Source of the DNA: Kiritimatiellia bacterium
Lineage (GTDB): Bacteria; Verrucomicrobiota; Kiritimatiellia; RFP12; UBA1067
NCBI GenBank assembly: GCA_024405395.1
Contig: JAKSOW010000001.1
Coordinates: 6,277 to 70,276 of the forward strand
Length of the DNA stretch: 64,000 bases
Direction of reading: 5' to 3'
The position numbers and the translations under genes were made by a program. Position 1 is the first letter of the stretch; the number at the start of each line of letters is the position of its first letter. This document shows positions 1 to 64,000 of this stretch, piece after piece. Below the pieces are notes generated by a model, which saw only the letters and a list, made by a program, of their open reading frames with translations, was not told the origin of the DNA and ran no database searches.

Positions 1-130
1 TCCTATAACTCTGTACCGCATCGGCAAAAAGCGCTGGATCCTGTATTTTGTCCCATGACGCATAGACGAAGATTGCGGCAATCCCAATTCGCAACACGCC
101 CTCAACAACAAGAACAAGCTTCTGCTTCAT
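1..130 (-). CDS. DoxX/MauE-like membrane protein, N-terminal fragment (gene continues past the left edge)
   Basis: The ATG at 130..128 overlaps the stop of the preceding small ORF (ATGA). My reverse-complement translation is MKQKLVLVVEGVLRIGIAAIFVYASWDKIQDPALFADAVQSYR. It is hydrophobic, and the xxLRIxxxxxFxxAxxDKIxDPxxFAxxVxxY pattern resembles DoxX-family N-termini. Confidence 0.5.
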   Translation of the reverse strand, partial: MKQKLVLVVEGVLRIGIAAIFVYASWDKIQDPALFADAVQSYR

Positions 131-318
131 GGCTCATCTCCTGTTTCGGACTCTCCGCTCTGGTGTGTTTCCGGTCCCGTCCACGGTATGCGTTGCTCTT
201 CGTAGACGCGCAGATTGTTGGCGATGCCCAAAAGCATCGCCAACACGATAATCGCAACCACAACAATCCAATTGAATCGCCACCCCCAAAAAGAAATTTC
301 CAGCCTGCTCATGCGCAT
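127..318 (-). CDS. small single-pass membrane protein (hypothetical)
   Basis: This is part of track ORF 127..375. ATGs at 318 and 312 lie just downstream of the protease stop (333). The product MRMSRLEISFWGWRFNWIVVVAIIVLAMLLGIANNL... has one clear hydrophobic helix followed by an acidic tail. Its stop overlaps the next ATG. Confidence 0.35.
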   Translation of the reverse strand: MRMSRLEISFWGWRFNWIVVVAIIVLAMLLGIANNLRVYEEQRIPWTGPETHQSGESETGDEP

Positions 319-332
319 ATTCCGGGACGACT

Positions 333-2015
333 TCACTTCACCACCACGGGCCAGGACATTGCGGGTTTCTTGCATACGGCAACACCTCGACCAACGCCAT
401 CAACAACAAGCCCATTCACCGTAAATTTGTACTTCGCAAGTTTGGTGCGGCCATTATTCGTCTCTAGTGCATAAATTGTGAAAGTGCCCTTGAATATTCC
501 CGTCTTGGCCGCGAACGAAAGCTTCACACCCGCATTGTTCTCAGCTTCTGGATCATACTGAAGCTCCATCTCCTGGGTTTCGCGATTCTTTGCGTATTTC
601 ACCTTACCGGCCTTGGGGAAGGTCCACTTGGCGCCCGCGACATCAAAGGCCGTTCCGTCTGGCGTCAGGCTAGACAACCAATCAAATCCCTCAGAAGAAG
701 ATGCGTCAACGGAAAGGATCGCCGTACCGTTTTCCAATCCTCCGACAATTGCCTTCTTGACGGAATAACCTTCCGTGTGCAAACCATCGCTTTCAAGCAC
801 ATATCCCTGTGCCGGATCATAGTCCACAACAATCGCCACATCGTTCACTGGCGCCTTGAACGAGAGCAGGCCAGAGATTCGATTCCCCTTCGGAGTGAAA
901 GACTTGGCCTTGGCGGCAACCTTCTTGCCATTGGGCAGAATGATGGATCCGGACACCTTGACTTCATTCTTCTTCTGGTTGTATTTCCCAAGCTTCAGCT
1001 GTACAATTCCCGCAACTTCATCACCCGCATCAATGAGAGCGCCCGAAACGGTCACAGCCTTGGTGTAGGCTGTCGTCACGTCAGGAATCGGCGCAGGCGT
1101 GGGATCGTCCTTGGGATCCTGCGGATCTTTGGGGTCAACCACAGGATCTTTCGGCTTAACACTCTTGCGAAACGCCGCAACAATCGCAAAATTGTCCTTG
1201 ACGGTCTTGGCGTTGTTGTGATTGGCGTCACCCATCGGCACACCCTCGAAATCAATGTCCGGATTGGAGAAATAGGGGATCGTCTGCCAAATTTCAGAGC
1301 TTCCGGGTTTTGGCGTATAGGCAAGCAATGTCGCATAGTTGCCGCTTGACGTCGACAGATAGAATGCCGAGGAATAGGCATCATGGCAGGGGCCATCTGT
1401 CCCATCACCATCTCCATATGTGGAAACATCCGCATGACCCGCCCCCAAGAGATGCCCTATCTCATGCGGGACGACATAGCCATCCTCATGGGCAGCAGCC
1501 TCAACACTTGCGATACAGTAGGCATACGTCGAATATAGACTGGGGCTGGGCCACCCCGCATCAAACTCCCAACCAATACCTGCAGCCCCAGCGGCAATCC
1601 GCGTAAGCACGCAAACCACATCAGCACCCACTTTTTCACGGTACTGATGAACCTTATCCCAGTCATACCCATCTCGGACATGACCTTTTCCTGTATTGTC
1701 GCACACCACATCCGTCAGCATCGAAACGACGTCGCCCGTACCCGAGGACGGCACCAGCAATTCGCCTACCGAACGAAAATCACCTGCAGAAGAGATTCCA
1801 GAATTCGCCATGACGCGGTTGAGCTTCTCTACCGAACTGGCCGTAAGCTCCGAAGGCGACACGCCAGCATCACTTAGCCAATCCTGAGCTGATTTGTCGT
1901 ATACAAACAATACGTCAATTGTTGCGGCCATGGTTATGCCTGTTGCCATCAGGATCCATGCCGCCATTATCATTTTCTTCATGTCTTTATCCTTTCTTTC
2001 CCTGCTTGTGATCAT
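333..2015 (-). CDS. secreted zinc metalloprotease, metzincin (reprolysin/M12B-like) with long non-catalytic C-terminal region
   Basis: The zinc-binding motif HEIGHLLGAGHAD (HExxHxxGxxHxD) lies at about nt 1434-1466. The signal-like N-terminus is MKKMIMAAWILMATGITMAA. The ATG at 1982 is preceded by AGGA; the alternative ATG at 2015 overlaps the upstream stop as ATGA. The C-terminal ~250 aa share modules with neighbouring genes. Confidence 0.85.
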   Translation of the reverse strand: MITSRERKDKDMKKMIMAAWILMATGITMAATIDVLFVYDKSAQDWLSDAGVSPSELTASSVEKLNRVMANSGISSAGDFRSVGELLVPSSGTGDVVSMLTDVVCDNTGKGHVRDGYDWDKVHQYREKVGADVVCVLTRIAAGAAGIGWEFDAGWPSPSLYSTYAYCIASVEAAAHEDGYVVPHEIGHLLGAGHADVSTYGDGDGTDGPCHDAYSSAFYLSTSSGNYATLLAYTPKPGSSEIWQTIPYFSNPDIDFEGVPMGDANHNNAKTVKDNFAIVAAFRKSVKPKDPVVDPKDPQDPKDDPTPAPIPDVTTAYTKAVTVSGALIDAGDEVAGIVQLKLGKYNQKKNEVKVSGSIILPNGKKVAAKAKSFTPKGNRISGLLSFKAPVNDVAIVVDYDPAQGYVLESDGLHTEGYSVKKAIVGGLENGTAILSVDASSSEGFDWLSSLTPDGTAFDVAGAKWTFPKAGKVKYAKNRETQEMELQYDPEAENNAGVKLSFAAKTGIFKGTFTIYALETNNGRTKLAKYKFTVNGLVVDGVGRGVAVCKKPAMSWPVVVK

Positions 2016-5000
2016 TTTGCAAACATGTTAAACGGAACCGTAGAAGTCATTCGCTTCCCATTCACTTCTGTCTTGTAGCTGAAATAGCCGCTCGCAAAAG
2101 GCCGTTCTGCAAACTCTCCTGGAAAACTCTCTGCTATACACCCGCAGTCGATCCATCCAGGCGTCAATACTCCGCTAAAGTTCCCTTTGACTTCCTCTTC
2201 TCCAAAGTTAAATGTGGCTTTCCCAGAAACCAAACCTGAAGATGAATTTATCCGGCAAATTGCATCGGGGACTTCTTGACCCATGATTGAACAAACTACG
2301 GATTTCAAATCAAAAAGTCCAAGCCACGATTCAAGGGTAGTACGCTTTGCATAATATATGCCATAGCAGTCCAAGTCGGATGTAAATGCATCAAACTCAC
2401 CCACATGCCGCCATCGTGCGGCTACTCCTCTCACTGGACGAACAACCCGAGCAGTGGTCTCGTCTGCATAGTACTTTTCTCCGTTAGCATGAATTCGCAA
2501 TAAAGCCGAAAGAGAATCTCTCCTTTCCGCATGCAGAATCGGCAAGATTGCGTATTCCGAATCCTCTGGATCAATTGCCAACATTGATTTCGCGCTAAAT
2601 CTCGTACCTGAAGGAAGCGACCCCTTCAACCTAACAGTGCCAGTCTTCGAAACCGAAATCATTGCATATCCGGAACCTGTGAAATTACCGCCTGACACAT
2701 TTTCCACTCCAAATGCCATCGTGTAGTAACCAGCAAACGACCTCAGCTCTCCCATTGCCGAAGATCCAGAGGCACCACCAAACTCAACGCTCAAAACACC
2801 ACTGGCAGATAAGATCAACTTGAGGCTATGTTTGGGGGAAATGAGTTGCGCCGACGCCTCTCCTGAATCAGTATTCATGTATGACCAATAACCACTGAAG
2901 AACTTTGCTTGACTCGATAATTCAACAACCTTGGCCGAAAGTTTACCCGATTTGCTTTGTTTTAGGGTTACCATTCCCACCACATCCGAAGTTCCGTCAC
3001 CTGATGCCTTCACAAGAGGCACCGTCCACAAGCCGCCAACGCCAACAAATTGATTAAACTCACGTGGATCCATGATAGTTACCGTAACCGCCACAACGCC
3101 CGAAGGAATATTGGCATTGCCAATCTTTCTCGTCACCTCATACGAGAAATCAAATATTCCCTTTTTCTTTGCCTGGCCACGCAAACACACGGCTCCCGTC
3201 TGCTCATCAACGTAAAGCCTAAGCCCATTTGGCAATTGCCCCGATTTCTTCTTTACCGTAACCCGAGAGCAACCGTCAACCTCAACAGTTTCTAAAATGC
3301 ACTTCGTTTGGAATCCAACGTACGCGGAGGCCTCCTCATTACCGCTCCCTGGGACAAATTCACAGCTCACCTCCGCTGCATAACAAGAGGAGCCTCCCGC
3401 CACACGAGCAGGCATAGTTCCAGTCAATTTCAATACCGGTCGTAGTGATTGTGCATGTGATTTTCTAACTGCAAATTCCAGGGAATTAGTTCCACAGGCC
3501 ACCACAACTCCGTCTAAGACCAGAGATATCATCACGTCATGCGTGGAAGACACCGACACCGAGAAACTACCTGTTGAGAATCCCCGCAGAATAAACGCTT
3601 CAGCAGCATCACAGATTTGGAAATCAACTTGGGCTCGTCCCCCCGCTACCGACAGCTCCCGTCTAGTTGTGGAGACATAATCAGAAGACTCATCAGCACG
3701 ATTAGCCAATTTCAGAAGATCATCAAGCCGGGCGATGTTTTCCTCTGGATCATAGTAGCGAACATCAGAACCTATTTCACCATTACGGTCTCGCCATGTT
3801 GAGCAACGACCAACAACACGTCCCTTTCCGTCAATCAACAACAGCGTTGGTGTGCTGAGACGAGTCGCAGATGTTTCTGGTGCCTTCCACTCAGAAACTG
3901 AATTTCTGACACTTCGTTCGTGGGCGGCTAACACCAAAGGATCATCAGCATGCAACCCATGGCGAGACAAATATGCAGCACCACTAACCATCTTTCTTTC
4001 ATTCCCTGTATGGATGTGCTCCAAACCCGCGGCATAGGAAAGAAGATGCCCTGCATCTGCGTAAGTGTCGCTCTCTGAGAATGCCTGATCAAACAACACC
4101 AACTGTACCCGATTGTCCTCAAGCCAATCTCGGAATAGATCCGACGCAAAAAGTGATTGTTCCATCCCTTTACAATAGGGACACCATAAGACTCCTGAAT
4201 AAATCGCCAGGATTGCTTTAGCTTTACCCTCGACGACCTTACGACACGCAAGATCATAATCAAGTGTCCAATCCGAATACCTCAACTCCTCTATTGTGCT
4301 TTCCCCCACAAAATATGGATTTGTTGGCGAATTCACCTGGGCATCAACGCAATGCACAAATGAAGAAGAGACCACATCCCCCTTAGAGTCAATAAGAGAC
4401 AGCTCTATGCTCTTTCCTGTGGGAAACTCACATCCCAGAAACTTTTCAAGCGAGAGCGATACGATGGCATTCGTCTGTCCCATTGCCCAATGAATCGCAT
4501 TTGTAACTGGGGGCAGAACATTTCCAGGCCATGCAGCAACCAACAGATTATCGTCGGCAACACCTGGAAGACGCTTCAACGGAATATCAACAAACGACGT
4601 ATTCGACTCTATCTCAAGGCGATCACCCTCTCCGTCTGAGCATTGGAAACCAGCAACTGTACGATTTGTGGTGTAGGACCCGCAGAGTTTCTGAATGCTC
4701 TGTTCCAATTCTATCGCCAACAATTCCAACATTTCTGGATCATGCTCCGCAAGCGCGGAAAGAGACATCGCGGGGTCACGCGGCACAAGCATGCGTCCAG
4801 ATCTTCCAACAAAGCTCTCAGCCAAAGTCTCAACCCCATTCTTTGGCCACCATACACAGATGAACGGGAAACTGGTGAGCCAATTTCCTACAGATTTCGT
4901 GAATCCGGCACTACGAGCGAAATCACAGGCGCCCGTCCCCTCATTTACTTCAATATCCGCGCCAGAGGTACCTTGCACATAACAATAGACATAATCTGAA

Positions 5001-5269
5001 TGCTTCGTTTGCCAAGTGCGAAACGACTCGAGATTGACTGCCGTCTCAAGCTTTTCACACTCGCCACAAGAGGAATTAGCCCAAAACAACACCAGTGGAG
5101 CCTTAAGACTCTGTGCCAGGTTGGTAGCCGCGGTGAACGACTCAAGCCAAACGCCAGTCCTAGTTTCGTTCGAAACCTGGACTGGCGAATCAGCCTGCGC
5201 ATCCAGCGCCACCAAGGCGACAGTCACTGACAGTATCAGCGTGCCGATTCTTGAATGCAATACCGTCAA
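2012..5269 (-). CDS. large exported protein with two thioredoxin-like CxxC domains and an Ig-like segment
   Basis: The track ORF runs to 5419, but its first ~50 codons overlap the upstream gene and show no signal peptide. TTG starts at 5269 or 5260 give ...HSRIGTLILSVTVALVALDAQA, a signal peptide. The CxxC contexts are LVLFWANSSCGECEKLE and LAIYSGVLWCPYCKGMEQ. An Ig-like GQLPNGLRLYVDEQTGAV segment is present. The start codon is uncertain. Confidence 0.8.
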   Translation of the reverse strand: MTVLHSRIGTLILSVTVALVALDAQADSPVQVSNETRTGVWLESFTAATNLAQSLKAPLVLFWANSSCGECEKLETAVNLESFRTWQTKHSDYVYCYVQGTSGADIEVNEGTGACDFARSAGFTKSVGNWLTSFPFICVWWPKNGVETLAESFVGRSGRMLVPRDPAMSLSALAEHDPEMLELLAIELEQSIQKLCGSYTTNRTVAGFQCSDGEGDRLEIESNTSFVDIPLKRLPGVADDNLLVAAWPGNVLPPVTNAIHWAMGQTNAIVSLSLEKFLGCEFPTGKSIELSLIDSKGDVVSSSFVHCVDAQVNSPTNPYFVGESTIEELRYSDWTLDYDLACRKVVEGKAKAILAIYSGVLWCPYCKGMEQSLFASDLFRDWLEDNRVQLVLFDQAFSESDTYADAGHLLSYAAGLEHIHTGNERKMVSGAAYLSRHGLHADDPLVLAAHERSVRNSVSEWKAPETSATRLSTPTLLLIDGKGRVVGRCSTWRDRNGEIGSDVRYYDPEENIARLDDLLKLANRADESSDYVSTTRRELSVAGGRAQVDFQICDAAEAFILRGFSTGSFSVSVSSTHDVMISLVLDGVVVACGTNSLEFAVRKSHAQSLRPVLKLTGTMPARVAGGSSCYAAEVSCEFVPGSGNEEASAYVGFQTKCILETVEVDGCSRVTVKKKSGQLPNGLRLYVDEQTGAVCLRGQAKKKGIFDFSYEVTRKIGNANIPSGVVAVTVTIMDPREFNQFVGVGGLWTVPLVKASGDGTSDVVGMVTLKQSKSGKLSAKVVELSSQAKFFSGYWSYMNTDSGEASAQLISPKHSLKLILSASGVLSVEFGGASGSSAMGELRSFAGYYTMAFGVENVSGGNFTGSGYAMISVSKTGTVRLKGSLPSGTRFSAKSMLAIDPEDSEYAILPILHAERRDSLSALLRIHANGEKYYADETTARVVRPVRGVAARWRHVGEFDAFTSDLDCYGIYYAKRTTLESWLGLFDLKSVVCSIMGQEVPDAICRINSSSGLVSGKATFNFGEEEVKGNFSGVLTPGWIDCGCIAESFPGEFAERPFASGYFSYKTEVNGKRMTSTVPFNMFAK

Positions 5270-6048
5270 TCCATCACAGCCTTGACATACGCCGGGAAGG
5301 TATACGCTTCCGTGATTTTGGTTGCCTTCTGCAACTTGGCGGATATTTTCTTGTTGTACTTGATCTTCCAAGTTCCGAATGCCGAAGACCCTTGATTCAG
5401 CGAGCAAGTCTCCCCACACTCCAGACAGATAGGCCAGCCAGGTGCCGTAGCAGTGACGGCCTCCGTTCCCTCAATCTTCTCACACCAGTTGCAAGTCCCT
5501 GAAGTGGCTTTAGTGGTCACTACCGCACCCGGCAACATCCATCCGGCGAAGCTACCGCTGACAGGTGAAATGATTGAAGAAAGGAGCGTGCATGTATTCT
5601 TATCCTTGAGCACATTGTCCTTCAGAGACCCAAATCCTGATCCAACAAGATAGAATGTACCATCTTCTGAACTCAGAATCCATGTCAGTTCACATTTGGC
5701 GGCGCTTTTGTCAATACGATTGGCAATTGGCCACTCAAGCTTGACGTTCAAAGGTTTCTGACTGGTCACATTCCAGAAGAAGTAACCAAAAGCATTGGTG
5801 CTGCTCGTATAGGGCTCACCTTTGATCAACGTATCGCAGTCACATCCCCAGATCACACCCTTGATTGTGACAGATCCCTGTTTACGATACAACGTACTCT
5901 GATCAGTACGCATATCGCAAGCAACCATCTTGGGAGTTCCCGACTGCGTAACCGTAGTCTTAACCTTAATGTCTACTTCGTAGAACTGAGCATCTGCAGA
6001 AGCTGCTCCACAAAGCAGGAGCGCAAACAACATTACGATTGTCTTCAT
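5266..6048 (-). CDS. exported Cys-rich protein, unknown family (paralog of 13779..14657)
   Basis: The signal peptide is MKTIVMLFALLLCGAASADA. The protein has more than 10 Cys. It shares with the 13779 gene the motifs YEVDIKVKT/YDLTIKLKT, T[IL]KG[VI]IW.C, GTWK[IL]KY[NS]KKI and [FM]PAY.K at the C-terminus. Confidence 0.75.
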   Translation of the reverse strand: MKTIVMLFALLLCGAASADAQFYEVDIKVKTTVTQSGTPKMVACDMRTDQSTLYRKQGSVTIKGVIWGCDCDTLIKGEPYTSSTNAFGYFFWNVTSQKPLNVKLEWPIANRIDKSAAKCELTWILSSEDGTFYLVGSGFGSLKDNVLKDKNTCTLLSSIISPVSGSFAGWMLPGAVVTTKATSGTCNWCEKIEGTEAVTATAPGWPICLECGETCSLNQGSSAFGTWKIKYNKKISAKLQKATKITEAYTFPAYVKAVMD

Positions 6049-6078
6049 TGTCTTACATCCTTTTTCAATTTTACTAGC

Positions 6079-6612
6079 TTAATCAATGGAGAACTCGGAT
6101 GTCCCAAGTTTGCTGGAGGAAGCTGTACCATACCCCTCGCTGCCGTCAAACGTACCACTGATTTTGACCGTGTACTTTTTGAGCTTCATCTTGGTGACAC
6201 CCTTCTTGGTTTCATATTCCTGCACACCATAGACCTTGAAGGATCCCTTGACTGTTCCCTTCTTGCGGTTGTAGGAAAGCTTAAGACCGGCATAATTAGA
6301 GCTTTTGTCCGAATCCTTGAGCACCAACTCGTAATCCCCATCAACCTTTTTCACTTTGACAGAAAGGGCCTTATCGGTTTTCAACTTCTTGCCTGTGAAA
6401 TAGACAGGCTCGCCATCCGGGAAAAGATCAGACTGAATTTCGATTTCATCATCCGAAATATCAAATCCATCATCCAGTGTGAATGTGAATTCGGAATCCT
6501 CATAACTCTCATCATCTTTGTCCTTATTTTTGGCAAAAGCCGAAGAGATCGGCGCAAGCACCAATCCTAACGCCAAAACACCAATTGCTGTCTTTACCCA
6601 TTTCCTGTTCAT
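6079..6612 (-). CDS. small exported protein, unknown function (shares C-terminal module with the metalloprotease)
   Basis: An AGGAG sits 7 nt upstream of the ATG. The signal peptide is MNRKWVKTAIGVLALGLVLAPISSAFA, followed by an acidic stretch. Its GLKLSYNRKKGTVKGSFKVYGVQ...KMKLKKYTVKISGTFDGSEGYG aligns with GVKLSFAAKTGIFKGTFTIYAL...TKLAKYKFTVNGLVVDGVGRG of the 333..2015 product. Confidence 0.75.
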   Translation of the reverse strand: MNRKWVKTAIGVLALGLVLAPISSAFAKNKDKDDESYEDSEFTFTLDDGFDISDDEIEIQSDLFPDGEPVYFTGKKLKTDKALSVKVKKVDGDYELVLKDSDKSSNYAGLKLSYNRKKGTVKGSFKVYGVQEYETKKGVTKMKLKKYTVKISGTFDGSEGYGTASSSKLGTSEFSID

Positions 6613-6639
6613 GATCAGTTCTCCTTTTTTTGTAAGAAA

Positions 6640-7719
6640 TCAATCTTCAGCCCTTTTGGCTTCTACCACCAATTGAAACTCGCGAACTACCTTGGTTGCC
6701 GCCACATCTCTCCCTTCAGCGGTCACGGTAATATTATAACATCCTTTTCGCCAAAGTGTACCAGAAAAAACACCTTCTTCTGAATCCAGCGAAAGTCCGA
6801 ATGGCATACCCTCTGCGCTGAATTTCATCGGCCGCGTTGCCTCTTCAACTTCTAACCGGAACTTGAATTTCTTCCCTACCTTCGCAATGATCGGTTGTTC
6901 TGGAACCGAAAATACCGGCGGCCTACAAGCAGATACATTCCTGAAATTGGCTGTATAGGTTCCCTCAGTCATACCAGAGTCAATGACTAGCTTACGAGCA
7001 TAACCTACACACCTTCCATTAGGATCCATCCATCCCCAAAACACGCTACCAGAATCATCGGCAATTGCCGTGATTACAACTGTACCACGTTCATCCGCAA
7101 GCTCCCCAGAGACTGGATCCATCTCAATTTTTCCACTCCCTCCTGTTTGAGTGAATTTGAAATACTTTGAGTCAGGACTATGCAATATCTCTTTGGGATT
7201 GGATAATTTTGCCGTATAATCAATCAAAATCTTGTCCAGAGCGGAAATCAATTCCATCTGAAGAAATTTATGTCGAATTCCAGGCATCGTTCCACGACGA
7301 CCAGAGAAAGTCCTTTTTACCTCTGTCCCGTCTTCTTTCTTCCAATATACGCAAACTATCGGTATACCAGTTACCTCCTTGAACCCCTCTCGTTGAAAAG
7401 CTTCTGTTTGCTTGAACTGAGGATTCTTGTCATTTATATGTACCATAAAAATCTTACGGTCATCTTGCCACATCTTGAAATCCGTACTATTCATGGATTT
7501 GTTCAAGCGATAACAGAAACTACATTCAGTTCCAGCACTGATAACTAGAATCGGCTTATGAGCTGATTTCGCAACCGCTAGTGCATTAGTGAAATTATCG
7601 CTCCATACACCTGGCGTAACTTCATGTACGATAGGTATTTTGGCGCTTACTTCATCCCGTCCATGACACAAGGCTGTTACTAATAAAAAAATGAATACCA
7701 CGAGCTTACTCATCTTCAT
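6640..7719 (-). CDS. exported thioredoxin-fold (CxxC) + Ig-like domain protein
   Basis: The ATG at 7719 overlaps the upstream TAA (TAATG). The signal peptide is MKMSKLVVFIFLLVTALCHG. The CxxC context is ILVISAGTECSFCYRLNKSM. IPIVCVYWKKEDGTEVKRTFSGRRGTMP is conserved in the paralogs. The Ig-like segment is AEGMPFGLSLDSEEGVFSGTL. Confidence 0.8.
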   Translation of the reverse strand: MKMSKLVVFIFLLVTALCHGRDEVSAKIPIVHEVTPGVWSDNFTNALAVAKSAHKPILVISAGTECSFCYRLNKSMNSTDFKMWQDDRKIFMVHINDKNPQFKQTEAFQREGFKEVTGIPIVCVYWKKEDGTEVKRTFSGRRGTMPGIRHKFLQMELISALDKILIDYTAKLSNPKEILHSPDSKYFKFTQTGGSGKIEMDPVSGELADERGTVVITAIADDSGSVFWGWMDPNGRCVGYARKLVIDSGMTEGTYTANFRNVSACRPPVFSVPEQPIIAKVGKKFKFRLEVEEATRPMKFSAEGMPFGLSLDSEEGVFSGTLWRKGCYNITVTAEGRDVAATKVVREFQLVVEAKRAED

Positions 7720-9551
7720 TAATTCCCTTCTTTCGTAACCAAATCTAACCAATTCGGTATGTAGAGTTCTGCCCCTGGAACCTGTTCAACCCAAGAAGGT
7801 GGCAAATCATAATCAGAAGACAACCGCCCTGCCAGACGACCAAGAATAACCCGCACCTCCATTTTCTTCTGTAAAGACTCATCTATTTTTTTCCATGAGA
7901 ATGGAGGAGAAAGGAAAATCAGTTTTTCAGGGATGCAGAGACCATGATCCTGACGGTTAAACGTTTCAAGGTATTCAGCACCTCTCCATCCAGCAAGTAC
8001 TAACGTTCGTGTCTTATCTGGCAAAGCCGAAAGTTTCCGCACGAACGCAATTGCTGGGGCATTAGTATGGGACTGGAAAAACTGTCGCATCTCCTTGCCT
8101 TGATAAATCTGATATCCGCCATCAAGAACTGCGTCATCGCCTACAATCCACACTTTGGGATCTTCTCCGTTAAGCAAAACGTGATCTGGGAATCCCTTTA
8201 TGGATACCAACTGTCTGCAATTCCTTCCCCATATACCTACCACTACAACGGCACCAAGAGAAATAACCACAGCCATACATACAGCCACCAAAATCACCCG
8301 CCGTCCAAAAGGTCTAAAATCTTTGAACCCAGAAACAAGTGAAAATATCGGCAACACCCAAAGAAGTGGCTCCTCCAACTCATGTGTGAAACAGGCTGAT
8401 ACACCAAAAGCCACAAAGACCGCAAACGGCAAAGATTTCTTGTCGCGAAACGCCCACACCGCAAACAGGAACATGAAAAACAGCCAAGCAAACACATAGC
8501 CAACACGCTCCATACAACCCATCTCTACAAGCCATGTCAAATGGCTATTCTGCAGCTCAGACACCGCCAACGGCGTATCAAAGGACTGATACCAGTCAAC
8601 ATAGGCACGACCCCCATTACCATAGCCCCAACCTGTGGGAGCATCCGCCATCATTCTCGGTACAGCAGCCCACATTGTTCGCCGATCGGTGCGGGGGTCT
8701 TGGGCAAGAAAACCGCTGGTAAACCTAGTTCCACCAAACTTAAATGCAATGCCACCAAGGGCAACCAGCAGCAACAACGCTACCAGAATTCTGCGGAACG
8801 AAAATAAATCCTTGAATTCCCTAAAATGTGGTACAATAAGGGAAACAATACCCAAAACGAATCCGAGAAGACATCCCCGCGACTGCGTAAGGAACAAGAA
8901 GACCAATGACGCCAAGAAAGGGATGACGGCAACCATCCCGAGAATTAACCGACGACCATGAAACAACACCAATGCCACGGATAGGAACATCACCGACAAC
9001 ATCATAAAGATGGCTGCCGTCTTGTTTGGATTGATGAATTCCCCAAAAGGAATCCGGAACCGACCTGATTCTTTCCAGATGTCTACAGAAGTGACATCAT
9101 CCAACATTCCTCTTTGTTTCTGCTCCCAAAGCTTAGGTATGGCTTCATCCGACTGTACAGGCTTGATGCGCTTAACAACCATCTGCTCCCGATCGAAGGT
9201 CATCTTGCGCAACGTTCCATTATAAAACTCAAATTCCGTCTGTCCCCCAGTAAAGTCATCACGCGTACGAACGGTTGTCCGCCCATATTCAGAATAACCT
9301 TCCCACGGATCTTGGGCGAGTAAACGGGAAGGATTCTCCCGATCACGATACAAATAGCGAACCGTTTGGTCGGGTTGGGTCAATCGGCAAACCTCATAAT
9401 TTATCGGGACGAAAGTGGATTCAACTACATTAGTACCCCATTTAGTTGGGTCAGTTCGAAACCCATAGTAGGCGAATGACACCCATGACTGCAACAGAAC
9501 TATTGCAATCATAAAAATACGACGAATTGACCATGACTTAAACATATTCAC
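7719..9551 (-). CDS. polytopic membrane protein, O-antigen-ligase/Wzy_C-like core with extra N- and C-terminal soluble domains
   Basis: The central region has about 10 hydrophobic helices. It includes FLTQSRGCLLGFVLGIVSL, which resembles the Wzy_C/WaaL signature region. A ~170-aa region separates the first hydrophobic segment from the core, and a ~190-aa soluble tail follows it. The start is GTG 9551 or ATG 9545, 2-8 nt after the upstream stop. Confidence 0.7.
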   Translation of the reverse strand: MNMFKSWSIRRIFMIAIVLLQSWVSFAYYGFRTDPTKWGTNVVESTFVPINYEVCRLTQPDQTVRYLYRDRENPSRLLAQDPWEGYSEYGRTTVRTRDDFTGGQTEFEFYNGTLRKMTFDREQMVVKRIKPVQSDEAIPKLWEQKQRGMLDDVTSVDIWKESGRFRIPFGEFINPNKTAAIFMMLSVMFLSVALVLFHGRRLILGMVAVIPFLASLVFLFLTQSRGCLLGFVLGIVSLIVPHFREFKDLFSFRRILVALLLLVALGGIAFKFGGTRFTSGFLAQDPRTDRRTMWAAVPRMMADAPTGWGYGNGGRAYVDWYQSFDTPLAVSELQNSHLTWLVEMGCMERVGYVFAWLFFMFLFAVWAFRDKKSLPFAVFVAFGVSACFTHELEEPLLWVLPIFSLVSGFKDFRPFGRRVILVAVCMAVVISLGAVVVVGIWGRNCRQLVSIKGFPDHVLLNGEDPKVWIVGDDAVLDGGYQIYQGKEMRQFFQSHTNAPAIAFVRKLSALPDKTRTLVLAGWRGAEYLETFNRQDHGLCIPEKLIFLSPPFSWKKIDESLQKKMEVRVILGRLAGRLSSDYDLPPSWVEQVPGAELYIPNWLDLVTKEGN

Positions 9552-9553
9552 GA

Positions 9554-10195
9554 TTATTCGTCATCCTCTTCTTCTTGATTTTCCTCAAGCCATTTCTGAG
9601 CGGTGGCAACATTTTTCCAATCATCACCCGTCACGTATTCATAAGCTTCTTTCGCCGCCGCACGCGCAACACCATTACTGCTGGCAATAAGATGAACGAT
9701 GATATCAATAGACAAAGTAGGACGCAGATCGTTCAGTTGAAATGAAATTGATTCCATAACTTCACGATCACGAACCAACATCATGGTCTCCTCAATGAGT
9801 ACACCCTTTTCATGTTCATCCTCAATATCATTAATTGCCGAATCCCATTGATCCTGTGCCTCTGATCTAACGTCTTCATCGCGGTCAAGCAAAAACGGCA
9901 TCAACGCCCGTACAGATTTTTTTCCAAACCAGCCAATGGATTCAACACAACGCAAGCGAACTACTGCATTTTTCGAATTCTTGAGCTTTTCTACATAAGA
10001 CAATGCCTCCTGAAAATCTTCCTTCTCTACAGCATTCTCAAGATCAGAAACCTGCTTCTCTTCGCTAACCGTACATTCTGATGTCTCTACAACATTCTTT
10101 TGCATTTCCTTATCGGGTTCAGACTTGCCGCAACCGCTAAGTAGACAAACAACAACAGCAATACCGACTATATTCTTCATTTCTATCACCTTCAT
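9554..10195 (-). CDS. HEAT/PBS-lyase-like repeat lipoprotein
   Basis: The ATG at 10195 overlaps the upstream TGA (ATGA). The N-terminus MKVIEMKNIVGIAVVVCLLSGCGK contains the lipobox LSGC. VRLRCVESIGWFGKKSVRALMPFLLDRDEDVRSEAQDQW is HEAT-like. The tail is acidic. It is a paralog of 11688..12614. Confidence 0.75.
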   Translation of the reverse strand: MKVIEMKNIVGIAVVVCLLSGCGKSEPDKEMQKNVVETSECTVSEEKQVSDLENAVEKEDFQEALSYVEKLKNSKNAVVRLRCVESIGWFGKKSVRALMPFLLDRDEDVRSEAQDQWDSAINDIEDEHEKGVLIEETMMLVRDREVMESISFQLNDLRPTLSIDIIVHLIASSNGVARAAAKEAYEYVTGDDWKNVATAQKWLEENQEEEDDE

Positions 10196-11685
10196 GGCAA
10201 TGAGGCCAGAACTGTAACGTTGCCTTGACCCTGAATTTTTATTGTTCCTGTGATTTTGCCAGAATTCAAATCCAGACTTAACAAACCGATGACCACATTT
10301 TTCCCAGATTTCCTGAAAACAGGCAACCAGGTCGTTACGCAATCGGTACTCTCAACCAACACACTCTTGGTATTGATGCGAAGTCTATTTGGAAACGTTC
10401 CCTTTATTGAAACTACACCTGTCTTCGCTGCCGCCTTCTTCATTACCAACTGTAGTTCTGTTTCATTTTCAAGGATAATCTTACGGTCCATAACATAAAG
10501 ACTCGCAGGAGACTTTGCTGTCCAAAGTGTATGAGAGAAACAAATTCTACGCGACACACCATCTGTAGATATGAAATTTCCTATCAGCTGCCCTTCGGAT
10601 GTAACAGCTAACAAAAATGAACATCCCACTCCCGTTCCTGAAATTTCCAATATACCATCCGATGACAAACTTTTCCACCCTTTAGAAACCGCCTTCAACT
10701 TGTTATCGACACCATCATACTGGATTTTTGCCTGTCCTTTCTCCGAGAGTGTTAAGGATATTATTCCTTGCATCTCGCCATCCTCTGACAATATAAATCC
10801 ACTTGTCTTCACCGACTTTGTGATCGTGAAGGCAGAACAGACTTTAGAAACTGGAACCACAGTAATCGTTAGGGTAAATGTCTGACTGCCCTTCTCTATT
10901 CCTACATCGCGTTTTTCAGCCAGAATCCAAGAACTGGTAAACGTACCTGCTTTAGTTGGATTTCCTTTAAACAAAACCCGTTTAGAGACAGAATCATAGG
11001 ATACCTTTATTCCCGAAGGGAGTCTTCCAGAAGCCTTCTTTACCTGCACCATCCCACCTACCGTATTGGTTACTTGAAAGTATTCCTCAAAAGGAATATG
11101 CTGAACTGACTCAACAGTTGCATTCCGAAGCGCAAACGCCGGCATTGGCTGATCCATAGGTGCCGATGGTCTAGGAGAATCTAAAGTAGAGGAAAATGCA
11201 AAGCCCGAATCAACCAAAACCTTCTCAACTGAACTAGTCAACTGCAACGCTAGGGGCCCAAGTTTCACCGGCATGTATCCATCGCGACCAACAAAAGCTC
11301 TCTCAATTATCGTTCCATCTGTTTTTGGCCAATAGATGCAAAACAACGGCAACTCATTAATCCACGGATTAATAGATCGTATGAATTTAAGTCCTGCTTT
11401 TGCATCTGAATCGCCATCATGACATACGCTCATTATTATGCGGTGGTCATAAAGCCATTCCTGAAAATCAGCACTATCTAGTGCTGACTTCATCTGATTG
11501 CACATTGGACATGAGCTACGTGCCCACAATAACAACATAGGAGTGCATGTCTCGTTAGCATAGCTAAGACCCTTGGAAAACCCCGCATTCCACTCACCTA
11601 AACATATCTCTCCCCTAGAAAAAGAAAAAGCCCATACACTGAAAACTAGAATGATATTAAAAGACAGTACCAAAATTTTTTTCAT
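10192..11685 (-). CDS. exported thioredoxin-fold (CxxC) + Ig-like domain protein
   Basis: The signal peptide is MKKILVLSFNIILVFSVWAFS. The CxxC context is MLLLWARSSCPMCNQMKSAL. ELPLFCIYWPKTDGTIIERAFVGRDGYMP is conserved with the paralogs. The Ig-like segment is GRLPSGIKVSYDSVSKRVLFKGNPTKAGTF. The start lies 2 nt after the upstream TAG. Confidence 0.8.
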   Translation of the reverse strand: MKKILVLSFNIILVFSVWAFSFSRGEICLGEWNAGFSKGLSYANETCTPMLLLWARSSCPMCNQMKSALDSADFQEWLYDHRIIMSVCHDGDSDAKAGLKFIRSINPWINELPLFCIYWPKTDGTIIERAFVGRDGYMPVKLGPLALQLTSSVEKVLVDSGFAFSSTLDSPRPSAPMDQPMPAFALRNATVESVQHIPFEEYFQVTNTVGGMVQVKKASGRLPSGIKVSYDSVSKRVLFKGNPTKAGTFTSSWILAEKRDVGIEKGSQTFTLTITVVPVSKVCSAFTITKSVKTSGFILSEDGEMQGIISLTLSEKGQAKIQYDGVDNKLKAVSKGWKSLSSDGILEISGTGVGCSFLLAVTSEGQLIGNFISTDGVSRRICFSHTLWTAKSPASLYVMDRKIILENETELQLVMKKAAAKTGVVSIKGTFPNRLRINTKSVLVESTDCVTTWLPVFRKSGKNVVIGLLSLDLNSGKITGTIKIQGQGNVTVLASLP

Positions 11686-11687
11686 TG

Positions 11688-12614
11688 CTACTCTCCTTCA
11701 GAATTTTGCCCTTCTTCTTTTGAAATCGTTTTATCAAAATTTTTTCTCTCTGGTATATCGTACTCTGTGTCGTTTATGATTTTCATACCAGAAATATCTA
11801 TTTCTGGGTCAAATACCTCTGGGTGAAGAGATGCTCGATAGACTGGTATGTCATCAGATTCTTCTGACAAATCAATGTTCTCATTGACCCAGGCTTGTGC
11901 AGCCTCAAACGTCGTATACTCCTCCCCTGTTAGAAAAGAATAAGACTCAAGTGCTACATCCACAACATCTGGATTCTCACTATTAATCAAGGCTACCACT
12001 GACTCAATCGCCGTAAAAGTTGATAGTTCATTCAAATTAAAAGCGATATCTTCCAACATATCACGGTCTTTAATCACACCCATTGTAGCTTCAATAATTG
12101 TAGCCTTAACACGCTCATCTTCGACTTGACCTAAAGCAGATAACCAAAGATCTTGTGCAGCATCACGAACATTTTCATCCTGATCAACAAGAAAAGGCGT
12201 CAACTCAGGAAGGGCTTCCTCATTAAACCAACCAAGTGCCTCAATGGCTCTAAGGCGAACAATCTCATTTGTGGAATTTCCCATTAGTTTTGCAAGTTCT
12301 TGAACTGTAGTGAAATCCTCGGCATTAAGAGCTTTATCAACTTCATCAAACAACCGTCGATCCTGTGGCGAAACCTCATCAGGAATTTGAGATCGATCAA
12401 CTTTTCGTTTTTCCCGCCTTAATGTATTAACTTTAATGCTCGTATCCCTTATCTCAACTAGTTGCTTAACATTTGCCGGTTTGCGCCTTGATATACGCAT
12501 TCCAGTTCCAGATCTATTAGTTTGCCCCTCAGTCTCTTTATTGGTTGAAATATTGAAAATGAAAATGGCTATCGTGAATAAAATTACTGAAACTAAAAAA
12601 ATCTTAATTTTCAT
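11688..12614 (-). CDS. HEAT/PBS-lyase-like repeat protein with N-terminal membrane anchor
   Basis: The ATG at 12614 lies 1 nt after the upstream TAA. The N-terminus is MKIKIFLVSVILFTIAIFIFNIS. VRLRAIEALGWFNEEALPELTPFLVDQDENVRDAAQDLW aligns closely with the 9554 gene product. The tail is acidic. Confidence 0.75.
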   Translation of the reverse strand: MKIKIFLVSVILFTIAIFIFNISTNKETEGQTNRSGTGMRISRRKPANVKQLVEIRDTSIKVNTLRREKRKVDRSQIPDEVSPQDRRLFDEVDKALNAEDFTTVQELAKLMGNSTNEIVRLRAIEALGWFNEEALPELTPFLVDQDENVRDAAQDLWLSALGQVEDERVKATIIEATMGVIKDRDMLEDIAFNLNELSTFTAIESVVALINSENPDVVDVALESYSFLTGEEYTTFEAAQAWVNENIDLSEESDDIPVYRASLHPEVFDPEIDISGMKIINDTEYDIPERKNFDKTISKEEGQNSEGE

Positions 12615-12615
12615 T

Positions 12616-13692
12616 TTACTTCTTCCTTTTACGCGTTGGGAAAACGATACCTTCTCCATAAGGATATTTGATAATCGCTTTCTTACGCAAATCGCGAATA
12701 GTATTCCCGATAACCTCTTCCTGTCGTTCCTTAATCAATTCACGTTTTATGAATTCAGGATCCTCGTCAAATATTATGGCTGTTCGCCAAACAATGCGGG
12801 CAAGATGGCGAGCAAATACTGTTCCATCACCATTCACATCTTCTTTATCGCCCAAAAATTTTACTATCTCTATCCCATCATCGGTTGTCATAACATCTGT
12901 AATCTCACCAGGCTTTAAACATACTATGCTCTCCCAATAAACTGGGGCTTCCATTGAGAAGTCATCAGCCGTGCAAAAACCCAAGTCACCTCCTGGATTT
13001 TTTTCTTCATCCTGTGAAAAATCATCAGCCAGCTCAGAGAAATCTGCACCAGCCCTTGCCCTTGCCAAAACGTTAGTTGCTTCTGCATAAATGTGAATAT
13101 TTGTCTGCACCATACGCGCATTGTATGCAATCGTTTGCGCCACTTGATTTGAAATTGCTTCGGCAGATACCAGCATTTGAGTTGCCAATGCCGTCTTAAT
13201 GTAGTGCTGGCTCCATAAATCCAGCTCTAGCATCTCTTCAATCACATGACAATTAACACCTTTATCAAAGGAACAAAGTTGTTTGAAAGACATTCCTTTT
13301 TTACCATAGCTTAACGCATATTTTTCCTGAAGCTTCAACCTTTCTTCTTTTGTTGGCACAAAATTCATCCGTTTTGCTTCACTTGCCAACAATGCCATCG
13401 GAAAAAAGTTTTGATATTCTTTCTCCCGAAACCGCGTCTTTAGCATTTGAAACTTATGATCTGCTATAGTACCGACTTTCGCTTTGGCAAAACTCAATTT
13501 TGCCATAATTTGACCCTCATATTGTCCCTTGGTCAACTTTATACCATTGACTTCTACAAGCACCGAGTCAGAGTTGAGGCTACTATATGTTTCTCTCGTG
13601 CCTTTCGCACCATAAACATTGTTTATCCCGAAAGTAAGAAACAACAAAACTATACGAACAATTTTAAATGGAGTATAAGTTTTCATTTCCAC
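12616..13692 (-). CDS. exported SurA-N/parvulin-type peptidyl-prolyl cis-trans isomerase
   Basis: The N-terminus is signal-like (IVRIVLLFLTFGINNVYG). The PpiC/parvulin signature region is GGDLGFCTADDF...LKPGEITDVMTTDDGIEIVKFLG. The preceding helical region resembles the SurA/PrsA N-terminal chaperone part. Confidence 0.8.
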   Translation of the reverse strand: MEMKTYTPFKIVRIVLLFLTFGINNVYGAKGTRETYSSLNSDSVLVEVNGIKLTKGQYEGQIMAKLSFAKAKVGTIADHKFQMLKTRFREKEYQNFFPMALLASEAKRMNFVPTKEERLKLQEKYALSYGKKGMSFKQLCSFDKGVNCHVIEEMLELDLWSQHYIKTALATQMLVSAEAISNQVAQTIAYNARMVQTNIHIYAEATNVLARARAGADFSELADDFSQDEEKNPGGDLGFCTADDFSMEAPVYWESIVCLKPGEITDVMTTDDGIEIVKFLGDKEDVNGDGTVFARHLARIVWRTAIIFDEDPEFIKRELIKERQEEVIGNTIRDLRKKAIIKYPYGEGIVFPTRKRKK

Positions 13693-13705
13693 TGCTATCT
13701 CAAAT

Positions 13706-13744
13706 GTAAAAAGCGGGAGGAAGCACTTTCATGCATCCACCCGC
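13706..13744 (-). terminator. candidate rho-independent terminator after the 13779 gene
   Basis: On the minus strand, GCGGGTGGA pairs with TCCTCCCGC (one T:T mismatch) and is followed by TTTTT. A second perfect hairpin, TTATTCGCC-GAAG-GGCGAATAA, lies at 13757..13778 directly after the stop. Confidence 0.45.
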
Positions 13745-13778
13745 CTTGTCTCAATTATTCGCCCTTCGGCGAATAACC

Positions 13779-14657
13779 TTACTTAGCATACGCAGGCATA
13801 TAGGCAGCAACACCCTTAGTACCATTGGCAATCTTCTTGCTGTACTTCAGCTTCCACGTACCATACGCAGCAAGCAGTTCAGAACCAGCAGATTCGGTAA
13901 GATCGTCACAAACCGCACCGAAATCATCGCAGATACCAACAAGACCAGCCCAGTGATAGTCACACTCACGAATGGTAGGATCACCCGTCACCGAACCGGC
14001 AACACTACCAGAAACGTTCTTGACAACACCCTTCTTGACATCAAACGAACCAAGACCAGCGAGCTTAAGGTCGTAATCACTGAAATCAGCCGTTTCAGCA
14101 TTAAAACCACCTGCCCCATCCGAGACATTACGCCAAGCATAGTCAATCCAACCCATGTCACCATTCTCATCCTTGGCGTACACCTGCTCCTTACCAGCGA
14201 AGTCCCAGACCATGGAAACCTTGTTGGCCTTCTTCTCGTAACGATAAACCTCATCGCCAACAGCCGACTTGAAGTCATTAGCCTTGTATTTCTCAACAGT
14301 CTTACCGCCTTCGACAACAGTCTCCGTAGTGAGGTAATCACCAATCACGTGCTGGAAGCCCTTATCGGTACGCCAAATCACGTACTGGGCACCATCAAAA
14401 TCGCAAGCCGACTTGCAGTTCCAAATGATACCCTTCAGCGTACGCTTACCATTCTTGTAGTAGGAGACACACGTTTTCGTCTCACCCAAGCACGCACTAC
14501 CACCCTTGCACTTAAGGGTCTTGGGAGCGAGCGTCTTAAGCTTGATCGTAAGATCATAAGCCTGACAATCCGAACTCGGATCAATCGTGCAGAGGTCACC
14601 TGCAAAAACACCAATACCAGCAGCTGCAACAGCGGCAGCAATCATCAACTTCTTCAT
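13779..14657 (-). CDS. exported Cys-rich protein, unknown family (paralog of 5266..6048)
   Basis: The best start is the ATG at 14657 (MKKLMIAAAVAAAGIGVFAG, a signal peptide), preceded by an A-rich/GGA region. It shares motifs with the 5266 gene (see that entry). The overlapping plus-strand ORF 13731..14732 is judged an antisense artefact. Confidence 0.75.
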   Translation of the reverse strand: MKKLMIAAAVAAAGIGVFAGDLCTIDPSSDCQAYDLTIKLKTLAPKTLKCKGGSACLGETKTCVSYYKNGKRTLKGIIWNCKSACDFDGAQYVIWRTDKGFQHVIGDYLTTETVVEGGKTVEKYKANDFKSAVGDEVYRYEKKANKVSMVWDFAGKEQVYAKDENGDMGWIDYAWRNVSDGAGGFNAETADFSDYDLKLAGLGSFDVKKGVVKNVSGSVAGSVTGDPTIRECDYHWAGLVGICDDFGAVCDDLTESAGSELLAAYGTWKLKYSKKIANGTKGVAAYMPAYAK

Positions 14658-14899
14658 TTTTTTTCCTTTTTTAACCGGGTAGAATCCCGTGCCTTTACGA
14701 CGGTCGATCGTTTCCCAGATGAAAACCGCTGAGATATTCGGCCGGGCCACACTAGTATACCCGTACTTTTTTACAGGAGCTACCCTGATCTCTCACGCTT
14801 CGGGGCTGCATTCAGTAGCCCAGCACGTAACAATCTTTCGACCATTACTCCTAGGGTACTGGACTAATCCAGCCACCCTTCCACGGGAGAAACGCGCAT

Positions 14900-14928
14900 A
14901 TCATATCAAAAGTCGTTTTGCCTTGCAA
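14900..14928 (-). promoter_or_regulatory. candidate sigma70-type promoter (TTGCAA-17 nt-TATGAT) for the 13779 gene
   Basis: On the minus strand, TTGCAA is at 14928..14923 and TATGAT at 14905..14900, with a 17-nt spacer. This implies a 5' leader of about 235 nt before the ATG at 14657. Confidence 0.4.
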
Positions 14929-15046
14929 GTGGGAAATCAATTTTTTTTTCATTTTCTTTGTCACAACGCCACCAGGTGGATTTGCCTTGTAAGACTATTT
15001 AATGAGCGCACCATACACAATGCAAATGCAAAACTCTCTTGTTCAT

Positions 15047-15076
15047 AAACAGAACAGCTCGTCGGTTGACGAGCTG
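15047..15076 (-). terminator. candidate rho-independent terminator downstream of the bS22-like ORF
   Basis: A perfect 9-bp stem, CAGCTCGTC/GACGAGCTG (15055..15076), has a 4-nt loop and is followed on the minus strand by TTCTGTTT. It lies exactly at the high-GC/low-GC boundary. Confidence 0.5.
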
Positions 15077-15119
15077 CTTGTTGATTGATGCCTTGAAGCA
15101 TCTTATCCTATAATAAGGA

Positions 15120-15209
15120 TTACTTGTTTTTGTGGCGCTGCGCCTTCATGCGCTTGTCGTATTTGTGCTTCGACATTTTTTTCCGCCGTTTTTTCTTGAT
15201 CGAACCCAT
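15120..15209 (-). CDS. 29-aa highly basic micro-protein resembling ribosomal protein bS22 (AURKAIP1/COX24-like)
   Basis: It is below the ORF-track threshold. My translation is MGSIKKKRRKKMSKHKYDKRMKAQRHKNK. AGGAGA sits 6 nt upstream of the ATG. The MGS[IV]xKKRRxxMxKxKH pattern matches my recollection of bS22-type proteins. Confidence 0.6.
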   Translation of the reverse strand: MGSIKKKRRKKMSKHKYDKRMKAQRHKNK

Positions 15210-15279
15210 TTTGTTCTCCTTGGTTGAGGGTTTAAAGCAACTGAGGCCCCTTAGCCCAGATGCCTATTGGCCCGTTGCT

Positions 15280-16149
15280 TTAGAAGATGATCTTGTTGAG
15301 CGGCAGCTCAATGATGCCAGTAGCGCCCGCCGCGCTCAGAACCGGAATCAAATCGCGCACCTGCTTCTCCTCGACAACCGACTCCACCGCGAACCAGCCT
15401 GCGTCATTGAGCTTGTTCACCGTGGGCGCGTGCAACGCCGGAAGCGCCGCCACAATCTTATCGAGCTTCTTCTCAGGCGCGTTGAGCTTGATGAGCACGC
15501 GCTTCTGGGCTTCAAGCGCCGCCACAAGCAACATCTTGATCTGCTCGATCTTCGCACGCTTCGCCTTGTTGGCCCACGCCTTCTTGTTGGCGATGAGGCG
15601 CGTCGTCGACGTAAGGATCGTGTCGACGATGCGAAGGTTGTTCGCACGCAGCGACGAACCCGTCTCGGTAAGATCGACGATTGCGTCCACCAGCTCAGGC
15701 GCCTTCACTTCCGTGGCGCCCCAGCTGAATTCGACATCGGCCTTGACGCCGTTCTTCTTCAGATAACGCTTCACGATGCCCAGGGCTTCCGTGGAGATGC
15801 GCTTGCCCTGAAGATCCTTCACGCTCTTGATCTTGGAGTCGTTCGGAACCGCGAGAACCCAACGAACCGGATTGGACGTGGCCTTAGAATAGTTGAGCTC
15901 GCAGACGTCCTCGACGTCCGAACCATTTTCGTACACCCAGTCCCAACCGCAGATGCCCGCATCCAGGAGACCCATCTCAACATAGCGGCTCATTTCCTGC
16001 GGACGGAGCAGGCGGCACTTGATCTCCGCATCATCAATCGTGGGGAAATAGGAACGCGACGAGCAGGAAACATTAAACCCTGCGCGCTTGAAAAGCGCGA
16101 AGGTCGATTCCTGAAGGCTACCCTTCGGCAGACCAAGAACAATTGCCAT
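15280..16149 (-). CDS. hisG: ATP phosphoribosyltransferase (long form)
   Basis: The 289-aa product starts [25 protein letters not shown]...[26 protein letters not shown], a typical HisG N-terminus. The C-terminal regulatory-domain-length extension is present. Confidence 0.9.
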
Positions 16150-16247
16150 TTACAGTATCTCCATTTGTTCGAAAGCACCCATTATAACATAAAGTGCCTT
16201 GAACCGCAAGTAGTTGCGTTTACAGAATTTTCAGGCGGCAAAAATGG

Positions 16248-16829
16248 TCAAAGAGCCTGCAGCGAACGAAGCTCCGCCATTTCCGCACGACGTGCGCGTG
16301 CCCAAGCCGCCACATCGACTTCGGGCGGCAATGTGGGCGTCACATAAGGCATGCCGCATGTTGCGCAGCAGGCACCTTTGTTCAGCGGAGCACCACAAGA
16401 GGGACATCTCGTCTCAAGCACTTCGCCACAAATGGCGCACCGCTTGGCACCCACGAATGGCGCAGCCATGCCGGCAATCGGGCGGAGAAAAAGACGCCCC
16501 TCCAGCACATAGGGTGCATTCGAAAGGCAATGTGCGGACGGACAAAAGCCAATCAGCGCATCCGCAGGCAAAACCATGGAAGGCAAGGCGGGCATTGCAT
16601 TCTGGACTGCATCAGCCACTTTCTTGGCCGCGGGTTCCAAAGACACGCCCACTTTCTCGGCAAACTTCTTGATTACCTCTTCCGAGAGTTTTGTACCGTC
16701 TCCAGCTTCGAACATTGAAATGGCCGGCTGTTTGCAGCCAAGTTCACGCGCCAACGCGGACTGGGAAATACCCTGTTCGCGGCGTGCCTGGCCGATGCTG
16801 CGGCAAATCTCTGGAGAAATGTTCTTCAC
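16248..16829 (-). CDS. XRE-family helix-turn-helix regulator with C-terminal Cys-rich (zinc-ribbon-like) region
   Basis: The HTH is GISQSALARELGCKQPAISMFEAG. The C-terminal half contains CxxC pairs (CAICGEVLETRCPSCG...CCATCG). Confidence 0.8.
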   Translation of the reverse strand: MKNISPEICRSIGQARREQGISQSALARELGCKQPAISMFEAGDGTKLSEEVIKKFAEKVGVSLEPAAKKVADAVQNAMPALPSMVLPADALIGFCPSAHCLSNAPYVLEGRLFLRPIAGMAAPFVGAKRCAICGEVLETRCPSCGAPLNKGACCATCGMPYVTPTLPPEVDVAAWARARRAEMAELRSLQAL

Positions 16830-16894
16830 GTTACGTCTACTTTCGTCGGACGGCTAATAGTATGCTCTTTTTTCCGCCCAAAAGCAAGCATGAG

Positions 16895-17001
16895 TTATAA
16901 ACAGTTATAAACAGCCTTATAAACAATATGAGTTATAAACAACCTTTCATAACCATGTTTATAACCTACTTATAAACAACTGTTTATAACCTTGTGTATA
17001 A
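16895..17001. repeat. array of eight TTATAAACA-type 9-mers (operator or DnaA-box-like cluster)
   Basis: Forward TTATAAACA lies at 16895, 16905, 16917, 16933 and 16970. Reverse TGTTTATAA lies at 16956 and 16981. A degenerate TGTGTATAA lies at 16993. The segment 16970..16989 is a perfect inverted pair separated by 2 nt. The array sits 65-170 nt upstream of the XRE gene start. Confidence 0.85.
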
Positions 17002-17035
17002 GTTGTATATCCTTTGTTGGCTAAGCAATAACAAT

Positions 17036-17063
17036 GGGGCACATCTACTTGAGATAGTGCCCC
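17036..17063 (-). terminator. candidate terminator hairpin downstream of the methyltransferase gene
   Basis: A 7-bp GC-rich stem, GGGGCAC/GTGCCCC, has a 14-nt loop and is followed on the minus strand by ATTGTTATT. The T-tract is weak. Confidence 0.3.
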
Positions 17064-17112
17064 AATGCGTCCAAAAAAGCCAGACGCTACAGTTTGTGCC
17101 AATCAAACCGGC

Positions 17113-18375
17113 TTATTCGCCTTTGGCCTTGCAGCCTGGATACACAAAGAGTCTGCAATCGATCGGTCCGTTGAAGAACGGCACGCGCGCAATGTAATAG
17201 AGTTCCACAAGCTTCGCAAGATCCGGGTTTCCGGTGATCAAGCCGCCCGTCATTCCCGCACACTTGTCATGCATGAACGTGCCAATGCGCGTATAGATCG
17301 GCTCCAGCTCGGCGGCATCGCCCAGACGAATGCCATACTCGGGATTGAAGAACACCACTCCGTTGGGTGAACTCTTGGAACAGTCAGCCTCAGGGTTCGC
17401 CAAAGGCGGCACTGGCGTGTCGCCAAAATCGCAGGCCTTGAATGTGATGTACTCGTTGACGCCCGCTGCGTGCGCATTGATCTGCGCATTCTGAACCGCC
17501 TCGGGAGAGATGTCCGTCGCGTAGATAGGCGGCAGATTGTCCGTCTTCTCGTTTTCGGCGGCCTCCAGGACCATATCCTTCCAGATTTGCTCGGGCGTGA
17601 CGCCAAAACGCTGACGCGGAGCCGAACGCGGAGCCGTTTCGCCGGGAATGATCTGGTTCCACCCCTTTATCGACATGAAGGCAAAACGGCTGCGCAACGA
17701 GCCCGGCGCACGGCCGATGGCGGCCAGTGCCGCCTCAATGGCCGGCGTGCCGGAGCCGCACATCGGGGAAATGAAAGGCGTCTTGCGATCCCACTTGAGC
17801 GCATCGATGCAGGCGGCCGCCAAGGTCTCCTGCATAGGCGCCGAGCCCGGAATCTTGCGGTAGCCGCGTTTGGAAAGCGGGGAACCGCTTGTATCCAAAT
17901 AGATGATCACACGCCGATCTTCCCAATGCACGAAAACGGCGGCACCAAGGTCATAGTCGGGACCCGAGTCCGGACGCCGCCCCACCTTGCTGCGGATTCG
18001 GTCGGCAATGGCGTCCTTGGTCACAAGCGCCGGCAGACGCGTATCGCGCACGGTGTCATTATGGACAATCGACGAAACCGAAAAATAGCCATCCGCATCA
18101 AAGAGGTTTTCCCAGTCAATGGAGGCCACCTTGTCGTACAATTCGCGGATATGGCGGCAAGTCCCCCGCAGGAGCGGCACCAGGACACGGTGTGCCGTGC
18201 GCAGACGAAGATTAAGGCGCAGCATATCCCGCATGGCACCGCGAACGACAACGGTGTTGTCACTCTTGTCGATCACCTTGTATCCCATGCCCTCAACTTC
18301 CTGAATCGTCCAGGGAGCCAGATGCTTGGCGCACGAAATGATGATGGGATAGTTCTTATCTGTCCACAGTTTCAT
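17113..18375 (-). CDS. THUMP-domain class I SAM-dependent RNA methyltransferase (RlmL/RlmK N-half-like, COG0116 type)
   Basis: The best start is the ATG at 18375, preceded by AGGAG; the track ORF extends further upstream without support. The SAM motif I-like sequence is ISPMCGSGTPAIEAAL. The motif IV-like sequence is FFNPEYG, a variant of NPPY. Confidence 0.8.
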   Translation of the reverse strand: MKLWTDKNYPIIISCAKHLAPWTIQEVEGMGYKVIDKSDNTVVVRGAMRDMLRLNLRLRTAHRVLVPLLRGTCRHIRELYDKVASIDWENLFDADGYFSVSSIVHNDTVRDTRLPALVTKDAIADRIRSKVGRRPDSGPDYDLGAAVFVHWEDRRVIIYLDTSGSPLSKRGYRKIPGSAPMQETLAAACIDALKWDRKTPFISPMCGSGTPAIEAALAAIGRAPGSLRSRFAFMSIKGWNQIIPGETAPRSAPRQRFGVTPEQIWKDMVLEAAENEKTDNLPPIYATDISPEAVQNAQINAHAAGVNEYITFKACDFGDTPVPPLANPEADCSKSSPNGVVFFNPEYGIRLGDAAELEPIYTRIGTFMHDKCAGMTGGLITGNPDLAKLVELYYIARVPFFNGPIDCRLFVYPGCKAKGE

Positions 18376-18479
18376 GGTATCTCCTACTAAAGGGCACCCT
18401 TTGGCCCGATATTTTGGACAAGAGGCATTCCAGAAGCGTTTTTCTTCCAGAATGCCCTTTATTTCAGCGAATATTACTA

Positions 18480-19574
18480 TCAGCTGATGCGCAGCGGCAT
18501 CATAACGTACAGGAACGGCACCGAACACTTGATCAATGCCGGCGAAGAGCCGTTCTTGAGCTCGATGTAGACTTCATCCTCGTCAATGGCCTTCAGCGGA
18601 TCCATCACAAACTGGGGATTGAAGACAATCTCGATCGTCTCGCCGTCATACTTGATCGGCACCGTATCACGGGCCGCACCCACATCGGCGGCGGCTGACG
18701 CCACGGTGAGGCGATTGGACTCAAACGTGAGACGCGTAGAATTGGACTCATCCATCGTCATGACGCTGACGCGGTCAAGGGCCTCCAGCAGAAGCTTGCG
18801 CTCCACGGTGACGCGCTCGGTGCAGCCGGTGGGGATGACCTGACGATAGTTGGGATAGACATCATCCAGAAGCTTCGAGTAGATCTGCGTGTCGCCCAGA
18901 TTGAAGGACACCTGCGAGCGTTCCACGGTGACGCGCACATCGCCATCGGACGAAAGCGAACGCTGAAGCTCGGAGACCACCTTCGTGGGGAGCACGATGT
19001 CCTTCTCCGCATCGGCGGGGAATTCGACCTCATGCTCGACCAAGGCCAAACGCCGCCCATCCGTGGCCACCATGGTGAGCTTCGCGTCCTTGAAGCTCAT
19101 CAGAACGCCCTTCAGGGTCTTGCGCGTATCGTCCTGCGAGGCCGCGTACGAGGTCTTGCGCAGCATTTCGCGAAGCGCCATCTGCTTGATGATGTAGGCA
19201 AACGTGCCGGAATCCTTGGGGAGCTGCGGGAAGTCGGCGACATTCATGCCGGCGATGTTGAACACGGCGGAACCCGCCGACACAACCGCCTTGTCCTCCG
19301 CATCGGTCTCGAGCTCAACGGGGCCTTCCGCCGCCTTGGCGATCGTGGCCGCCAAAAGCTTCACGGGGAGCGTGGTCGCGCCTTCAGCCAGCACTTCGCA
19401 GGGAACGACGCTGCGGATCGAAATGTCAAGATCCGTGGTGGTGAGGAAGAGCTGCTTGTCCTTCGCCTCGATCAGCACATTCTGGATGATCTGCAGTGTA
19501 CCCTTTGACACCACGATGTTCTGAACCTTCTTGAGGCCTTCCAGAAACTTGGAACGTATAATCCTGATTTTCAT
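18480..19574 (-). CDS. dnaN: DNA polymerase III beta sliding clamp
   Basis: The 364-aa product starts MKIRIIRSKFLEGLKKVQNIV...LFLTTTDLDISI, a typical DnaN N-terminus. The gene lies immediately downstream of dnaA. Confidence 0.95.
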   Translation of the reverse strand: MKIRIIRSKFLEGLKKVQNIVVSKGTLQIIQNVLIEAKDKQLFLTTTDLDISIRSVVPCEVLAEGATTLPVKLLAATIAKAAEGPVELETDAEDKAVVSAGSAVFNIAGMNVADFPQLPKDSGTFAYIIKQMALREMLRKTSYAASQDDTRKTLKGVLMSFKDAKLTMVATDGRRLALVEHEVEFPADAEKDIVLPTKVVSELQRSLSSDGDVRVTVERSQVSFNLGDTQIYSKLLDDVYPNYRQVIPTGCTERVTVERKLLLEALDRVSVMTMDESNSTRLTFESNRLTVASAAADVGAARDTVPIKYDGETIEIVFNPQFVMDPLKAIDEDEVYIELKNGSSPALIKCSVPFLYVMMPLRIS

Positions 19575-19860
19575 TGCATGCTCCTGACACCATTTCGCCG
19601 GACAGTCCCGCTGTCAGCGATTCCTAAGATTGTACCTAATATTCCTTCTAAAGTAAAGAATGAATAATACTAATATTAGGTTGTTCAATAACTCCAATAA
19701 CTTCTTCAAGTACTGTAAAATCAAGGCCTGCGTGACTTTTCAGCTGTTCATTTCCCATTCAGTCGGATGTTCAGCGCTGTTGATGATTCGGCGGGCTTTA
19801 GACAACTGTCCACAAGTGGATGGGTTCTGCACAACTTCTCTACAGGGGATGAACAGATTA
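19575..19860. promoter_or_regulatory. dnaA-dnaN intergenic region with AT-rich tract and DnaA-box-like palindrome (possible oriC part)
   Basis: This 286-nt gap has an AT-rich run at about 19621-19725. CTGTCCACA (19806..19814) matches 7 of 9 positions of TTATCCACA. It abuts AGTGGAT to form TCCAC-AA-GTGGA. TGAACA/TGTTCA motifs are also present. Confidence 0.35.
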
Positions 19861-21297
19861 TCATTCGAGGACGTCGGAGATCTGGCGGCCCAGCTTGGAC
19901 ACAATCTGGCCGATTTCCTGCTTGAGGTCGGCCTCGACGCTGATGCGCTTCTGGATCTGCTGCGAACCGTAGAAAATCGTGGTGTGCTTGCGGTCGAAGG
20001 CCTTACCGATCGTCGGCAGCGAATCCGTGGTGAGCTTGCACGCCAGGAACATCGCGACTTGGCGGGGCTGGACAAGGGCCTGGGTGCGTCCGGGCGCCTT
20101 GATGTCCTTCACCGTGACGCCGTAGTGCTCCGCCACCGCATTGATGACCGCTTCCGGCGTAATGCTCTTGATTGTCACTTCCTCCTCTATCATGTCCTTG
20201 AGGAGATATTTCGAGATCTCGATGGTGAGCGGCGTATCGGGATTGACGTCCATGAAGGTGGTTACCCGGTTCAGGGCACCTTCAATGGCCCGCACATGCG
20301 AACGGATGTTTTCCGCAATGTAGTTGAGGATATCGTCCTGGATCAGACGATGGCGGGCCTGCATCTTGGACCTGAGGATCGCCAGACGCGTCTCATACGA
20401 GGGGGATTCGATTTCCACCACCATGCCCTGCTGGAAGCGCGAGATCAGCCTGTCCTCCAGACCTCCCTGGAGCTCCTTTGGCGCCTGGTCGCAGGTCATG
20501 ACTATCTGCTTGTTGTACATGAGCAGACTGCTGATGGTGTTGAAGAATTCCTCCTGGAAGCTCTTCTTGCCGACGATGAACTGAACGTCGTCGATGAGCA
20601 GAAGATCGTATTTCCTGTAGCGGGCGCGAAACGCGGGAAGCGCCGCCCCGGCGAGCGCATTGACGTATTCGTTGAGGAACGTCTCGGACGTGATGTAGCA
20701 AACCGACGCCTCGGCATTATGCTTCATGACATAATGGCCGATGGCCTCCATCAAGTGCGTTTTGCCCAGACCTGTGCCGCCCCAGATGAAAAGCGGATTG
20801 TAGGCGGTCCTTCCAAGCCCCTTCGCAACGGCGGTAGCCGCAGCATGGGCGAAGGAATTTGACGGGCCCCTCACGAAGTTCTCGAACGTATAGTTCTCGA
20901 GGAGCGGCAGAGTGGAAGGCAGTACACGCGCACGCCGAGGCGTCGGAGCTTTGGGAGCCGGCTTTTCCGAATTGGTCTGAACGGGAAGAACGGGCGGAAC
21001 CTCTACGGTTTTCTTGGTTTCCTCTTTCTTGATGACCTCAAAGACCACTTTGATGCCATCCCCCAGACCTGCCGCCCGAATCGTCTCCTCCAGAGCCTTG
21101 GCGTAGAGCCCCGTGAACCAATCCCTCTTCATCTCCGTGGTGACGCCGATCCTGAATTCGCTGCCCACCAGACTCTGAGTGAGGAACTGAGGAGAATGCA
21201 GTTCCCAGCGATTGATTTCCTCAGTCGTTTTCAGGCTCATTCTGTAGCTGGAAGCGATGGCTTGCCAGACAGATGTAAGGTTGCTTGTTTCTGACAT
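19861..21297 (-). CDS. dnaA: chromosomal replication initiator protein DnaA
   Basis: The Walker A motif is GGTGLGKTHLMEAIGH. The Walker B region is LLLIDDVQFIVGKK. The C-terminal DNA-binding signature is FDRKHTTIFYG. Confidence 0.95.
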   Translation of the reverse strand: MSETSNLTSVWQAIASSYRMSLKTTEEINRWELHSPQFLTQSLVGSEFRIGVTTEMKRDWFTGLYAKALEETIRAAGLGDGIKVVFEVIKKEETKKTVEVPPVLPVQTNSEKPAPKAPTPRRARVLPSTLPLLENYTFENFVRGPSNSFAHAAATAVAKGLGRTAYNPLFIWGGTGLGKTHLMEAIGHYVMKHNAEASVCYITSETFLNEYVNALAGAALPAFRARYRKYDLLLIDDVQFIVGKKSFQEEFFNTISSLLMYNKQIVMTCDQAPKELQGGLEDRLISRFQQGMVVEIESPSYETRLAILRSKMQARHRLIQDDILNYIAENIRSHVRAIEGALNRVTTFMDVNPDTPLTIEISKYLLKDMIEEEVTIKSITPEAVINAVAEHYGVTVKDIKAPGRTQALVQPRQVAMFLACKLTTDSLPTIGKAFDRKHTTIFYGSQQIQKRISVEADLKQEIGQIVSKLGRQISDVLE

Positions 21298-21435
21298 GAT
21301 CTTGTTGTCCTAGTGGACACTATTTAACCATATTTCCCGAACAAAACCACGCAAAAGAAATGAAAAGAAATGAACAAGTTGTGAACAGATACCTGTTCAT
21401 AGCTTAATGCAGGCTTTGCCTATCTGACTTGCGGA
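21298..21435 (-). promoter_or_regulatory. dnaA upstream region: extended -10-like TGGTTAAAT plus three TGAACA/TGTTCA sites
   Basis: The minus strand reads ...CTATGAACAGGTATCTGTTCACAACTTGTTCATTTC...ATATGGTTAAATAGTGTCCACTAGGACAACAAGATCATG. The TGn-extended -10 lies at 21322..21330. Confidence 0.35.
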
Positions 21436-23775
21436 TCAGTGGAAGAACTTCCGCATTTCCTCTTCCGTGTGGCAGGCGAGCAGATCCTGAGCCCCATTTT
21501 CGCTGCGAAGCTTCGAGCTGATGTAGGCCATCAGCTGGAGATAAGGCGACTGGGCCGTCTCAGGCGCCAAGGTCAGCACAATGATCTGAATGACCGAATG
21601 ATCAATGGTCTCATAGTCCGCGATGATGCCGTTTGAGTTCTCCGTGTTGTCCACGATGGCCACTGCACCAACGATCTCGTCCACGGCATCGGTACGGCCA
21701 TGCGGCACGGCAATGCCATGGTCCAATCCTGTTCCCATGGATTCTTCACGTGAGAAGACGGCCTCCTGGGCAGTCTGCACATCCTTGACGTGGTTCCCCG
21801 TTGCGTTCTTGACGGCCAGAACAAGTTCCTCAATTGCCTCACGCTTCGAATTGGCCTTGAACTTGGGCAGCATCACGAAGTTCTTGAGGTTCTTGGCGGC
21901 AGATCCAAGCACCTCCTTCTTGTCGTCCTGCTGGATGATGAGCTTTTCGATTGTGCCCTTCTCCTGCACAGGCTTGGAAATAACCTGAGCCAGCTTGTTC
22001 ATCTGCGAGACGACTTCCATCCAGGCCTGACGCACGACCGCCTCTTCCTCCGGCGTGCAGAACACCTGGATCTCCTTGCCCGTGCGCGTAATGGAAATCT
22101 CAATCGAATCCATCGACACTTCCCAGATGTCAAGATTGATTTCACGCGCCAGACGGCAGGTGAAGAAACCTTCTCTACGGAATTCGTCAACCAGCTTTTT
22201 GGCCATGATGGCGGCGACCTGCATGTCAGGCAGCTCGAAGATTACCGGACGCGACTCCTGCATGTTTTCCTTCTGCTTGCGCACGCCCTTGCGGTCGCTC
22301 TTGAAGAGCGCCACCAAGGCAGGCGGGGCAACAACGGTCGTGATGAGCGTCATGAGGATGCCGATGCCGAAAATCTCCTGCGACAGATAGCCGTTCGAAA
22401 GACCAAGGCCGGCGATGATGAGCGCCACTTCGCCACGGGGAATCATGCCCGTGCCAATGCGCACGCCGCCCAGCAGATTGAATCCGCAGAACATGGCGGG
22501 AATGGCACAGCCCGCCACCTTGGCGAAGACGGCCAACACGGTGTAGATGGCGCCAAAGTAGAGAACCGGCTTCGACATCAACGCCGAGCAGTCCACCATC
22601 ATGCCCATGACGCAGAAGAACACGGGAACGAGGAACGTGTAGACGGGAGCCAGCGTTTCCTGGATCATGTGCTTCAGGTCCGTGCGCGAAAGGGCCAGAC
22701 CCATGACGTAGGCGCCAATGATCATGGCCAATCCCATGAACTCGAAGAACCCGGCGAGAATCAGCGAGAGACCAAATGCCAAGGTGGCGATGGCCTGCGG
22801 ATTCTTGAAGAGCTTGAGCAGCCAGGAGATCTTGCGGGCGAGAAGCACGCCCACCAACGTGGCGCCCAGCCAGACGCCGAAGGCCTTGATGGCGACAATG
22901 CCGATGGCGCCCCAATTGACGCCGGCACTGGCCTCTCCGCCCTTTGCCGCCGCAGCCATCGTCGCCGCGATGACGCCGTTGCCGATGGCCAGGACAATCA
23001 GACCCAGAACGTCGTCAATCACAGCACCGGCCATGATCGAGACGCCCTCTTCCGAATCCATCTTCTTGCGCTCCGAAAGGATGCGTGCGGTGATGCCCAC
23101 CGAAGTGGCGGTCGACATGATGCCCATGTACATGGGGGCCGCATCCATCATCGCCTGAGCCAGCGGCATGGAGGAAAGCGCACCGAACTTAGCCGGGAAG
23201 AACTGCGGCAGCAGATAGACGGCACAGAGGTCGCCGAACAGGAACGACACGATAACGCCGCCCAGGCCAACCATCAGGCCGACGAACGAATACTTGAGGA
23301 AGAGCTTGAGATTGGTCTCAAGGCCCGAAAGGAAAAGAAGAATCACGGACGCCAAAGTGGCGATGCCGTACAAGGCGGGGCTTGTGGCGTCGAACATGAC
23401 GTTGTGGCCAGCCATCGTGCCGAACATGGCCGTGGCCGCCCCACCCGCCGCCTCGTTCATGGCCCGCAGAGCGGCACCGTTGAAGAGACCGTATTTGAAG
23501 AGACCATCGCCAAACCCGATGCCGCCCAATGCCCACGGGCCAATGACAATGCCGGCGGCAAGTTCGCCAAGGATCGACGGCAGCTTGAAGAAGGAGATGA
23601 GGGTGCCGCCGAGTTTGGCGGCGAAGATGATGATGCCGATCTGCAGCACCAGGAACATCATTTCCTCTACACGGGGCAAACCAAAATTCGGGTAAGCGGG
23701 AGCAGCCTCATGCGCAAACACGCCCATCGCAACCAGTGAAAACGCGATGGCAAAAAACAGTTTCTTGTTTTTCAT
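21436..23775 (-). CDS. CPA2-type cation/proton antiporter fused to a C-terminal PTS EIIA(type 2, PtsN/Fru-like) domain
   Basis: The N-terminal ~470 aa are polytopic, with the Kef/NapA-like sequence ILGELAAGIVIGPWALG. The C-terminus GTGLDHGIAVPHGRTDAVDEIVGAVAIV matches the EIIA-2 phosphorylatable-His region. Confidence 0.85.
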   Translation of the reverse strand: MKNKKLFFAIAFSLVAMGVFAHEAAPAYPNFGLPRVEEMMFLVLQIGIIIFAAKLGGTLISFFKLPSILGELAAGIVIGPWALGGIGFGDGLFKYGLFNGAALRAMNEAAGGAATAMFGTMAGHNVMFDATSPALYGIATLASVILLFLSGLETNLKLFLKYSFVGLMVGLGGVIVSFLFGDLCAVYLLPQFFPAKFGALSSMPLAQAMMDAAPMYMGIMSTATSVGITARILSERKKMDSEEGVSIMAGAVIDDVLGLIVLAIGNGVIAATMAAAAKGGEASAGVNWGAIGIVAIKAFGVWLGATLVGVLLARKISWLLKLFKNPQAIATLAFGLSLILAGFFEFMGLAMIIGAYVMGLALSRTDLKHMIQETLAPVYTFLVPVFFCVMGMMVDCSALMSKPVLYFGAIYTVLAVFAKVAGCAIPAMFCGFNLLGGVRIGTGMIPRGEVALIIAGLGLSNGYLSQEIFGIGILMTLITTVVAPPALVALFKSDRKGVRKQKENMQESRPVIFELPDMQVAAIMAKKLVDEFRREGFFTCRLAREINLDIWEVSMDSIEISITRTGKEIQVFCTPEEEAVVRQAWMEVVSQMNKLAQVISKPVQEKGTIEKLIIQQDDKKEVLGSAAKNLKNFVMLPKFKANSKREAIEELVLAVKNATGNHVKDVQTAQEAVFSREESMGTGLDHGIAVPHGRTDAVDEIVGAVAIVDNTENSNGIIADYETIDHSVIQIIVLTLAPETAQSPYLQLMAYISSKLRSENGAQDLLACHTEEEMRKFFH

Positions 23776-23875
23776 CTATAATGCCTTTTGTTTATGAACC
23801 AATATTTTCCCAAAAAGACGTGATTTTGGCAACCCTTTTATTTGACGCATAACGCATCATGTTCTACGGATCATC

Positions 23876-25843
23876 TTAGTGATGTCCCCTTTTGATGATG
23901 ATGGCCAGAACCGAAATGTCGGCAGGATTGACGCCCGGAATGCGGCCCGCCTGTGCCAAAGTCTCCGGACGATACTTCTTCATCTTTTCCCGGCTCTCAT
24001 ACCTGATGGCCGGACACTTGTCGTAATCCAGCCAATGGGGAATCTTGATGTTCTCGTCGCGCTTGGCCCGTTCGGCGGCAATGTTCTCCTGGCGAATGTA
24101 GCCGGCGTAGTGGTGACGGATTTTCACCTGTTCAACCACAGGATCAGGAACCTGAATGGAAGAGCCGCCGATTTCGATCTCGGCGTTAGGGTTACCGTCA
24201 GGCTGAACAGACAATACGCGTTTCAGCTTTTTGTTGTCCTGCTCGATGGTGTTGATCATATCGGCAAACGATTTGGTTTCCTCCCGAATGACCTTCGGCA
24301 GAATGCCTACCCTTTCCGCTGCTTCCTGCAGGCGGTAGCGGGCATTGTCCTGACGCAGGATCAGGCGGCGCTCGGCACGTGATGTGAACATGCGATAAGG
24401 TTCATCGGTTCCCTTGGTGACCAAGTCATCGATCAATACGCCAATGTACGCATCCTGGCGGCTGATCACAAGCGGGCTTTCATGCTTGACCTTGAAGGCG
24501 GCATTTATTCCCGCCATGATGCCCTGGGCGGCAGCTTCCTCATAACCCGTTGTCCCGTTGATTTGGCCGGCAAAGAACAGACCGGATATACGCTTGGATT
24601 CCAGCGAATGCGTCAGCTCACGGGCGTCAATTCCATCATACTCAATGGCGTAGGCATACGCAAGGAATTCGGCGTGCTCCAGACCTGGAACGGAATGGAC
24701 CAGTTCTTCCTGAACCTGACGAGGAAGAGAGTTGGATAGACCATTAGGATAGATGATCTGCCCTGCACGATCTTCGGGTTCAAGGATGACATGATGACCA
24801 TCAACACCCGCGAATCTGACTATCTTATCCTCAATCGATGGACAATACCTGACGCCCGTTCCACTTATCATTCCACCATAAAGAGATGAATCCTTAAGAT
24901 GCGAACGTATGATTTCATGGCTGATTGGCGTTGTATGGGTTGCCCAACAGATAGCTTTAGCGGAATTCAAAGGCCACGGAGCGAACAAATCCGCATTGTT
25001 CCACGTGGAACAGTCCGTTGAACTGGATTCTGATGCGGAATTGGCATTGTTCCACGTGGAACAAAGACCAGAAATGGGTTCAGATGAAGCTAAATCATGG
25101 TTGTTCCACGTGGAACAATTGATTCCGGGTGTTAAACCATGGGAAAGGAGGTATCTGGTTCTGAGGGAGAAATAAGGCGGATTATCCTCTCCTTCCTGCG
25201 GTGTACACACCGAAAAGTCGCAGCTTGATGCCTTTAAGCGTGGCGGTGTACCTGTTTTAAGCCGAATAAGCTGAAAACCGAGTTTGGAAAGCGAATCGGA
25301 TAGCTGATTGACGGCTGGCCGCCCATCTCCGCCAGATTCCGTGCATTCCTTGCCAATGAATATCCGCCCTCGCAAAGCCGTTCCGGAGGTTATCACCAAA
25401 GCCTCACAGTTGATCAGTCCGTTCTTCTCGGTTCTGATTCCGGTTACGGTGTCATGATTGGTTATCACCTCAAGGGCGGCATCCTCGATCACGGTCAGGT
25501 TTTTGGTGCTGTTGACAACCAACTGCATGCGCCGTGTGTATTCGCTCTTGTCGCATTGTGCTCGTGTTGCCTGCACGGCTGGACCACGGCTCAAGTTCAA
25601 TGTCTTTTCCTGGAGCGAAGTGAGGTCGGTGTTGAATCCCATTTCGCCGCCCAACGCATCCAACTCAAACACCAGATGACTTTTGGCAAGTCCGCCAATG
25701 GAAGGATTGCAGGGCATACGCGCAATGGCAGACTTGAGCCCCGTAACCAAAAGGGTGTCAATGCCCATGCGTGCAGCGGCCAATGCCGCTTCGGCTCCGG
25801 CATGGCCTCCACCAACCACAACAATTGAAAAATCTGTTTTCAT
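23876..25843 (-). CDS. mnmG: tRNA uridine-5-carboxymethylaminomethyl modification enzyme MnmG (GidA), with an internal repeat insertion
   Basis: The FAD motif is [19 protein letters not shown]. Other conserved stretches are [12 protein letters not shown] and [19 protein letters not shown]. The segment between PPYFSLR and ICWATHTT is about 68 aa long. Confidence 0.95.
24997..25117. repeat. three perfect copies of the 16-nt palindrome TGTTCCACGTGGAACA inside mnmG
   Basis: Copies lie at 24997..25012, 25048..25063 and 25102..25117, with spacings of 51 and 54 nt (in frame). Each encodes CSTWNN in the mnmG frame. The sequences between the copies are unrelated to each other. Confidence 0.9.
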
Positions 25844-25933
25844 TGCAGATATTATAACATGCTTTAAGACAAAATATAAGAGATAACAGATAAAAGATAA
25901 ACGAGGGCCTCTGCTTTTCTCGATGAAATCTTT

Positions 25934-26174
25934 AAGACAGGATTTACAAGATTAACAGGATTTAGAAGCCTGACCGATTGAGATAATTAATGTGGCGATT
26001 GCAAGTCGTGGTCGGTGGGTTCATTGAAACCAGTCCTGTCTGTTTAATAGGCGTAGGTTCAGGTAGGACAACATTGACGATGCCGCCGCTAATGAGATAT
26101 TGCAGTATCCTCAATAAATAAAGCAACATCGGGGAAATCCTGTTAATCCTGTTAATCCTGTCGGAAATCAGGAT
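25934..26174. repeat. inverted clusters of ACAGGATT(T/A) / (A/T)AATCCTGT 9-mers flanking ~165 nt
   Basis: ACAGGATTT lies at 25937 and 25955. Three contiguous copies, AAATCCTGT-TAATCCTGT-TAATCCTGT, span 26135..26161. AAATCAGGAT follows at 26165. The arms GACAGGATTTACAAGATTAACAGGATTT and GACAGGATTAACAGGATTAACAGGATTT (reverse complement of the right arm) are near-identical. Confidence 0.7.
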
Positions 26175-27191
26175 CTGCTCTGTCAGTCCAGTTCTCAGTT
26201 AGTTTCCGTTAAGATTTTGACTGAAAAGCCCGCCAGTAGAATTCATCAGTCAAAAACCTGAATCGCCTAAGCAATCAAGGAAAGGGGCTGGAAAAATCCC
26301 GGAATCATGAGCGTCATATTCACCTCGACAAAGGAGTGCGTGATTTGAGAATTGAGGGCTAAAAGGCGAATGTGTCTTGTCCAATCATATCGAAAACATC
26401 GCGATTGAATTGTCCGGAAGGGTTCATTCTCAATCGTTTTCCGTGGCCGCCAGATGGCGGTTTCCGTGTCCTTCCATGGTCTTCTACCTGGCGAAACAAC
26501 ATTATTCAACATATCAAATAACTTCTGGCTTTTTGGGAAAATGCAGATGCATTTGCCATACTGGAGATCCTCTCGTTCCGCTAAAACTTCAATGATCAAA
26601 TGATCCGATGAGATTCACTATCAACAGTTATTCACATTTATGAAACGAGCGATTATGCGACAAACAGAAGAGGCCCAAGTACGGGAAACCTTGATTTTAC
26701 GGGCTTTTATGCTTGTGCCGAAAAAGTCAACAGAAAGATATGCAAAATACTGTCATAATTATGAACTACTTATGAACAGGTTTTAGGCAACGGTTCAGAA
26801 CTATTGACAGGTGATTTCTGCAATGTAATTCACATTATCGGCCCATAAGCATGGAAGGGCCGAATGTTATGACGGAAACGGAAAGGAAACCCCTTATGAT
26901 CTGGGGTGTGGTCGTCAAAACGGAACTCACCGTAGAGCATCATCCCCTGCGGCAAGGCTCAGTACCTGAAGCATGGGGATTTGGTATCAGAAGCAGGAAT
27001 TCGTAGTATCTGAGTCAAATGAAACGGTATCTGAGATGAATTCCATTGTCTGGGTAGGATTGCAGTACATGTTCCATGACTGTTTCATTTGGAATGTCGG
27101 AAAAGGGGCTGAAAGCGTCTCATCTCAGAGTGTAATGCGTTATGCGTCAAATTGGCGGCAACGGAGCAGTTGCGAATACAACAAATTAAAA

Positions 27192-27221
27192 TTGTATACA
27201 TATTAAAGGATATGCTATACT
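27192..27221 (+). promoter_or_regulatory. candidate promoter TTGTAT-18 nt-TGcTATACT for the beta-helix gene
   Basis: The extended -10, TGCTATACT, lies at 27213..27221 within an AT-rich tract. An AGGAGG RBS lies at 27241, and the ATG is at 27253. Confidence 0.4.
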
Positions 27222-27252
27222 TTAAGCATCGTCAACCGCAAGGAGGAAAGAA

Positions 27253-28620
27253 ATGGGTCTTGTCAATAAAGTAGCTTGCATGGCATGCGCCATGTTGGGA
27301 GTCGCCGTGACCGCAGAAGCTGCGGACATCTATGTTTCGTTGGATGCCGGAAAGAACAAGAATCCCGGAACGAAGGAATCTCCGCTCAAGAATCTCTGGA
27401 AGGCGCTCGAGAAGGCGGAACATGGCGATGTCATCCATGTGGCCGAGGGCATCTATCCCGGCAAGATGAAGCAGAGCTGGTTCAAGATCGACAAGGCCGT
27501 CTCCATCATCGGCGGCTATGCGAAGGACTTTTCGGCCCGTCAGCCGCTCGTCCACAAGACGATGTTCCAGGCGCTGAACGACAACAACGACAAGAAGGGC
27601 AATGGCCTTGGCGTGTTCCACGTCGAGTTCGACCACACCAAGCCCGAGCCCGACGGCGTCAACATGGTTTTCGACGGTCTCATCTTCGATGAGGGCTTCG
27701 CGAATTCCTACCATGAGACCAAGGGCAAGCCCGAGGGGTTCGACACCGGCATGTGGCTGGAGGGCCCGGCATGGAACAAGAACCGCGACAAGTTCCCGTC
27801 CCCCAATCGCTATCTCGTCTATTCGGCTACGCAGAACCGTGCCACGGGCAATGTGACGTTCAAGAACTGCTCGTTCGTCAACTCCGGCAACATTGCGCTC
27901 AACTTCACGTGGTACAAGGGCAAGGTCACGGTCGAGAACTGCGTGTTCTGCAACAACCGCATGATTGGCGCCAACGTGCTCTGCTCGTCGGCGGTGCCGA
28001 TGGACGGCCCCAACAAGCCTCGTGCCGGCTGGAAGCCCGTCGTCGAATGGGAGTTCGCGCACAACACGGTGCTCTTCACCTGGAGCCGCCTCAACGATCT
28101 CGGCGACATGGGCTTCGGCATCCGCAACAACACGGGCGTCAAGGCCAACATCCATGACAACGTGATCGGCCTGAACGTCCTCACGGGCTTCGACAACACG
28201 AAGGGTGCCGGCAAGACGAAGATCACCAACCTCGACAACAACATCTTCTTCCTCAACCGCGAAAGCGATGTCCAGATGACGGTCTCGCCTTCGATCGCCA
28301 AGGTTCGTGTGGATGGCTTCGAGGATCTCGAGGGCACGGATGGCATCGAGTCCATCGAGGACAATGCGGACCTCAAGGATCCGTCCGTGTTCAAGGGCCG
28401 CCTCAATGCGAAGTACCTGAATTCCTTCCTCTCGATGAAGTACTCCGAGAAGACGAAGCTCGACGAGGGCAAGTGCAACGGGCTCCGTTCCGTCCTGGGT
28501 CTGCCGCTGCAGGGCACGATCACGACTAAGTGCGACATGTTCTGCAACCGCTATCCGCTTGAGGATGCCCTCAAGCTCTTCGGTGCGATCGCCGGCAAGG
28601 GTGCGCAGGACATCAAGTAA
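27253..28620 (+). CDS. exported right-handed parallel beta-helix protein (DUF1565/pectate-lyase-fold-like)
   Basis: The signal peptide is MGLVNKVACMACAMLGVAVTAEA. The sequence ADIYVSLDAGKNKNPGTKESPLKNLWKALEKAEHGDVIHVAEGIYPG is the usual N-terminal cap of DUF1565-type beta-helix proteins. Repeated N-rich turns such as VTFKNCSFVNSGN and VENCVFCNN follow. Confidence 0.8.
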   Translation: MGLVNKVACMACAMLGVAVTAEAADIYVSLDAGKNKNPGTKESPLKNLWKALEKAEHGDVIHVAEGIYPGKMKQSWFKIDKAVSIIGGYAKDFSARQPLVHKTMFQALNDNNDKKGNGLGVFHVEFDHTKPEPDGVNMVFDGLIFDEGFANSYHETKGKPEGFDTGMWLEGPAWNKNRDKFPSPNRYLVYSATQNRATGNVTFKNCSFVNSGNIALNFTWYKGKVTVENCVFCNNRMIGANVLCSSAVPMDGPNKPRAGWKPVVEWEFAHNTVLFTWSRLNDLGDMGFGIRNNTGVKANIHDNVIGLNVLTGFDNTKGAGKTKITNLDNNIFFLNRESDVQMTVSPSIAKVRVDGFEDLEGTDGIESIEDNADLKDPSVFKGRLNAKYLNSFLSMKYSEKTKLDEGKCNGLRSVLGLPLQGTITTKCDMFCNRYPLEDALKLFGAIAGKGAQDIK

Positions 28621-28765
28621 GATGGCGGGAATGTCCTTCACGAACGCCGCCCATTTCATTTGAGTTGTGCAGTGGGCGTGACGGCTGCCCGTCGGGGCAG
28701 CCGTCAACAGTTTGGGGTCGTGGAGATAAAGCGCATGAGGGCGCAATCCCCAAGAGGATGGCGAG

Positions 28766-30853
28766 ATGATAGTAGACAAAGTGAAATGGGGCGCAGGCTG
28801 TCTCATTGAAATCGCCGTGCTGCTGGCGGTTAGCGTGGTGTTCACCCAGGAGCAGCTGAACGCCTGCATCAGGTTCATGGTCATCCTCGCGATTCCGTCG
28901 TGGCTGCTGCGGCACTTTCTCTTCACGGAGCGCACGCCCGATTGGCTGCGCATGCTGTTCGGTCCCATGGGGCTGCTGCTGTGCGTTGTCCTGGGCTACT
29001 TCATTCCAATCTCGGTTTCGAACGCGGCGGATCCCGAAAACGTGGGCGGCAAGGCGGCGGAGACCGTCGAAACCAAAAAGGATGCCGAGCCGCCGGAATC
29101 GGCCGAGGCTGTGCTCGCCCAGCTTGATGATCTCGTTGGCCTTGAGGGCGTCAAGGCCGAGGTGAAGAAGATCGTCAATCTCGTCAAGATCAACGAAGCC
29201 CGCAAGGCCCAGGGCCTCAAGGTGCCGCCCATGACCTACCACATGGTCTTCACCGGCAATCCCGGAACGGGCAAGACCACGGTGGCTCGCCTCGTTGCGC
29301 GTGCGTTCGTGGCGTTGGGCATCATCGGAAACAGGACGATCGTCGAGGTTGACCGCTCGTCGCTGGTCGGACGCTACATGGGCGAGACGTCGGTGAAGAC
29401 GAACCAGAAGATCGATGAGGCCATGGGCATCAGGCCCAGGTTCGACAAGTCCGGCAAGCCCGTCGAGCTGACGGCCGAGCAGCGCATCCGCGAAACGGAA
29501 AAGGCCCCGGGCGGCGTGCTGTTCGTCGACGAAGCCTATCAGCTCGTGAACGGCGACAACGACGACTACGGCAAGGAGGCGATTGCCACGATACTCAAGC
29601 GGATGGAGGACAACCGCGACAAGCTGATCGTGATCGCCGCCGGCTACACGGATGAGATGCGCGACTTCCTGGACGCGAACTCCGGTCTTCGCAGCCGTTT
29701 TGCGCGCACGATCGAGTTCGCCGACTACACGGCCGTCGAACTCGCGAAGATCTTTCGGTCGATGGCCAAGAAGAACCAGTTCACGCTGGCGGAGGATCTG
29801 GACAAGGGCCTGGGGGCGGCCATCGAGAAACTCACGAAGAAGCGCGACCGCACATTTGGCAACGCCCGTTTCATCCGTCAGCTCTTCGAGGACGCCACGG
29901 GCCGCCAGGCCAACCGGCTGGCCGAGGCGGGGAAGATGGACGCCGCTGCGCTCACCACGCTCACGCTGGCCGATCTTGGTCTGAAGGAGAAGAAGGAAGA
30001 CGTGCGTGCGCCCACGATCGAGGAAGTGCTGGCCGAGCTCGATTCGCTCACGGGCATGCAGCCCGTCAAGGACGAGATTCGCCGCCTCATCGCCTCCTGC
30101 CGAGCCAACAAGCTGCGTGAGGAGAAGGGCGTTGAGGGCAATGTCACGATGAGCTACAACTTCGTCTTCACCGGCAACCCCGGCACAGGCAAGACCACCG
30201 TGGCCCGCATTCTCGGCAAAGCGTTTCGCGCCCTGGGGATTCTTGATCGCGCAAACTTCGTGGAGACGGATCGCTCGGGACTCGTCGCCAAGTACGAGGG
30301 GCAGACGGCTCTGAAGACGAACCGCCTGATCGATTCGGCCAAGGGCGGCATCCTGTTCATCGACGAAGCCTATCAGCTGAATCAGGGCGAGAACGACCAG
30401 TTCGGCTCCGAGGCGGTCGCCACGCTCCTCAAGCGCATGGAGGACTCGCGGGGATCGATGGTCGTGATCATCGCCGGCTACAAGGAGGAGATGAAGAAGT
30501 TCATGGCGATCAACTCCGGTCTCGAAAGCCGGTTCAACCGCACAATCGAATTTCCCGATTTCACCACCAAGGAGCTGGGCACCATCTTCCGCAGCATGGC
30601 CAAGAAGGGGAAGTACAAACTCTCGGCGGACGTGGAACACTGGTTGAATCCCTACATCGCCATGCTCACGAAGAAGAAGAGCAAGGCCTTCGGCAATGCG
30701 CGCTGGGTGCGCAATCTCTTCGAGAAGTCGGTCGAGCGCCAGTCGCTGCGCATCGTCGACCTGAAGGATCCCTCGGCCGAGGAGCTCGTCACGTTGCGTC
30801 TGAAGGATGTTGGCATTTCGCTCAAGGATCCCAATGCCTCGGCTGAGGACTAG
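28766..30853 (+). CDS. membrane-anchored tandem AAA+ ATPase (CbxX/SpoVK/EccA-type modules)
   Basis: The N-terminal ~90 aa contain 2-3 hydrophobic helices. There are two modules with the Walker A sequence FTGNPGTGKTTVAR (nt ~29251 and ~30166). The Walker B sequences are LFVDEAYQL and LFIDEAYQL. GYxxEM and SRF motifs typical of the CbxX/SpoVK group are present. Confidence 0.85.
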   Translation: MIVDKVKWGAGCLIEIAVLLAVSVVFTQEQLNACIRFMVILAIPSWLLRHFLFTERTPDWLRMLFGPMGLLLCVVLGYFIPISVSNAADPENVGGKAAETVETKKDAEPPESAEAVLAQLDDLVGLEGVKAEVKKIVNLVKINEARKAQGLKVPPMTYHMVFTGNPGTGKTTVARLVARAFVALGIIGNRTIVEVDRSSLVGRYMGETSVKTNQKIDEAMGIRPRFDKSGKPVELTAEQRIRETEKAPGGVLFVDEAYQLVNGDNDDYGKEAIATILKRMEDNRDKLIVIAAGYTDEMRDFLDANSGLRSRFARTIEFADYTAVELAKIFRSMAKKNQFTLAEDLDKGLGAAIEKLTKKRDRTFGNARFIRQLFEDATGRQANRLAEAGKMDAAALTTLTLADLGLKEKKEDVRAPTIEEVLAELDSLTGMQPVKDEIRRLIASCRANKLREEKGVEGNVTMSYNFVFTGNPGTGKTTVARILGKAFRALGILDRANFVETDRSGLVAKYEGQTALKTNRLIDSAKGGILFIDEAYQLNQGENDQFGSEAVATLLKRMEDSRGSMVVIIAGYKEEMKKFMAINSGLESRFNRTIEFPDFTTKELGTIFRSMAKKGKYKLSADVEHWLNPYIAMLTKKKSKAFGNARWVRNLFEKSVERQSLRIVDLKDPSAEELVTLRLKDVGISLKDPNASAED

Positions 30854-30932
30854 GCTCGTTGTGCGATAGGATGAATTTTAATAGTTGAAAACAAATCGGC
30901 ATGCGGTCATCCGCAGAAAGGCAGAAAGAAGA

Positions 30933-32099
30933 ATGGCAGTTACAGAAACGACAACCGTGTCCTGGGGTTCACGGCTTGGAAGCTCCATCAAGGGCGTGCT
31001 CTTTGGGTTGGTGCTTTTTGGCGTGGGCTTCCCCGTCCTCTTCTGGAACGAGGGCAATTCGGTCAAGACGGCCAAGGCGCTGGACGAGGGCGAAGGCGCC
31101 TGCATCCCCGTCGAGTCGAATGCGAAGATCGATGCGGAGATGGAAGGCCAGCTCGTGCACATGACGGGCATGGCGGACACCAAGGACGTGCTGACGGACG
31201 ACGCCTTCGGCATCTCCACGACGGCCATCGCCCTCTCCCGTGAGACGGAGATGTACCAGTGGGAGGAGGAGAGCCACACCACCGAGAAGAAGAACATGGG
31301 CGGCAGCGTCACGAAGACCACCACCTACACCTACAAGCAGGTGTGGTCGAGCCGGGCGATCGACTCCAGCAACTTCAAGGAAGCGGGCCACGACAACCCG
31401 GGCTTCATCGAATTCCCCTCCGAGGACAAGCGGGCGGCCAACGTCTCGTTCGGCGCTTTCCAGCTGAACGAAAAGCAGATCGGCCGCATCGGCTCCGCCC
31501 AGGCCTATCAGCTCCCCACCGGCTTCGTGTGCAAGGTTGCGCGCGTGCAGTATCAGGGGCAGTACATTCTCGTGCCGAACAAGGCCACCCGCGAGAACGC
31601 GCTCAACAACCGTGACGTGGCGTCGCAGCCGCGGGTGGGCGACATGCGCGTTTCCTTCAAGGTGATCCAGCCCCACAAGATCTCCATCGTCGCCAAGCAG
31701 CGGGGGAATTCCTTCGTGGGCTATCTGGCGAAGACGAAGAAGAAGGTGGACCTGCTGCAGGATGGCGTCGTCGATCTGCCGGAGATGTTCGAGGCGGCCC
31801 GTGATGCGAATGCGCTCCTGACCTGGCTGCTGCGTCTGGGCGGATTCCTCCTGATGTATGTCGGCCTCAGCATGGTCTTCAGGCCGCTGTCGGTTCTGGC
31901 GGATGTGCTGCCGATCCTCGGCGACATCGTTGGCATGGGCACGGGTCTCGTGGCCGGCGTCATCGCCCTCGTCTGCGCATTGGTGACAATCGCCATTGCC
32001 TGGATCTTCTACCGTCCCGTGCTGGCGATTGCGCTGCTCGTGGCGGCGGGTGCGCTGGTCTTCTTCATCATCAAGAAGAAGGCCGGGGCCAAGAAGTAG
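30933..32099 (+). CDS. TMEM43/DUF1625-like membrane protein
   Basis: WGSRLGSSIKGVLFGLVLFGVGFPVLFWNEGNSVKTAKALDEGEG matches my recollection of the DUF1625 N-terminus. The C-terminus has a cluster of hydrophobic helices. The start is ATG 30933 (MAVTETT...) or the upstream ATG at 30885. Confidence 0.65.
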   Translation: MAVTETTTVSWGSRLGSSIKGVLFGLVLFGVGFPVLFWNEGNSVKTAKALDEGEGACIPVESNAKIDAEMEGQLVHMTGMADTKDVLTDDAFGISTTAIALSRETEMYQWEEESHTTEKKNMGGSVTKTTTYTYKQVWSSRAIDSSNFKEAGHDNPGFIEFPSEDKRAANVSFGAFQLNEKQIGRIGSAQAYQLPTGFVCKVARVQYQGQYILVPNKATRENALNNRDVASQPRVGDMRVSFKVIQPHKISIVAKQRGNSFVGYLAKTKKKVDLLQDGVVDLPEMFEAARDANALLTWLLRLGGFLLMYVGLSMVFRPLSVLADVLPILGDIVGMGTGLVAGVIALVCALVTIAIAWIFYRPVLAIALLVAAGALVFFIIKKKAGAKK

Positions 32100-32130
32100 T
32101 CTGCGTCTGTCGCAGCATAAGGACTGATGG

Positions 32131-34035
32131 ATGTCGATCCGTTCCTTTAGGCGACTGATCATGGTGCTGGGCCTCGGCGTTTCTGCCGGGGCCCTCTCGC
32201 TCCACGGAGAGGTCGTAATCGAGAATGCCGCCTGCCGCCTGGTCATTTCCGATGCGGCGGAGGCCACTTCCCTTGTCGTGAAGGCCACCGGCGAAGAGTG
32301 TCTGGCGACGGATGTCGCCATTCCCTTCGCGTCGATTCTCCAGAACCGGCCCTACGACAACGAGCTCAAGCTGATCTACCCGGCCAAGTCTTGGCGTGTC
32401 CCCGCCAATCGGGTGACGCAGGAGGGCGACCTGCTCAAGCTCCGCTTCCGCGATGAGTTCTTCGTGCTGAAGGTTCGCGTGCGCCTCACGGATGACTACA
32501 TCGCCTTCACGCCCGAGGGCACCGACTACGAAGTGCCCGACTTCGGCGACAAGCGGCCGACGGAAATCGACGGCATCGAGTTTCTTCGCCTGCCGATCCG
32601 CTCGCGCACGCGCTATGGCAAATGCGCCAATGTCGCCTGGGACGAAAAGGCGGCGCTTGCCGTGATGGCGCTTGATCCCGCCACGGAAGTTTCGGGCGAC
32701 GTTCCGGAGGGCACGCGCAACTGGCGGCGGTTTGCCGCAGGCGCCGATGCGCGCATCGGCCTCTGGGAACATGGTGCCGCGCTTTTCGCCTGCCGTTCCG
32801 CGGAGTTCCTCGATCACGTTGATGCGCTTGAGCGCGACTACGATATGCCCAGGGGCGTGAAGATGCGCCGCGACCCGCTGCATCGGGCAAGCTACTGGTT
32901 CATGTCGGACATCTCACCTGCCAACATGCAGGAGCACATCGCCTGGATGAAGAAGGGCGGCTTCCGTCTGGGCGTCATTTCGTACACGGCCTTTGCGCGC
33001 ACCTGCGGACACTTTGACTGGCGAAGCTCCTACCCGAACGGAATGGATGACCTGAAGCGCGTGACCGGCGAAATGCGGAAGGCGGGCATCACGCCCGGCA
33101 TTCACATCCACTACTGCAAGGTGTCCACCAACGATCTCTACGTCACGAATGGCCGCCCGGATCCGCGGCTGGCCACGGCAAGTGAAGTCACGCTGGCGCG
33201 TGCCGTCGGCCCGGGCGACACGGAGTTCTTCGTGGAGGGCAATCCCGACGTCCTGCGCATGGAACGCGGGCGGCGGCTGATTCTCTTCGGGAACGAACTC
33301 GTCTCCTACGAAGGCGTCTCCTCGACACGCCCCTATCGGCTGACGGGCGTGGTGCGTGGTCTGCATGGCTCGCGGGCTGTGGCGCACGCCGCCCACGAAT
33401 ACGGCCGTCAGCCCGACGTCGATGATTGGCCCTATTTCATCCGCATCGATCCCCGGACGGATATCCAGGACGAAATCGCCGACCGCCTGGCCGCTATCAT
33501 TGACGGTGCTGGATTCGAGTTCATCTACTTTGATGGGGCGGAAGATGTGCCGCCGCCTTTCTGGCACTATGTCCCGATGGCCCAGCAGCGGGTCTGGAGC
33601 AAACTCAAGCGAAAGCCGCGGGCGGCCGAGGGCGCGCTCAAGAGCCATTGGGGCTGGCACATGCTCAGCCGCGGCAACGCCTTCGACTCCTTCATTCCGG
33701 AGCGGACGCGCAATGCCGCCGAGACCTACATCATCCCCTGCGCACGCGATGGGGCCGACGACTTCTCGGCGGTGAACTTCGGTTGGGTGCGGCCTTACTA
33801 CCCTGGTGAACGTCTCTGGCATCCGGCCACGAGTTTCCTCGTGAAGAATGCGCCGGTCAGCGTCACTCGGGGAACGACGGCGGAGGATCTCGACTACTTG
33901 TGTCAGGCGGCCGAACAGTGGAAGTGTCCGCTTTCGGTGAAGGGCGTATTGGGCGTCTTCCGGCAACATGCCGAGGCGGATGCACTCATGTCCGTGCTGA
34001 AGAAATGGGAGGACGAAAAGTGGATCACAAGGTGA
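32131..34035 (+). CDS. exported protein of unknown function (possibly TIM-barrel glycosidase-like)
   Basis: The signal peptide is MSIRSFRRLIMVLGLGVSAGALSLHG. I recognise no diagnostic motif. Segments such as GITPGIHIHYCKV and GFEFIYFDGAEDV suggest alternating beta/alpha units. Coding is supported by its length and by the weak antisense alternative. Confidence 0.65.
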   Translation: MSIRSFRRLIMVLGLGVSAGALSLHGEVVIENAACRLVISDAAEATSLVVKATGEECLATDVAIPFASILQNRPYDNELKLIYPAKSWRVPANRVTQEGDLLKLRFRDEFFVLKVRVRLTDDYIAFTPEGTDYEVPDFGDKRPTEIDGIEFLRLPIRSRTRYGKCANVAWDEKAALAVMALDPATEVSGDVPEGTRNWRRFAAGADARIGLWEHGAALFACRSAEFLDHVDALERDYDMPRGVKMRRDPLHRASYWFMSDISPANMQEHIAWMKKGGFRLGVISYTAFARTCGHFDWRSSYPNGMDDLKRVTGEMRKAGITPGIHIHYCKVSTNDLYVTNGRPDPRLATASEVTLARAVGPGDTEFFVEGNPDVLRMERGRRLILFGNELVSYEGVSSTRPYRLTGVVRGLHGSRAVAHAAHEYGRQPDVDDWPYFIRIDPRTDIQDEIADRLAAIIDGAGFEFIYFDGAEDVPPPFWHYVPMAQQRVWSKLKRKPRAAEGALKSHWGWHMLSRGNAFDSFIPERTRNAAETYIIPCARDGADDFSAVNFGWVRPYYPGERLWHPATSFLVKNAPVSVTRGTTAEDLDYLCQAAEQWKCPLSVKGVLGVFRQHAEADALMSVLKKWEDEKWITR

Positions 34036-34613
34036 TGGACATCCGCACCATGTTTGCGACGATGACGCCCGAGCAGATTCGGGAAGTGTCGCGTGAACGG
34101 GAACTGGACGAATGGCGTGCGGTGAATCGCTTCTGCGGCAAGTGCGGGGCGGCGATGCAGCCGCATGCCAATCCGGCGGAGCGTGCGTTCGTGTGCCCGA
34201 CCTGCGGGTACATGTCCTATCCCAAGCTCTCGCCGGCGGTGATTGCCCTGGTGGTGCGCGACGACAAGATCCTGCTGCAGCGGAACACGCACTACAAGAC
34301 CGCGAACTGGACGCTGGTGGCGGGCTTCGTGGATCCGGGCGAAAGTTTCGAGGAGGCCGTTCGCCGCGAAATCCATGAGGAGGCGTCGCTGGAAGTTGAG
34401 AACCTGCGCTACTTCGGTTCACAGACCTGGCCATTCCCCTCCAACATCATGGTGGCGTTCACGGCACGTTACGCCGGCGGTGAACTCAAGCCAGACGGTG
34501 AGGAAGTCGTCGAGTCGGGCTGGTTTGACCGCGACCATCTTCCGGCGATTCCCTACAAGGGCTCCATCGCCAGAAGGATGATCGATGCGTGGCTGGCAGG
34601 TGAAATCACCTGA
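34035..34613 (+). CDS. nudC: NADH pyrophosphatase-type Nudix hydrolase
   Basis: The start ATG overlaps the upstream TGA (TGATG). The zinc ribbon is CGKCGAAM...CPTCG. The Nudix box is GFVDPGESFEEAVRREIHEEASL. The downstream sequence QTWPFPSNIMVAF is as in NudC. Confidence 0.85.
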   Translation: MDIRTMFATMTPEQIREVSRERELDEWRAVNRFCGKCGAAMQPHANPAERAFVCPTCGYMSYPKLSPAVIALVVRDDKILLQRNTHYKTANWTLVAGFVDPGESFEEAVRREIHEEASLEVENLRYFGSQTWPFPSNIMVAFTARYAGGELKPDGEEVVESGWFDRDHLPAIPYKGSIARRMIDAWLAGEIT

Positions 34614-34646
34614 AAAAGCGGCTTGTCCCAATGGGGAGGATTTTGA

Positions 34647-36392
34647 ATGGCGCACATTGAAAGATGGATTGTCGGGTTGGCGCTTGTGGCATGTGGGATG
34701 GCTCAGGCCATGACGTGTGCCACAAAGGGCGACTATCTGGATCTGATGGAGGCGGCGGTCTCCGCCTATGACGATGCGCACATTGCCGCCTACGTCGAGG
34801 CCGCCGATCGCGATGGCGTGCAGGAGCATGGCTTCCCGCGTCTGGTGGCGAATGTCGGCGTGCTGGTGGCGAACGGACGCCTGTCCGAAAGGCGCGATCT
34901 CTTCCGGCGCATGATGACGATTGCCTGCCGCGATGCGGCGAAGGGCAAGATGCCGCCGAAGTCGGGCGGCAACGAGTTCTCGGTGAAGGAACTGGTGGTT
35001 GCGCTCGTGGCCCTGGAGAAGTCGGGCACGTTCCCCAAAGCCGAGACCGACGCCTGGCGCAAGGCGTTGACATCAGTCGACGCGAAGCGCTGCTATTCGA
35101 AGCTGCCGAAATGCGGGGCGAAGCTCGCCAACAACTGGTGCATCTTCGGCTGCGCAAGCGAACAGGCGCGTCTTGCCGCCCGTTGCGGCGGTGATGCGCA
35201 GCACATCGAGATGTATGTCGCCGACCAGCTGCGTTGGTTTGACGAGAACGGCATGTACAAAGATCCCAATCAGCCGGCCGTCTACGACTTCGTGACGCGT
35301 CTGCAGTTTGCGATGGTTCTCCACTATGGCTACGACGGGCCGTCTCGCGAGAGGTTGGAGGGGCTCATGGCCAAGTCGGCCGAGCCCACGTTGGCGATGC
35401 TGTCGGCCTGCGGCGAGATCCCCTACGGTGGGCGCTCCAATCAGTTCCTCCACAACAACACCTTCTATTCGGCGCTCTGCGAATGGTATGCCGCAGGCTT
35501 CGCGAAACGGGGCGATCTCCGTCAGGCCGCCCGTTTCCGCCGAGCCGCGAAGAAGTCGGTTGATGCGGTGCGCGAGTGGCTGGCCGTCAGGCCGATGCGT
35601 CACGTGAAGAACCTCTATCCGCGGAAGTCCGGCAAGGAGGTCTATTCCAGGGAAGCCGACATGGGCTGTGAGCGCTACGCCTATTTCAACAAGTACATGG
35701 TGACCATGGGCTCCTGGGCGATGAGCGCCTGGCTCTTTGCCGAGGATGTGGCCAAAGAACTTCCGGAGGAGGCCGAGGTCGCGGCGTCTTCGTTCCGGAC
35801 TTCTGACGACTTCCATTTCTTCTTCCTGAAGGCCGGCGACTATTCGGCCCAGTTCGATCCCAATGCCAACAGGACCTACGATGCCGATGGCCTGGGCCGA
35901 ATCTGCCGCAAGGGCGCCCCGGCGGCAATCTGCCTGTCGGTGCCGTGTGCGGTGAACCCGCACTATCGCATCGAGACGCCCAACGACGCTCCGCTCACCA
36001 TCGCCCCGGTTGCGAAGGGCGACCTCCAGCTTTCCTGCACGCGCTTCGGCAACGACGACAAGTCTGCCTGGGCCGACTGGAAATCGGCCGCCGGCGAATG
36101 GAGGAACACCCTCACCGGGCAGGGACTGGAGATGACGCTTGAAGGCGCTGGCCCCGTGGCGCTCGCGTTGCCTGCCTTTGCCTTCGATGGCGAATGCGAA
36201 ACGCGAATCGACTGCAAGGACACGACCCTTGCGATTGCCTACAGGGGCTGGCGCTGCGTGTACACGGTCAAGGCGGGAACGATCGTGGACACGGGACGGG
36301 TGGCCTGCAACCGCAACGGACGCTATCGCCGCTTTGAGTTACGTGGCGATGGACGCGTGGCCGCCTCGGTCACGATTGAGCGCATCCGCTAG
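34647..36392 (+). CDS. exported protein of unknown function
   Basis: The signal peptide is MAHIERWIVGLALVACGMAQA. The N-terminal half looks helical and the C-terminal half beta-rich, a layout seen in some polysaccharide lyase/hydrolase folds. I recognise no motif. Confidence 0.65.
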   Translation: MAHIERWIVGLALVACGMAQAMTCATKGDYLDLMEAAVSAYDDAHIAAYVEAADRDGVQEHGFPRLVANVGVLVANGRLSERRDLFRRMMTIACRDAAKGKMPPKSGGNEFSVKELVVALVALEKSGTFPKAETDAWRKALTSVDAKRCYSKLPKCGAKLANNWCIFGCASEQARLAARCGGDAQHIEMYVADQLRWFDENGMYKDPNQPAVYDFVTRLQFAMVLHYGYDGPSRERLEGLMAKSAEPTLAMLSACGEIPYGGRSNQFLHNNTFYSALCEWYAAGFAKRGDLRQAARFRRAAKKSVDAVREWLAVRPMRHVKNLYPRKSGKEVYSREADMGCERYAYFNKYMVTMGSWAMSAWLFAEDVAKELPEEAEVAASSFRTSDDFHFFFLKAGDYSAQFDPNANRTYDADGLGRICRKGAPAAICLSVPCAVNPHYRIETPNDAPLTIAPVAKGDLQLSCTRFGNDDKSAWADWKSAAGEWRNTLTGQGLEMTLEGAGPVALALPAFAFDGECETRIDCKDTTLAIAYRGWRCVYTVKAGTIVDTGRVACNRNGRYRRFELRGDGRVAASVTIERIR

Positions 36393-36400
36393 CGTTCCGC

Positions 36401-37756
36401 TCAGAGCTTGACGAAGACGCACGTCACGAAGATCAGCCCGATCAGGATCGGGGCCGCATAGCGCATCAGCACGCGGTAGAGTCCGTAGACGCGGAAGGGG
36501 TGCTCGCCGTCGGCGGTGATTTCGCGGCGAATGAACTCAGTCCCGATCACCCAGCCCACGAAGACGACCGTCAGGAATGCGCAGATCGGCATGAGGATGT
36601 TGTTGGTGACGTAGTCGGCCTTGTCGAGGAATCCCAGCGACCAGGCGCTGGGGATGGCGGCCAGCAGCGTGTAGGCCGCCACGACGAGGGTGCCTTTGCG
36701 GCGGCTCCAGTGCAGGCGGTCGCACACCGAGGCCACGCAGGTCTCGGCAATCGAGATGCAGCTGGTGAGCGCCGCGAAGAGGCAGAGCGCGAAGAACGCA
36801 AGCGCGATGACGCGCGTGCAGGGCATGGCGGCAAACACCTTGGGCAGCGAGACGAACATGAGTCCCGGCCCGGCGGACCGGGCCAGCTCTTCGCCGCCGA
36901 AGGCGAAGGCCGGGGGAATCACGATCACGCCGGCGAGAAACGCCACGAAGGTGTCGCAGATGCCGATGCGCAGGGCGGCCTTGGGGAGATTGGCGCTGCG
37001 GGGCAGGTAGGAGCCGTAGGTGATCATGATGCCCATCGCAAGGGAAAGCGAGAAGAACATCTGGCCCATGGCGGCGAGAATCGTCTTGGCGCACAGGAGC
37101 GGCGAGAAGGATCCGTTCACGCTGAGGCGGCTGAAGTCGGGGATGAAGAAGTACTTCAGGCCTTCGCGGGCGTTGGGCTGAAGGGCGGTGAAGAGGGCGA
37201 TGCCCACCGTCAGGATCAGCAGGGCGGGCATCAGGATCTTGTTGGAACGCTCGATGCCTTTCTTCACGCCCATGAGGATGAACGCGAAGCAGGCCCCGCC
37301 AAAGGCGCAGCAGAAGGAGAAGGCCTGGCCGAAGTCGCCGACGAAGCCCGAGAAGAAGGCGTCGTTGGCCGGATTGTCGGCGGCGGTCTCCGCAAGCGAG
37401 GCGAAGAAGTACTGGGCGAAGTATTTCGTCACCCAGCCGCCGATGACGCTGTAGTAGGGCAGAATGCCGAAGGGCACGAGCGTGCCGAGTATTCCCACAA
37501 TCACCCATTTGCGGTTGAGGGTTCGGAAGGCCTCAACGGGGGAAAGCTTCGTGGCGCGCCCGATGGCGATTTCGGTCATCAGCAGAAACACGCCGAATCC
37601 GAAGAAGAGAATCAGGTAGGCGATGAGGAAGATGCCGCCGCCATAGGTTGCCGCACTGGCGGGGAAACGCCAGAGGTTGCCCAATCCCACGGCCGAGGCC
37701 GCCGCCGCCAGGATGAAGCCAAGTTGCCCAGACCAGTTTTCACGCGTAGAATCCAT
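36401..37756 (-). CDS. sodium-dependent neurotransmitter:sodium symporter (NSS/SNF) family transporter
   Basis: The N-terminus WSGQLGFILAAAASAVGLGNLWRFPASAATYGGGIF is the NSS signature. The protein is polytopic throughout. Confidence 0.9.
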   Translation of the reverse strand: MDSTRENWSGQLGFILAAAASAVGLGNLWRFPASAATYGGGIFLIAYLILFFGFGVFLLMTEIAIGRATKLSPVEAFRTLNRKWVIVGILGTLVPFGILPYYSVIGGWVTKYFAQYFFASLAETAADNPANDAFFSGFVGDFGQAFSFCCAFGGACFAFILMGVKKGIERSNKILMPALLILTVGIALFTALQPNAREGLKYFFIPDFSRLSVNGSFSPLLCAKTILAAMGQMFFSLSLAMGIMITYGSYLPRSANLPKAALRIGICDTFVAFLAGVIVIPPAFAFGGEELARSAGPGLMFVSLPKVFAAMPCTRVIALAFFALCLFAALTSCISIAETCVASVCDRLHWSRRKGTLVVAAYTLLAAIPSAWSLGFLDKADYVTNNILMPICAFLTVVFVGWVIGTEFIRREITADGEHPFRVYGLYRVLMRYAAPILIGLIFVTCVFVKL

Positions 37757-37853
37757 AGGGGGCGGATTATATCACTAAACAGGGTATCCTGCAAGCGACC
37801 AGACAAAACAATTGCGTCCGCGGTCTGCGATTTGGTATCATTGAAGATGAGAA

Positions 37854-40800
37854 ATGGGAAACTATGGTCTCAAATCCGGTTTGGGTGGCCGCCTTGCGGC
37901 TGCCCTCTGCCTGTTTGCGACGGCGGTGCACGCCGCCTCCGCGACCTTTTCCCATGATGCCAATGCCACGGTGGCCGATTCCCGGCGCCTGACGGAGGCC
38001 ACCACGATTGCCGTCGCCAAGGATGCGCGTGTCGTCTACTCCGGCGTGTTGTCGGGGCCCGGCTCGTTGCGGCTGACGGGTGGTGGCACGCTGGTGCTGA
38101 CGGGCGCCAACACGTTCACGGGCGGCGTCACGGTTGAGGCGGGCTACCTCGTGTGCTCCAACGCCTTGGCCCTGGGCACGGGCACGGCAACCATCATGGG
38201 CCAGCGGGACGACTATTCGGGCCCCTGCGAGATTGGCTTCTGGGGTGTTGGCCCCGGCCGTTCGGATTCGGTGACGTACGCCAATCCGATTCGCGTGACG
38301 GGCTCCTCGACGGCCCTCTATCCGGCGCTCTACTTCTTCGGGCAGAACTGCGTCCTGAACGGCAGCGTCACCGCCGAGCAGGACCTTGTCTTCTACGAAG
38401 ACCACAATGCCGCCAAATCCATCAATAGCGCCAACTGGGACCGTTATCAGCATGTGCTTTCGGCCACCTTCAACGGTCCGGTGACCGCCGCCGGAATGAT
38501 CGGCTATCGCGGCATGACGCGCTGGGCCTTCAACGGCAAGGTCACGACCCCGCTTTTCCACACGGCGCTCACGCGCCCGAAACGTCCGGACGACATTGAC
38601 TCGACTGACGGCAACAACAATGCCCATGGCGCCTTCCTGCTCAATGCGGCCAACGCCATCGGCGAATTCAGGAATGCGCGTTCGCCCGTTTACCTGGGCG
38701 TGGAGAATGCGCTTGCGGGCTCGGTCCTTTCCTGGGAGAAGAACACCTCGCTCTGCACGGTGGGCTTCTTCTACAGTCAGCTTTACGGCGGCAGCTACCG
38801 CAACCAGCGTGTGGCCGGGCTTTCCAGCGTGTCGGCACCCGTGGCGGCCAGCTACGATTGGCGGGTTCATGGCGCCTCTTCGGCGAATCGGTTTGTGCTG
38901 GCGGGCACAGGCGCAGCGGCGGAGACTTTCGCGGCCAGTGCCGCCCTCACGGGATCGATGTCCTTCATTGTGGATGCGAGGCCCGACTACTCGCAGACGC
39001 TTCAAGACCGCCACCACACGTTTTCGGGCACGCTCGCCGTCTCCAACGGAACCCTGAACGTGGAACGTGGTTCGTTCTCCAATGTGACGGCGCTTGTGGT
39101 GGGCGCACACGGCACCCTGCGCCTCGACACGCCGCTCTCGGGCGGGCAGGTCTTCCCCAAGCTGTCTTCGCTGGAGATCGTGAAGGGCGGTGTGCTGGCC
39201 GTGCCCGAAACCATGCTGCTCACCACGAAGACGCTCATTGTGAACGGCACGAAGAAATCGCCCGGTCTCCATTACGCCGAAAGCGTGCCCGGCTTCACGG
39301 GGGCGGCGATAGTCTGCCTCAATGCCGACGGCTCCATGCCGGTGGTGGGCGATCTGACGGGCGCTCAGACGATCCGCGAACCGTTTGCGGCTCTGGGTGA
39401 CCGCATGTGGCGGCTTGCCGCGGGCGAGACGCTCACGTTTGAGGGAACGCTTCGCCGTGTCGAGGGCATGGTCACGGTGGTGAGCCCCAAGAACACCGCC
39501 AATCCGGCACGCGTGGTGCTCAAGGGCACCAACTCGATCGACGGGGCGCTCGTCACCACGGCGGCGGTGCTGCAGGTCTCCGGTCTGCTGGCGAACTCCT
39601 TGCGTCAGGACCAGGGCCAGGCCGCCAATCGCGGCGGGAGTGTGGTCACGGTGGATGGCTATCCGGGGGGCGGCTATCTTTTCGTCTCCAATGCCGTCAT
39701 CGAAAAGCCGGTCTATCTGCATGGCTCGGGCTATGGCATTCTGAGGAGTGCCGCCGCCACCACCACCATCCTGAAGGGCCACGTCGCCTGGCCCACGCCC
39801 TGGCCCGGCTTTACGGCGGCGAAGGATTCGGAGATCGTCTTCGAGGGCGGCTTCACGAGTGGCCACACCCTGCGCACAAACGGACAGGGCACATTCCGTG
39901 TGCGCAATACGCCGGTGACGGCCACGGCGAGCGTGGGCTGGAACATCGGCGGCGGCACCGTGGCGTTGGATGTGTGCGGCAACAAGTTCAGCTATCTGTG
40001 CGCCGGGCACTACAACGGCGACACGGCGGCGATTGTGTGCAACGCCGATCGGGCCTTTGACGTCACCGCGAACGCGGGCCTGGTGAACGGCTGCTGGTGG
40101 AACGATGGCTACAGCGGATTCTCGGTGATGACGTCTGGCTCCGGAATCGTGGACCTGAAGGGCACGGTGCAGCAGGTGAACAAGTACGCGGGCAGCAGCC
40201 GTTCGACCCTGCGGGGCGAGGCGGGCGCCCGGCTGGAGATTCTCCAGCAGACGCCGGACTCGCGGCTCAAGGCCCCCGAGCTCTACTTCGCGTCCGCGAT
40301 CGAAGGCGAGGTGACGGTGGCGATGTACGGCCCCGGCAGACTCGTCCTCACCAACCGCGTATTTGAGACGACGGGCGGATTGGAGGCCACGAACGGCATT
40401 GTGGAGATTGCCCGGGGGGCGCGTTGGCTGGGCACGGGTGACGTGACCTTGCGTGGCTCGGCCAGGCTGGTGCTGCATGAGCGCGACCAGCTGGCCCCCT
40501 CGGTGCATCTGCGGATCGGTGAGGCGGCGAAGATCGAGATTCCCGCCGGCACGTCCCTGACGGTAAAGACCGTGGACGTGTGGGATGGCACGGGCTGGCT
40601 GCCGCTGAAGACGGCCGGCAGCCATGCGGCGGGCGACGGCGGTATGCTTGCGGGATTCATCACGGGCGGCGGCACGCTGAACATTGTTGGCGAAGAGGTC
40701 GCCGCAGGCGTGGCGATGCCGCTGGAGTGGAATGTCACCTATCCGGTGGATGTGCCGTATGAGGTGGAGATCGACACGGCCAAACTTCATGCGCTGGGCG

Positions 40801-43800
40801 GCATTGCCGCCAACACGGGCTTCCGTGTGTTCGCCACCGTGGCGGGCGCCATGCGCGAAGTGGGCGTCAGCTGTCTGGCGGGACGCGTCCCCGGCAGGGT
40901 CGCCCTGCGCTTCTCGGTGCCGGCCGGGACGACGGCCCTGACGTGTCGGGCGGGCGTGGGGCGGCTGGAGCTGCTGGACGCACAGACGGCCGACAATCTC
41001 TTTGCGGGCGTGTTGGCGTCCGCCACGGGATGGGTATGCGACAAGACCGTTTCCTGTGCTGTGCGCACGAATGGTCTGTCCATCGCCTCGACGGGTGCGG
41101 GCAACTATTATGCGAAGTGCAGCGTGCCCGTGCCCGCCGATTGGCGGGGCAAGAGCGTGCGCCTGGAAATCGACGCCACGAGCGAGAGCGTGCTGCCGTG
41201 GGGCGGCTTCATCCGCCTGTGGCAGTATGACGCCAACGGCACGCGCCTGCCCGAGAGTGTCTCCGATGTGCGTTGGACGAGTCACATGCGCCCGCCGGAG
41301 AAGCTCGCCCAATATCGCGAGAATGGCCGCATCCATCCAGACTGTGCCACCGTGGAGGCGCGTTTCGAGGTGCGGGGCACGTCGACGGCCTTTGACCTCT
41401 ATGGTCTGCCGCTGGCGGATGAGGAGGACACGAAGGCCCGCCTGCTGGTTTCGCGTCTGGTGCTGCGGCGGGCGGCGGAATTGCCGTTCCCGAAATATGA
41501 CGACCGCTTCTTCTCCGCGGGCGTCTCGGGGGATGCGGGCGATACGGCGCTTCGCCTGGGCGGCGAAGACCACAACGGCTTCTTCTACGCCACGCACAGC
41601 CAGGCGGTTTGGAGCGAGGGAATGGATTCGCGTGATGAGGCGCAGAATTTCTTCCCGGCGGGAGATGGCACCGTCGAGGCGTGGTTCAGGGCCGATGCCT
41701 GGCCAAGCAAGGAGACGTATCTCTTCCAGGGGTTCCAGGGCTACTCGGCCCAGAAGTCCGCCAATGGGCGAAGCGAACTCTTCTCGTTGCGGTACACGCA
41801 TTCCTCGAAGCGCCTTTACCTTTATATGAAGGATCGGCAGAACACGGTGTTCTCAGCGCAAGCCACACAGGCGCTGCCGGTGGGCGAGTGGGTGCACATC
41901 GCCGCCCAGTGGAGCGTCAACGGCCAGGCCAGGGTCTTCGTGAACGGCAAGGAGGCGCTGGCACGCGACATCACGGGCTTCAGGCCGGTTGACCTCAGTG
42001 CCGAGCAGTATCCCGATGAGGAGATTGTGACGGAGTTCTTCCTTGGCTCGACTTCCGCCTCGGCCCGCAACACCGAAACGGCGGAGAATGCGGGCGCGCC
42101 TTTCTTCCAGGGGGCCGTGGATCAGCTGCGCGTCTCCACGGGCACGCGCTATGCGGGCGCGTTCACGCCGGCCAGACGTCATGTGCCGGATGCCGCCACA
42201 CGTGCGCTCTTCGCGTTCGACCGATCCTACGATGGCGAGTCGGGCGGCGGATGCCGATTCATCCGCGGTTCGATCCGCTCGTTTGCGGACCGTGTGCGGC
42301 ACACGCTTGACCTTGGCGGCAATGAGGTTCCGTACTGGCCCGCCGAGATCCTGCCCGAGAACGACCACCGCCAGGTCCTGAACATCGACAACTATCCCGA
42401 TCTGCCGACGGTGGACGAATTCCTCTCGGCCCGCCGAGCCACAAATGCGGTCTTCGATGTCTCCCCGGGCGCCACGTTCACGTTGAATCTTCCGGGCACG
42501 GTCTACCGCGACTACGTGGAGATCGCGAACACGGGAACATCGCCGCTGCTCTACCCCACGGTCGTCAACGCCGGCGAGATCGATCCCCGCAGCTTTGGCG
42601 ACATCCGCGACACGCTGGGGCTGGCCGAGCTGGATGATCGGGCATGCGCCAACAAGATTTTCCAGTTCGTGCTGGGCGCAAGCGACTACTTCATGAACCA
42701 CAGCGCCTTCTTTGCGCCCGGCACCGACACGCCGGGCGATGTGGAGTACCAGGCACTCATGATGCTCAACGGCTACTGCGGCTTCGAGTGCGGCCCGCTG
42801 AACAGCATGACGAAGAATCTCTTCACCTGTTCGGGCGGGCTGCCCTCTTCGCAGACGGGCGGCTATGGCCACAGCTTCGAGCAGGTGTTCTATGACGGCA
42901 AGAACCACATCTACGATCTGTCGGCCCAGAAGTTCTTTCCCGCGATGGACAACGAGACGGCGGCCTATCTTGAGGAAGCGGGCGATCAGCCGGGCATCTT
43001 CCACCGGATCGGCGGCAATCCCGACCACTTCATCCGCAAGTCCCGCCGTGGTGCCGATGCGTCTTCGCCGTCGTTCAGCGAGAAGGTGGCGATGAGCCTC
43101 AATCCTGGCGAGCGCCTGCGCGTGTGGTTCGACAATGACGGCGAAGGCAACGACCTCCAGTGCAGCAAGAGCTCCGTGCAGAACGATTCCGCCCTCCACA
43201 AGGAGAACTACGACGACCGCTGCCATGCCGTTGCGGGATCGGCCGGCAGCATCTGGCGTGTGCACCGCCACTTCCCGCACTACGGCAATGGATTCCTCGT
43301 GTACGAAGGACCGGTGGATGTGGCGAATCCCGCCTTTGCCGCCTCGACGAAGTCCTCTGCCGTCTATGCGGTGAAGAGCTGCTATCCCATCACCGCGGCC
43401 GAGTACTCGGCCAAGCTGCAGGATGGCACCTATGCGCCAATGCAGCTCTCCACCGACAGGGGCGCAACCTGGCGTGCGCTGCCGGCTGGCAAGGTGCGCT
43501 ATCCCGTGCGTGCGCGCACCGAATACCTTGTGCGGGCGATGGCAGATCCCGCGAAGGTCGTGCGTTTCTCGGCCATCACCGAGGTGCAGGTGAACGTGCG
43601 CATCTTCACGGGCGGCGTGCACGCCGGGGCCAATGCCCTGACCTTCAAGGCCAATGGCGGAGAGGCGGCTCGCGTCACGCTGGGCTGGCGTGAGCCGGCG
43701 AAGCGCCTGGAGATCCGGGGCGGCGTCTATTCGGGCACGATCCCCGGCAGCGAACGGCAGCTCGTGCTGCTTGATCCGGCCAGCACGCTGACGCTTGACG

Positions 43801-46800
43801 TGGCGGGGGCCTCCGAGCAGGCGGTTGTGCGTGCCTATGGCGGACTGTCCGCCACGCTGGCGGATGGGCGGCTCACGCTGGCGGCCGGAACGTTGGCGCG
43901 TGGCTTCGGGGCCGTGGACGTGATCGACGGCGATGCCGTCAAGCAGTTCACCGTGCTGGTGCTGGCGAATGCGCGCCTGGCCACGGCGGCGAATGGCGGG
44001 CTTGTGCCCGCGGGCACGACGCATCTGCTGCAGCCCGATGTGGAGCGCGTGCAGCCCTGCCTCAACTTCACGAACGCGGCTTCGTCGGCCACCGTCGGCT
44101 TTGCCGAATTGCCGGCGGGCAAGTACGCGGTTCTGCCGCTCGACCGTTTTGAAAGCCATCCGGCCGTGGTGGGGAGCGCACCCCTGCTTGTGTCGGTGCC
44201 GGGCATTGCCGGCAGCTTCAAGATGAGCTATGGCGCCAACGGCACCTGCACGTTCCTCAAGGCCCAATACGGCAAGGCGGGCGTCACGAAGCGCGCCAAC
44301 TTCAAGTGGGGACACGTCACCACGACCGAAGGCAACTCCTACTACTCGGGCCAGATGCGCGTGTTCGACGTGCCGCAGGCGTTCTCGTCGTTGGCGGTGT
44401 CGTGCAATGCCACGGTCACGAACGGCGTTGAGCTGGCGGCCGTGCTGGTGGCGCCCTGCGACAGGGCGGGCGAAACCGAAGAGCTCTACTGCGATCTCCT
44501 GAAGGTGCTCTGCGGCTACAACTGTCAGCCGTGGCGCGTGAACGCCGGCACAGAGGCGGCGAAGGGAACGCTGACGCTGCACCCCACCTACGTGAACTGC
44601 AGCGTCGACTTCGAGTACGCCGAGGACATCGCGGGCCTGGCGGTCGAATACCGGGCCGCGGGCGCGAACGCCGCCTGGAGCCGTGCGCCGCGCTTCCCGC
44701 GCTTCACCGACAAGTGCGAGAACCGCGGCTCCATCCTTGATCTTGCCGAGGACACGGCCTACGAGGTGCGGATCGTGACGCCCGGCGGTGCCGTGCTGGC
44801 GCACGACACGTTCCGCACCTGGCGGAGCGACGTGCCGGTGGCGCGCACGGTGACGATCGACCCCGCCACCAGCTCGGTGCCGATCACGATCTCCGCCCGT
44901 GGCACGGAAGACGGTTGGATCCGCTATGTGCTCAAGCCCGGCAGCGTGCTCACGAACAGGACGGTCTCGGTTGGCGGCAGTTCGGCGGCGGTGACGTTTG
45001 ACGTGACGGGCGCAAGGAACGTGCTTCTCGACGACATGCGGCTGGTGGGCGGCGCACGCTACGTCATCCGCGTCACGAATTCGCAGGGCGTGCGGATCCG
45101 CAACTGTGACCTCTCCGGCTGGGGACGCGTGGGCGTGCCGCGATATGATCTGCCGGAAGGCGGAAAGTTCTACTACGACTACAACGGCACGACCAAGGCA
45201 ATCAACGGCGACCCGGCCATCTACATCGGATCGGGCGCGTCTGCGGTCACGGTGGAGCGCTGCTATGTGCACGATCCCCGTGGGCACGCCAACAGCTGGT
45301 ACTACTCGCATCCGGCCGGTCCGCAGGCGGTGATGATGTTCCGCCCCGACCATTCCGTCGTCTTGCGCTGGAACGACTTCTGCGGCGGCGATTGGCACCG
45401 CTACAACGACGTCGTTGAGGGGGATGGAAACTTCTTCGCCAACGGCGGCTTCAACCGCGATGCCGACGTCTACGGCAACTACATGGCCTTCTCGCAGGAC
45501 GATGCGATTGAGCTCGACGGCGGACAGCGGAATGTGCGCTGCTTCGACAATCGCTTCGAGTACAACTACTGCGGCGTCTCCGTGCAGGGCTGCATGACGA
45601 GCCCCTCCTACGTCTACCGCAATCTGTTCTCCGGGATGTGCGACGTCTTTTCGCTGAAGGGCCAGACCCTGAAGACCTCCACCAACACCTCGGGCGTGGA
45701 CGCCGTCACCTACGTGTGGGACAATTTCATGTGGGGCGGCGGATCGGGCACGTCCTTCCCCAATGCGAGCAAGTACGACTGGACACTTGAGGTGACGGGC
45801 AATGTGCTTTGCGCCAACCAGAAGATCTCCAACTTCGGGATTGCGACCGCCCGCAGCGTGAATGAAGGCAATGTTGAGGGTGCCCAGGTCAACGAAGGCC
45901 AGCTCGACGCCTCCTTCCCCAGGCGCAGTCTGCCGTTCGTCCTTGACCGTGCGCGCCTCACGGGACCGCGGGTGGTGGGCGGCAAGGCGGGGGCGTCGCG
46001 GCCCCTCGGGTCCGTTGACGTCGGGGCGGCGGTGTTCCGGTGGGAGGGCGCGAATGGCGTGACGTCGCACTGGCCGTTTGTCTGCACCGCCCCCGTCGCG
46101 ATTTCCACCAACGCCGTCTGCACCTACGATCTGCGGCGGGATCTCGTCTTTGCCGCCGATGTCTCCTCTGGGCCGTTGCCGTTCGTCAAGACGGGCCCGG
46201 GCGCCATGGTGCTCGCCGGCGACACGGATGGCACGGCCTTCAGCTTCGGCACTTCCCAGACGGGCAATGGCTATCCGGCGTTGCCGGGCTATGCGACGCG
46301 CTTCTTCCTGCCCGCGGACGGCTCCATGCCCACCACGGGCTTCGCCGGGATCTTCTCGCTGATGGACGGGCGGTTCGTCGTGAACCGCGGGCGCATGACG
46401 GTGAAGCAGACGAGTTCGCGGGCGTTCATCGGCGGCTGGACGGCCGATGCCGGCGAGACGGAGAAGGATGTGGCCTTTGAGGTGAATGGCGGCAGGGTGG
46501 ACTTCAACACCATCGTCTACCTCGGCCATCGCCACGGCCTGCTCAACTTCAATACGCCGAATGGTCCGGCGAAGGCCTGCCTCAACGTCAACGGCGGAAC
46601 GTTCTTCATGGGTTCGTCGAAGAGTTTTGTCATGGGCAGCTATGACGTCCCCTCGGGGCGTGTGCTCAACAGCGACCTTCGGCTAAACGTGGGCCGGGAT
46701 GGCGAGTTCGCCATGTCGCCGCAGTACTATGCGCCGTTCAGCGTTCCGCAGCGTCGTGGACAGGCCGCCGCCATCACCGTGAACGGCGGTCGTTTCCGCA

Positions 46801-48383
46801 GCAACGTGGTGCTTGTGGGCACCGCCGCCAGTGCCGACGACGTCACCGCTCCAGTTTCGGTCACGGTGGCGAATGGCGGCGAATTCCGCTGCGAATCGTT
46901 CACCAACAATCTTCTGCAGAAAACCTCCGCGTCTCCGCTCACGATTGTCGTCGGCGAGGGCGGGGCGTTCCTGGTGGACCACTTCGCGAATCTTCCCGGC
47001 GGCATCGTCGACATGACCGTGGACGGCGGCATTCTGGGCAATGCGCAGATCAACGGGCGGCAGCTGGGCGCGCGCAAGATTCTTGCGGCCGCAAACTTCG
47101 CGAAGCTGGCGGTGGGGCCGAAGGGCATGACCGTTCGGGCAAAGGGGAAGACGCCGGCGGGCGAGGCGATCACCTGTGTGGTCGGCACGCCGCTTTCCGG
47201 CTCGGGCCCGATCACGATTGACGCCGACCGCGGCAACAGGGTGGAGTTCGCGGACGGCAGCGCCTTTGAGGGCCGCCTGGTGATGAACGCCGGTGCGTTG
47301 CGCATTCCGGCGGGGATGACGCTCACGGCCGACGACATCTCCGGGCTGGACGCGCTTGAGCTTGAGGGCACGCTCGTCTGCCAGGTCGCCGATGGCGCCA
47401 AGATCTCACTGAATTGTCCGGTGACGGGTGGCGGCCGGATCGTCAAGACGGGCGGCGGCACGTTGCGCCTGGCCGCCCATGTGGCGGCAGACGTCCTGGA
47501 GGCACGCGAGGGCGTGGTGGAGGTGGGGGCTTCCTTCAATGCCGTTCGCCGGGTGCGCTTCGGACGCGGCATCGTGAAGCTCGCCGCCAAGGAGGCCCTG
47601 TCGCTCGCGGAACTGGAATGGACGGATCCTTTGGCGGCAATGGACACGTGCGCCTATCTGGACCTGAATGGCTTCGCCAACACCAATGGCGTGCTCGTCT
47701 CGGTGACGCCCGCTGCGGCGGACGGACACTTCTGGGTGAAGAACAGCGGGTCCGGTACGGTCGTGTGGACGCTCGTCAATCGTGCACCGGGCACGAATGT
47801 TGCCTATCTGGCCACCGCCGAACGCGTGCGCGTGAACATCAAGCGCGTTTCCGTCCCGAGCCCCCGGGGCACGCAGATCATGAGCAATCTGGTGGTGAGG
47901 GCCAATGGCTATGGTTTCACCGCCGCCTGCGAGAACTATGTGCTGGCGGGCGATTGCCATTTCCCCAACCTTGAGAATCTGCAGTTCAACAGCGGGGCGA
48001 AGACTGTGCTCGAGTTCGCGAACCCGAAGCCAGACGCGTTTCCGTCGCTGCGGCAGATCGTCATCGACAGCCACACGCTCACGCTCAACGACCGGGCCCT
48101 CGCCTCGCTGTATGCCCGGCGGCGGAAGTGGACGTACTCCAGCAATCAGGCCTCCAGCCTTGTGCTGCCGCCGAACAGCCGTCTGGTTGCGGCCGCCTGG
48201 ATCGAGCGTGGCGTCTCGCCCAGCGTGAATCACGCCAAGGGCGTGTACGGCCCCGAACAGTATGCCGAGGGCTGGCCCAATCGCACGCTCAAGCCCGCCT
48301 CGGCCGGCATTCGCGTGCTGTCCTCCGGTCCGGGGGCGGTGACGCTGCCCGACGAGGCCAACTTCATGTTCTTCATGCGATAG
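37854..48383 (+). CDS. giant (3509 aa) exported multidomain surface protein
   Basis: The signal peptide is ...LAAALCLFATAVHAASA. PATR-type repeats such as GGGTLVLTGANTFTGGVTVEAGYL occur at the N-terminus and again near the C-terminus (GGGTLRLAAHV). The LamG_3-like sequence is DGTVEAWFRADAW...GEWVHIAAQW...GAVDQLRVS (~41560-42150). A Cys-His-Asp core lies at ~42770-42920. An FN3-like region plus a beta-helix (VIRVTNSQGVRIRNCDLSG...) lies at ~44530-45850. Confidence 0.85.
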   Translation: MGNYGLKSGLGGRLAAALCLFATAVHAASATFSHDANATVADSRRLTEATTIAVAKDARVVYSGVLSGPGSLRLTGGGTLVLTGANTFTGGVTVEAGYLVCSNALALGTGTATIMGQRDDYSGPCEIGFWGVGPGRSDSVTYANPIRVTGSSTALYPALYFFGQNCVLNGSVTAEQDLVFYEDHNAAKSINSANWDRYQHVLSATFNGPVTAAGMIGYRGMTRWAFNGKVTTPLFHTALTRPKRPDDIDSTDGNNNAHGAFLLNAANAIGEFRNARSPVYLGVENALAGSVLSWEKNTSLCTVGFFYSQLYGGSYRNQRVAGLSSVSAPVAASYDWRVHGASSANRFVLAGTGAAAETFAASAALTGSMSFIVDARPDYSQTLQDRHHTFSGTLAVSNGTLNVERGSFSNVTALVVGAHGTLRLDTPLSGGQVFPKLSSLEIVKGGVLAVPETMLLTTKTLIVNGTKKSPGLHYAESVPGFTGAAIVCLNADGSMPVVGDLTGAQTIREPFAALGDRMWRLAAGETLTFEGTLRRVEGMVTVVSPKNTANPARVVLKGTNSIDGALVTTAAVLQVSGLLANSLRQDQGQAANRGGSVVTVDGYPGGGYLFVSNAVIEKPVYLHGSGYGILRSAAATTTILKGHVAWPTPWPGFTAAKDSEIVFEGGFTSGHTLRTNGQGTFRVRNTPVTATASVGWNIGGGTVALDVCGNKFSYLCAGHYNGDTAAIVCNADRAFDVTANAGLVNGCWWNDGYSGFSVMTSGSGIVDLKGTVQQVNKYAGSSRSTLRGEAGARLEILQQTPDSRLKAPELYFASAIEGEVTVAMYGPGRLVLTNRVFETTGGLEATNGIVEIARGARWLGTGDVTLRGSARLVLHERDQLAPSVHLRIGEAAKIEIPAGTSLTVKTVDVWDGTGWLPLKTAGSHAAGDGGMLAGFITGGGTLNIVGEEVAAGVAMPLEWNVTYPVDVPYEVEIDTAKLHALGGIAANTGFRVFATVAGAMREVGVSCLAGRVPGRVALRFSVPAGTTALTCRAGVGRLELLDAQTADNLFAGVLASATGWVCDKTVSCAVRTNGLSIASTGAGNYYAKCSVPVPADWRGKSVRLEIDATSESVLPWGGFIRLWQYDANGTRLPESVSDVRWTSHMRPPEKLAQYRENGRIHPDCATVEARFEVRGTSTAFDLYGLPLADEEDTKARLLVSRLVLRRAAELPFPKYDDRFFSAGVSGDAGDTALRLGGEDHNGFFYATHSQAVWSEGMDSRDEAQNFFPAGDGTVEAWFRADAWPSKETYLFQGFQGYSAQKSANGRSELFSLRYTHSSKRLYLYMKDRQNTVFSAQATQALPVGEWVHIAAQWSVNGQARVFVNGKEALARDITGFRPVDLSAEQYPDEEIVTEFFLGSTSASARNTETAENAGAPFFQGAVDQLRVSTGTRYAGAFTPARRHVPDAATRALFAFDRSYDGESGGGCRFIRGSIRSFADRVRHTLDLGGNEVPYWPAEILPENDHRQVLNIDNYPDLPTVDEFLSARRATNAVFDVSPGATFTLNLPGTVYRDYVEIANTGTSPLLYPTVVNAGEIDPRSFGDIRDTLGLAELDDRACANKIFQFVLGASDYFMNHSAFFAPGTDTPGDVEYQALMMLNGYCGFECGPLNSMTKNLFTCSGGLPSSQTGGYGHSFEQVFYDGKNHIYDLSAQKFFPAMDNETAAYLEEAGDQPGIFHRIGGNPDHFIRKSRRGADASSPSFSEKVAMSLNPGERLRVWFDNDGEGNDLQCSKSSVQNDSALHKENYDDRCHAVAGSAGSIWRVHRHFPHYGNGFLVYEGPVDVANPAFAASTKSSAVYAVKSCYPITAAEYSAKLQDGTYAPMQLSTDRGATWRALPAGKVRYPVRARTEYLVRAMADPAKVVRFSAITEVQVNVRIFTGGVHAGANALTFKANGGEAARVTLGWREPAKRLEIRGGVYSGTIPGSERQLVLLDPASTLTLDVAGASEQAVVRAYGGLSATLADGRLTLAAGTLARGFGAVDVIDGDAVKQFTVLVLANARLATAANGGLVPAGTTHLLQPDVERVQPCLNFTNAASSATVGFAELPAGKYAVLPLDRFESHPAVVGSAPLLVSVPGIAGSFKMSYGANGTCTFLKAQYGKAGVTKRANFKWGHVTTTEGNSYYSGQMRVFDVPQAFSSLAVSCNATVTNGVELAAVLVAPCDRAGETEELYCDLLKVLCGYNCQPWRVNAGTEAAKGTLTLHPTYVNCSVDFEYAEDIAGLAVEYRAAGANAAWSRAPRFPRFTDKCENRGSILDLAEDTAYEVRIVTPGGAVLAHDTFRTWRSDVPVARTVTIDPATSSVPITISARGTEDGWIRYVLKPGSVLTNRTVSVGGSSAAVTFDVTGARNVLLDDMRLVGGARYVIRVTNSQGVRIRNCDLSGWGRVGVPRYDLPEGGKFYYDYNGTTKAINGDPAIYIGSGASAVTVERCYVHDPRGHANSWYYSHPAGPQAVMMFRPDHSVVLRWNDFCGGDWHRYNDVVEGDGNFFANGGFNRDADVYGNYMAFSQDDAIELDGGQRNVRCFDNRFEYNYCGVSVQGCMTSPSYVYRNLFSGMCDVFSLKGQTLKTSTNTSGVDAVTYVWDNFMWGGGSGTSFPNASKYDWTLEVTGNVLCANQKISNFGIATARSVNEGNVEGAQVNEGQLDASFPRRSLPFVLDRARLTGPRVVGGKAGASRPLGSVDVGAAVFRWEGANGVTSHWPFVCTAPVAISTNAVCTYDLRRDLVFAADVSSGPLPFVKTGPGAMVLAGDTDGTAFSFGTSQTGNGYPALPGYATRFFLPADGSMPTTGFAGIFSLMDGRFVVNRGRMTVKQTSSRAFIGGWTADAGETEKDVAFEVNGGRVDFNTIVYLGHRHGLLNFNTPNGPAKACLNVNGGTFFMGSSKSFVMGSYDVPSGRVLNSDLRLNVGRDGEFAMSPQYYAPFSVPQRRGQAAAITVNGGRFRSNVVLVGTAASADDVTAPVSVTVANGGEFRCESFTNNLLQKTSASPLTIVVGEGGAFLVDHFANLPGGIVDMTVDGGILGNAQINGRQLGARKILAAANFAKLAVGPKGMTVRAKGKTPAGEAITCVVGTPLSGSGPITIDADRGNRVEFADGSAFEGRLVMNAGALRIPAGMTLTADDISGLDALELEGTLVCQVADGAKISLNCPVTGGGRIVKTGGGTLRLAAHVAADVLEAREGVVEVGASFNAVRRVRFGRGIVKLAAKEALSLAELEWTDPLAAMDTCAYLDLNGFANTNGVLVSVTPAAADGHFWVKNSGSGTVVWTLVNRAPGTNVAYLATAERVRVNIKRVSVPSPRGTQIMSNLVVRANGYGFTAACENYVLAGDCHFPNLENLQFNSGAKTVLEFANPKPDAFPSLRQIVIDSHTLTLNDRALASLYARRRKWTYSSNQASSLVLPPNSRLVAAAWIERGVSPSVNHAKGVYGPEQYAEGWPNRTLKPASAGIRVLSSGPGAVTLPDEANFMFFMR

Positions 48384-48386
48384 GGG

Positions 48387-49271
48387 ATGCAGACGAGAAT
48401 GAACAGGATCTTCATGATGGTGGTGGCCGCAGTTGGCCTGGCGCATGCCACGGTGGTCGACCCCGGTGCCGGCGTTGCCGTGAACCTGGGCACGCTCACG
48501 GGCATGGAGAACGTGGAGACGTGCTCCGGCATCGTCACCGCCAGGCTTGGCAACGACTTCGGCGGCACGCTGAAGGCCTCGGGCGGCACGTTGGCGCTTA
48601 CGGGATTTGGTGCGCCCACGGCGCTTACGGTGCGAACGAAGTGGACGGATGCCGATGCGCCGCGTTCCCTGCCGTTCACGGTGCGCAAGAATGCGGAGTT
48701 CGACTGGTTTGAGGTGGAGCCCGCGGGCGGCATCCTCTCGCCTGGCACCGAGACGGAGTTCACCGTGCTGCTCAACACGGCGGTGATGACCAATCGCCAT
48801 TTCTATCGCGGGGCGTTCTTCGTGGCGGCCACGAATGGCCTGTCTCGTCCGGTGAGCGTAAGTGTGGAGACGGACTTCGTGCCGCCGTTTCACGCCGAGC
48901 GCCCTGGCGACATCGCCCTCTATGCCGATGTCGCCCATCCGGCTTCCGGCTCGGCCGAGGCGGGAGAGGCGGAATATGCCTTTGACGTCACCGTGGCCAC
49001 GAACTACTATTTCATGATCCACGGATCGGCGATGACAAAGCAGACGATTGCCGCCGCCGTGGACGGCGACTCCTATGCGAACAGCGTACAGCAGGTGATG
49101 TACTATCCCATTTGGACGATGATCGCCCCAGGCAAGGCCTTTGGCGACTACATGCGCGCCTATCCGCTGACGGTCGGGCGCCATGTGATCCGCATCAAGG
49201 CGGACTATGCCGCCTTCCCCTATGACGGGGTGGTGCTCACCACCAATCCCACCTCCTTCGAACCACGGTGA
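48387..49271 (+). CDS. exported protein, Ig-like + jelly-roll/CBM-like (hypothetical), coupled to the giant gene
   Basis: The start is 3 nt after the giant gene's TAG. The signal peptide is MNRIFMMVVAAVGLAHA. FDWFEVEPAGGILSPGTETEFTVLLN resembles BACON/Ig-like modules. The C-terminal YYFMIHG...GRHVIRIKADYAAFPYDGVVLT looks CBM-like. Confidence 0.65.
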   Translation: MQTRMNRIFMMVVAAVGLAHATVVDPGAGVAVNLGTLTGMENVETCSGIVTARLGNDFGGTLKASGGTLALTGFGAPTALTVRTKWTDADAPRSLPFTVRKNAEFDWFEVEPAGGILSPGTETEFTVLLNTAVMTNRHFYRGAFFVAATNGLSRPVSVSVETDFVPPFHAERPGDIALYADVAHPASGSAEAGEAEYAFDVTVATNYYFMIHGSAMTKQTIAAAVDGDSYANSVQQVMYYPIWTMIAPGKAFGDYMRAYPLTVGRHVIRIKADYAAFPYDGVVLTTNPTSFEPR

Positions 49272-49328
49272 ACAAATTGTGAATACCGCAAAATCGTTCA
49301 TTATTGTGAACAATGAACCGAAACGGGA

Positions 49329-49344
49329 GGGCTTATGGTATACT
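49329..49344 (+). promoter_or_regulatory. candidate extended -10 promoter GGGCTTATGGTATACT upstream of the 2015-aa gene
   Basis: The TGn-TATACT element lies at 49336..49344 in a low-GC 266-nt gap. The same 12-mer, GGGCTTATGGTA, recurs at 57762. It would give a leader of about 190 nt. Confidence 0.35.
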
Positions 49345-49536
49345 ATTCGAGCTTCTTGGACACGGCATCGGGAGTTGAAGGAAGAAATGTGGTCATATTT
49401 AAGCAGATTACGGAGCTCGGTTCGGGAAATGAACCGTCGGACGAAATCGCACGGAGAACGTGTAACCTTAAGGTGAGACGCACGTAGACAAGACAAAAGG
49501 GCAAATTCAACGATTTAAAGGAAGGCAAGGATCCCA

Positions 49537-52500
49537 ATGAGTTTGACAATCAACGATTTCCGCAATGTCCTCGGCAAGGTGAATGATGGTGACGTCGTCT
49601 TCGGACGGACCGCGGCTGGCCTGGAGGACAAGAACGCCATCGAAAAGGCCAATTACGGCGGCACAATCGCCAAGCTGTTCCGCAACTACCGCACTGTGGT
49701 CTCGGATCCTGCCCGCAACCGCGAGATCCGTCAGGCCTTCATGAGCGCCATCGAGAATTCGCGGGAAGGTCGTGCGGCTCAGGCGGAGACGCTGAACGCC
49801 ATCCGGCAGCAGCTTGGCCTCGAGCCGGCGGACCAAATTGCCGCCCGACCGCTCACCCGACGCGACGTGCAGGCGATCCTGGAGCGTCTTGACGCCGACG
49901 TGAAGGTGCACAAGCTGGTTGTTAAGGAATTCGCCTCGCTCGCCAACCGCGGACTTTATGACGCCAACATGCTGAATGAGGTCACGGCGATTCTGGATGA
50001 ACCCCAGATGCGGACGATCAAGGCCTACAAGTCGCTTCTGCCGAAGAACTATCTGGGCCTGACGTCGGACGCCGCCACCAAGTTCGTCAAGAACAACATC
50101 AACGTGATCCGTGCCAATGTGGCCGGCGAGCTCTACATGCTGCTGCGTGAAGGACGTTTGAAAAATCCCGCCGCCCGTTTGACGCGGTATGACGTCGAAC
50201 TGACCGTCCGCCAGGTCGTACGCGACATCATGAAGGCCTATGCGGCGGGCGTTCCGGCACAGTCGAGCGTGACGCGCCTTCCGAAGGTGCCTGAGCAGCC
50301 GCAGGAACTGGATGCGAATCTTAAGGCGCGTTTCGACGTCCAGCCTGGCGAGGAGGGGGGCGGGACCAAGGCGGTGCCCAAGCTGAAGGCTATTCTGCCG
50401 GTGATTTTCGGTGATGCCGGCGAGGCTCCCGAGAATGGCCTCAGCTACGCCAAGCTGGCGGCCAAGGGGCTCTCGGCCATGCTGATGGACGACCTCTCGC
50501 GTCTGTTGGTGCGCCTTTCCGACGAAAACCACCACAACCTGAATGTCGTGAGCGACCAGGCCAACGCCGTGGCCGGTGGTCTGCTGGGGGTCGATCTCGC
50601 CGAGCTGGCCGCACTTGATCCTGCGGACCTGAAGAAGCTCGGCCGTCGGATTCTGCGTGAACTCGCGGGCGCAGGCGTCGATCTGGCTGCGCTGCCGCCT
50701 GGGGCGCTTCTTCAGCGGGTGGGCACGAAGATCCAGGAGGCGCTCCACCCCGCCGCGACCGACAAGCTGATCGCCGACCGTGTCGCGAACCTCTTCCCGA
50801 ACGCAACGAACGAGGTGAAGGAGAACGCCACGAAGGCGATCAAGGAACGCCTCGCAGGGGCGACGGACATCCAGAAGATGTCGGTGGCGGCCTACCGCAA
50901 GGCGGTGTTCAAGGCAGCTCTGCAGGGCGTGGCGGTGCCCGCCGAGGCGGATTCAAGCGTGCTCGACGAAATCGCACGCGATGTGGAGATGTCGATGAAC
51001 GAGACGGCCGAGACGCGTCGCAATCGTTTCATCGAGATAGGAAGCGACAAGGCCTGCAGCATGTTCTTCGCACTGTTCTCCGTCCACAAAGATGAAACGA
51101 AGGAACTTCTCGGCATGCTGTTGGCGCTCGTGGTGAAGTTCGGCCCAACGCGTTTGTACGAGGCCGGGATTCTTGAGAATGACCAGAGTTTCGGGGTCAA
51201 GGACGTGACAGGTAACGCAGCAAAGGAGGAGTTGTTGGTGTCGCGCATCCGTACGCTTGCCAACGAACTGAGCACCGCCGATGCGCGTTTGGTTGCCGAC
51301 TACGTGAAGTGTGGTGCCGCAGCCGCCGACAGTGGCATCCGCCTTGGCTTCGCCAATGCCTGGACGGACAAGCCGAAAGGGTACATGCCCGTGTTGGAGG
51401 CCTTCCGAGAGGGGCTTATCGATTTCGCGAATCTCAATCCTGTCGCCTGCCGTCGTCTGCTGCCCATATTCGTGAGTGTGTTCGCCGTGCAGGGCGGCGA
51501 AGAGACCAGTGGTTATGTCGAGCGCATTCCTCTGAACGAGTCGGATGAGGCCGTCGCTAATGGCGAAGATGTGGAGACGATCCGCGTGATCTATCCCGAG
51601 GTGCGTACGGCCCAGCTGAAGATGGGGAGCGACCTCTCGCGGTTCAGCATTGGGGAGCCGGAGCCTGATATGCGCAAGCGTCAGCTCTTCAACGCACCCG
51701 GCGCCCGATTCTCGTTGTCGTGCGGCTTCGGAACGGTTGACGTGGCGGCGATTCTGAAGCTTCTTTCGGAATGCGGCATCGATCCAGCTCGCCTCAACGA
51801 GCCTGAGACCTACCGGCAGTTCCTCGTCCTGCAGCATCTGGCGTCCGCCAACGGCTTCCACCTTGAGGGGCTCAAGGAATGGAGCGAGCGCACGGTGGGC
51901 AAGCCGTTTGCCGAGATCCACCTGATTGACATCGCCAAGCTGCTTGTGAAGCAAGGTGACGCGGACGCCGTGATCAAGGACAAGATGGACGACTACGGCA
52001 TCTTCTCCGGCAACAAGCCCAAGGTGGCGAACTTCGTCCGCGGACGCGTCACGCTGCAGGAGGCGAAGCTGTCCAAGGAGGAGATGGTGCAGCTTCGTCA
52101 GGCGCTTCTGTCGCTGACGGGCGCAGACGCCACCGTCACAACAAAGGTGATGGGCTATGACGTTACGCTCAGCCGCAGCGTGAACGGCACGCTGACGGGT
52201 GTCTTCGACGGGATGCCGTTCGCCTATCCGCGTCCGCTGAACGAGCTGGTGGCCGAGATCGAGAACGCGATCGTCGCCCAGGCCGGCGAATATTCGGTGG
52301 ACGACGTGAAGGCCATTCTGCCGCAGATCGAGAACGGCGTGCCTGTGGGGATGCCGATTGGCCGTGCCCGCGAGCTCGCCGTCGGCGTGCTCGCCGCCAA
52401 GCTCGGTGAGCTGCCCGTGACGTTCAGTGCCTTCTCCACGGTCGATCTCGTCACGAAGGCCGTAGCCGCCCTTGATGGCCGCTTCACGAAGGCGAACCTG

Positions 52501-64000: not shown

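Follow-up and report, generated by a model that had tools for sequence, protein, structure and literature searches.

A conserved low-GC cluster of exported-protein genes in Kiritimatiellae as a possible upstream half of a cell-surface assembly locus

The window, a 64,000-nucleotide stretch of a Kiritimatiellia bacterium contig, carries within positions 1-15,100 a block of 13 genes (A to M), all on the minus strand, as the initial annotation had stated (Table 1). That annotation had also described the genes as translationally coupled. With the best starts, the junctions from A to M measure +86, +1, +2, +11, +8, -1, +27, +30, +5, -4, ~+14, and -4 nt; about half overlap or are separated by 1-2 nt, but the others have gaps of 5-86 nt. 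From gene spacing, we infer that the block may be read as one transcript. All 13 products are predicted either to start with a hydrophobic stretch that serves as signal or anchor or to have several transmembrane (TM) segments, in agreement with the proposal that only exported or membrane proteins are encoded. The proposed identities (a metzincin, three Trx/Ig proteins, two HEAT proteins, a Wzy_C protein, a parvulin, a Cys-rich pair, and a DoxX protein) were borne out by Pfam, BLASTP, and motif analyses, the Trx-like folds as candidates with scores below the cut-off. A, H, I, most of D and J, and a shared C-terminal domain (CTD) gave no match in Pfam, NCBIfam, or PDB sequence searches.

The block is cut by the left end of the window, and gene M is thus incomplete there. 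The independent contig L001 matches the window with 0 mismatches in 13,360 nt, and past the left end it continues with the remainder of the MauE/DoxX gene (GC3 0.50) and then a sugar-transferase gene (GC3 0.59). On the other side, hisG sits between the cluster and the gene of an HTH_3/zinc-ribbon protein, a possible regulator of the cluster. This gene has a lower GC3 (0.58) than the genes around it, and an ortholog with 44.6% identity lies directly upstream of the cluster in three other loci (L006, L007, and L035). A sigma-70-like site at 14,928-14,900 in the upstream region of the cluster is weak and not above chance.

Table 1. Features of the block and its upstream flank (window coordinates)
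Feature	Description	Position	Strand	Evidence
Gene A	Secreted Cys-rich protein, 292 aa, 10 Cys; first cluster gene	13779..14657	-	Paralog of I
Gene B	SurA/PrsA-like parvulin peptidyl-prolyl isomerase, N-terminal signal/anchor	12616..13692	-	Rotamase_3
Gene C	HEAT-repeat protein, N-terminal TM anchor	11688..12614	-	HEAT_2 9.8e-10, above cut-off
Gene D	Exported thioredoxin-like protein (CPMC), Ig-like and beta-rich C-terminal parts	10192..11685	-	Paralogy to G, J
Gene E	HEAT-repeat lipoprotein, lipobox LSGC	9554..10180	-	HEAT_2 3.2e-5, below cut-off
Gene F	Wzy_C/WaaL-like polytopic membrane enzyme, 608 aa	7719..9545	-	Wzy_C match
Gene G	Exported thioredoxin-like protein (CSFC), He_PIG Ig domain	6640..7719	-	He_PIG 8.9e-8
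Gene H	Small secreted protein, CTD alone	6079..6612	-	Match to K
Gene I	Secreted Cys-rich protein, predicted 8-stranded beta-barrel, 260 aa	5266..6048	-	Model
Gene J	Large exported protein, two Trx-like CxxC domains (CGEC, CPYC), Ig-like region, beta-rich C terminus	2012..5260	-	
Gene K	Secreted reprolysin-type metzincin, Pro/Lys/Asp-rich linker, CTD	333..1982	-	Reprolysin_3, HEIGHLLGAGH
Gene L	63-aa single-pass membrane protein	127..318	-	TM-like segment, residues 14-32
Gene M (5' part only)	Polytopic membrane protein of the MauE/DoxX family; 146 aa when complete	1..130	-	MauE
Upstream non-coding region	Upstream region of cluster, composition boundary	14658..15078	-	Hairpin and GC step (200-nt windows)
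Regulator	HTH_3 and zinc-ribbon regulator	16248..16829	-	HTH_3 1.7e-11, DZR 3e-3

The motif of gene K fits the metzincin pattern HExxHxxGxxH, and the family HMMs score above their cut-offs (Reprolysin_3, 26.1 vs. 22.4; Reprolysin_4, 22.3 vs. 22); NCBI names the product zinc-dependent metalloprotease. The last 120 residues of K constitute the CTD (E = 1.4e-48), to which protein H is related through its residues 61-172, aligned with K residues 438-544 (35% identity, E = 2e-10). An HMM of the CTD (A3) matched only the extreme C termini of proteins from such loci, which include the metzincin, a Peptidase_C10 protease, Trx proteins, and unknown proteins.

The N terminus of A resembles a signal peptide (MKKLMIAAAVAAAGIGVFAG). 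A and I match each other by BLASTP (E = 7e-8), and A can be aligned with the I family, for which Pfam has no model and which comprises 334 clusters at 50% identity. The cluster begins with a gene of this A/I family and then the parvulin gene in at least 10 loci. Across 176 family members, the Cys residues equivalent to I residues 69, 71, 186, 189, 208, and 211 are 82-100% conserved; the loop C189-C208 is rich in indels, aromatic residues are conserved at Y23, Y54, W67, W92, W227, and Y231, and long members carry extra helical tails rich in Ala/Glu/Lys. Both proteins were modelled, with fair model quality, as beta-barrels of eight strands in which disulfides bracket a variable loop. A signal peptide followed by a predicted 8-stranded antiparallel barrel is an OmpA-like arrangement, and four of the eight modelled strands are 17-19 residues long, as is typical of OmpA/OmpX-type barrels. 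By sequence family or terminal beta-signal, A and I do not classify as OmpA-like: Pfam and NCBIfam (OmpA_membrane, OMP_b-brl, and the like) gave no match, a PDB profile search found nothing below E = 0.1, and the C-terminal end of the barrel model is helical, with no aromatic-terminated strand that could serve as a beta-signal.

When the barrel model was compared with known structures, soluble barrels scored nearly as well as outer-membrane ones. A and I might be soluble periplasmic or secreted ligand-binding barrels (lipocalin, avidin, hemophore, or Slam-type) of a nutrient-capture or surface-binding system, with the glycan genes as mere neighbours. We consider this improbable, given the OmpA/OmpX-like strand lengths, the SurA-like chaperone gene adjoining A, and the lack of ligand-transport genes (TonB receptor, ABC importer) in the cluster. 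The alternating strands also bear highly conserved charged residues (K30, R55, E120, and K230) that would lie on polar faces, like the interiors of small outer-membrane barrels. OmpA-like outer-membrane barrels are our preferred reading of A and I.

Gene B matches Rotamase_3 (1.4e-12) and Rotamase (4.3e-10) above the cut-off and SurA_N_3 (2.5e-4) below it; its NCBIfam matches to PPIase/PrsA/SurA models are all far under the cut-offs. C and E are paralogs (37% identical, E = 3e-39); C has a TM-like segment at residues 20-38, and E is a 208-aa protein in the L001 gene call (MKNIVGIAVVVCLLSGC). D has no Pfam or NCBIfam match, and its Trx assignment comes from paralogy alone (BLASTP: D-G, 2e-26; D-J, 6e-16), with the CxxC at residue 59. 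In G, He_PIG scores above and Thioredoxin_7 (7.4e-5) below the cut-off, and the CxxC lies at position 77 of the 370-aa ORF translation, the annotated start of which is 11 codons later. J, read from a TTG start at 5260, begins with a signal peptide (HSRIGTLILSVTVALVALDAQA) and matches Thioredoxin_2 and Thioredoxin_7 at two places just under the cut-off; J-like genes are found in most related loci. The Thioredoxin_7/Thioredoxin_2 scores amount to 23-26 bits vs. a cut-off of 27, and the CxxC is intact in all four domains. Judged from these motifs, the Trx domains are plausible candidates for oxidising, reducing, or isomerising roles.

The 43-aa fragment of M matches MauE (1.1e-4, 23 bits vs. a cut-off of 27), and the full protein from L001 matches both PF07291 and PF07681 and has a CGCFG motif, which places it in the MauE/DoxX family. 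The start of M overlaps the stop of L as ATGA; orthologs of L precede MauE in L017 and L023, and this pairing with MauE/DoxX is constant among close relatives. An ortholog of M in L021 is 43% identical, the MauE/DoxX gene of L017 adjoins polyprenyl synthase, UbiE, UbiA, and ETF-QO genes, and a groundwater contig contains a Wzy_C-rhodanese-MauE/DoxX trio. Within the cluster, MauE/DoxX is confined to the window genome and its closest relatives (L017 and L023), and a dedicated redox relay is therefore not universal to the cluster. The thiol-redox and folding component proposed in the initial annotation is plausible in view of the four intact CxxC motifs, the MauE/DoxX protein, the parvulin, and the putative Cys-rich clients.

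Gene F matches Pfam Wzy_C (PF04932; E = 4.4e-13), scoring 49.7 bits where the cut-off is 31.7, and the domain is present in 15 of 15 homologs. It is less than 30% identical to any named protein, and NCBI calls it an 'O-antigen ligase family protein'; a literature search found no paper combining 'Kiritimatiellae' and 'O-antigen ligase'. Among 15 sequences with 25-58% identity, R223 (in SRG), R288, and H335 never vary; they were equated with WaaL R215/R288/H337 by motif position, without superposition. F would thus possess the conserved periplasmic Arg and catalytic His of the WaaL superfamily. Wzy_C enzymes depend on a conserved His (PMC9829042), and F combines the Wzy_C domain with this essential His, as do O-linking oligosaccharyltransferases (OTases). 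The closest structure to the model of F is WaaL (7tpj), which points to a WaaL-like membrane fold. The model consists of one N-terminal TM helix, a periplasmic beta domain, ~7 TM helices, and a 160-residue C-terminal alpha/beta domain, and with ~8 TM helices and 608 aa it departs from the 12-TM, ~400-residue architecture of WaaL.

The initial annotation had suggested that the gene set be sought in other genomes. It recurs in more than 25 loci of uncultured, mostly ruminant-gut Kiritimatiellae, and comprises Cys-rich A/I proteins, SurA/PrsA-like parvulins, CxxC thioredoxin-Ig proteins, HEAT proteins, Wzy_C proteins, and CTD-bearing proteases; all genomes compared are uncultured. The same families lie on one strand in a similar order in L005, L006, L009-L014, L016, L017, and L019. 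Among 18 further metagenome contigs (≥5 kb), F was found in at least 12, Trx proteins in at least 13, HEAT proteins in at least 12, CTD proteins in at least 13, and a phosphoglycosyl transferase in at least 7, these counts being lower bounds since the contigs are truncated. In most loci, A/I-family genes, which do not encode pilins, are 0-3 genes from F. Directly downstream of the block, here and in at least 14 other loci (L008-L010, L012-L014, L026, L031, and L043-L047 among them), lies a gene for Bac_transf, a polyprenyl-phosphate sugar-phosphate transferase; in L017 it lies ~8 kb downstream of the cluster. In L010 and L019 there follow ABC2_membrane (Wzm) and ABC_tran/Wzt_C genes, glycosyltransferases, LicD, and EpsG, and sugar-nucleotide genes are also among the neighbours of F homologs. 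An envelope system without a described counterpart had been suspected; this idea stood, several products having no library match, except that the block is not free-standing but the upstream part of a surface-glycan locus.

These surroundings would also suit an ordinary LPS/O-antigen locus, in which F is the organism's WaaL and the other genes are envelope housekeeping without a dedicated link to the glycan, a reading that we regard as unlikely but deserving of weight. The Wzy_C domain, the NCBI name, WaaL as the top structural match, and the Arg/Arg/His-type residues of F agree with it, as do the genes adjoining F and its homologs in syntenic loci (Bac_transf, Wzm, Wzt with Wzt_C, glycosyltransferases, and sugar-nucleotide genes), which resemble the WaaL and ABC-dependent O-polysaccharide pathway (WbaP/WecA-type, Wzm/Wzt). 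Low GC is typical of O-antigen clusters, and in L020, F, Bac_transf, and sugar genes are present on the 16.5 kb available, where relatives of A/I, Trx, and HEAT were not detected. However, the A/I family and the CTD are restricted to this locus type among all sequence searched, and even where identity falls to ~25-30%, the accessory genes are still arranged in the same order and on the same strand with F and the transferase. D/G/J, C/E, and A/I are paralogs, and duplication within the cluster is unexpected of housekeeping Dsb/SurA genes. F also differs from WaaL in its predicted number of TM helices and its two extra domains, and unlike in described O-antigen clusters it is set among conserved barrel, Trx-Ig, HEAT, parvulin, and protease genes.

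The composition of the block is strongly atypical. GC per kb is 0.39-0.53 over 1-15,000 vs. 0.58-0.68 over 28-64 kb, and in 200-nt steps it rises from 0.42 at 15,001-15,200 to 0.555-0.595 at 15,201-15,800. GC3 is 0.30-0.60 in the block genes and 0.76-0.85 in hisG, dnaN, the Na/H exchanger, and the giant genes; GC1 and GC2 are nearly equal between block and flanking genes. Against 28-64 kb, the tetranucleotide usage of the four 4-kb bins to 16 kb correlates at -0.24 to 0.33 and that of the remaining bins at 0.80-0.97, save for 24-28 kb (0.35). These measures agree on the low GC of 1-15,100 and its sharp edge near 15,050-15,100, as noted initially. The terminator hairpin reported at this edge exists as an 11-bp stem at 15,053-15,078, 3' of hisG, but terminator-like sites are not enriched in the boundary region (3 found vs. 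3.5 expected).

Horizontal acquisition had been raised as an explanation, and the block does have the atypical composition of a genomic island. However, there is no tRNA in the 64-kb window and no integrase or transposase at the 15.1-kb boundary, where the flanking genes are hisG, HTH, rlmL, dnaN, and dnaA; the left border of the block is outside the window. The order dnaA-dnaN-rlmL-HTH-cluster is shared with L006, a distant relative (I ortholog 37% identical) whose site is occupied rather than empty. Since this order is repeated in an unrelated assembly, the junction is biologically expected. In L017, which is the orthologous locus closest to this one (I 80% identical), GC3 is 0.58-0.83, near that of its own flanking genes; at identical amino acids, GC3 is 0.37-0.56 in the window copy vs. 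0.58-0.85 in L017, the former using A/T-ending codons. The very low GC is specific to the window genome's copy, a pattern in line with the locus having been replaced by an allele from a relative. Foreign DNA or a mis-assembly of two organisms, which would make the composition uninformative on the host, is in our judgement very improbable in the face of the L006 gene order, the mobility-gene result, and the L017 composition, even with the GC3 contrast and the near-zero tetranucleotide correlation in its favour; L001, which covers low-GC DNA only, ends inside gene B, so the 15.1-kb boundary is not crossed by it. Allelic replacement from a relative, or A+T drift specific to this copy, fits better than insertion of a new island, and the codon pattern is as expected of an allele that may have come from, or evolved in, a lower-GC Kiritimatiellae lineage.

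Our leading interpretation, to which we give an even chance of being right, is that a conserved cell-surface assembly locus, found mostly in ruminant-gut Kiritimatiellae, has the block as its promoter-proximal half. On this reading, the locus is a variable surface locus, and its low GC would stem from a divergent allele rather than from a new insertion. A and I would be the structural cargo, most likely OmpA-like outer-membrane barrels displaying a variable loop between CxxC...CxxC, and B would escort them through the periplasm as a chaperone. The CxxC proteins would form or shuffle the disulfides of A and I and pass electrons to MauE/DoxX and on to the membrane quinone pool, in a MauD/MauE-like manner. 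The adjacent transferase would start an undecaprenyl-PP-linked glycan, which in relatives would be exported by Wzm/Wzt. In the periplasm, F would ligate this glycan to lipid A-core, as WaaL does, or to the barrel proteins, as an O-oligosaccharyltransferase does; O-antigen ligation to lipid A-core would be the simplest role for a WaaL-like enzyme beside Wzm/Wzt genes. Docking of the protease there would fall to the shared CTD, which in relatives would do likewise for the Trx enzymes.

Several described systems resemble parts of this scheme. O-linking OTases (PglL, PglS-ComP, and TfpO/TfpM-pilin) share the Wzy_C domain and essential His with F (PMC9829042) and likewise have a candidate secreted acceptor encoded in the same cluster. 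The sequons of PglS and TfpM are written between two Cys (PMC9829042), to which the variable Thr/Ala/Glu-rich loop between the CxxC motifs of A and I is comparable. In contrast to the pilins, the candidate acceptors here would be beta-barrels. Type IX secretion cargo, anchored on A-LPS in Bacteroidota, also has a CTD; here, a ~115-residue beta-rich domain occurs at the extreme C termini of unrelated exported enzymes encoded beside a WaaL-like ligase and glycan genes. Unlike the Type IX CTD, the locus CTD has no Pfam, NCBIfam, or PDB sequence match and also occurs free-standing, and neither the window nor the related loci showed any gene for a T9SS component.

MauD and MauE act in the maturation of the Cys-rich small subunit of methylamine dehydrogenase. 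The cluster is similar to this pair and to DsbA/DsbB in combining a MauE-family protein with exported CxxC Trx-fold proteins and Cys-rich exported clients, and in L017 the MauE-family gene adjoins quinone-biosynthesis genes. It differs in lacking mau genes and a TTQ enzyme, in fusing the Trx domains to Ig-like/beta-rich domains in three paralogs, and in having MauE/DoxX in the closest relatives only. The chlamydial outer membrane complex (MOMP, OmcA, and OmcB), as described in two sources (PMC549562, PMC6812762), is a disulfide-cross-linked Cys-rich coat, likewise from the PVC superphylum and with Cys-rich envelope proteins that include a beta-barrel and owe their structural role to disulfides. 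A and I have no sequence or fold-level homology to MOMP/Omc proteins and are predicted to be 8-stranded rather than porin-sized; disulfide cross-linking of an A/I coat is pure conjecture.

In summary, the cluster is conserved but uncharacterised. As the set is conserved in many Kiritimatiellae metagenome contigs, it is a feature of the lineage and not a one-off, and it is best read as an assembly line for a surface glycoconjugate and protein coat with dedicated oxidative folding.

The low-GC block at the left end of the window carries 13 genes, designated A to M from its 5′ end, and all of them lie on the minus strand, as the initial annotation had described. Neighboring genes overlap by up to 4 nt or are separated by as much as 86 nt. 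Overlaps or 1–2-nt gaps, as proposed for the block, make up about half of the junctions, and the others are wider. Every product has a signal-peptide-like or anchor N-terminal segment or is polytopic, which bears out the proposal that only exported or membrane proteins are encoded; the lipobox of E reads LSGC, and J acquires a good signal peptide if TTG at 5260 is taken as its start. The family assignments of that annotation were also right, based on family HMM matches and BLASTP paralogy. The block is cut by the window edge, and an independent contig (L001), identical over 13,360 nt, extends beyond it. This continuation contains the rest of the MauE/DoxX gene (M) and then codes for the first 269 residues of a polytopic protein; in related loci, the orthologs of this protein are sugar transferases of the WbaP type.

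To survey conservation, the ORFs of all loci retrieved were compared with the window proteins. The gene set recurs in other genomes as a conserved cluster, down to about 25–30% protein identity, and its recurrent families are all encoded on one strand. In at least 10 loci, the 5′ end of the cluster consists of a gene of the A/I family (the Cys-rich barrels) followed by a parvulin gene. Further recurrent members are thioredoxin-Ig (Trx-Ig) proteins resembling D, G, and J, HEAT proteins, the Wzy_C protein, a second barrel gene, and a protease or other protein with an H-like domain at its end; the pairing of a HEAT gene with a Bac_transf phosphoglycosyl transferase gene after it is very frequent. 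Metagenome contigs of 5 kb or more numbered 18, and the majority were incomplete; among them, Wzy_C proteins were found in at least 12, Trx proteins in at least 13, HEAT proteins in at least 12, proteins with the C-terminal domain common to H and K (CTD) in at least 13, and the transferase in at least 7. L017, the nearest orthologous locus (I 80% identical), is without J and K between I and L, and its D ortholog (4401–5883) is split into two overlapping ORFs, 4401–5741 and 5482–5883; the gene may be a frameshifted pseudogene, or the assembly may be wrong here.

The search with protein I returned 37 relatives at 90% clustering, none of which was named or had a Pfam domain (0/37 for each). A profile search with the A/I family against 1.84 billion representatives yielded 334 clusters at E ≤ 0.001, of which 178 reached E ≤ 1e-10. 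When one genome was taken for each of 185,579 species, the family was present in nine, titled Kiritimatiellae/Kiritimatiellia (4), "uncultured Verrucomicrobia bacterium" (3), and "uncultured bacterium" RUG isolates (2); the carriers with a host given came from goat or yak gut.

The longer contigs also revealed what follows the block. Downstream genes encode an ABC-2 permease, an ABC ATPase, and a GT8/GT2 fusion in L010; LicD, EpsG, GT2, Wzm, Wzt with a Wzt_C domain, and a giant methyltransferase-glycosyltransferase in L019; and sugar-nucleotide enzymes in L020. These glycan genes indicate a surface-glycan locus of which the block forms the upstream half. The earlier view of a candidate envelope system was correct as to the envelope proteins, but the system continues into glycan genes that are invisible from the window alone. 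The cluster is probably a dedicated envelope and glycan assembly unit. The same glycan genes would be expected of a plain LPS O-antigen locus with unrelated neighbors, and we regard this as a distinctly less probable explanation, because the accessory genes were found in no other type of locus among the sequences searched, keep a conserved order, and are duplicated within the cluster.

The structure of I was modeled with AF2 from a 26-sequence alignment (pLDDT 76.7, pTM 0.75). The model is an 8-stranded up-and-down beta-barrel, in which four strands are 17–19 residues long, and it terminates in short C-terminal helices; a 49-residue low-confidence loop (172–220) bears C186xxC189 and C208xxC211. 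The cysteines C69, C71, C186, C189, C208, and C211 are conserved at 82–100% across 176 family members, and the C189–C208 stretch is indel-rich in the family. Longer members carry extra Ala/Glu/Lys-rich helical tails, no Pfam domain was found in these extensions, and no distant family member has an informative name. In a Foldseek search of the PDB, the top match was OmpA and no match was significant. A and I are most likely small outer-membrane-anchored barrels that expose a disulfide-held variable loop. The model also matches soluble barrels (kievitone hydratase, 9.0; avidins, ~6.5), and strand-face conservation and hydrophobicity are ambiguous between a membrane and a soluble barrel. Soluble ligand-binding barrels seem unlikely to us.

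H and K share a C-terminal domain of about 115 residues. In at least 20 loci, the HMM of this CTD matches proteins of the locus, always at their very C-terminal end, and it has no other match in the window; its carriers include metzincins, Trx proteins, a Peptidase_C10 protease (in L010), and proteins of no known kind. This distribution is the one expected of a docking or sorting domain, which the CTD may accordingly represent. No relatives of it were found in Pfam, NCBIfam, or the PDB, and the NCBIfam search showed no sortase- or exosortase-type sorting families. Homology between the CTD (H-like) and the A/I barrel was considered and rejected (profile-profile probability 0.1%). K is a reprolysin-type metzincin with the motif HEIGHLLGAGH.

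The paralogs D, G, and J contain the CxxC motifs CPMC (D), CSFC (G), and CGEC and CPYC (J). Their Trx HMM scores are borderline, and G has a He_PIG domain above the cut-off. C and E are HEAT_2 paralogs, one TM-anchored and the other a lipoprotein, and the parvulin B weakly resembles the SurA N-domain. NCBIfam gave only PPIase and DsbH matches, far below threshold. PDB sequence searches with the A/I profile, D, F, J, K, and the CTD profile returned nothing meaningful, only chance nanobody-type matches. M, of the MauE/DoxX family, is preceded by a 63-aa membrane protein (L), and only in the closest relatives, L017 and L023, does this pair form part of the cluster; there it abuts genes for polyprenyl synthase, UbiE, UbiA, and ETF/ETF-QO. 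MauD and MauE are needed for maturation of the Cys-rich methylamine dehydrogenase subunit. Our literature search found no paper joining MauE, DoxX, and disulfide.

In the Wzy_C protein F, SRG(222–224), R288, and H335 are invariant among aligned homologs; Wzy_C enzymes require a conserved His (PMC9829042). From the topology of WaaL, the catalytic loop and N-terminal domain of F are predicted to be periplasmic and its C-terminal domain cytoplasmic. The Wzy_C domain is common to WaaL and all known O-oligosaccharyltransferases (O-OTases), the TfpM gene is adjoined by pilin acceptor genes, and the sequons used for PglS and TfpM are written between two Cys (PMC9829042); these features suggest an O-OTase variant. 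The Cys-flanked sequons resemble the A/I loop, which is CxxC-bracketed and Thr/Ala/Glu-rich, and we conjecture by analogy that F could act as an O-OTase on this loop. A groundwater contig (L021, 6754–9057) encodes a shorter Wzy_C protein (29% identical to F), immediately after it a rhodanese, and then a MauE/DoxX protein (43% identical to M), which hints at a wider Wzy_C–MauE/DoxX link outside Kiritimatiellae.

The composition of the block differs sharply from the rest of the window in GC content, codon usage, and tetranucleotides. GC per kb is 0.39–0.53 in the block versus 0.58–0.68 beyond 28 kb, and the abrupt change reported at ~15,050–15,100 was reproduced in 200-nt windows, where GC rises from 0.42 (15,001–15,200) to 0.555 (15,201–15,400). 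Almost all of the contrast lies in third codon positions: GC3 is 0.30–0.60 for the 12 block genes complete in the window and 0.76–0.85 for hisG, dnaN, the Na/H exchanger, and the giant genes, whereas GC1 and GC2 are similar. The tetranucleotide correlation with 28–64 kb is −0.24 to 0.33 for the four 4-kb bins up to 16 kb and 0.80–0.97 for the remaining bins, with the exception of the 24–28 kb bin (0.35), which includes an AT-rich, ORF-poor stretch. The boundary hairpin is present 3′ of hisG (11 bp; 15,053–15,078), but terminator-like and promoter-like sites in this region occur at chance level, without enrichment. The plus-strand GC skew is about −0.2 throughout 1–15000 versus ~0 to +0.1 elsewhere, a strong G-over-C excess on the coding strand that exceeds what the orientation of replication would produce by itself.

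The block's right-hand neighbors are hisG, an HTH_3/zinc-ribbon regulator, rlmL, dnaN, dnaA, the Na/H exchanger, and mnmG, which places the cluster close to the replication-origin region, with its genes pointing away from dnaA. The initial annotation had suggested possible horizontal acquisition, and a foreign island or chimeric assembly would fit the strongly atypical composition. However, the order dnaA-dnaN-rlmL-(one gene)-HTH-cluster recurs in L006, where the I ortholog is only 37% identical, and there are no tRNA or tmRNA genes in the window and no integrase at the block boundary. Furthermore, GC3 in the nearest orthologous locus, L017, is 0.58–0.83, close to its own flanks, and at identical amino acids the window copy prefers A/T-ending codons (GC3 0.37–0.56 vs 0.58–0.85). 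We consider an island or chimera very improbable. The atypical composition is better read as a property of this allele, as in exchanged O-antigen clusters, than as the mark of a new insertion. The GC-poor state persists past the window edge on L001 (GC3 0.50 for the rest of MauE/DoxX and 0.59 for the sugar-transferase-like gene).

The HTH_3 regulator (16248–16829, minus strand) has a C-terminal Cys-rich zinc-ribbon part and a GC3 of 0.58, below that of its neighbors. In L006, L007, and L035 its ortholog (44.6% identical) immediately precedes the cluster; in the window, hisG (GC3 0.76) stands between the two. The stretch at 25.85–27.2 kb is ORF-poor (GC 0.44), the cumulative GC skew turns near there, and it is a candidate oriC; DnaA boxes of the E. 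coli type are not enriched (7 found vs 7.2 expected). No Rfam families were found in window 1–30 kb. The 455-aa ORF overlaps a longer antisense ORF (27232–28968) that looks spurious.

Features outside the block; the replication-origin neighborhood spans 17113–27232
Feature	Position	Strand	Remarks
rlmL	17113–18528		Replication-origin neighborhood
dnaN	18480–19574		Replication-origin neighborhood
dnaA	19861–21297		Replication-origin neighborhood
Na/H exchanger-EIIA fusion	21436–23775		Replication-origin neighborhood
mnmG/gidA	23876–25843		Replication-origin neighborhood
455-aa ORF	27253–28620	+	Signal-peptide-like start; transition zone beside AT-rich stretch
Giant ORF, 3509 aa	37854–48383	+	High-GC DNA
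Giant ORF, 2015 aa	49537–55584	+	High-GC DNA; ABC1/APH kinase-like match near residue 1500
1257-aa protein	58449–62222	+	GH20 beta-hexosaminidase catalytic domain in C-terminal third; long N-terminal region without match

The analysis shows the gene content, the folds, the motifs that are conserved, and a linkage to glycan genes that is kept across loci; from these a working mechanism can be proposed. A and I would be the cargo, as outer-membrane-anchored barrels with a variable disulfide-held loop, and B would escort them. The CxxC proteins would make or rearrange the A/I disulfides and be re-oxidized via MauE/DoxX and the quinone pool, as in MauD/MauE maturation. The adjacent transferase and its partners would make an Und-PP-linked glycan, which F would pass on to lipid A-core or to the barrels, and the CTD would gather the protease and, in relatives, redox enzymes at the same place. 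We give an even chance to this overall picture of surface glycoconjugate and protein-coat assembly with dedicated folding helpers, and consider it rather unlikely that the barrels are the glycan acceptor. A more ambitious reading, which we think improbable, joins these elements: in rumen Kiritimatiellae, A and I would form a disulfide-locked outer-membrane coat, comparable to the chlamydial outer membrane complex but in free-living bacteria; the Trx-Ig and MauE/DoxX relay would be dedicated to A/I, locking and possibly cross-linking the barrels; F would be the O-OTase that loads the locus-encoded polysaccharide onto the disulfide-bracketed A/I loop; and the CTD would dock proteases and redox enzymes on the coat. 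If so, the "O-antigen" would be borne by protein instead of, or besides, lipid A.

The claim of an undescribed system stands in part. No library searched contains the conserved gene combination, the A/I barrel family, or the CTD, but the enzymology is already known in kind (WaaL or O-OTase, Dsb/Mau-type redox, parvulin, metzincin). The literature search found no paper joining "Kiritimatiellae" and "O-antigen ligase" and nothing on such a system in Kiritimatiellota.

Kiritimatiellae are abundant, and almost uncultured, in ruminant and equine gut communities, and to our knowledge their envelope is essentially unstudied. One origin-adjacent locus here contains two families without a Pfam or NCBIfam model, the A/I barrels and the putative C-terminal docking domain. 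Here a WaaL-like enzyme is linked at the gene level to particular secreted proteins, which come with chaperone and disulfide-forming functions of their own, and this link can be tested. The extreme shift in GC seen in a single allele records that a surface-antigen locus has been exchanged or has drifted rapidly. If the barrels are acceptors, protein O-glycosylation by Wzy_C enzymes would extend beyond pilins and into the PVC superphylum, and glycoengineering would gain new pairs of OTase and sequon. Should F be no more than a WaaL, the genes of the cluster would remain candidates for major surface antigens and envelope-biogenesis factors. Nothing in the data forces a surprising mechanism; nevertheless, the locus is a solid, testable lead for the envelope biology of an uncultured gut phylum.

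Follow-up and report, generated by a model that had tools for sequence, protein, structure and literature searches.

Three paralogous genes in the 64-kb stretch of DNA analysed here (the window), which comes from an uncultured gut or rumen bacterium of the Kiritimatiellae, encode exported proteins with thioredoxin (Trx)-like modules and four different CxxC sites, which raises the question of what these proteins do in the cell envelope and with which partner. The reading that we favour, at a probability of about 0.55, is that the three proteins (P1, P2 and P3) are exported CxxC thiol-disulfide oxidoreductases, DsbA/PDI-like partners of the membrane protein MauE, in a locus for envelope-protein maturation.

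Domain layout and active sites of P1, P2 and P3

The three ORFs were found on the minus strand with the peptides quoted in the initial annotation (Table 1), and pairwise BLASTP (1e-27 to 2e-16) confirmed that their products are paralogues. They share an N-terminal module of ~140 aa (P2/P1, 1e-27; P2/P3, 2e-16; P1/P3, 1e-16 over this module), and the N-terminus of each protein resembles a signal peptide, in agreement with the export claimed earlier; they probably reside in the periplasm or are attached to the cell surface. P1, which scored 149 bits against the family HMM, is identical to an NCBI entry, 'hypothetical protein MJ240_00075 [Kiritimatiellae bacterium]'. The same HMM detected no module-bearing ORF in the 64-kb window besides P1, P2 and P3. 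The four CxxC sites, each with a different dipeptide, were located as CPMC in P1, CSFC in P2, and CGEC and CPYC in P3.

Table 1. Positions of genes, modules and active sites in the window
Feature	Position (nt)	Strand	Description
MauE/DoxX gene, 5' end (first 43 codons)	1-130	-	Runs off window start
Small single-pass membrane protein	127-375	-	ORF ≤82 aa; orthologues 56-62 aa
Zinc metalloprotease, reprolysin/Mep72-like, secreted	333-2015	-	HEIGH motif, beta-rich C-terminal domain
P3	2012-5269	-	ORF, TTG at 5269, 1085 aa
P3 Trx domain 2	3710-4297		aa ~325-520
P3 second site, CPYC	4172-4183		C363-C366
P3 Trx module 1	4670-5167		aa ~35-200, after signal peptide
P3 module 1 site, CGEC	5057-5068		C68-C71
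Cys-rich secreted protein c260	5266-6048	-	10 Cys in mature part; CxC, CxxC, CxxCxxxC motifs
p177, secreted	6079-6612	-	177 aa, no Cys; homologous to metalloprotease C-terminal domain
P2	6640-7719	-	ORF, ATG at 7719, 359 aa
P2 Trx module	7210-7623		aa ~33-170, after signal peptide
P2 site, CSFC	7513-7524		C66-C69
Wzy_C (O-antigen-ligase-like) polytopic membrane protein	7719-9551	-	610 aa; Pfam Wzy_C 49.7 bits
HEAT216, HEAT-repeat protein	9554-10204	-	216 aa; Pfam HEAT_2 25.6 bits, below GA 27.7
P1	10192-11685	-	ORF, ATG at 11685, 497 aa
P1 Trx module	11191-11613		aa ~25-165, after signal peptide
P1 site, CPMC	11500-11511		C59-C62
HEAT-repeat protein, membrane-anchored	11688-12659	-	323 aa; Pfam HEAT_2 39 bits
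PpiC/parvulin-type peptidyl-prolyl isomerase	12616-13692	-	NCBIfam peptidylprolyl isomerase 3.5e-14
Cys-rich secreted protein c293	13779-14660	-	10 Cys; first gene of cluster, rotamase gene always next

Downstream of the module the three proteins have different layouts. P1 continues with a weak He_PIG-like Ig domain (aa ~191-275; 14.5 bits, below the Pfam threshold) and ends in a beta-rich region homologous to the Ig-like and beta-rich C-terminal region of P3 (aa ~670-1085; BLASTP 2e-10, or 7e-10 in a pooled search). P2, whose start overlaps the stop of the Wzy_C gene by 1 nt, carries two C-terminal Ig-like beta-sandwich domains, one Flg_new_2-like (aa 185-261) and one He_PIG (aa 277-353). In P3 the Ig-like segment does not directly follow the module, as had been proposed for all three proteins: its 'LPNGL' lies near aa 680, ~480 aa beyond the end of module 1 at aa ~200, and Trx domain 2, flanked by two unassigned regions, stands in between. 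The second Trx module claimed for P3 was borne out, with Thioredoxin_7 (24.5 bits) and Thioredoxin_2 (26.1 bits) matches at aa 347-400 just under the gathering threshold of 27; its CPxC is conserved in ~76 of 81 long family members, and CPYC at this site is kept in 17/18. The TTG start codon of P3 shares bases with the TGA that terminates the gene before it (TTGA). The automatic gene call places this start 14 aa later, a choice that would cut away the signal peptide.

The initial annotation had made the Trx assignment depend on the fold and on a CxxC that caps the N-terminal end of helix 1. Both were seen in an AF2 model of P2 (pLDDT 91.3). The core b-a-b-a-b-b-a topology was present, C66 stood directly before helix 67-76 with C69 in its first turn, and Pro120 directly preceded strand 3 (E121-127). 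The N-terminal helix was of low confidence, as expected of a signal peptide, and the model contained standard connecting helices only, with no DsbA-type inserted helical domain. Across the family, CxxC and the Pro at the cis-Pro position were present in 148/148 aligned modules at an overall identity of 20-40%, a signature of catalytic Trx-fold proteins. Further invariant motifs are specific to the family (GxW, W57, YW after the cis-Pro strand, and FxGRxGxM). The motif P..C[IV][YW]W.K...F.GR.G.M described earlier is likewise real and conserved in the 148 members, except that its Cys is kept in only 47 of them. These results show that the modules of P1, P2 and P3 have a thioredoxin fold with an invariant CxxC and Pro.

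The CxxC dipeptide takes more than 50 forms in the family. Its second position is Y in 53, H in 23, Q in 16 and F in 12 modules and is never Pro; CGYC and CPYC are the commonest motifs, and CGHC also occurs. CGYC is the motif of DsbC, CPHC of DsbA, CGHC of PDI and CPYC of DsbG, and CxPC is of the thioredoxin/TlpA type; by this comparison the family dipeptides appear to resemble the former group rather than the latter. CPMC is kept in 7/8 P1 orthologues (~48% identity) and P2 orthologues retain C[SA]FC. This retention of a dipeptide within each orthologue group lends support to the earlier suggestion that the dipeptides may tune redox potential.

A survey of the module returned at least 357 sequence clusters (E≤1e-10). 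The family is unannotated, with all members labelled 'hypothetical', and every named member is from Kiritimatiellae; judged from these sequences, it appears restricted to Kiritimatiellae-like metagenomic lineages. Only one isolate record names its source, and it is a goat-rumen MAG. Ig domains of the He_PIG, Flg_new_2 and cadherin-like types occur in the family. Thioredoxin_7 (PF13899) matched 46/55 family members at E≤0.01 (best 5.5e-8), but P1 (15.0 bits), P2 (23.3 bits) and P3 (24.5 bits) all fell below the threshold of 27 bits. The family therefore looks like a divergent Thioredoxin_7 offshoot rather than a clean member.

Genetic tie of the module family to MauE

The cluster ends in a MauE gene, two genes downstream of P3 and joined to the operon by overlapping start and stop codons. 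Its portion inside the window translates to MKQKLVLVVEGVLRIGIAAIFVYASWDKIQDPALFADAVQSYR, and the MauE ORF of an overlapping Logan contig (L010) begins with exactly these residues. The full product (146 aa) bears the motif EIDCGCFG (CXC), and scores 101.3 bits for Pfam MauE and 33.5 bits for DoxX. By eye, its sequence shows four membrane helices, the first two of which hold the conserved Lys and Glu. The gene directly before it (ATGA overlap) encodes the small membrane protein with the conserved motif NN(L/M)RVYEEQR(I/V)PW, and the same small gene precedes MauE, or a MauE-module fusion, in three related loci (L006, L009 and L017).

MauE shares an operon with a module gene in the window locus and in L006, L007 and L009; in the relatives at ~49% identity (L006 and L009) it follows a P2-type gene. 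In four distant loci (L011, L014, L016 and L019) no MauE lies within 10 kb of the module gene, so the pairing is not obligatorily local. Fusions provide a second link, with support of the Rosetta-stone kind. The module is not N-terminal in eight family representatives, and all eight are MauE-module-Flg_new_2 fusions (MauE 82-100 bits). In four of them the scan puts the module on the side of the membrane where the CxC loop lies; it was less clean in the other four, where a hydrophobic stretch before the module was seen by eye. One fusion occupies the slot of an unfused MauE in the order small TM gene, MauE, polyprenyl synthase, UbiE, UbiA and ETF. Menaquinone and polyprenyl biosynthesis genes lie beside MauE in relatives, which fits a quinone as electron acceptor. 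These results demonstrate that the module family is genetically tied to MauE, and its members are probably the missing working partners of MauE.

A recent preprint (Gonzalez et al., bioRxiv 10.64898/2026.03.05.709764) reports that in E. coli DsbB can be replaced by MauE of two phyla, with the CXC motif required, and that 8.2% of the MauE entries in InterPro carry a fused domain of the Trx superfamily. MauE was put forward only in 2026 as the third membrane enzyme that generates disulfides in bacteria, and possibly the second most common one; the preprint also cites an earlier proposal that MauE is a reductase, and its searchable text mentions neither Kiritimatiellota nor Verrucomicrobiota. The MauE gene at the operon end, the eight MauE-module-Ig fusions and the tie of the module family to MauE are new here. 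For MauE outside the methylamine cluster, this locus offers a concrete candidate family of natural Trx-fold partners.

Locus composition and the proposed oxidative pathway

The genes around P1, P2 and P3 are those of a conserved locus. The PpiC/parvulin-type isomerase is akin to the exported folding factors PrsA and SurA, and a gene of the rotamase family sits at this position in six loci (L006, L009, L011, L014, L016 and L019). A Cys-rich family of ~250-290 aa with ~10 Cys stands, together with a parvulin rotamase, beside the module genes in 6/6 non-fusion loci examined. Its two members here, c293 and c260, are paralogues (BLASTP 1.4e-7), and c260, which has no Pfam or NCBIfam match, is translationally coupled to P3; from this neighbourhood both are candidate substrates of P1, P2 and P3. 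The position of Wzy_C is conserved in L006, L009, L011 and L019. HEAT216 and the 323-aa HEAT protein are paralogues (BLASTP 2e-41), and HEAT216 carries a probable lipoprotein signal, LLSGC (by eye). The metalloprotease passes Pfam Reprolysin_3 (26.1 bits), matches NCBIfam Mep72 (3e-11) and is translationally coupled to P3; its residues 448-554 match p177 (BLASTP 4.9e-10). Secreted proteases recur near module genes, with a Reprolysin+He_PIG gene adjoining a P3-type gene in L019 and a Peptidase_C10 gene in L011.

According to the favoured reading, the CxxC of the modules would oxidise cysteine pairs in newly exported proteins, and the CGC loop of MauE, on the periplasmic side, would return the reduced site to its oxidised state; MauE would then hand the electrons to the quinone pool. 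The Ig-like and beta-rich C-terminal domains could serve to bind substrates or to place the enzyme within the envelope. Preferred substrates would be c293, c260, the many-Cys P3 itself and the secreted protease, and the setting would be a conserved locus for envelope-protein maturation and glycosylation (rotamase, HEAT proteins and Wzy_C). MauE as the redox partner, the oxidative direction of flow and the identity of the substrates are inferred, and several observations count against the scheme: the dipeptides PM, SF and GE do not belong to the classic oxidase motifs; the need for oxidative folding and its route are less obvious in an anaerobe, which this organism probably is; the nearest neighbours of the module are mostly reductases, a reductase role of MauE has been proposed, and MauE is not always local; and the substrates are suggested by gene neighbourhood. 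If confirmed, the scheme would explain how abundant uncultured PVC bacteria of gut and rumen fold exported Cys-rich proteins and would add a new modular design to the catalysts of oxidative folding.

A more far-reaching picture, which we regard as speculative and doubtful, is a dedicated Kiritimatiellae envelope machine in which MauE drives specialised PDI-like Trx-Ig enzymes, every one with a CxxC tuned separately, that act with the parvulin chaperone, HEAT lipoproteins, a glycosyltransferase of Wzy_C type and a processing protease to build a disulfide cross-linked, glycosylated layer of surface protein from the Cys-rich proteins encoded alongside. Such a machine would be the counterpart, in free-living PVC bacteria, of the disulfide-bonded chlamydial outer membrane complex and would give the MauE pathway its first natural partner set.

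Alternative roles and known systems

The strongest alternative, possible but well short of even odds, is that P1, P2 and P3 reduce or isomerise in the manner of DsbC, DsbG, DsbH and CcmG. They would draw electrons either from MauE, working as a reductase, or from a DsbD/CcdA that is not linked to the locus, and would use them to hold envelope cysteines in the reduced state, to mend those that have become sulfenylated or to rearrange incorrect disulfides. The closest PDB sequence match is the chlamydial reductase DsbH (2ju5, E 0.0024), DsbH is the sole NCBIfam match of P3 Trx domain 2, and Kiritimatiellae share the PVC group with Chlamydiae. Reductases also predominate among the nearest neighbours in sequence and structure (DsbH, DsbD-gamma and Thioredoxin_7), and the commonest motifs, CGYC and CPYC, are those of the isomerase/reductase pair DsbC/DsbG. 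The reductase proposal cited by Gonzalez et al. would also fit. However, the DsbH match (NF043050) reaches 17.9 bits, in P3 Trx domain 2 only, against an equivalog cutoff of 190 bits, and such weak DsbH/DsbD matches point to shared Thioredoxin_7 ancestry rather than orthology. Neither the window nor the related loci contain a DsbD or CcdA gene, and the quinone biosynthesis genes beside MauE argue for oxidation, as does the complementation of a dsbB deletion by MauE, for which the CXC motif is needed, reported in the same preprint.

It is unlikely that the proteins are surface-displayed or secreted and reduce disulfides of host or dietary glycoproteins such as mucins, thereby aiding proteases and glycosidases, with the Ig-like domains acting as substrate- or glycan-binding modules. 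The Ig domain types of the family are typical of surface adhesins, module genes recur beside secreted proteases, the named source is a goat-rumen MAG with all named relatives being Kiritimatiellae MAGs, and the best PDB profile match was to AGR3, which is related to the mucin-specific PDI AGR2. Nevertheless, the AGR3 match is a marginal one (E 0.003), no signal for sorting to the outer membrane or cell surface could be recognised at the C-terminal ends of P1, P2 and P3, the fusions with MauE tether the module to the periplasmic face of the inner membrane, and a steady supply of electrons across two membranes would be needed, for which no component was seen. A reductive or extracellular role would make the family relevant to glycoprotein and mucin degradation instead.

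Least probable, and very unlikely, is a non-catalytic structural or binding module of envelope or adhesin proteins with CxxC as a permanent disulfide or metal site: the sub-threshold Pfam scores, the variable dipeptide and the mostly non-Trx, beta-rich mass of P1 and P3 would suit it, but it conflicts with the cysteine pair and Pro kept in every aligned module despite low identity and with the dipeptide conserved in each orthologue group, and it would hardly explain repeated fusion to the redox membrane protein MauE.

With the MauE-linked oxidoreductase reading preferred, the closest known system is the MauE pathway itself (MauE with MauD or DsbA; Gonzalez et al.), which shares a CGCFG MauE, a coupled exported CxxC Trx-fold protein and fusions. 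Here the partner is neither MauD nor DsbA but a divergent Thioredoxin_7-type module with Ig-like and beta-rich domains, in three paralogues with four sites. The mauFBEDACJG context of MauD is replaced by an envelope and glycan locus of rotamase, HEAT, Wzy_C, protease and Cys-rich proteins; methylamine dehydrogenase genes are absent, and Pfam/NCBIfam searches of the operon and of related loci found no MauA, MauB or MauG-like gene. VKOR-thioredoxin fusions (Dutton et al. 2008, cited by Gonzalez et al.) follow a like Rosetta-stone pattern, with a quinone-dependent thiol oxidase joined by an extra TM helix to a periplasmic Trx domain, but the fusions found here use MauE/DoxX and another Trx subfamily and add Flg_new_2 Ig-like domains.

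The architecture is also unlike DsbA, DsbC, DsbD and CcmG, as first suggested. DsbA has a ~65-aa helical domain inserted into its Trx fold and a CPHC site. The proposed logic, in which a thiol oxidase in the membrane, linked to quinones, recycles an exported Trx-fold oxidase with a CxxC site, is that of proteobacterial DsbA-DsbB; however, the P2 model has no such insertion, no window copy has CPHC, P1, P2 and P3 have no DsbA match in Pfam or NCBIfam, the membrane partner is MauE rather than DsbB, and Ig-like domains are appended. DsbH, although also from a PVC bacterium, belongs with DsbD-gamma and Thioredoxin_7 proteins to single-domain reductases fed by DsbD, which was not seen here. AGR2 and AGR3 share only the Thioredoxin_7-like subfamily, being single-domain proteins of the eukaryotic ER with a CxxS or degenerate site. 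Membership of DsbC/DsbG was considered and rejected: those proteins dimerise through an N-terminal domain and carry their Trx domain, which has a helical insert, at the C-terminal end, a layout that was not found here, where the Ig-like domains are C-terminal. PDI and DsbC/DsbG nonetheless resemble the window proteins in combining catalytic Trx domains with non-catalytic substrate-binding domains, which here are Ig-like beta-sandwiches instead of Trx-like b/b' domains, and P3 has two catalytic sites.

Three Trx-Ig proteins and the fold of their N-terminal module

We analyzed the genes of P1, P2 and P3, the exported thioredoxin (Trx) plus Ig-like proteins of the window, which lie in a minus-strand gene run with tight spacing or overlaps (window 1-14.7 kb). 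BLASTP comparison revealed a common N-terminal module of ~140 residues (P2/P1, 1e-27; P1/P3, 1e-16; P2/P3, 2e-16), in agreement with the three paralogous genes claimed by the initial annotation, and the Ig-like and beta-rich C-terminal parts of P1 and P3 were also homologous (2e-10). The four CxxC sites it had described, each with a different dipeptide, were found as CPMC in P1, CSFC in P2, and CGEC and CPYC (C363-C366) in P3. Its placement of the Ig-like segment directly after the module failed for P3, where a gap of ~480 residues follows the first module. For P3 we propose a TTG start that shares bases with the upstream gene's TGA stop (TTGA); a normal signal peptide results from this codon but not from the automatic start 14 codons downstream. 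The family HMM detected no further module copy in the 64-kb window.

Coordinates of the operon genes, in transcription order, and of features in the rest of the window and in related loci
Feature	Order	Location	Strand	Length (aa)	Description
c293	1	13779-14660	-		Cys-rich secreted protein
Rotamase	2		-		Parvulin type
HEAT323	3		-		HEAT-repeat protein
P1	4	10192-11685	-	497	Trx-Ig protein, NCBI MJ240_00075
HEAT216	5		-		HEAT-repeat protein
Wzy_C	6		-		
P2	7	6640-7719	-	359	Trx-Ig protein
p177	8		-	177	Secreted protein
c260	9	5266-6048	-		Cys-rich secreted protein
P3	10	2012-5269	-	1085	Trx-Ig protein
Protease	11		-		Reprolysin/Mep72-like
Small membrane protein	12	127-375	-		Single-pass
MauE	13	from 130, beyond window edge	-	146	Membrane protein
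Long ORF		37854-48383	+	3509	PATR and Laminin_G_3 domains
Long ORF		49537-55584	+	2015	ABC1/APH kinase-like domain near residue 1500
Long ORF		58449-62222	+	1257	GH20 hexosaminidase domain
Small membrane protein		L006 12388-12576; L009 10530-10700; L017 9834-10004			Related loci
Genes after MauE		L006 12576-17490; L009 10697-15553; L017 10001-16687			Polyprenyl synthase, UbiE-type methyltransferase, UbiA-type prenyltransferase, ETF/ETF-QO
CoA_binding_3 gene		L010 12339-13145			WbaP-like sugar transferase, after MauE in the window genome
P0101		L015 10001-11776		591	Phage protein, ENA ERZ27279213 contig (37 kb)

The module is hardly detected by curated profile libraries. He_PIG, one of the models proposed for checking the annotation, passed in P2 and was the sole Pfam pass among the profile matches of P1, P2 and P3; Thioredoxin_7, another, stayed below its threshold of 27 bits in all three (15-24.5 bits). 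Thioredoxin_2 scored 26.1 bits on the second domain of P3, and NCBIfam gave no match above noise for P1, P2 or P3. In sequence-only PDB searches, matches were marginal with the three-module profile (DsbH 2ju5, E 0.0024; AGR3, 0.0036) and still marginal with a 55-sequence profile (best match AGR3, E 0.003). Thioredoxin_7 matched 46 of the 55 family members. AlphaFold modeling of P2 reached a mean pLDDT of 91.3 with the 55-sequence family alignment, compared to 34.7 in single-sequence mode. In this model the secondary-structure order was that of a classical thioredoxin: C66 directly precedes helix 67-76, C69 lies within the first turn of that helix, and Pro120 directly precedes strand 121-127, with two beta-sandwich domains following (185-261 and 277-353). 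The predicted structure gives the module a genuine thioredoxin fold, as the initial annotation had held, with the CxxC at the N-terminus of helix 1. Membership in DsbA, DsbC/G, DsbH or MauD was rejected on the features tested.

MauE, its module fusions and the proposed redox role

The MauE gene is cut by the window edge, and the full protein was recovered from an overlapping Logan contig; it matched Pfam MauE at 101 bits and carries the motif EIDCGCFG. Its CGCFG motif is that of the MauE proteins in a 2026 preprint reporting that MauE of two phyla substitutes for DsbB in E. coli and that the CXC motif is needed, with quinone binding predicted and 8.2% of InterPro MauE entries fused to Trx-superfamily domains (10.64898/2026.03.05.709764). 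Helices 1 and 2 of the window's MauE also carry the conserved Lys and Glu, as judged by eye. All eight family representatives in which the module is not N-terminal were MauE-module-Flg_new_2 fusions (MauE, 82-100 bits). A crude hydropathy scan of the four clearest fusions showed three hydrophobic segments ahead of a CxC loop (near residue 105) and two after it, the last of them immediately before the module; by this order, loop and module face the same side. Results were less clean for the other four, in each of which a hydrophobic stretch ahead of the module was seen by eye. The P0113 fusion occupies exactly the slot that unfused MauE has in the relatives, between the small membrane gene and the block of polyprenyl synthase, UbiE, UbiA and ETF genes. 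In four distant loci, MauE was not adjacent to the module gene.

On the simplest reading, the Trx-Ig proteins would act as DsbA/PDI-like partners of MauE, with the co-encoded Cys-rich proteins as first candidate substrates; the redox direction is one that we infer. A rival reading gives the Trx-Ig proteins a reductive or isomerase role: the nearest structural relatives of the module are mostly reductases, and earlier work, as cited in the preprint, proposed MauE as a reductase (10.64898/2026.03.05.709764). The capacity of MauE to replace DsbB bears on the same question from the side of the DsbA/PDI-like reading. A further 'MauE', tied in the literature to a Campylobacter iron-uptake operon, was rejected as an author surname rather than a protein.

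The genes around MauE were also compared. The small single-pass membrane protein, which bears the conserved motif NN(L/M)RVYEEQR(I/V)PW, always directly precedes MauE or a MauE-module fusion and may serve as an accessory subunit of MauE. In relatives, the genes directly after MauE place this thiol oxidase beside quinone synthesis and electron transfer linked to quinones. The window genome differs, a CoA_binding_3 gene following MauE there.

The operon and related loci

The operon contains further paralogous pairs, namely HEAT216/HEAT323 (2e-41), c260/c293 (1.4e-7) and the C-terminal domain of the protease with p177 (4.9e-10); together with P1, P2 and P3, these pairs make window 333-14660 look segmentally duplicated. 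Start/stop overlaps at several junctions (TTGA, 5266-5269; ATGA, 127-130) point to translational coupling. The operon, which MauE closes, represents a conserved envelope locus. Relatives at ~49% identity kept the gene order without P3 and the protease; in them it continues with MauE, followed by genes for a polyprenyl synthase, UbiE, UbiA and ETF. The core of distant members was a Cys-rich protein, a rotamase and a module protein. Distant loci usually added a membrane glycosyltransferase (Wzy_C, PMT_2 or GT87), a HEAT protein and a secreted protease, together with glycan-synthesis genes (Bac_transf, ABC2, NeuB). On a second rival reading, the Trx-Ig proteins would reduce disulfides of extracellular glycoproteins jointly with the neighbouring proteases.

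The Cys-rich proteins, the candidate substrates under the DsbA/PDI-like reading, all belong to a single family and have ~10 Cys each. This secreted family (~250-290 aa), found in the window and in L006, L009, L011, L014 and L016, had no match in Pfam or NCBIfam; among its conserved motifs are G(I/L)xWxC, AG(L/F)GSFD, VSGxxAG and AYGTWK(L/I)KY(N/S)KK, and a parvulin rotamase gene always follows.

G+C was 0.46 in the operon (window 1-14660; single genes, 0.385-0.53), 0.54 at 15-28 kb and 0.63 at 28000-64000. In related loci, cluster G+C was only slightly below that of the flanks (e.g., L006, 0.566 compared to 0.60-0.62). These values suggest recent acquisition of the operon from a lower-GC relative. 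The contrast may also stem from a join made in MAG assembly, because an independent assembly spans the low-GC part alone. Three very long ORFs lie in the high-GC part, overlain by long opposite-strand ORFs, and such overlaps are usual in high-GC DNA.

Conservation, distribution and novelty of the family

Both cysteines and the proline at the cis-Pro position were invariant in 148 aligned modules, and G10, W12, P29, W57, W99, F111 and G113 were near-invariant; a purely structural role of the Trx-like module, the last rival reading, has to be set beside this invariance. The cysteine of the C[IV]YW motif was not conserved (present in 47 of the 148 modules). The CxxC dipeptide was highly variable, with CGYC (19), CSQC (12) and CPHC, CPYC and CGFC (7 each) the commonest, and Pro occupied its second position in none of the 148. 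Inside orthologue groups the dipeptide was stable: P1-type proteins had CPMC in 7 of 8 at ~48% identity, P2-type orthologues had C[SA]FC, and the second P3 site was CPYC in 17 of 18 orthologues. The first P3 site varied among orthologues.

When 1.84 billion representative proteins were searched exhaustively with the family HMM, 779 matched at E<=1e-3, of which 357 also passed E<=1e-10. Among the best 150 of the 779 matches, 68 were short (<=700 aa, one module), 80 long (>=850 aa) and 2 between; the long, P3-like members have a second Trx domain, whose site was CPxC in ~76 of 81. Few names were returned, and every member with a named source came from a Kiritimatiellae MAG and was annotated as 'hypothetical protein'; the window, with P1 as MJ240_00075, derives from such a MAG too. 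A species-genome scan with the three-sequence alignment detected one clear relative (32% identity over 133 residues, 2e-22), in a Kiritimatiellae MAG from goat rumen; the other confirmed locus lies on an Oscillospiraceae contig and matched over 36 residues alone (1e-5).

Both the Trx fold and the underlying principle, in which a membrane thiol oxidase recycles an exported CxxC protein, are known already, and the Trx-Ig assignment is an in-silico one inside a well-understood enzymatic paradigm. New are the family itself, its pairing of Ig-like domains with Trx domains that supply one or two catalytic sites, and its restriction to Kiritimatiellae-like lineages. We also count as new its coupling to MauE, in contrast to DsbB or VKOR systems. 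No published description of the Trx-plus-Ig family was found in the searchable literature. The proposed MauE partnership and the fusions would be immediately testable for disulfide-folding specialists.

Two matches were rejected as members of the Trx-Ig architecture, both being generic or peripheral Trx matches: P0121, a eukaryotic multi-Trx protein, and P0101, a phage protein whose three module copies are weak. The contig of P0101 belongs to a T4-like phage (Portal_T4, gp13 and tail-tube genes). Its DNA under table 11 does not give the recorded P0101, and the family HMM matched two separate stop-bounded ORFs there; translation in this phage may follow an alternative genetic code.

Follow-up and report, generated by a model that had tools for sequence, protein, structure and literature searches.

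Small outer-membrane barrels such as the OmpA N-domain, OmpX/Ail, NspA, PagL and the OprF N-domain carry a signal peptide and form an 8-stranded up-and-down barrel of long strands, in which both termini emerge on one side among short turns, and long, variable loops occupy the other. The ompA gene itself is monocistronic, very highly expressed, and preceded by a long 5′ UTR. In the MauD/MauE system, a MauE-family membrane protein and a thioredoxin-fold CxxC protein are encoded beside the small subunit of methylamine dehydrogenase, an exported protein rich in disulfides, and mauD and mauE are functionally linked to its maturation. Curli combine a highly expressed major subunit (CsgA) and a minor one (CsgB) encoded with accessory factors. 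Within the PVC superphylum, the chlamydial envelope complex comprises MOMP, OmcA, and OmcB under DsbA/DsbH-type redox control, MOMP being a larger, porin-type barrel of ~40 kDa. Two reports describe the chlamydial envelope as having an abundant cysteine-rich barrel whose state is set by dedicated periplasmic thiol-disulfide oxidoreductases (PMC549562, PMC4217174).

Two genes, here called A and B, in a 64,000-nt stretch of a Kiritimatiellia contig (the window; Table 1) encode cysteine-rich proteins that share features with these systems. Our best explanation, held tentatively and with less than even confidence, is that A (minor) and B (major) are disulfide-stapled, 8-stranded envelope barrels specific to Kiritimatiellae, with B as a major outer-membrane protein. 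Both resemble the small outer-membrane barrels in signal peptide, predicted topology, and strand length, and the B unit is laid out like that of ompA. No sequence relation to these barrels was detected, however (Pfam up to E 5; PDB sequences searched by HMM held nothing significant, the best match being a NEDD4 E3 ubiquitin ligase at E 0.6). The classical proteins have few or no Cys and a terminal aromatic β-signal, whereas A and B have ten Cys and conserved helices at the end. The hosts of A and B belong to the same superphylum as the chlamydiae, and no homology to MOMP, OmcA, or OmcB was found, with no Pfam or NCBIfam match of any kind. The chlamydial proteins are cross-linked by intermolecular disulfides; for A and B, Cys counts were compared (below). 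The MauD/MauE system differs from the present cluster in substrate fold and pathway; the cluster has no MADH or TTQ genes and adds a prolyl isomerase (PPIase), a Wzy_C protein, HEAT proteins, and a metzincin. Curli are β-solenoid amyloids of unrelated fold, whereas A and B are predicted closed barrels, their cluster has no CsgG-like channel, and the models give no sign of polymerisation.

Table 1. Features of the A/B locus in the window, in coordinate order.
Feature	Position	Strand	Basis and details
MauE/DoxX-family membrane protein, start, cut by window edge	2..103	-	tblastn with L017 genes
Small membrane protein	145..312	-	tblastn with L017 genes
Exported reprolysin/metzincin-like zinc protease (HEIGHLLGAGH), shared C-terminal module	333..2015	-	Pfam Reprolysin_5/_3/_4
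Giant exported protein, two thioredoxin-fold domains (CGEC, CPYC), repeated beta domains	2012..5269	-	Pfam Thioredoxin_2, Thioredoxin_7
Gene A (MJ240_00050), operon-embedded minor copy of Cys-rich predicted barrel family	5266..6048	-	ORF; 260 aa
p177, 177-aa exported protein consisting of the shared ~130-aa C-terminal beta module	6079..6612	-	BLASTP
Exported thioredoxin-fold protein (CSFC) fused to He_PIG Ig-like domain	6640..7752	-	Pfam
Polytopic Wzy_C membrane protein (O-antigen ligase / PglL / Wzy family)	7719..9551	-	Pfam Wzy_C 4.4e-13
HEAT-repeat lipoprotein	9554..10342	-	Pfam HEAT_2
Exported thioredoxin-fold protein (CPMC), C-terminal beta domains	10192..11685	-	BLASTP to the other two thioredoxin-fold proteins
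HEAT-repeat protein, N-terminal membrane anchor	11688..12659	-	Pfam HEAT_2 9.8e-10
SurA/PrsA-like parvulin prolyl isomerase	12616..13692	-	Pfam Rotamase_3 1.4e-12, SurA_N_3 2.5e-4; NCBIfam PrsA/SurA-type models
Two hairpins	13705..13778	-	directly 3′ of B stop; UUUUU after the second resembles an intrinsic terminator
Gene B (MJ240_00090), major copy	13779..14657	-	ORF; 292 aa from MKKLMIAAAV
B 5′ leader	14658..14893	-	~236 nt, structured; MFE -83.7 kcal/mol, z -3.1 against shuffles
B promoter	14900..14928	-	consensus scan; sigma-70-like, -35 TTGCAA, 17-nt spacer, TG-extended -10 TATGAT

Judged by their sequences, A and B are true paralogs. In a full-length BLASTP alignment they share 26% of residues (E 9e-9), and the Smith-Waterman score of the mature proteins is 131, compared with 35.6 ± 5.8 for 500 shuffles (z = 16.5). 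The shared motifs listed in the initial annotation are all present: YEVDIKVKT (A) and YDLTIKLKT (B) near the N-terminus, then YRKQGSVTIKGVIWGC and YYKNGKRTLKGIIWNC, a central GSGF and GLGS, the C-terminal strands GTWKIKYNKKI and GTWKLKYSKKI, and FPAYVK and MPAYAK close to the end. The same annotation called the C-termini almost identical, which holds for the motifs and is overstated for the segment as a whole, given a 5-residue indel; the fixed spacing in its pattern fits neither protein, KKI and [FM]PAY being separated by 15 residues in A and 10 in B. The middle parts, said to differ strongly, differ mostly by loop insertions on one common barrel. In tblastn of A and of B against the whole window the sole match was the other copy (E ~1e-6), with no third family member. 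Homologs of A have 48-80% identity, and A as a query also matches the B-position genes of loci L005, L010, L011, and L015, so that intermediates link the two subfamilies. Protein B is identical to an NCBI hypothetical protein from a Kiritimatiellae MAG, and its ORF extends mechanically upstream as far as a GTG at 14750. A classical n-h-c leader with an AxA end (MKKLMIAAAVAA..A.A) can be read in A (residues ~1-18), B (residues 1-19/20), and nearly all homologs; this agrees with the earlier description of an exported family and is the Sec signal peptide expected of classical outer-membrane barrels. We rejected A as a lipoprotein (LLLCG) because homologs do not keep this Cys and Leu stands at -1.

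Grouped at 50% identity, the family falls into at least 569 clusters, and all sources with names are Kiritimatiellae or PVC metagenome bins. Rumen or gut Kiritimatiellae account for most of the related contigs, and locus L015 comes from a groundwater MAG. The family had gone unrecognised in the initial annotation, and we can put no name to it either: Pfam and NCBIfam searches of A and B, of 10 long homologs, and of the 38 aligned members turned up nothing consistent, and the source annotations all read 'hypothetical'. Our literature search found no description of Kiritimatiellae envelope or cysteine-rich outer-membrane proteins; only chlamydial or unrelated papers surfaced. The A/B family looks undescribed, and an abundant envelope protein of the B type looks new for the phylum. 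In the 38-sequence alignment G64, C69, C71, G138, G165, G169, C208, G225, and K230 are invariant, and W67 and C211 are at least 90% conserved. Long members carry an Ala/Glu/Lys-rich helical tail beyond the barrel; were the C-terminus periplasmic, this tail could reach across the periplasm. Some homologs have tails that are Pro/Thr/Ala-rich or form long coiled coils.

AlphaFold (AF2) predicts for both proteins an elongated 8-stranded meander β-barrel followed by 2-3 short C-terminal helices (pTM 0.77 for A and 0.81 for B; strand pLDDT > 90). DSSP strings and the alignment place both termini on one side, where the turns are short and conserved (a 5-aa R..KKA.K and a 4-aa turn), while the opposite loops hold the indels and most of the Cys. 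In the models, this even-stranded meander with same-side termini and long loops opposite has the topology of classical outer-membrane proteins. The strands are 13-18 residues long, and one face of each bears 4-6 alternating hydrophobic or glycine residues. The outer membrane is our most likely final location for A and B, which we tentatively read as embedded in it; OmpA is the top Foldseek match. Several features speak against embedding. The hydrophobic-face pattern is equally expected from a soluble barrel packed around a hydrophobic core, and several invariant Gly and Trp lie on that face, as one would rather expect in a packed core than at sites facing lipid. Turn T1 (10-18 aa) exceeds the usual length of periplasmic turns, and none of the 38 aligned members matches an outer-membrane barrel Pfam model, even at E 5. 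The C-terminal aromatic β-signal is absent, the proteins ending after short helices in ..FPAYVKAVMD and ..MPAYAK; it is our conjecture that the last strand, G-T-W-K-[IL]-K-[YF], the best-conserved motif, acts as an internal β-signal.

These features could instead mean that A and B are soluble barrels of a calycin-, PsbO-, or AttH-like kind, with a hydrophobic core or ligand cavity, found in the periplasm, secreted, or bound loosely at the surface; we regard this as somewhat unlikely. A possible ligand is a lipid or polyprenyl-linked intermediate handled by the Wzy_C protein; alternatively, they might be structural periplasmic proteins. PsbO at Foldseek ranks 2-3, the core-like Gly and Trp, and C-terminal helices as in lipocalins, without a terminal aromatic or an outer-membrane Pfam match, are consistent with it. 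However, strands of 13-18 residues with asymmetric loops are characteristic of small outer-membrane barrels, ~8 aromatics on the 'polar' strand faces, W67 among them, would face solvent in a soluble protein, and the extreme expression signals of B are better suited to an envelope protein with a structural role than to a carrier. There is no sequence match of A or B to PsbO, the CrtC/AttH lipocalin-like domain, avidins, or YceI. The lipocalin/calycin signature of 8 strands and a C-terminal helix with SCR motifs and structural similarity is not reproduced, GxW/SCR motifs being absent at the expected positions; in A and B the strands are also much longer than those of avidins or lipocalins, and there is a cysteine-rich loop cap.

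The mature paralogs have 10 Cys each, 4 at one end of the barrel and 6 at the other. They include CDC (69-71), CNWC (186-189), CLEC (208-211), and CGETC (211-215) in A and CKSAC (81-85) in B, much as the initial annotation had described them (CDC, C..C, CxxxC). Across the family the Cys count has a mode of 10 and is odd in about half of the members, so not every disulfide need be intramolecular. The B subfamily has its own N-terminal tail with two invariant Cys and low pLDDT. A metal site at the invariant Cys pairs is unlikely, because Cys spacing varies between subfamilies (CxC against CxxxC, and CxxC against Cx6C). A and B are exported, have conserved Cys, and are encoded with exported CxxC thioredoxin-fold proteins, as is characteristic of Dsb-type clients, and we infer from this that their Cys form and pair in disulfides.

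A lies within a coupled operon, as had been proposed: its ATG follows the stop of the upstream gene by 30 nt, and the downstream giant likely starts, to judge from the sequence, at a TTG at 5260 or 5269 that abuts or overlaps the TGA of A. The PPIase has an N-terminal signal or anchor and is always immediately downstream of a B-type gene. The two HEAT proteins are paralogous (E 6e-41), and the true start of the lipoprotein is likely an ATG near 10195, yielding MKVIEMKNIVGIAVVVCLLSGC with a lipobox. The CPMC protein matches the other two thioredoxin-fold proteins by BLASTP (1e-15 and 2e-26), and the CSFC protein matches He_PIG at 8.9e-8 and Thioredoxin_7 at 7.4e-5. All 25 thioredoxin-domain homologs retain the CxxC; one class, CP[HYDF]C, resembles the active sites of DsbA (CPHC) and DsbG (CPYC). 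The sole DsbH match in the cluster search was non-significant (0.0029, 17.7 bits against a cut-off of 190). The small membrane and MauE/DoxX proteins of L017 match the window at 2.6e-11 and 5.5e-11, and the pair lies within the cluster in both L017 (Pfam MauE/DoxX) and L012; the MauE/DoxX protein is a candidate membrane redox partner of the thioredoxin-fold proteins. The Wzy_C protein is present in all cluster loci at 30-37% identity; PDB sequence relatives that could separate a WaaL from a PglL function were sought and none was found. The metzincin matches the NCBIfam Mep72-like model at 3e-11, far below the curated cut-off. Its C-terminus matches p177 (BLASTP 5e-10), and this module also occurs in thioredoxin-fold proteins of other loci. 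A relation between the module and A/B, suggested by the strands LKLSYNRKKGT and GTWKxKYNKK, was rejected on an hhalign probability of 0.1%. GC content is lower in the cluster than in its flanks.

The gene order B, PPIase, thioredoxin-fold protein, Wzy_C, p177, HEAT, A, thioredoxin-fold giant, metzincin is found in at least 10 independent Kiritimatiellae contigs, in clusters of ~12-14 genes. That A and B are ordinary lineage-specific hypothetical paralogs, with functionally unrelated neighbours and synteny from close kinship, is very improbable. The related contigs are indeed mostly from rumen or gut Kiritimatiellae, and in L001 an A-type gene lies outside any such cluster. However, the order persists at 24-37% protein identity, including a contig in which A is only 37% identical, and across differing surroundings (dnaA-dnaN in the window and L005; rpoD/dnaE/CLC in L017). 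The cluster is also found in the groundwater locus L015, two diverged copies of it are present in L003, and 10-Cys proteins beside several CxxC proteins are functionally coherent.

B is a separate, strongly signalled transcription unit with its own promoter, structured leader, double hairpin, and extreme codon bias, in line with the earlier proposal. An A-rich tract lies upstream of the promoter, and the layout of an A/T tract, CCCCCTTGCG or TTGACG, and TATGNTACAAT is kept before the B-type genes of L003, L006, L007, L008, L010, and L012. None of 200 shuffles was as stable as the terminator hairpins (MFE -39 kcal/mol, z -5.5). The effective number of codons (Nc) of B is 35.6 at a GC3 of 0.51, with GGT at 88%, CGT at 100%, and AAG at 94%, compared with 48.9 for A and ~49-55 for all cluster genes other than B. 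This extreme bias, in a window that holds no ribosomal-protein genes as a reference, points to very high expression, and together with the expression signals it suggests that B is made at a very high level.

The pairing of a highly expressed major with a minor paralog would also be expected if A and B built a surface polymer with covalent cross-links, such as a coat, an S-layer-like lattice, or a fibre, in which B would be the major and A the minor or nucleating subunit, as in CsgA/CsgB. In such a polymer the thioredoxin-fold proteins would form intermolecular disulfides and/or the Wzy_C protein would carry out PglL-type O-glycosylation, with processing by the metzincin. The N-terminal Cys tail of the B subfamily, with its low pLDDT, recalls the Cys connectors found in Ena fibre subunits of Bacillus, and the odd Cys counts in about half of the family, the Wzy_C gene in every cluster, the Pro/Thr/Ala-rich or coiled-coil tails of some members, and a GC content below the flanks, as in many surface-antigen loci, also agree with a polymer. 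Yet both window paralogs have an even 10 Cys that can plausibly pair within one chain, AF2 predicts a closed monomeric barrel without a free donor strand, and profile and PDB searches did not separate PglL from WaaL function. PglL/TfpO-type acceptor segments are not obvious in the window A and B, which have no low-complexity Ser/Ala/Pro stretch. We judge a polymer distinctly unlikely.

In the favoured reading, with A and B as outer-membrane barrels, B would be transcribed alone from its strong conserved promoter through the long structured leader and made in very large amounts, and A would be co-translated with the accessory genes. After Sec export the SurA/PrsA-like isomerase would chaperone both chains, and the exported CxxC proteins would oxidise or isomerise their 10 Cys and probably be re-oxidised via the MauE/DoxX membrane protein. 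About 2 disulfides would form at the terminus-bearing side and ~3 would join the long loops L1 and L4 over the barrel seam. The barrels would sit in the outer membrane in an OmpA/OmpX-like manner, termini and short turns in the periplasm and long variable loops outward, with B as the major structural protein. The Wzy_C protein, HEAT lipoproteins, and metzincin would serve the same envelope layer through glycan ligation, scaffolding, and processing, respectively. These accessory roles in the A/B pathway we infer from the cluster. More broadly, and rather doubtfully, the cluster may specify an undescribed envelope build: a stapled, possibly cross-linked or glycan-ligated barrel B with minor A; a private oxidative folding system of DsbA/DsbG-like CxxC proteins and a MauE/DoxX oxidase in strict anaerobes; a Wzy_C ligase; secreted proteins that perhaps dock through a new C-terminal module; and a novel and deeply conserved leader RNA of ~300 nt governing B. 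Such an envelope would give free-living PVC bacteria an equivalent of the chlamydial cysteine-rich outer-membrane complex.

Kiritimatiellota are common polysaccharide degraders of gut, rumen, and sediment. The large unnamed family, its predicted fold, and the ~12-14-gene cluster are new; through the conserved cluster, the family is linked with protein folding, with disulfide chemistry, and with an enzyme resembling glycan ligases. Should B be the major outer-membrane protein, it would offer an entry point to the envelope architecture of the phylum and would be a candidate for the dominant surface antigen or a phage receptor. Strict anaerobes would then provide a case of disulfide formation by a dedicated extracytoplasmic system, an evolutionary parallel to the chlamydial envelope with its many cysteines.

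Separately, the leader RNA may represent a new cis-regulatory RNA family. Rfam searches of the window and two leaders gave no family, with only sub-threshold chance matches to MicA (16.6 bits) and a snoRNA. The leader in the window is a diverged form of one that is highly conserved in relatives; it matches their covariance model (R1) in part, by one hairpin and CUGAAU (9.7 bits at 14818..14749), and we did not accept it as a full member on this match. Among the relatives, B-type leaders are conserved as well as or better than the coding sequence and contain 14 compensatory pairs, and the model recovers the leader of L005, on which it was not trained, at E 1e-37.

We find that the two cysteine-rich exported proteins encoded in the window, A (260 aa) and B (292 aa from MKKLMIAAAV), are genuine paralogs. 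Both open reading frames lie where the initial annotation had placed them, and both match exactly NCBI entries annotated 'hypothetical protein' (MJ240_00050 and MJ240_00090); the source is a Kiritimatiellae metagenome-assembled genome. Their alignment spans the full length of both at 26% identity (BLASTP, E 9e-9), the Smith-Waterman score without signal peptides is 131 vs 35.6 +/- 5.8 for control shuffles (z 16.5), and a six-frame search of the window with either protein returns the other copy as the sole match. Each mature protein has exactly 10 cysteines. All of the motifs initially proposed as shared are found in both; however, the fixed C-terminal spacing is wrong, with 15 residues from KKI to [FM]PAY in one copy and 10 in the other. 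The observation is genuine, correctly interpreted, and no artefact.

Single-sequence searches recovered 37 relatives for A and 29 for B, none with a name beyond 'hypothetical'. In a joint alignment of 38 sequences, G64, C69, C71, G138, G165, G169, C208, G225, and K230 are invariant and Y23, K30, T31, Y54, W67, W92, K118, C211, W227, and P252 are near-invariant. Among 1.84 billion 50%-identity representatives, the profile of this alignment matched 569 clusters at E <= 1e-3, of which 422 also passed E <= 1e-10; in a 90%-identity database a profile search returned hypothetical proteins only, with Kiritimatiellae as the sole organism names. A scan of GTDB species genomes yielded 11 family loci, from rumen Kiritimatiellae and 'uncultured Verrucomicrobia' bins, one groundwater MAG, and one Kiritimatiellia MAG (EPI_MAG_00117). 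No Pfam or NCBIfam model gave a consistent match to A, B, 10 long homologs, or the 38 members of the alignment, and no PDB sequence matched the family profile significantly (best E 0.6). The family, which the initial annotation did not recognise, is real, sizeable, lineage-restricted, and undescribed, and the A/B pair is not one already characterised.

AlphaFold2 with the family alignments confidently predicted all-beta structures for A (pLDDT 79.6, pTM 0.77) and B (pLDDT 78.8, pTM 0.81). Reading the DSSP strings of the models alongside the alignment, we obtain for both an 8-stranded up-and-down barrel whose strands span 13-18 residues; 2-3 short helices come after it, and the N- and C-termini lie on one common side. 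On that side strand 2 ends in the conserved Cx(1-3)C hub, and two turns are found there, one of 5 residues with the conserved R..KKA.K motif and one of 4 residues. Long variable loops stand on the opposite side: L1 and L4 in both proteins, with large insertions in L2 and L3 added in B. The strongly different middle parts noted initially are explained by these loops. Of the ten cysteines, four are on the side of the termini and the other six in L1 and L4, loops that adjoin across the barrel seam; this arrangement suggests 2 + 3 intramolecular disulfides. A structure search with A gave the lipocalin-like CrtC/kievitone hydratase as best match (9.0), then designed barrels, OprF, PagL, and NspA (about 8), while Foldseek returned weak matches with OmpA and PsbO foremost; as modelled, the fold class is clear and the specific family is not. 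Seven homologs (P0016-P0018, P0101, P0114, P0128, P0140) add to the barrel 130-300 Ala/Glu/Lys-rich, probably helical residues that match no Pfam domain, and the last four of these end in a C-x(3-7)-C loop.

The two genes had been assigned to different transcriptional settings, and both assignments hold. B forms its own, strongly signalled unit, with a promoter, a structured leader and, 3′ of its stop codon, two strong hairpins with U5 after the second (MFE -39 kcal/mol, z -5.5). B-type genes in six other loci have a conserved A/T tract, -35 element, and extended -10 TATGNTACAAT upstream. The codon usage of B (Nc 35.6 at GC3 0.51; GGT 88%, CGT 100%, AAG 94%) stands apart from that of every other cluster gene (Nc 49-55) and bears the usual signature of translational selection in a gene expressed at a very high level, as B probably is. 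A lies inside a coupled operon, since it starts 30 nt past the upstream gene's stop and its TGA abuts or overlaps the TTG with which the following gene starts.

Relatives have a leader of about 295-300 nt whose conservation equals or exceeds that of the coding sequence; between the related loci L007 and L010, for example, identity reaches 86% in the leader against 56% in the CDS and 45% in the protein. RNAalifold predicted 63 pairs in these leaders, 14 with compensatory changes. A covariance model of the 128-nt core found two instances outside its training set, one in L005 (E 1e-37) and the other a second L003 copy, ahead of a third family member. The RNA additionally occurs in L017, L019, and L020, and the genes most closely related to the window's B carry it too. 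The window leader was rejected as a full member, matching only in CUGAAU and the hairpin C(A/C)GGGUAGCUCC(U/G)G (9.7 bits); it is a diverged version. Rfam has no family for this RNA which, judged from sequence, is a candidate for a new cis-regulatory or mRNA-stabilising element.

Genomic context is the most informative result. A and B belong to a co-conserved set with a PPIase chaperone, several CxxC oxidoreductases, MauE/DoxX, Wzy_C, HEAT lipoproteins, and a protease. The same genes recur, in almost unchanged order, in L003/L004, L006-L013, L017-L019, and L005, the last with an A homolog of just 37% identity. Chromosomal neighbours vary (dnaA-dnaN in the window and L005, rpoD/dnaE/CLC in L017), and the groundwater MAG (L015) keeps its family member together with PPIase, HEAT, and thioredoxin-fold (Trx) genes. 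The PPIase gene directly follows the B-type gene in every case, and the A-type gene usually just precedes that of the large thioredoxin protein. CxxC is retained in 25/25 thioredoxin-domain homologs, one class having CP[HYDF]C, with dipeptides of the DsbA/DsbG type. The MauE/DoxX gene and its small partner are cluster members in the window, L017, and L012; the L017 pair precedes genes for a polyprenyl synthase and a UbiE-type methyltransferase, a hint of a quinone-linked path by which the Trx-fold proteins of an anaerobe could be re-oxidised. A ~130-aa C-terminal beta module (..LPDG..W.GKKFK.PKAGKVKY..NP.GLKLSY..KTG.FKGSFKVY..KLK.YTAKVSGY..GYG.ATIKKVG..) occurs in several secreted cluster proteins, namely the 177-aa exported protein p177, the metzincin (at its C-terminus), and Trx proteins at other loci. 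Pfam has no model for this module, which may serve them all for docking or sorting. Its kinship with A/B is ruled out (hhalign probability 0.1%). Cluster GC (333..14657) is 0.458 vs 0.54 in the next 12 kb and 0.63 in the rest of the window (15280..64000), and most related loci (L017, L010, L012, L001) dip as well, though less, by 3-9 points; low GC is common in surface-structure loci.

We infer the function of the pair: B would be an abundant structural envelope protein whose 10 cysteines may be oxidised by the cluster's own thioredoxin-fold proteins, and A its low-abundance partner. We tentatively favour outer-membrane embedding of the barrels because the strands number eight and are long, the turn/loop pattern is asymmetric, small outer-membrane barrels come closest in structure, a gene for a SurA-like protein always lies alongside, the pattern is comparable to that of ompA (high monocistronic expression, long 5′ UTR), and some homologs bear TolA-like Ala/Glu/Lys-rich helical tails. 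However, invariant glycine and tryptophan lie on the strands' hydrophobic faces, which may point outward or inward, A and B are without the terminal aromatic signal, the 38 aligned members match no outer-membrane barrel profile, and soluble barrels score nearly as well in structure searches. These same observations speak for a soluble barrel, periplasmic or secreted, which we consider somewhat less likely; that A and B form a cross-linked or glycosylated surface polymer seems improbable. The nearest functional analogues are OmpA/OmpX-type small barrels, the chlamydial cysteine-rich outer-membrane complex, from the PVC superphylum like the A/B host, and, as regards the logic of maturation, the way exported proteins rich in disulfides are formed with the help of MauD/MauE. 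A and B fail the sequence-homology test for all of these and are therefore best described as a new family of exported beta-barrel envelope protein within an undescribed accessory cluster.

Features of the window and related loci; numbered genes follow the minus strand of the window from 14657 down to 1
Feature	Locus	Coordinates	Strand	Remarks
Promoter of B	window	14928..14900	-	TTGCAA-17-TATGAT, upstream TG
Leader of B	window	14658..14893	-	about 236 nt; fold -83.7 kcal/mol, z -3.1
1 B	window	13779..14657	-	
2 SurA/PrsA-like parvulin PPIase (prolyl isomerase)	window			
3 HEAT protein	window			
4 Thioredoxin-fold protein	window			CPMC
5 HEAT lipoprotein	window			
6 Wzy_C membrane protein	window			O-antigen-ligase family
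7 Thioredoxin-fold + He_PIG protein	window			CSFC
8 p177	window	6079..6612	-	
9 A	window	5266..6048	-	
10 1135-aa protein, two thioredoxin domains	window			CGEC, CPYC
11 Reprolysin-like metzincin	window			
12 Small membrane protein	window			
13 MauE/DoxX-family membrane protein	window			incomplete at window edge
Pair 12 + 13	window	2..312	-	
Pair 12 + 13	L017	18352..18986		
Pair 12 + 13	L012	16566..17109		
C-terminal module	window	6079..6612, 333..1100	-	
C-terminal module	L003	~12489..13220		
C-terminal module	L012	~17142..		also in others
Leader RNA	L003	9838..9966		
Leader RNA	L003	8226..8099	-	
Leader RNA	L005	6014..6139		
Leader RNA	L006	1044..1170		
Leader RNA	L007	3187..3315		
Leader RNA	L008	1240..1367		
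Leader RNA	L010	9839..9966		
Leader RNA	L012	9762..9889		
HTH_3 regulator	window	16248..16829	-	
HTH_3 regulator	L005	4902..5396		
Doubled cluster	L003/L013	1..20786		one rumen MAG
Integrase gene	L003/L013	8453..9562		phage-type
Basic-peptide ORF	window	15120..15206	-	29 aa
Hairpin terminator	window	15053..15078		bidirectional
3509-aa ORF	window	37854..48383	+	
2015-aa ORF	window	49537..55584	+	
1257-aa ORF	window	58449..62222	+	

One rumen MAG carries the whole cluster twice, as two diverged copies in divergent orientation, each copy headed by a family member with leader RNA, and the integrase gene lies between them. Both the window and the distant L005 have, between rlmL and the cluster, a gene for an XRE-type (HTH_3) protein with a C-terminal double zinc-ribbon-like Cys motif, which is a possible regulator of the cluster. 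Elsewhere in the window, a tiny ORF with a strong terminator after it encodes the very basic peptide MGSIKKKRRKKMSKHKYDKRMKAQRHKNK, which may resemble the small basic AURKAIP1/COX24-like proteins found in PVC bacteria. The high-GC half contains three very large ORFs, with PATR autotransporter repeats and a Laminin_G_3 domain (3509 aa), an ABC1/APH kinase-like domain (2015 aa), and a GH20 hexosaminidase domain (1257 aa); long antisense ORFs overlap all three, as expected at 65% GC.

Follow-up and report, generated by a model that had tools for sequence, protein, structure and literature searches.

The ligase-like gene and its surroundings

Near one end of the window (the whole stretch of DNA that was analysed, 64,000 nucleotides in length), a string of genes on the minus strand encodes a series of exported and membrane proteins, among which is a Wzy_C-like membrane protein that is referred to below as the ligase-like protein (Table 1). 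The open reading frame is present just as it had been described in an earlier note on this DNA, and the corresponding NCBI gene model, which begins at the ATG at 9545 and specifies 608 aa in a Kiritimatiellae MAG, carries the name “O-antigen ligase family protein”. The redox and protease genes that the note had placed around it were found as well, in the form of CxxC thioredoxin-fold proteins, HEAT-repeat proteins, a PrsA/SurA-like isomerase and a reprolysin/metzincin-like protease. The ligase-like gene adjoins, and is translationally coupled with, genes for exported proteins: its stop codon overlaps the ATG of the thioredoxin-fold/Ig gene (TAATG), and the stop of the HEAT lipoprotein gene lies 8 nt ahead of its own ATG at 9545.

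Table 1. Genes of the cassette and parts of the ligase-like protein, in window coordinates
Feature	Position	Strand	Details
MauE/DoxX membrane redox protein, start only, runs off the window	1..130	-	MauE PF07291, E 6e-29
82-aa single-helix ORF ahead of MauE/DoxX	127..375	-	
Secreted reprolysin/metzincin-like metalloprotease	333..2015	-	HExxH; Reprolysin_3/_4/_5, NCBIfam Mep72-like, E 3e-11
Large secreted protein with two thioredoxin-fold domains	2012..5227	-	CGEC, CPYC
Secreted Cys-rich protein u260	5266..6048	-	Predicted 8-stranded beta-barrel + C-terminal helices
Small secreted beta protein u177	6079..6612	-	Homologous to the protease's C-terminal domain
Secreted thioredoxin-fold (CSFC) + Ig-like (He_PIG) protein	6640..7719	-	He_PIG E 9e-8, Thioredoxin_7 E 7e-5
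Wzy_C-like membrane protein (ligase-like protein), long form	7719..9551	-	610 aa from GTG 9551
Its periplasmic C-terminal alpha/beta domain	7722..8219	-	aa 445-610, ~166 aa; alpha/beta-hydrolase-like fold
Its eight-helix membrane core	8220..9035	-	aa 173-444; hydropathy, DSSP, loop K/R counts, conservation
Its Pfam Wzy_C match	8517..8918	-	aa 212-345; spans T222-x-S224-R225 and the periplasmic loop aa 279-345
Its periplasmic N-terminal beta domain	9036..9461	-	aa 31-172, ~145 aa; YD/Rhs-hairpin-like
Its N-terminal hydrophobic segment	9462..9527	-	aa 9-30; hydropathy
HEAT-repeat lipoprotein, 208 aa	9554..10180	-	Lipobox LLSGC; Pfam HEAT_2; gene call on L076
Secreted thioredoxin-fold (CPMC) protein, 497 aa	10192..11685	-	
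Membrane-anchored HEAT-repeat protein, 308 aa	11688..12614	-	HEAT_2 E 1e-9; gene call on L076
PrsA/SurA-like peptidyl-prolyl isomerase	12616..13692	-	Rotamase_3 E 1.4e-12; NCBIfam
Secreted Cys-rich protein u323, first cassette gene	13779..14657	-	Paralogue of the 5266-6048 gene

The assignment of the protein to the Wzy_C superfamily, which had been proposed from a WaaL/Wzy_C-like segment (FLTQSRGCLLGFVLGIVSL, aa 219-237), is borne out by a match to PF04932 with an E-value of 4.4e-13 and a score of 49.7 bits (gathering cut-off 31.7), which is far beyond chance. The periplasmic loop within the match holds R290, P305-x-G307-W308-G309, W320 and H337. A search of the PDB with the single sequence gave no match at E<=10, while a profile of the family run against PDB sequences found WaaL (7tpg, E 0.0011), with R225 aligned to R191 of the Cupriavidus enzyme. 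Neither PglL_A (PF15864) nor, for the PilO/PglS branch, Wzy_C_2 (PF11846) matched the whole protein at E<=0.1 or the relevant segments at E<=10, and a scan of NCBIfam returned no model for the ligase-like protein, for most of its neighbours, or for the unnamed partners of its shorter relatives described below.

The architecture of the protein was read from its hydropathy profile and from an AlphaFold2 model (mean pLDDT 80, pTM 0.75), helices being counted from the secondary structure of the model together with a manual reading of hydropathy. The hydrophobic segment at the N-terminus is probably a cleavable signal peptide (VSFA|YY), as judged from hydropathy and from the A-x-A-like ends found at the same position in homologues. 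The two extra soluble regions that had been noticed earlier are both visible in profile and model, where they flank the membrane core, and the view that they are alien to classical WaaL is upheld; Pfam holds no family for either of them. The C-terminal domain is ruled out as an active hydrolase, having no conserved triad or Ser/His nucleophile set. The core opens with an N174-P175-N176 motif that is invariant in 159 family members, and eight helices follow the secreted N-domain (residues 175-198, 202-222, 225-242, 252-272, 346-370, 374-388, 396-409 and 417-443 in the model by DSSP). The positive-inside rule is obeyed at all four cytoplasmic loops, and the conserved loop and both extra domains are predicted to be periplasmic. 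Given a significant Wzy_C match and a conserved loop for which a periplasmic position is predicted, neither of the outcomes that the note had named as counting against its assignment, a lack of any such match or a cytoplasmic loop, was found.

The family and its gene neighbourhoods

The ligase-like protein belongs to an unnamed family that occurs only in genomes of the Planctomycetota-Verrucomicrobiota-Chlamydiota (PVC) superphylum and that comprises about 500 clusters at 50% identity. A word-indexed homologue search returned 11 relatives, and the same 11 when it was run with a profile; the large size of the family was shown by an exhaustive search. Family members take a long form of about 600 aa or a short form of about 440 aa, the latter beginning right at the NPN motif; both contain the C-terminal alpha/beta domain. 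The N-terminal beta domain of the long form is homologous to the N-terminal part of standalone proteins of about 410 aa encoded in the short-form operons; as the domain is thus a separate, adjoining gene in those operons, it was acquired by the long form through fusion. Several copies are often found in one genome (two or three paralogues in 7 of about 56). Cultivable candidates for carriers of the family are Chthoniobacter flavus, Kiritimatiella glycovorans and Victivallis vadensis DSM 14823, the last through a weak hit (L072).

A single cassette is common to eight independent long-form loci, and consists of genes for a prolyl isomerase, CxxC thioredoxin-fold proteins, HEAT-repeat proteins, Cys-rich beta-barrel proteins and a metzincin protease, with MauE/DoxX present in two of the eight. 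In six of these loci a HEAT gene is next to the ligase-like gene. It comes immediately downstream of that gene in L078, instead of upstream, and in L080 the two are separated by one small gene. Orthologues of the thioredoxin-fold/Ig gene are found directly downstream of the ligase-like gene, with the CxxC motif kept, in L001, L003 and L008, and CxxC is retained in 18/18 of the thioredoxin-fold domains examined in long-form loci. The prolyl isomerase recurs in L001, L003, L005, L074, L078 and L080, and the metalloprotease in L005, L074 and L080. This PVC cassette, in which genes for protein folding, for disulfide handling and for the starting of sugar chains are brought together, has not been described so far.

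In the short-form operons the ligase-like gene is followed immediately by rhodanese and MauE/DoxX genes at 31 loci, to which a PapB/QhpD-like thioether-forming radical SAM enzyme is added at 13; an ABC-2 transporter is present at 21 short-form loci and PMT_2 at 10. No neighbour of the family is more constant than MauE/DoxX, to which rhodanese is added in the short-form operons. The upstream partner of the short form (“cluster 1”) was considered as kin of the long-form HEAT gene, and this was rejected, there being no homologue of it in the long-form loci.

It had been stated that genes for glycan assembly are missing from the surroundings of the ligase-like gene. This holds inside the window and fails beyond it, because the window cuts the operon. 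A public contig (L076), identical to window positions 1..13360, carries a further 1131 bp beyond position 1, where the gene string continues with MauE/DoxX and then, about 320 bp past the start, with a WbaP-like phosphoglycosyl transferase. Aligned over 269 aa, the reading frame of the latter shares 58% identity (E 1e-98) with the N-terminal part of a Bac_transf protein, which itself matches PF02397 with an E-value of 1.4e-64. Glycan-assembly genes are also found, as part of the same-strand string, at four further related loci: L074 has Bac_transf with ABC2 and an ABC ATPase (Wzm/Wzt-type); L001 has LicD, EpsG, GT2, Wzm/Wzt and a giant glycosyltransferase; L080 has a cytidylyltransferase, LicD and Hexapep; and L005 has a cytidylyltransferase. 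All of these sit at the periphery of the cassette and could be unrelated neighbours; three of the eight loci are without any, and the contigs concerned are short. Lipid A-core genes, a Wzx flippase and a Wzz chain-length regulator were seen in none of the loci examined.

Ser/Thr-rich low-complexity stretches of the kind that might serve as acceptors, which had been suggested as something to look for, were sought in the neighbouring proteins and nothing striking was found, the best 15-residue windows reaching 10/15 S/T/A/P and sitting in short linkers. Nor was there a convincing PglL-type acceptor region rich in Ser, Ala and Pro, and none of the neighbours is known as a glycoprotein. A search for DnaA boxes near dnaA revealed no enrichment.

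Conserved residues and relation to known ligases

Counted over 159 family members, R225, R290 and G307 are present in every one and H337 in 155. The two Arg and the His are spaced R-65-R-47-H in the ligase-like protein; the corresponding distances are 74/48 (Cupriavidus WaaL), 73/50 (E. coli WaaL) and 74/51 (PglL) (PMC10920833, PMC3643930). R290 and H337 were matched to R265 and H313 of WaaL by this spacing and by their invariance, rather than by residue-level superposition. Histidine at the acceptor-activating position marks the ligase state, with Asp or Glu in related polymerases (PMC10920833). Using residue roles drawn from PMC10920833, PMC3643930 and PMC12800693, the protein appears by the WaaL criterion to possess both Arg residues of the pyrophosphate-binding type and the His of the acceptor-activating type, all of them on the predicted periplasmic side. 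The counterpart of a Glu that is important in PglL is weakly conserved (E393, in 60/159 members).

The ligase-like protein is a reduced relative of the enzymes by which lipopolysaccharide or proteins receive their sugar chains; it is neither a classical WaaL nor a classical PglL. With WaaL (CAZy GT121; 7TPG/7TPJ from Cupriavidus metallidurans) it shares the Wzy_C domain, a similar overall fold, the first Arg (R191 in WaaL) and a long periplasmic loop, on which a further, invariant Arg and an almost invariant His are found at corresponding distances. It differs from WaaL in having 8 membrane helices rather than 12, with the N-terminal third of WaaL missing and with about 50 aa of core ahead of the first Arg, which in WaaL is residue 191; in its two extra periplasmic domains; in its non-LPS locus; and in the multiple copies that some genomes hold. 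With PglL, PglS and PilO (TfpO) it has in common Wzy_C, the Arg/Arg/His set and, in the case of PglS, a C-terminal domain that follows the last helix in the periplasm. Its gene lies outside LPS loci, beside and co-oriented with genes for exported proteins, which would correspond to the PglL arrangement if one of these proteins were the target. Several local motifs are also reminiscent of PglL: N-P-N, which precedes the first Arg by about 50 aa, may be compared with Q178/N180, P305 with P313 (both at +15 from the second Arg), and H390..E394-P395 with H400/E404/P406, although the last of these, an H/E motif, is not maintained in the family at large. These enzymes have 13 helices as against 8, their PglL_A and Wzy_C_2 models find no counterpart here, the alpha/beta-hydrolase-like C-domain is unrelated in sequence to theirs, no pilin is encoded nearby, and no sequon can be recognised. 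The GT-C1 Wzy polymerases (Asp/Glu) and SEDS proteins such as FtsW and RodA (Asp) differ at the position of the family's His as well as in their partners and loci. The DoxX-SseA complex and the MauE of methylamine dehydrogenase maturation are akin to partners in the loci, and are not homologues of the ligase-like protein itself.

Candidate function and its implications

The interpretation that we prefer, with a probability of roughly 0.45, is that the protein is a periplasmic ligase of a glycan linked to undecaprenyl pyrophosphate (Und-PP), the acceptor of which is not lipid A and is probably a protein. It would be a WaaL/PglL-type glycosyltransferase of the GT-C_B fold subclass (that of WaaL and the SEDS peptidoglycan polymerases) that faces the periplasm and moves a glycan built on Und-PP en bloc onto its acceptor. 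The pyrophosphate of the donor would be held by R225 and R290 and the acceptor activated by H337, all three on the periplasmic face. The donor would likely be made by the genes at the cassette edges, here the WbaP-like initiating transferase and in related loci the Wzm/Wzt exporters, LicD, cytidylyltransferase and glycosyltransferases, and the acceptor would more likely be an exported protein, or another envelope molecule, that is handled by the cassette. A candidate for the role of acceptor or carrier among the neighbours is u260, whose inserted loop contains two CxxC motifs.

It is above all for the acceptor, more than for donor and chemistry, that this picture is indirect. Because the four N-terminal helices of WaaL have been lost and a YD-hairpin-like N-domain and an alpha/beta C-domain are present instead, our inference is that lipid A-core does not serve as the acceptor; N28 of PglS, in the N-terminal part of that enzyme, reportedly lies near the analogous lipid A site of WaaL (PMC12800693). 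The proposal of the earlier note that this is a protein O-oligosaccharyltransferase acting on the neighbouring exported proteins is plausible, and gains indirect support from the missing helices, from the tight conservation of the cassette and the translational coupling of its genes, and from the several copies per genome and the non-LPS loci. The loss of four helices could also have altered donor binding or abolished catalysis.

If glycan transfer has been lost altogether, the reduced core might serve as a membrane scaffold, or as a transferase of some other lipid-linked group, that works with MauE/DoxX and the CxxC proteins in the maturation of Cys-rich exported proteins or peptides. Such a role would fit the observation that the family-wide partner is thiol-redox machinery rather than sugar genes, with rhodanese, MauE/DoxX and at times a radical SAM enzyme beside the short form and the unbroken retention of CxxC beside the long form; in mycobacteria, DoxX and the rhodanese SseA form a thiol-recycling membrane complex (PMC7662651). 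We regard it as unlikely, because the Arg pair and the His are strictly conserved over about 500 diverged clusters, which argues for retained ligase chemistry, and because glycan-assembly genes recur in the loci. Somewhat less improbable, if still doubtful, is a true O-antigen ligase, or some other lipid-linked ligase. Its donor would be an Und-PP glycan exported by the ABC route, and its acceptor lipid A-core or else a different lipid or glycan in the outer membrane; genes for folding and redox proteins would then be no more than co-located envelope genes. WaaL is the best structural match, the ligase-type Arg/Arg/His set is present, the NCBI name points the same way, and Wzm/Wzt with an initiating transferase beside the gene is the classical layout for an ABC-dependent O-antigen, in which a ligase is needed and a polymerase is not. 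Against this stand the several paralogues per genome, the lack of lipid A-core genes in every locus, the persistence of gene overlap and gene order with the HEAT and thioredoxin-fold/Ig genes in loci at 29-58% identity, and the absence of the four N-terminal helices, the part in which the PglS residue near the analogous lipid A site of WaaL is found (PMC12800693).

A Wzy-type polymerase, which would elongate a repeat-unit polysaccharide in the periplasm, is very improbable. The Wzy_C domain is common to polymerases and L001 contains the polymerase-like EpsG, yet nearly all family members have His where related polymerases have Asp or Glu (PMC10920833), Wzx and Wzz were not seen, and the associated exporters are of the ABC type, whose route involves polymerisation in the cytoplasm. 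A bolder form of the preferred reading, which must be considered speculative and rather unlikely, takes the long and short forms as a new class of minimal 8-helix oligosaccharyltransferase, confined to the PVC superphylum, that acts in a periplasmic cassette dedicated to maturation. Cys-rich exported proteins or peptides would first be oxidatively folded by the CxxC thioredoxin-fold proteins, MauE/DoxX, rhodanese and sometimes the thioether-forming radical SAM enzyme, and would then be glycosylated, possibly on an unusual residue, with the N-domain and C-domain replacing the lost helices as an acceptor-recognition module.

That a homologue of glycan ligases is so constantly paired with thiol-redox machinery of the periplasm constitutes a concrete and testable lead. 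No description of such a pairing was found in the searchable literature, in which MauE/DoxX or rhodanese systems are nowhere linked to Wzy_C proteins and nothing relevant joins Kiritimatiellae, Verrucomicrobia, MauE or rhodanese to O-antigen ligases or PglL. The case also carries a caution for method, in that the apparent absence of glycan genes arose only from the cutting of an operon by the window.

If a ligase function of the kind preferred here is correct, then the WaaL/PglL class of lipid-linked glycan ligases would have its most compact functional core in eight helices and the Arg/Arg/His loop, and such a minimal core would help to explain how acceptors are chosen and would assist the engineering of compact oligosaccharyltransferases for glycoconjugate vaccines. 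It would also imply a pathway of protein or envelope glycosylation in Verrucomicrobiota, Kiritimatiellae and Lentisphaerae, lineages of the gut, the rumen and the soil in which the assembly of surface glycoconjugates is almost unstudied.

Domain layout and catalytic residues

The window protein genuinely belongs to the Wzy_C superfamily, as the earlier note had proposed from a segment at aa 219-237: Pfam Wzy_C matches aa 212-345 (E 4.4e-13), scoring 49.7 bits where the cut-off is 31.7. NCBI already lists it under a generic name ("O-antigen ligase family protein", Kiritimatiellae MAG), with 608 aa counted from the ATG at 9545. The hydropathy profile and an AlphaFold2 model (pLDDT 80, pTM 0.75) divide the protein into four parts, among which the extra soluble regions that had been described are recovered as an N-domain and a C-domain; searched against Pfam with a limit as loose as E<=10, neither gave a match. 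A hydrolase identity for the C-domain was ruled out, there being no conserved Ser or His among family members. Because the N-domain is secreted and eight helices follow it, both domains and the long conserved loop between helices 4 and 5 are predicted to face the periplasm, in agreement with the positive-inside rule (2, 4, 3 and 4 Lys/Arg in the four predicted cytoplasmic loops).

Across 159 aligned members of the family, P175, N176, R225, R290 and G307 are invariant; W320 and H337 are kept in 158 and 155 sequences, respectively. Among PDB sequences the family profile matched WaaL of Cupriavidus (E 0.0011), aligning R225 to its R191; WaaL was also ranked first by Foldseek, at an E-value (0.054) that is not significant. 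R290 and H337 probably correspond to the second Arg and the His of the ligase set (R215/R288/H338 in E. coli WaaL, R224/R298/H349 in PglL; PMC3643930), an assignment made from spacing and not from residue-level superposition, because the Arg-Arg and Arg-His distances of 65 and 47 compare with the 73-74 and 48-51 of WaaL/PglL. Since Asp/Glu replaces this His in related polymerases (PMC10920833), the residue set is ligase-like.

Family distribution and origin of the long form

An exhaustive profile search over 1.84 billion cluster representatives returned 495 family proteins when E<=1e-30 was required, and every one of the top 150 scores below 1e-89. They come in two length classes, ~590 aa and ~440 aa, the shorter of which begins at the NPN motif; the family is not represented in NCBIfam. 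When one genome per species was scanned, 64 family loci came up, with two or three copies in seven assemblies. All named loci belong to the PVC group (Chthoniobacterales, Terrimicrobiaceae, Verrucomicrobiales, Puniceicoccales, Opitutales, Methylacidiphilales, Kiritimatiellae and Lentisphaerae) except two, annotated as Blastochloris sp. and Clostridiales.

Clustering of flanking ORFs identified the partners of the short form: an unnamed protein directly upstream (52 loci), on the downstream side a rhodanese (31 loci) immediately followed by MauE/DoxX, and further a ~410-aa protein (39), a fused ABC-2 transporter (21), a PapB/QhpD-like radical SAM/SPASM enzyme (13), an ICMT-like methyltransferase (11) and a PMT_2 glycosyltransferase (10). 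An HMM of the N-domain matches the N-terminal part of the standalone ~410-aa proteins, some of which are lipoproteins, at ~36 short-form loci (E down to 2e-20), and the two, compared directly as a pair, are 32% identical across 92 aa (E 1e-8). The long form thus arose when the short-form core was fused to a domain of its operon partner, which suggests that the partner works physically with the enzyme.

At several short-form loci (L038 7325-8797, L059 8005-8493 and 11 others) the Wzy_C-like gene is closely preceded by a PapB/QhpD-like radical SAM/SPASM maturase (NF047865, E 2e-61) and by a small secreted ORF that has KD repeats and spaced Cys residues; the two components look like a thioether-peptide (ranthipeptide-type) set. 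A short-form locus of a Chthoniobacterales MAG (L007 16033-21361) is defence-island-like, adjoined by integrase, ThsB_TIR and TIR_2 genes.

The long-form cassette and its surroundings

The same-strand neighbours of the window protein are all exported: a PrsA/SurA-like prolyl isomerase, three proteins with four CxxC thioredoxin-fold domains in total, two HEAT-repeat proteins (one a lipoprotein), two Cys-rich paralogues with a small beta protein, and a metzincin-like protease. Eight independent long-form loci (window/L076, L001, L003, L005, L008, L074, L078 and L080; 29-58% identity to the window protein) hold in similar order a common set comprising a Cys-rich protein, prolyl isomerase, thioredoxin-fold proteins, HEAT protein, Wzy_C-like gene, thioredoxin-fold/Ig protein, small beta protein, Cys-rich beta-barrel protein and metzincin protease, and CxxC is kept in 18/18 thioredoxin-fold domains examined from seven of them. 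In the window the stop of the Wzy_C-like gene overlaps the downstream start (TAATG); on the other side, the HEAT gene stops 8 nt ahead of the ATG of the Wzy_C-like gene. Thiol-redox components are thus constant companions of both forms; mycobacterial DoxX and rhodanese form a thiol-recycling membrane complex (PMC7662651).

Features of the window and of the Wzy_C-like protein
Feature	Position	Strand	Remark
MauE/DoxX start	1-130	-	cut by window edge
Single-helix ORF	127-375	-	82 aa
Metzincin protease	333-2015		
Cys-rich beta-barrel protein	5266-6048		secreted
Small secreted protein	6079-6612		
Wzy_C-like protein	7719-9551	-	610 aa from GTG
Signal-peptide-like segment	aa 9-30		
N-domain	aa 31-172		beta-rich
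Eight membrane helices	aa 175-443		
Helix 4-5 loop	aa 279-345		
C-domain	aa 445-610		alpha/beta
Cys-rich paralogue	13779-14657		secreted
Cassette	1-14800		
dnaN, dnaA, Na+/H+ exchanger-EIIA fusion, gidA/mnmG	18480-25843 and 25850-27230	- (first interval)	
Laminin_G_3/PATR ORF	37854-48383	+	3509 aa; autotransporter-type repeat
Long ORF	49537-55584	+	2015 aa

The Cys-rich beta-barrel protein, modelled as a barrel of eight strands with helices at the C-terminus, shows stronger conservation than the enzyme, most of its homologues being 48-80% identical; its mature N-terminus DAQxYE is invariant, and Cys 44/69/71/186/189/208/211 are conserved. Its homologues P0177, P0178 and P0185 bear long Ala/Glu/Lys- or Pro/Thr-rich C-terminal tails, plausible candidate regions for O-glycosylation; another homologue (at L079) is remote from any Wzy_C gene. 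The small secreted protein and the C-terminal domain of the protease are homologous (E 5e-10), and their KGxFKVY...KYTVxxSG module recurs in thioredoxin-fold proteins of related loci.

The grouping of dnaN, dnaA and gidA, together with a cumulative GC skew minimum at ~22-24 kb, indicates that the region of the replication origin lies within the window; a gene-poor, lower-GC stretch of 1.4 kb follows gidA, and no enrichment of E. coli-type DnaA boxes was seen near dnaA. The whole cassette is compositionally foreign (GC3 0.30-0.56 against 0.67-0.80 for the adjoining dnaA, dnaN and rlmL; overall GC 39-52% against 60-65%), which suggests horizontal acquisition beside the origin; homologous cassettes elsewhere are mostly 50-60% GC.

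Glycan assembly and the nature of the acceptor

The earlier statement that no glycan genes are nearby does not hold beyond the window edge. Contig L076, identical to window 1..13360, extends 1131 bp past the window start. On this contig the protease is followed by the 82-aa membrane ORF, MauE/DoxX (E 6e-29) and an ORF that shares 58% identity across 269 aa (E 1e-98) with the N-terminal part of the L074 Bac_transf protein, itself followed by an ABC-2 permease and ABC ATPase. Glycan-assembly genes stand in the same gene string at 5/8 long-form loci, with LicD, EpsG, GT2, Wzm/Wzt and a giant glycosyltransferase at L001, a cytidylyltransferase, LicD and acetyltransferase at L080, and a cytidylyltransferase at L005. 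At L003 the cassette is likewise trailed by a 56-aa ORF and MauE/DoxX.

Export of the ABC type suits a ligase and removes the need for a polymerase; as the window protein also has His where related polymerases have Asp/Glu, a polymerase is very improbable. A true LPS ligase, or another lipid-linked ligase, is unlikely. WaaL has 12 helices and PglS 13 (PMC12800693 for the latter; PMC10920833 for the former), and in the window protein only ~50 aa of the core precede the first catalytic Arg, which in WaaL is residue 191, so that about four N-terminal helices are absent; N28, in the N-terminal part of PglS, is reported to be near the site analogous to that of lipid A binding in WaaL (PMC12800693), and this indirect evidence speaks against a lipid A-core acceptor. 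A non-glycan or scaffold role is distinctly doubtful. The reading that we tentatively prefer, with a probability of roughly 0.45, is that the protein is an Und-PP-glycan ligase whose acceptor is not lipid A and is probably a protein. The protein-glycosylation idea of the earlier note accordingly still stands, as a hypothesis. It is in any case a distinct, undescribed variant of the superfamily, with a minimal core, two new periplasmic domains, a PVC distribution (with two annotated exceptions) and a conserved maturation cassette.

Follow-up and report, generated by a model that had tools for sequence, protein, structure and literature searches.

DnaA-box clusters, promoters regulated by DnaA and lineage-specific variants of the box are known already. 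The oriC-proximal DnaA-box clusters of B. subtilis regulate the genes next to them and jointly restrain initiation (PMC3245932). These clusters are dense, intergenic, near oriC and outside the unwinding region (Okumura et al. 2012, PMC3245932; Ishikawa et al. 2007, PMC2533591), as is the array described here, which precedes the gene of an XRE-family regulator in an uncultured gut member of the Kiritimatiellae. Unlike them, the array has A at box position 6, a nine-box register fixed throughout the clade and one constant partner gene, and it is known here from sequence. The datA and DARS loci of E. coli are likewise DnaA-box clusters outside the origin which modulate the availability of the initiator, as is proposed for the array; however, they require IHF or Fis sites and a specific box geometry for ATP hydrolysis or nucleotide exchange, none of which is recognisable in the array, and they are not coupled to a promoter. 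What is new is the clade itself, together with a design of nine boxes in fixed arrangement, a partner gene that is obligatory and a DnaA that has lost Asp433; no paper on replication origins of the Kiritimatiellae was found in the searchable literature.

Three further systems bear on the comparison. The basal unwinding system comprises a tandem box, a first trio that lies ~10-13 bp beyond the upstream box, at least three trios in total and a proximal 3'-GAT-5' (PMC8287927). The dnaA-dnaN spacer of the clade likewise has tandem boxes, triplets that begin ~12 nt from the upstream one and are conserved at their middle base, and AT-rich DNA (Richardson 2016/2019; Pelliciari 2021, PMC8287927), whereas the array resembles the box part only. 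In Thermoanaerobacter tengcongensis, boxes of the form TTATCNACA, including TGTTGATAA and those of the TTATCAACA type, are bound by DnaA experimentally (PMC1888806); position 6 is free there, whereas in the present clade C is nearly excluded from it (0-5%) and the DnaA helix is without Asp433. SinR, HipB and the controller C-proteins of restriction-modification systems combine an HTH_3 regulator with repeated or palindromic sites at its own promoter, like the XRE locus. As compared to such autoregulated XRE/Cro repressors, the sites of the array recur in identical form at dnaA, dnaN and gidA, have mixed orientations and spacings and, in the window, lie upstream of the -35 element.

The window, i.e. 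the whole stretch of DNA that was analysed (64 kb), was annotated by Pfam and NCBIfam scans, which revealed the gene order gidA-nhaP-dnaA-dnaN-rlmL-[array]-XRE, entirely on the minus strand. The features of this block are as follows.

23876-25843, minus strand: mnmG/gidA (Pfam/NCBIfam)
21436-23775, minus strand: Na/H exchanger-EIIA fusion (Pfam/NCBIfam)
19861-21297, minus strand: dnaA, with Lys437 at the place of E. coli Asp433 (TIGR00362, 444 bits; alignment to solved domain IV structures)
18480-19574, minus strand: dnaN (three beta-clamp Pfam domains)
17113-18528, minus strand: RlmL/THUMP-type RNA methyltransferase (Pfam UPF0020, THUMP and RlmL_1st; NCBIfam)
17036-17063, minus strand: GC-rich hairpin after the rlmL-like gene, a possible terminator without a U-tract (read in the sequence; absent in most relatives)
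16248-16829, minus strand: XRE-family HTH and Cys-rich zinc-ribbon regulator of 193 aa (Pfam HTH_3, E 1.7e-11)
15280-16149, minus strand: hisG (Pfam/NCBIfam)

The cumulative GC skew is flat and minimal at ~17-26 kb, a zone that covers the array, dnaA and the gidA upstream spacer; therefore, the origin should lie somewhere within this gene block. A scan of the whole 64-kb window with Rfam matched no RNA family, and a consensus scan for promoters and terminators made no call within 16700-17200, neither for the XRE promoter nor for the hairpin.

The array itself consists of nine boxes in a 107-nt stretch, of which seven are exact copies of TTATAAACA, one has a single mismatch and one is degenerate.

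16895-16903, plus strand: box 9, closest to the XRE promoter, exact TTATAAACA; relatives have TGTTGATAA or TGTTTATAA on the dnaA-sense strand, position conserved
16905-16913, plus strand: box 8, exact TTATAAACA, 1-nt gap to box 9; found at -10 from the last box in 28/52 distinct arrays
16917-16925, plus strand: box 7, exact TTATAAACA; most close relatives have the weaker TTATCACAA here
16933-16941, plus strand: box 6, exact TTATAAACA; conserved at -37/-38 in arrays
16944-16952, minus strand: box 5, degenerate, TTATGAAAG with two mismatches; relatives have a good box, TTATTAACA or TTATAAACG
16956-16964, minus strand: box 4, exact TTATAAACA
16970-16978, plus strand: box 3, exact TTATAAACA, forming a 20-bp palindrome with box 2
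16981-16989, minus strand: box 2, exact TTATAAACA; a weak TTATCACAA in most relatives
16993-17001, minus strand: box 1, TGTGTATAA with the reverse complement TTATACACA (one mismatch), the sole copy with the canonical C at position 6; the orthologous box of relatives is TTATCAACA

All seven exact copies of TTATAAACA in the 64-kb window fall within 16895-16989 (starts at 16895, 16905, 16917, 16933 and 16970 on the plus strand, and at 16956 and 16981 on the minus strand), against an expectation of 0.08 from shuffles, none of 100 of which reached seven. When one mismatch was allowed, 12 matches were recorded against 3.5 expected, TTATACACA at 16993-17001 among them. These counts bear out the main observation of an earlier note on this DNA. 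That note had counted five forward and three reverse copies, which is right when the one-mismatch TTATACACA is added to the seven exact ones, and its perfect inverted pair TTATAAACA-AC-TGTTTATAA is present at 16970-16989. The spacing of 10-16 nt given there describes six of the start-to-start distances of the eight copies (10, 12, 16, 23, 14, 11 and 12) and not the 23-nt step, which is occupied by the ninth, degenerate box at 16944-16952 (reverse complement TTATGAAAG). The nearness to dnaN-dnaA is real, although the distance is 1.5 kb (dnaN) and 2.9 kb (dnaA) instead of the ~3-4 kb that had been estimated, and the related motifs reported from other intergenic regions are present at 15040, 23789 and 26770. 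Agreement with the relaxed DnaA box TTATNCACA, also proposed in the note, is full for the copy TTATACACA (box 1) only; TTATNAACA agrees with 7 of its 8 specified positions, and the whole set fits a clade-specific TTAT-N-A-ACA instead. There are nine occurrences of TTATNAACA in the 64-kb window against 0.72 expected, and the canonical E. coli box TTATCCACA, with up to one mismatch, is not enriched in it (7 against 7.2 expected).

A scan of reference genomes with the DnaA protein placed the organism in the Kiritimatiellae (PVC group), represented mostly by rumen and gut MAGs. Synteny is kept in eight reference loci, with a DnaA identity of 49-69%, and in relatives of this range the boxes occupy, on the dnaA-sense strand, the positions 0+, 12+, 23-, 37+, 49+, 60-, 75-, 87- and 97-. 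A clade-specific profile of DnaA domain IV retrieved 80 metagenome loci, and the array-XRE context is present in ~56. Box order, orientation and spacing are preserved across these ~56 related loci, the array adjoining the XRE promoter, and 52 distinct arrays were found among related loci. The box consensus of relatives is TTATNAACA, mostly TTATCAACA. When 15 distinct arrays were aligned in one ungapped register, the specified box positions carried 1.80 bits of information, compared with 1.38 for box position 5 and 0.79 for the spacers. The array is real and strongly conserved in evolution.

The occurrence of the motif at other DnaA-type targets was evaluated by counting exact TTATNAACA in 92 related loci, with the following outcome.

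XRE upstream, 250 bp: 200 observed against 1.5 expected; at least one box in 55/56 loci
dnaA upstream, 280 bp: 100 observed against 1.5 expected; at least one box in 62/74 loci
dnaA-dnaN spacer: 39 observed against 2.4 expected; at least one box in 29/83 loci
gidA upstream, 400 bp: 28 observed against 1.4 expected; at least one box in 20/39 loci
Coding sequence, 419 kb: not enriched, 7 observed against 8.3 expected; at least one box in 5/92 loci

The enrichment of TTAT-N-A-ACA over expectation in the regulatory regions is 15- to 130-fold, and a preference for G at -1 is a flank feature common to all four of them. The sites at the dnaA promoter and upstream of gidA in the window are given below.

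21369-21402, minus strand: dnaA promoter boxes CTATGAACA-N6-TGTTCACAA-C-TTGTTCATT; conserved in relatives as TTATNAACA-N5-TGTTNATAA-C-TTGTNNACA
26618-26636 and 26759-26778, plus strand: gidA upstream box pairs CTATCAACA-G-TTATTCACA and TTATGAACT-AC-TTATGAACA, respectively (read in the window)

Indications of an altered box specificity come from the DnaA protein as well. Residues R399, P423, D433, H434, T435 and H439 make base-specific contacts (PMC2533591, PMC7561715); the recognition helix reads the TnCACA part of the box and Arg399 the TTA part (PMC5742627), and the D-H dyad is highly conserved (PMC5043019). All outgroup DnaA proteins retrieved, except that of locus L025, display the pattern (R/K)-D-H-(T/S/A)-T-V. 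In the clade, every DnaA is without Asp433 and has a one-residue deletion at the start of the recognition helix, while R399, P423 and H434 are kept; the helix reads RKHTT in the window, and KTHAT, KSHAT, KNHAT, REHTT and KSHPT occur elsewhere. The TTAT half of the box is thus retained together with Arg399, and what has changed along with the helix is the 3' half, the part that this helix reads. Box position 6 is A in 94% of the array boxes, and C accounts for 0-5% in all four regions. Boxes with C at this position are found solely in lineages with Thr435 (11/69 boxes as compared to 0/364 in Ala435 lineages), and the two loci with SHPT have T there; on the DnaN tree, the co-variation of residue 435 with C6 represents only two to three independent lineages. 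Co-variation was rejected as a discriminator between DnaA and the XRE protein, since the helices of both differ between the A5-rich and C5-rich lineages and the independent contrasts are too few. The probable DnaA box of the clade, as judged from these patterns, is TTAT-N-A-ACA in place of TTAT-N-C-ACA. This would make the clade DnaA a natural experiment in specificity, in which loss of the near-universal Asp433 goes with loss of C6, and origin predictors that rely on TTATCCACA will probably misjudge Kiritimatiellae genomes of this clade.

The dnaA-dnaN spacer was searched with a strict pattern against a null of first-order Markov shuffles. In 50/84 related spacers, two boxes lie 1 nt apart on the dnaA-sense strand, followed by a 3-nt spacer and triplets with a middle T; the shuffles gave 0. 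The triplets are of the type CTA/ATA-ATA, and the run begins most often with CTA, the complement of which is 3'-GAT-5'. The DNA after the run is 70-97% AT, and the module always lies 101-135 bp before dnaN. In the window, the trio run is intact and the tandem boxes of the spacer are degenerate, as aligned to the relatives:

19662-19700, minus strand: likely oriC unwinding module, with two degenerate tandem boxes (19683-19700), a spacer, the trio-like run CTA-ATA-TTA-GTA-TTA-TTC (19662-19679) and then AT-rich DNA

This module reproduces the published, DnaA-specific unwinding layout and is probably the unwinding site.

Considered together, these observations make it likely that the array is a DnaA-box cluster ~2.7 kb from the probable unwinding site, which would put the XRE gene under DnaA control and also titrate DnaA. 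Clusters of this kind are recognised by at least 3-5 boxes in intergenic DNA near oriC and outside the unwinding site; the array has nine in 107 bp. The boxes are asymmetric, occur as direct and inverted copies with gaps of 1-7 nt and include four in a head-to-tail run. Such asymmetric sites with mixed orientations and variable spacing suit a monomeric domain that oligomerises and not a fixed HTH dimer. From the arrangement and distribution of the boxes we infer DnaA binding, the regulatory sign and titration. Each 9-mer would be bound by a DnaA monomer via domain IV, and a DnaA oligomer extending over ~105 bp would end 6-7 bp before the -35 element of the XRE gene, making transcription of this gene dependent on the level or nucleotide state of DnaA. 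At a distance of 2.7 kb from the place where unwinding probably occurs, the array may retain up to nine DnaA molecules, as do the DnaA-box clusters close to oriC. If the 9-mer is indeed the DnaA box of the clade, its nine near-consensus copies must be the strongest DnaA site of the region, whatever else binds there.

Both readings of the array proposed in the earlier note can be assessed on this basis. Its DnaA-box-like, origin-associated or titration cluster is the better supported, given that the 9-mer recurs in the dnaA promoter, before gidA and between dnaA and dnaN and that the recognition helix of DnaA is altered, although a part in unwinding does not follow, as detailed below. Its multi-site operator of the HTH protein agrees with the co-occurrence of array and XRE and with a box inside the promoter spacer in some lineages, but leaves the boxes at dnaA, dnaN and gidA and the mixed orientations and spacings unexplained.

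Split origins with looping occur in Bacillus subtilis and Helicobacter pylori. The array could accordingly be an essential part of the origin, i.e. the principal place of DnaA assembly within a split origin, which would loop to the boxes and AT-rich element of the dnaA-dnaN spacer. No denser cluster of boxes occurs in the 64-kb window or in ~1 Mb of related loci, the array lies inside the minimum of the cumulative GC skew, and its architecture is as fixed as would be expected of an origin box array. Nevertheless, this role appears unlikely from the surroundings of the array and from its behaviour among relatives. An unwinding module was defined as one or more boxes followed, not more than 16 bp on, by at least three trios and an AT-rich element, 3' of 5'-TTATNNACA-3'; by this definition, neither flank of the array has trios or an AT-rich block. 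On the dnaA-sense strand the array opens with plus boxes and closes with minus boxes, which turns the 3' sides of the terminal boxes inward, and it is flanked by the XRE promoter (~50% GC) and by the rlmL stop codon or, in the window, the hairpin. The layout indicates that the array is not itself the unwinding site. The triplets of TAATAGTAT near 16855 were considered as DnaA-trios and rejected, being the conserved -10 region of XRE on the wrong side of the boxes. Furthermore, box 1 begins only 3-4 nt past the rlmL stop codon in several relatives (L003, L006), 78 bp are inserted in the middle of the array in locus L001, and the array stays with the XRE promoter and not with dnaN-rlmL upon gene insertion. 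In two loci, L107 and L108, boxes are retained at the dnaA promoter and in tandem before dnaN, with no array nearby. The lack of trios and of an AT-rich block, the insertion in L001 and the association with XRE rather than dnaN therefore give the array its resemblance to oriC-proximal DnaA-box clusters.

The relation of the array to the XRE gene is close. The XRE family comprises 114 homologue clusters, every named one of which is from the Kiritimatiellae, and every context that was read has the order dnaA-dnaN-rlmL-(0 or 1 extra gene)-array-XRE. The array is directly upstream of XRE in 55/56 XRE loci, also where a HIT-family gene or a gene for a 206-aa protein is inserted after rlmL, and L107 and L108 alone have 3.7 kb after rlmL without XRE and without an array. 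As the array tracks XRE despite insertions and both are missing together in these two loci, it belongs to the XRE control region. The promoter is assigned as follows.

16859-16887, minus strand: putative sigma-70 promoter of the XRE gene, with -35 TTGCTT (16882-16887), a 17-nt spacer and -10 CATACT (16859-16864)

This assignment comes from conservation only, because the consensus scan made no call: in all aligned relatives, TTGCCA-N17-CATACT/CATAAT directly follows the last box and is followed by the XRE start codon. The type-B arrays of a large sub-clade have a further box, situated between the -35 and -10 elements (TTGTCC-GTTTATAAAATAAAGTC-CATAAT), which in terms of its placement is a repressor geometry; DnaA would probably act as a repressor in such lineages.

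Cro/C1-type HTH proteins usually autoregulate. The array might be an autoregulatory multi-site operator, in which dimers of the XRE/zinc-ribbon protein occupy the TTATNAACA-NN-TGTTNATAA palindromes and the flanking half-sites and DnaA has no role at this place. The constant position upstream of XRE, the persistence of the array beside it past inserted genes and their joint loss would all be accounted for, as would the type-B box inside the promoter. The array contains two N2 palindromes of 20 bp with half-site centres 11 bp apart, and the predicted protein is a standard Cro/C1-type HTH of the kind seen in SinR, HipB and the C-proteins. However, the promoter of dnaA, the DNA before gidA and the module preceding dnaN are all enriched in the same motif with its G at -1, which is hence not specific to the regulator; palindromes are spaced N2 in the array as compared to N5 at dnaA; the majority of the boxes form direct repeats with gaps of variable length, and the head-to-tail run of four is unlike the operators of dimers. 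In the window, the array boxes are all upstream of -35 and the core promoter is free of boxes. DnaA would, moreover, bind the consensus copies anyway if TTATNAACA is the box of the clade. An exclusive operator is, for these reasons, quite improbable.

The structural model of the XRE protein (AF2, pLDDT 87.8) consists of a Cro/C1-type HTH, a domain rich in zinc ribbons and a C-terminal helix. A fold search retrieved the generic XRE HTH only, with C.BclI, SinR and HipB as best matches (E about 4e-3), and a weak TniQ-like resemblance (TM 0.25-0.29); the structure is therefore uninformative on the binding site. Box position 5 tends to A in lineages with Pro in the XRE recognition helix and to C in those with Ser, a weak and non-significant association that favours the operator but represents ~4 independent contrasts, three of which agree. 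In the window, all boxes of the array have A at this position, unlike the other box-like sites, which have G, C or T there.

Sites of Spo0A and CtrA that overlap DnaA boxes are comparable to a further arrangement, in which the XRE protein also recognises the TTATNAACA boxes of DnaA, by way of the N2 palindromes and position 5, and competes or cooperates with it at the XRE promoter and perhaps also at the origin. The co-occurrence of array and XRE, the two N2 palindromes, the promoter-internal box of the type-B arrays and the uniform A at position 5 in the window would all agree with binding by XRE in addition to DnaA. Such dual binding is rather doubtful; if true, array and XRE would constitute a dedicated clade-wide module of replication control, acting on a DnaA without Asp433. 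Under the preferred reading of a DnaA-box cluster, the XRE/zinc-ribbon regulator is nominated as a DnaA-controlled gene or, with dual binding, as a factor competing with DnaA beside the origin, and is thus a candidate for connecting initiation with downstream physiology in bacteria that are abundant in the rumen and gut.

A chance or selfish repeat without host function (slippage repeats, plasmid or phage iterons, the end of a mobile element) could be suggested by the seven identical copies in the window, which might reflect recent duplication, but it is hardly credible, since place, order and orientation are conserved over ~56 loci with an XRE identity of 42-100%, boxes are kept while spacers diverge, no rep, integrase or transposase gene is annotated near the array in the window, its neighbours are housekeeping genes in conserved synteny, and Rfam gave no match. 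Identification as iterons, a mobile element, parS or FNR/CRP-type sites was considered as well and dismissed, for reasons of either context or sequence.

Asp433 (E. coli numbering), a base-contacting residue, is absent from the DnaA of the window and from that of all ~90 related loci, and a one-residue deletion is present just ahead of the Asp433 site in the same set of proteins. Among the outgroup DnaA sequences retrieved, Asp433 is kept with the sole exception of L025 (an unclassified MAG, KTHPAV). The residue and gene concerned in the window are:
dnaA 19861-21297, Lys437 residue of DnaA

The nominally free position 5 of the TTAT-N-A-ACA box is A in all seven exact boxes of the array (16895-16989), whereas G, C or T occupies it in the other box-like sites compared in the window (21369-21402 and 26618-26778). 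Across loci, a Pro in the recognition helix of the XRE regulator tends to pair with A5 and a Ser with C5, a tendency drawn from few independent lineages.

In one sub-clade of the related loci (L102, L106, L115, L118, L122 and L146), the XRE promoter has an extra box within the spacer that separates its -35 and -10 elements, an arrangement suggesting that whichever protein binds the boxes would repress the gene. This promoter-internal box is lost in the lineage of the window. Insertions in or after the array are also seen in the closest relatives of the window (L001, L071 and L073); in L071 and L073, 150-300 bp of sequence rich in short repeats, with TGGCAACA or CACAAAGA as the unit, separate the XRE start from the promoter:
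L001 6930-7010, 78 bp in place of boxes 4 to 6
L071 6800-6997 and L073 6050-6319, short-repeat-rich insertions

The spacer between dnaA and dnaN is likely to contain the origin unwinding module on the minus strand:
19662-19700, minus strand, candidate unwinding module (tandem boxes, spacer, DnaA-trio-like run and AT-rich DNA)

The module is well formed in the relatives, while the copy in the window has degenerate boxes and an intact trio run. The dnaN promoter may likewise be located in the conserved AT-rich stretch of the module, as a TTTACT...TACAAT-like sequence. The relative L007 (67% GC) keeps the three-box design of the dnaA promoter, TTGTGAACA-N6-TGTAGATAA-C-CTGTACACA; as neither dnaN nor any AT-rich spacer comes after dnaA in this locus, its origin must be elsewhere. 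The regions concerned are:
L007 9850-9890 and 11383-11450

Gene orientation switches from the minus to the plus strand at the spacer upstream of gidA, the inverted repeat of which is built of ACAGGATT(T/A)A units and includes head-to-tail CCTGTTAAT copies:
25844-27231, gidA upstream spacer, 1.39 kb, low GC
26618-26636 and 26759-26778, two tandem box pairs
25931-25963 / 26135-26167, 33-nt inverted repeat, 88% complementary, 171 nt apart

Two overlapping box-like 9-mers, TGTTCATAAACA (= TTATGAACA on the minus strand) and TCATAAACA on the plus strand, occur at 15040-15051 in the spacer downstream of hisG. Two very long ORFs were recorded:
37854-48383, plus strand, 3509 aa
49537-55584, plus strand, 2015 aa

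The first 14,000 nt of the window (1-14000) may represent an acquired island. Its GC content is 40-48% as compared to ~62% for the remaining window, its GC skew is very strongly negative (~-0.2), and all its genes are on the minus strand, the encoded proteins being O-antigen ligase-like, HEAT-repeat, thioredoxin-like and metalloprotease-like.
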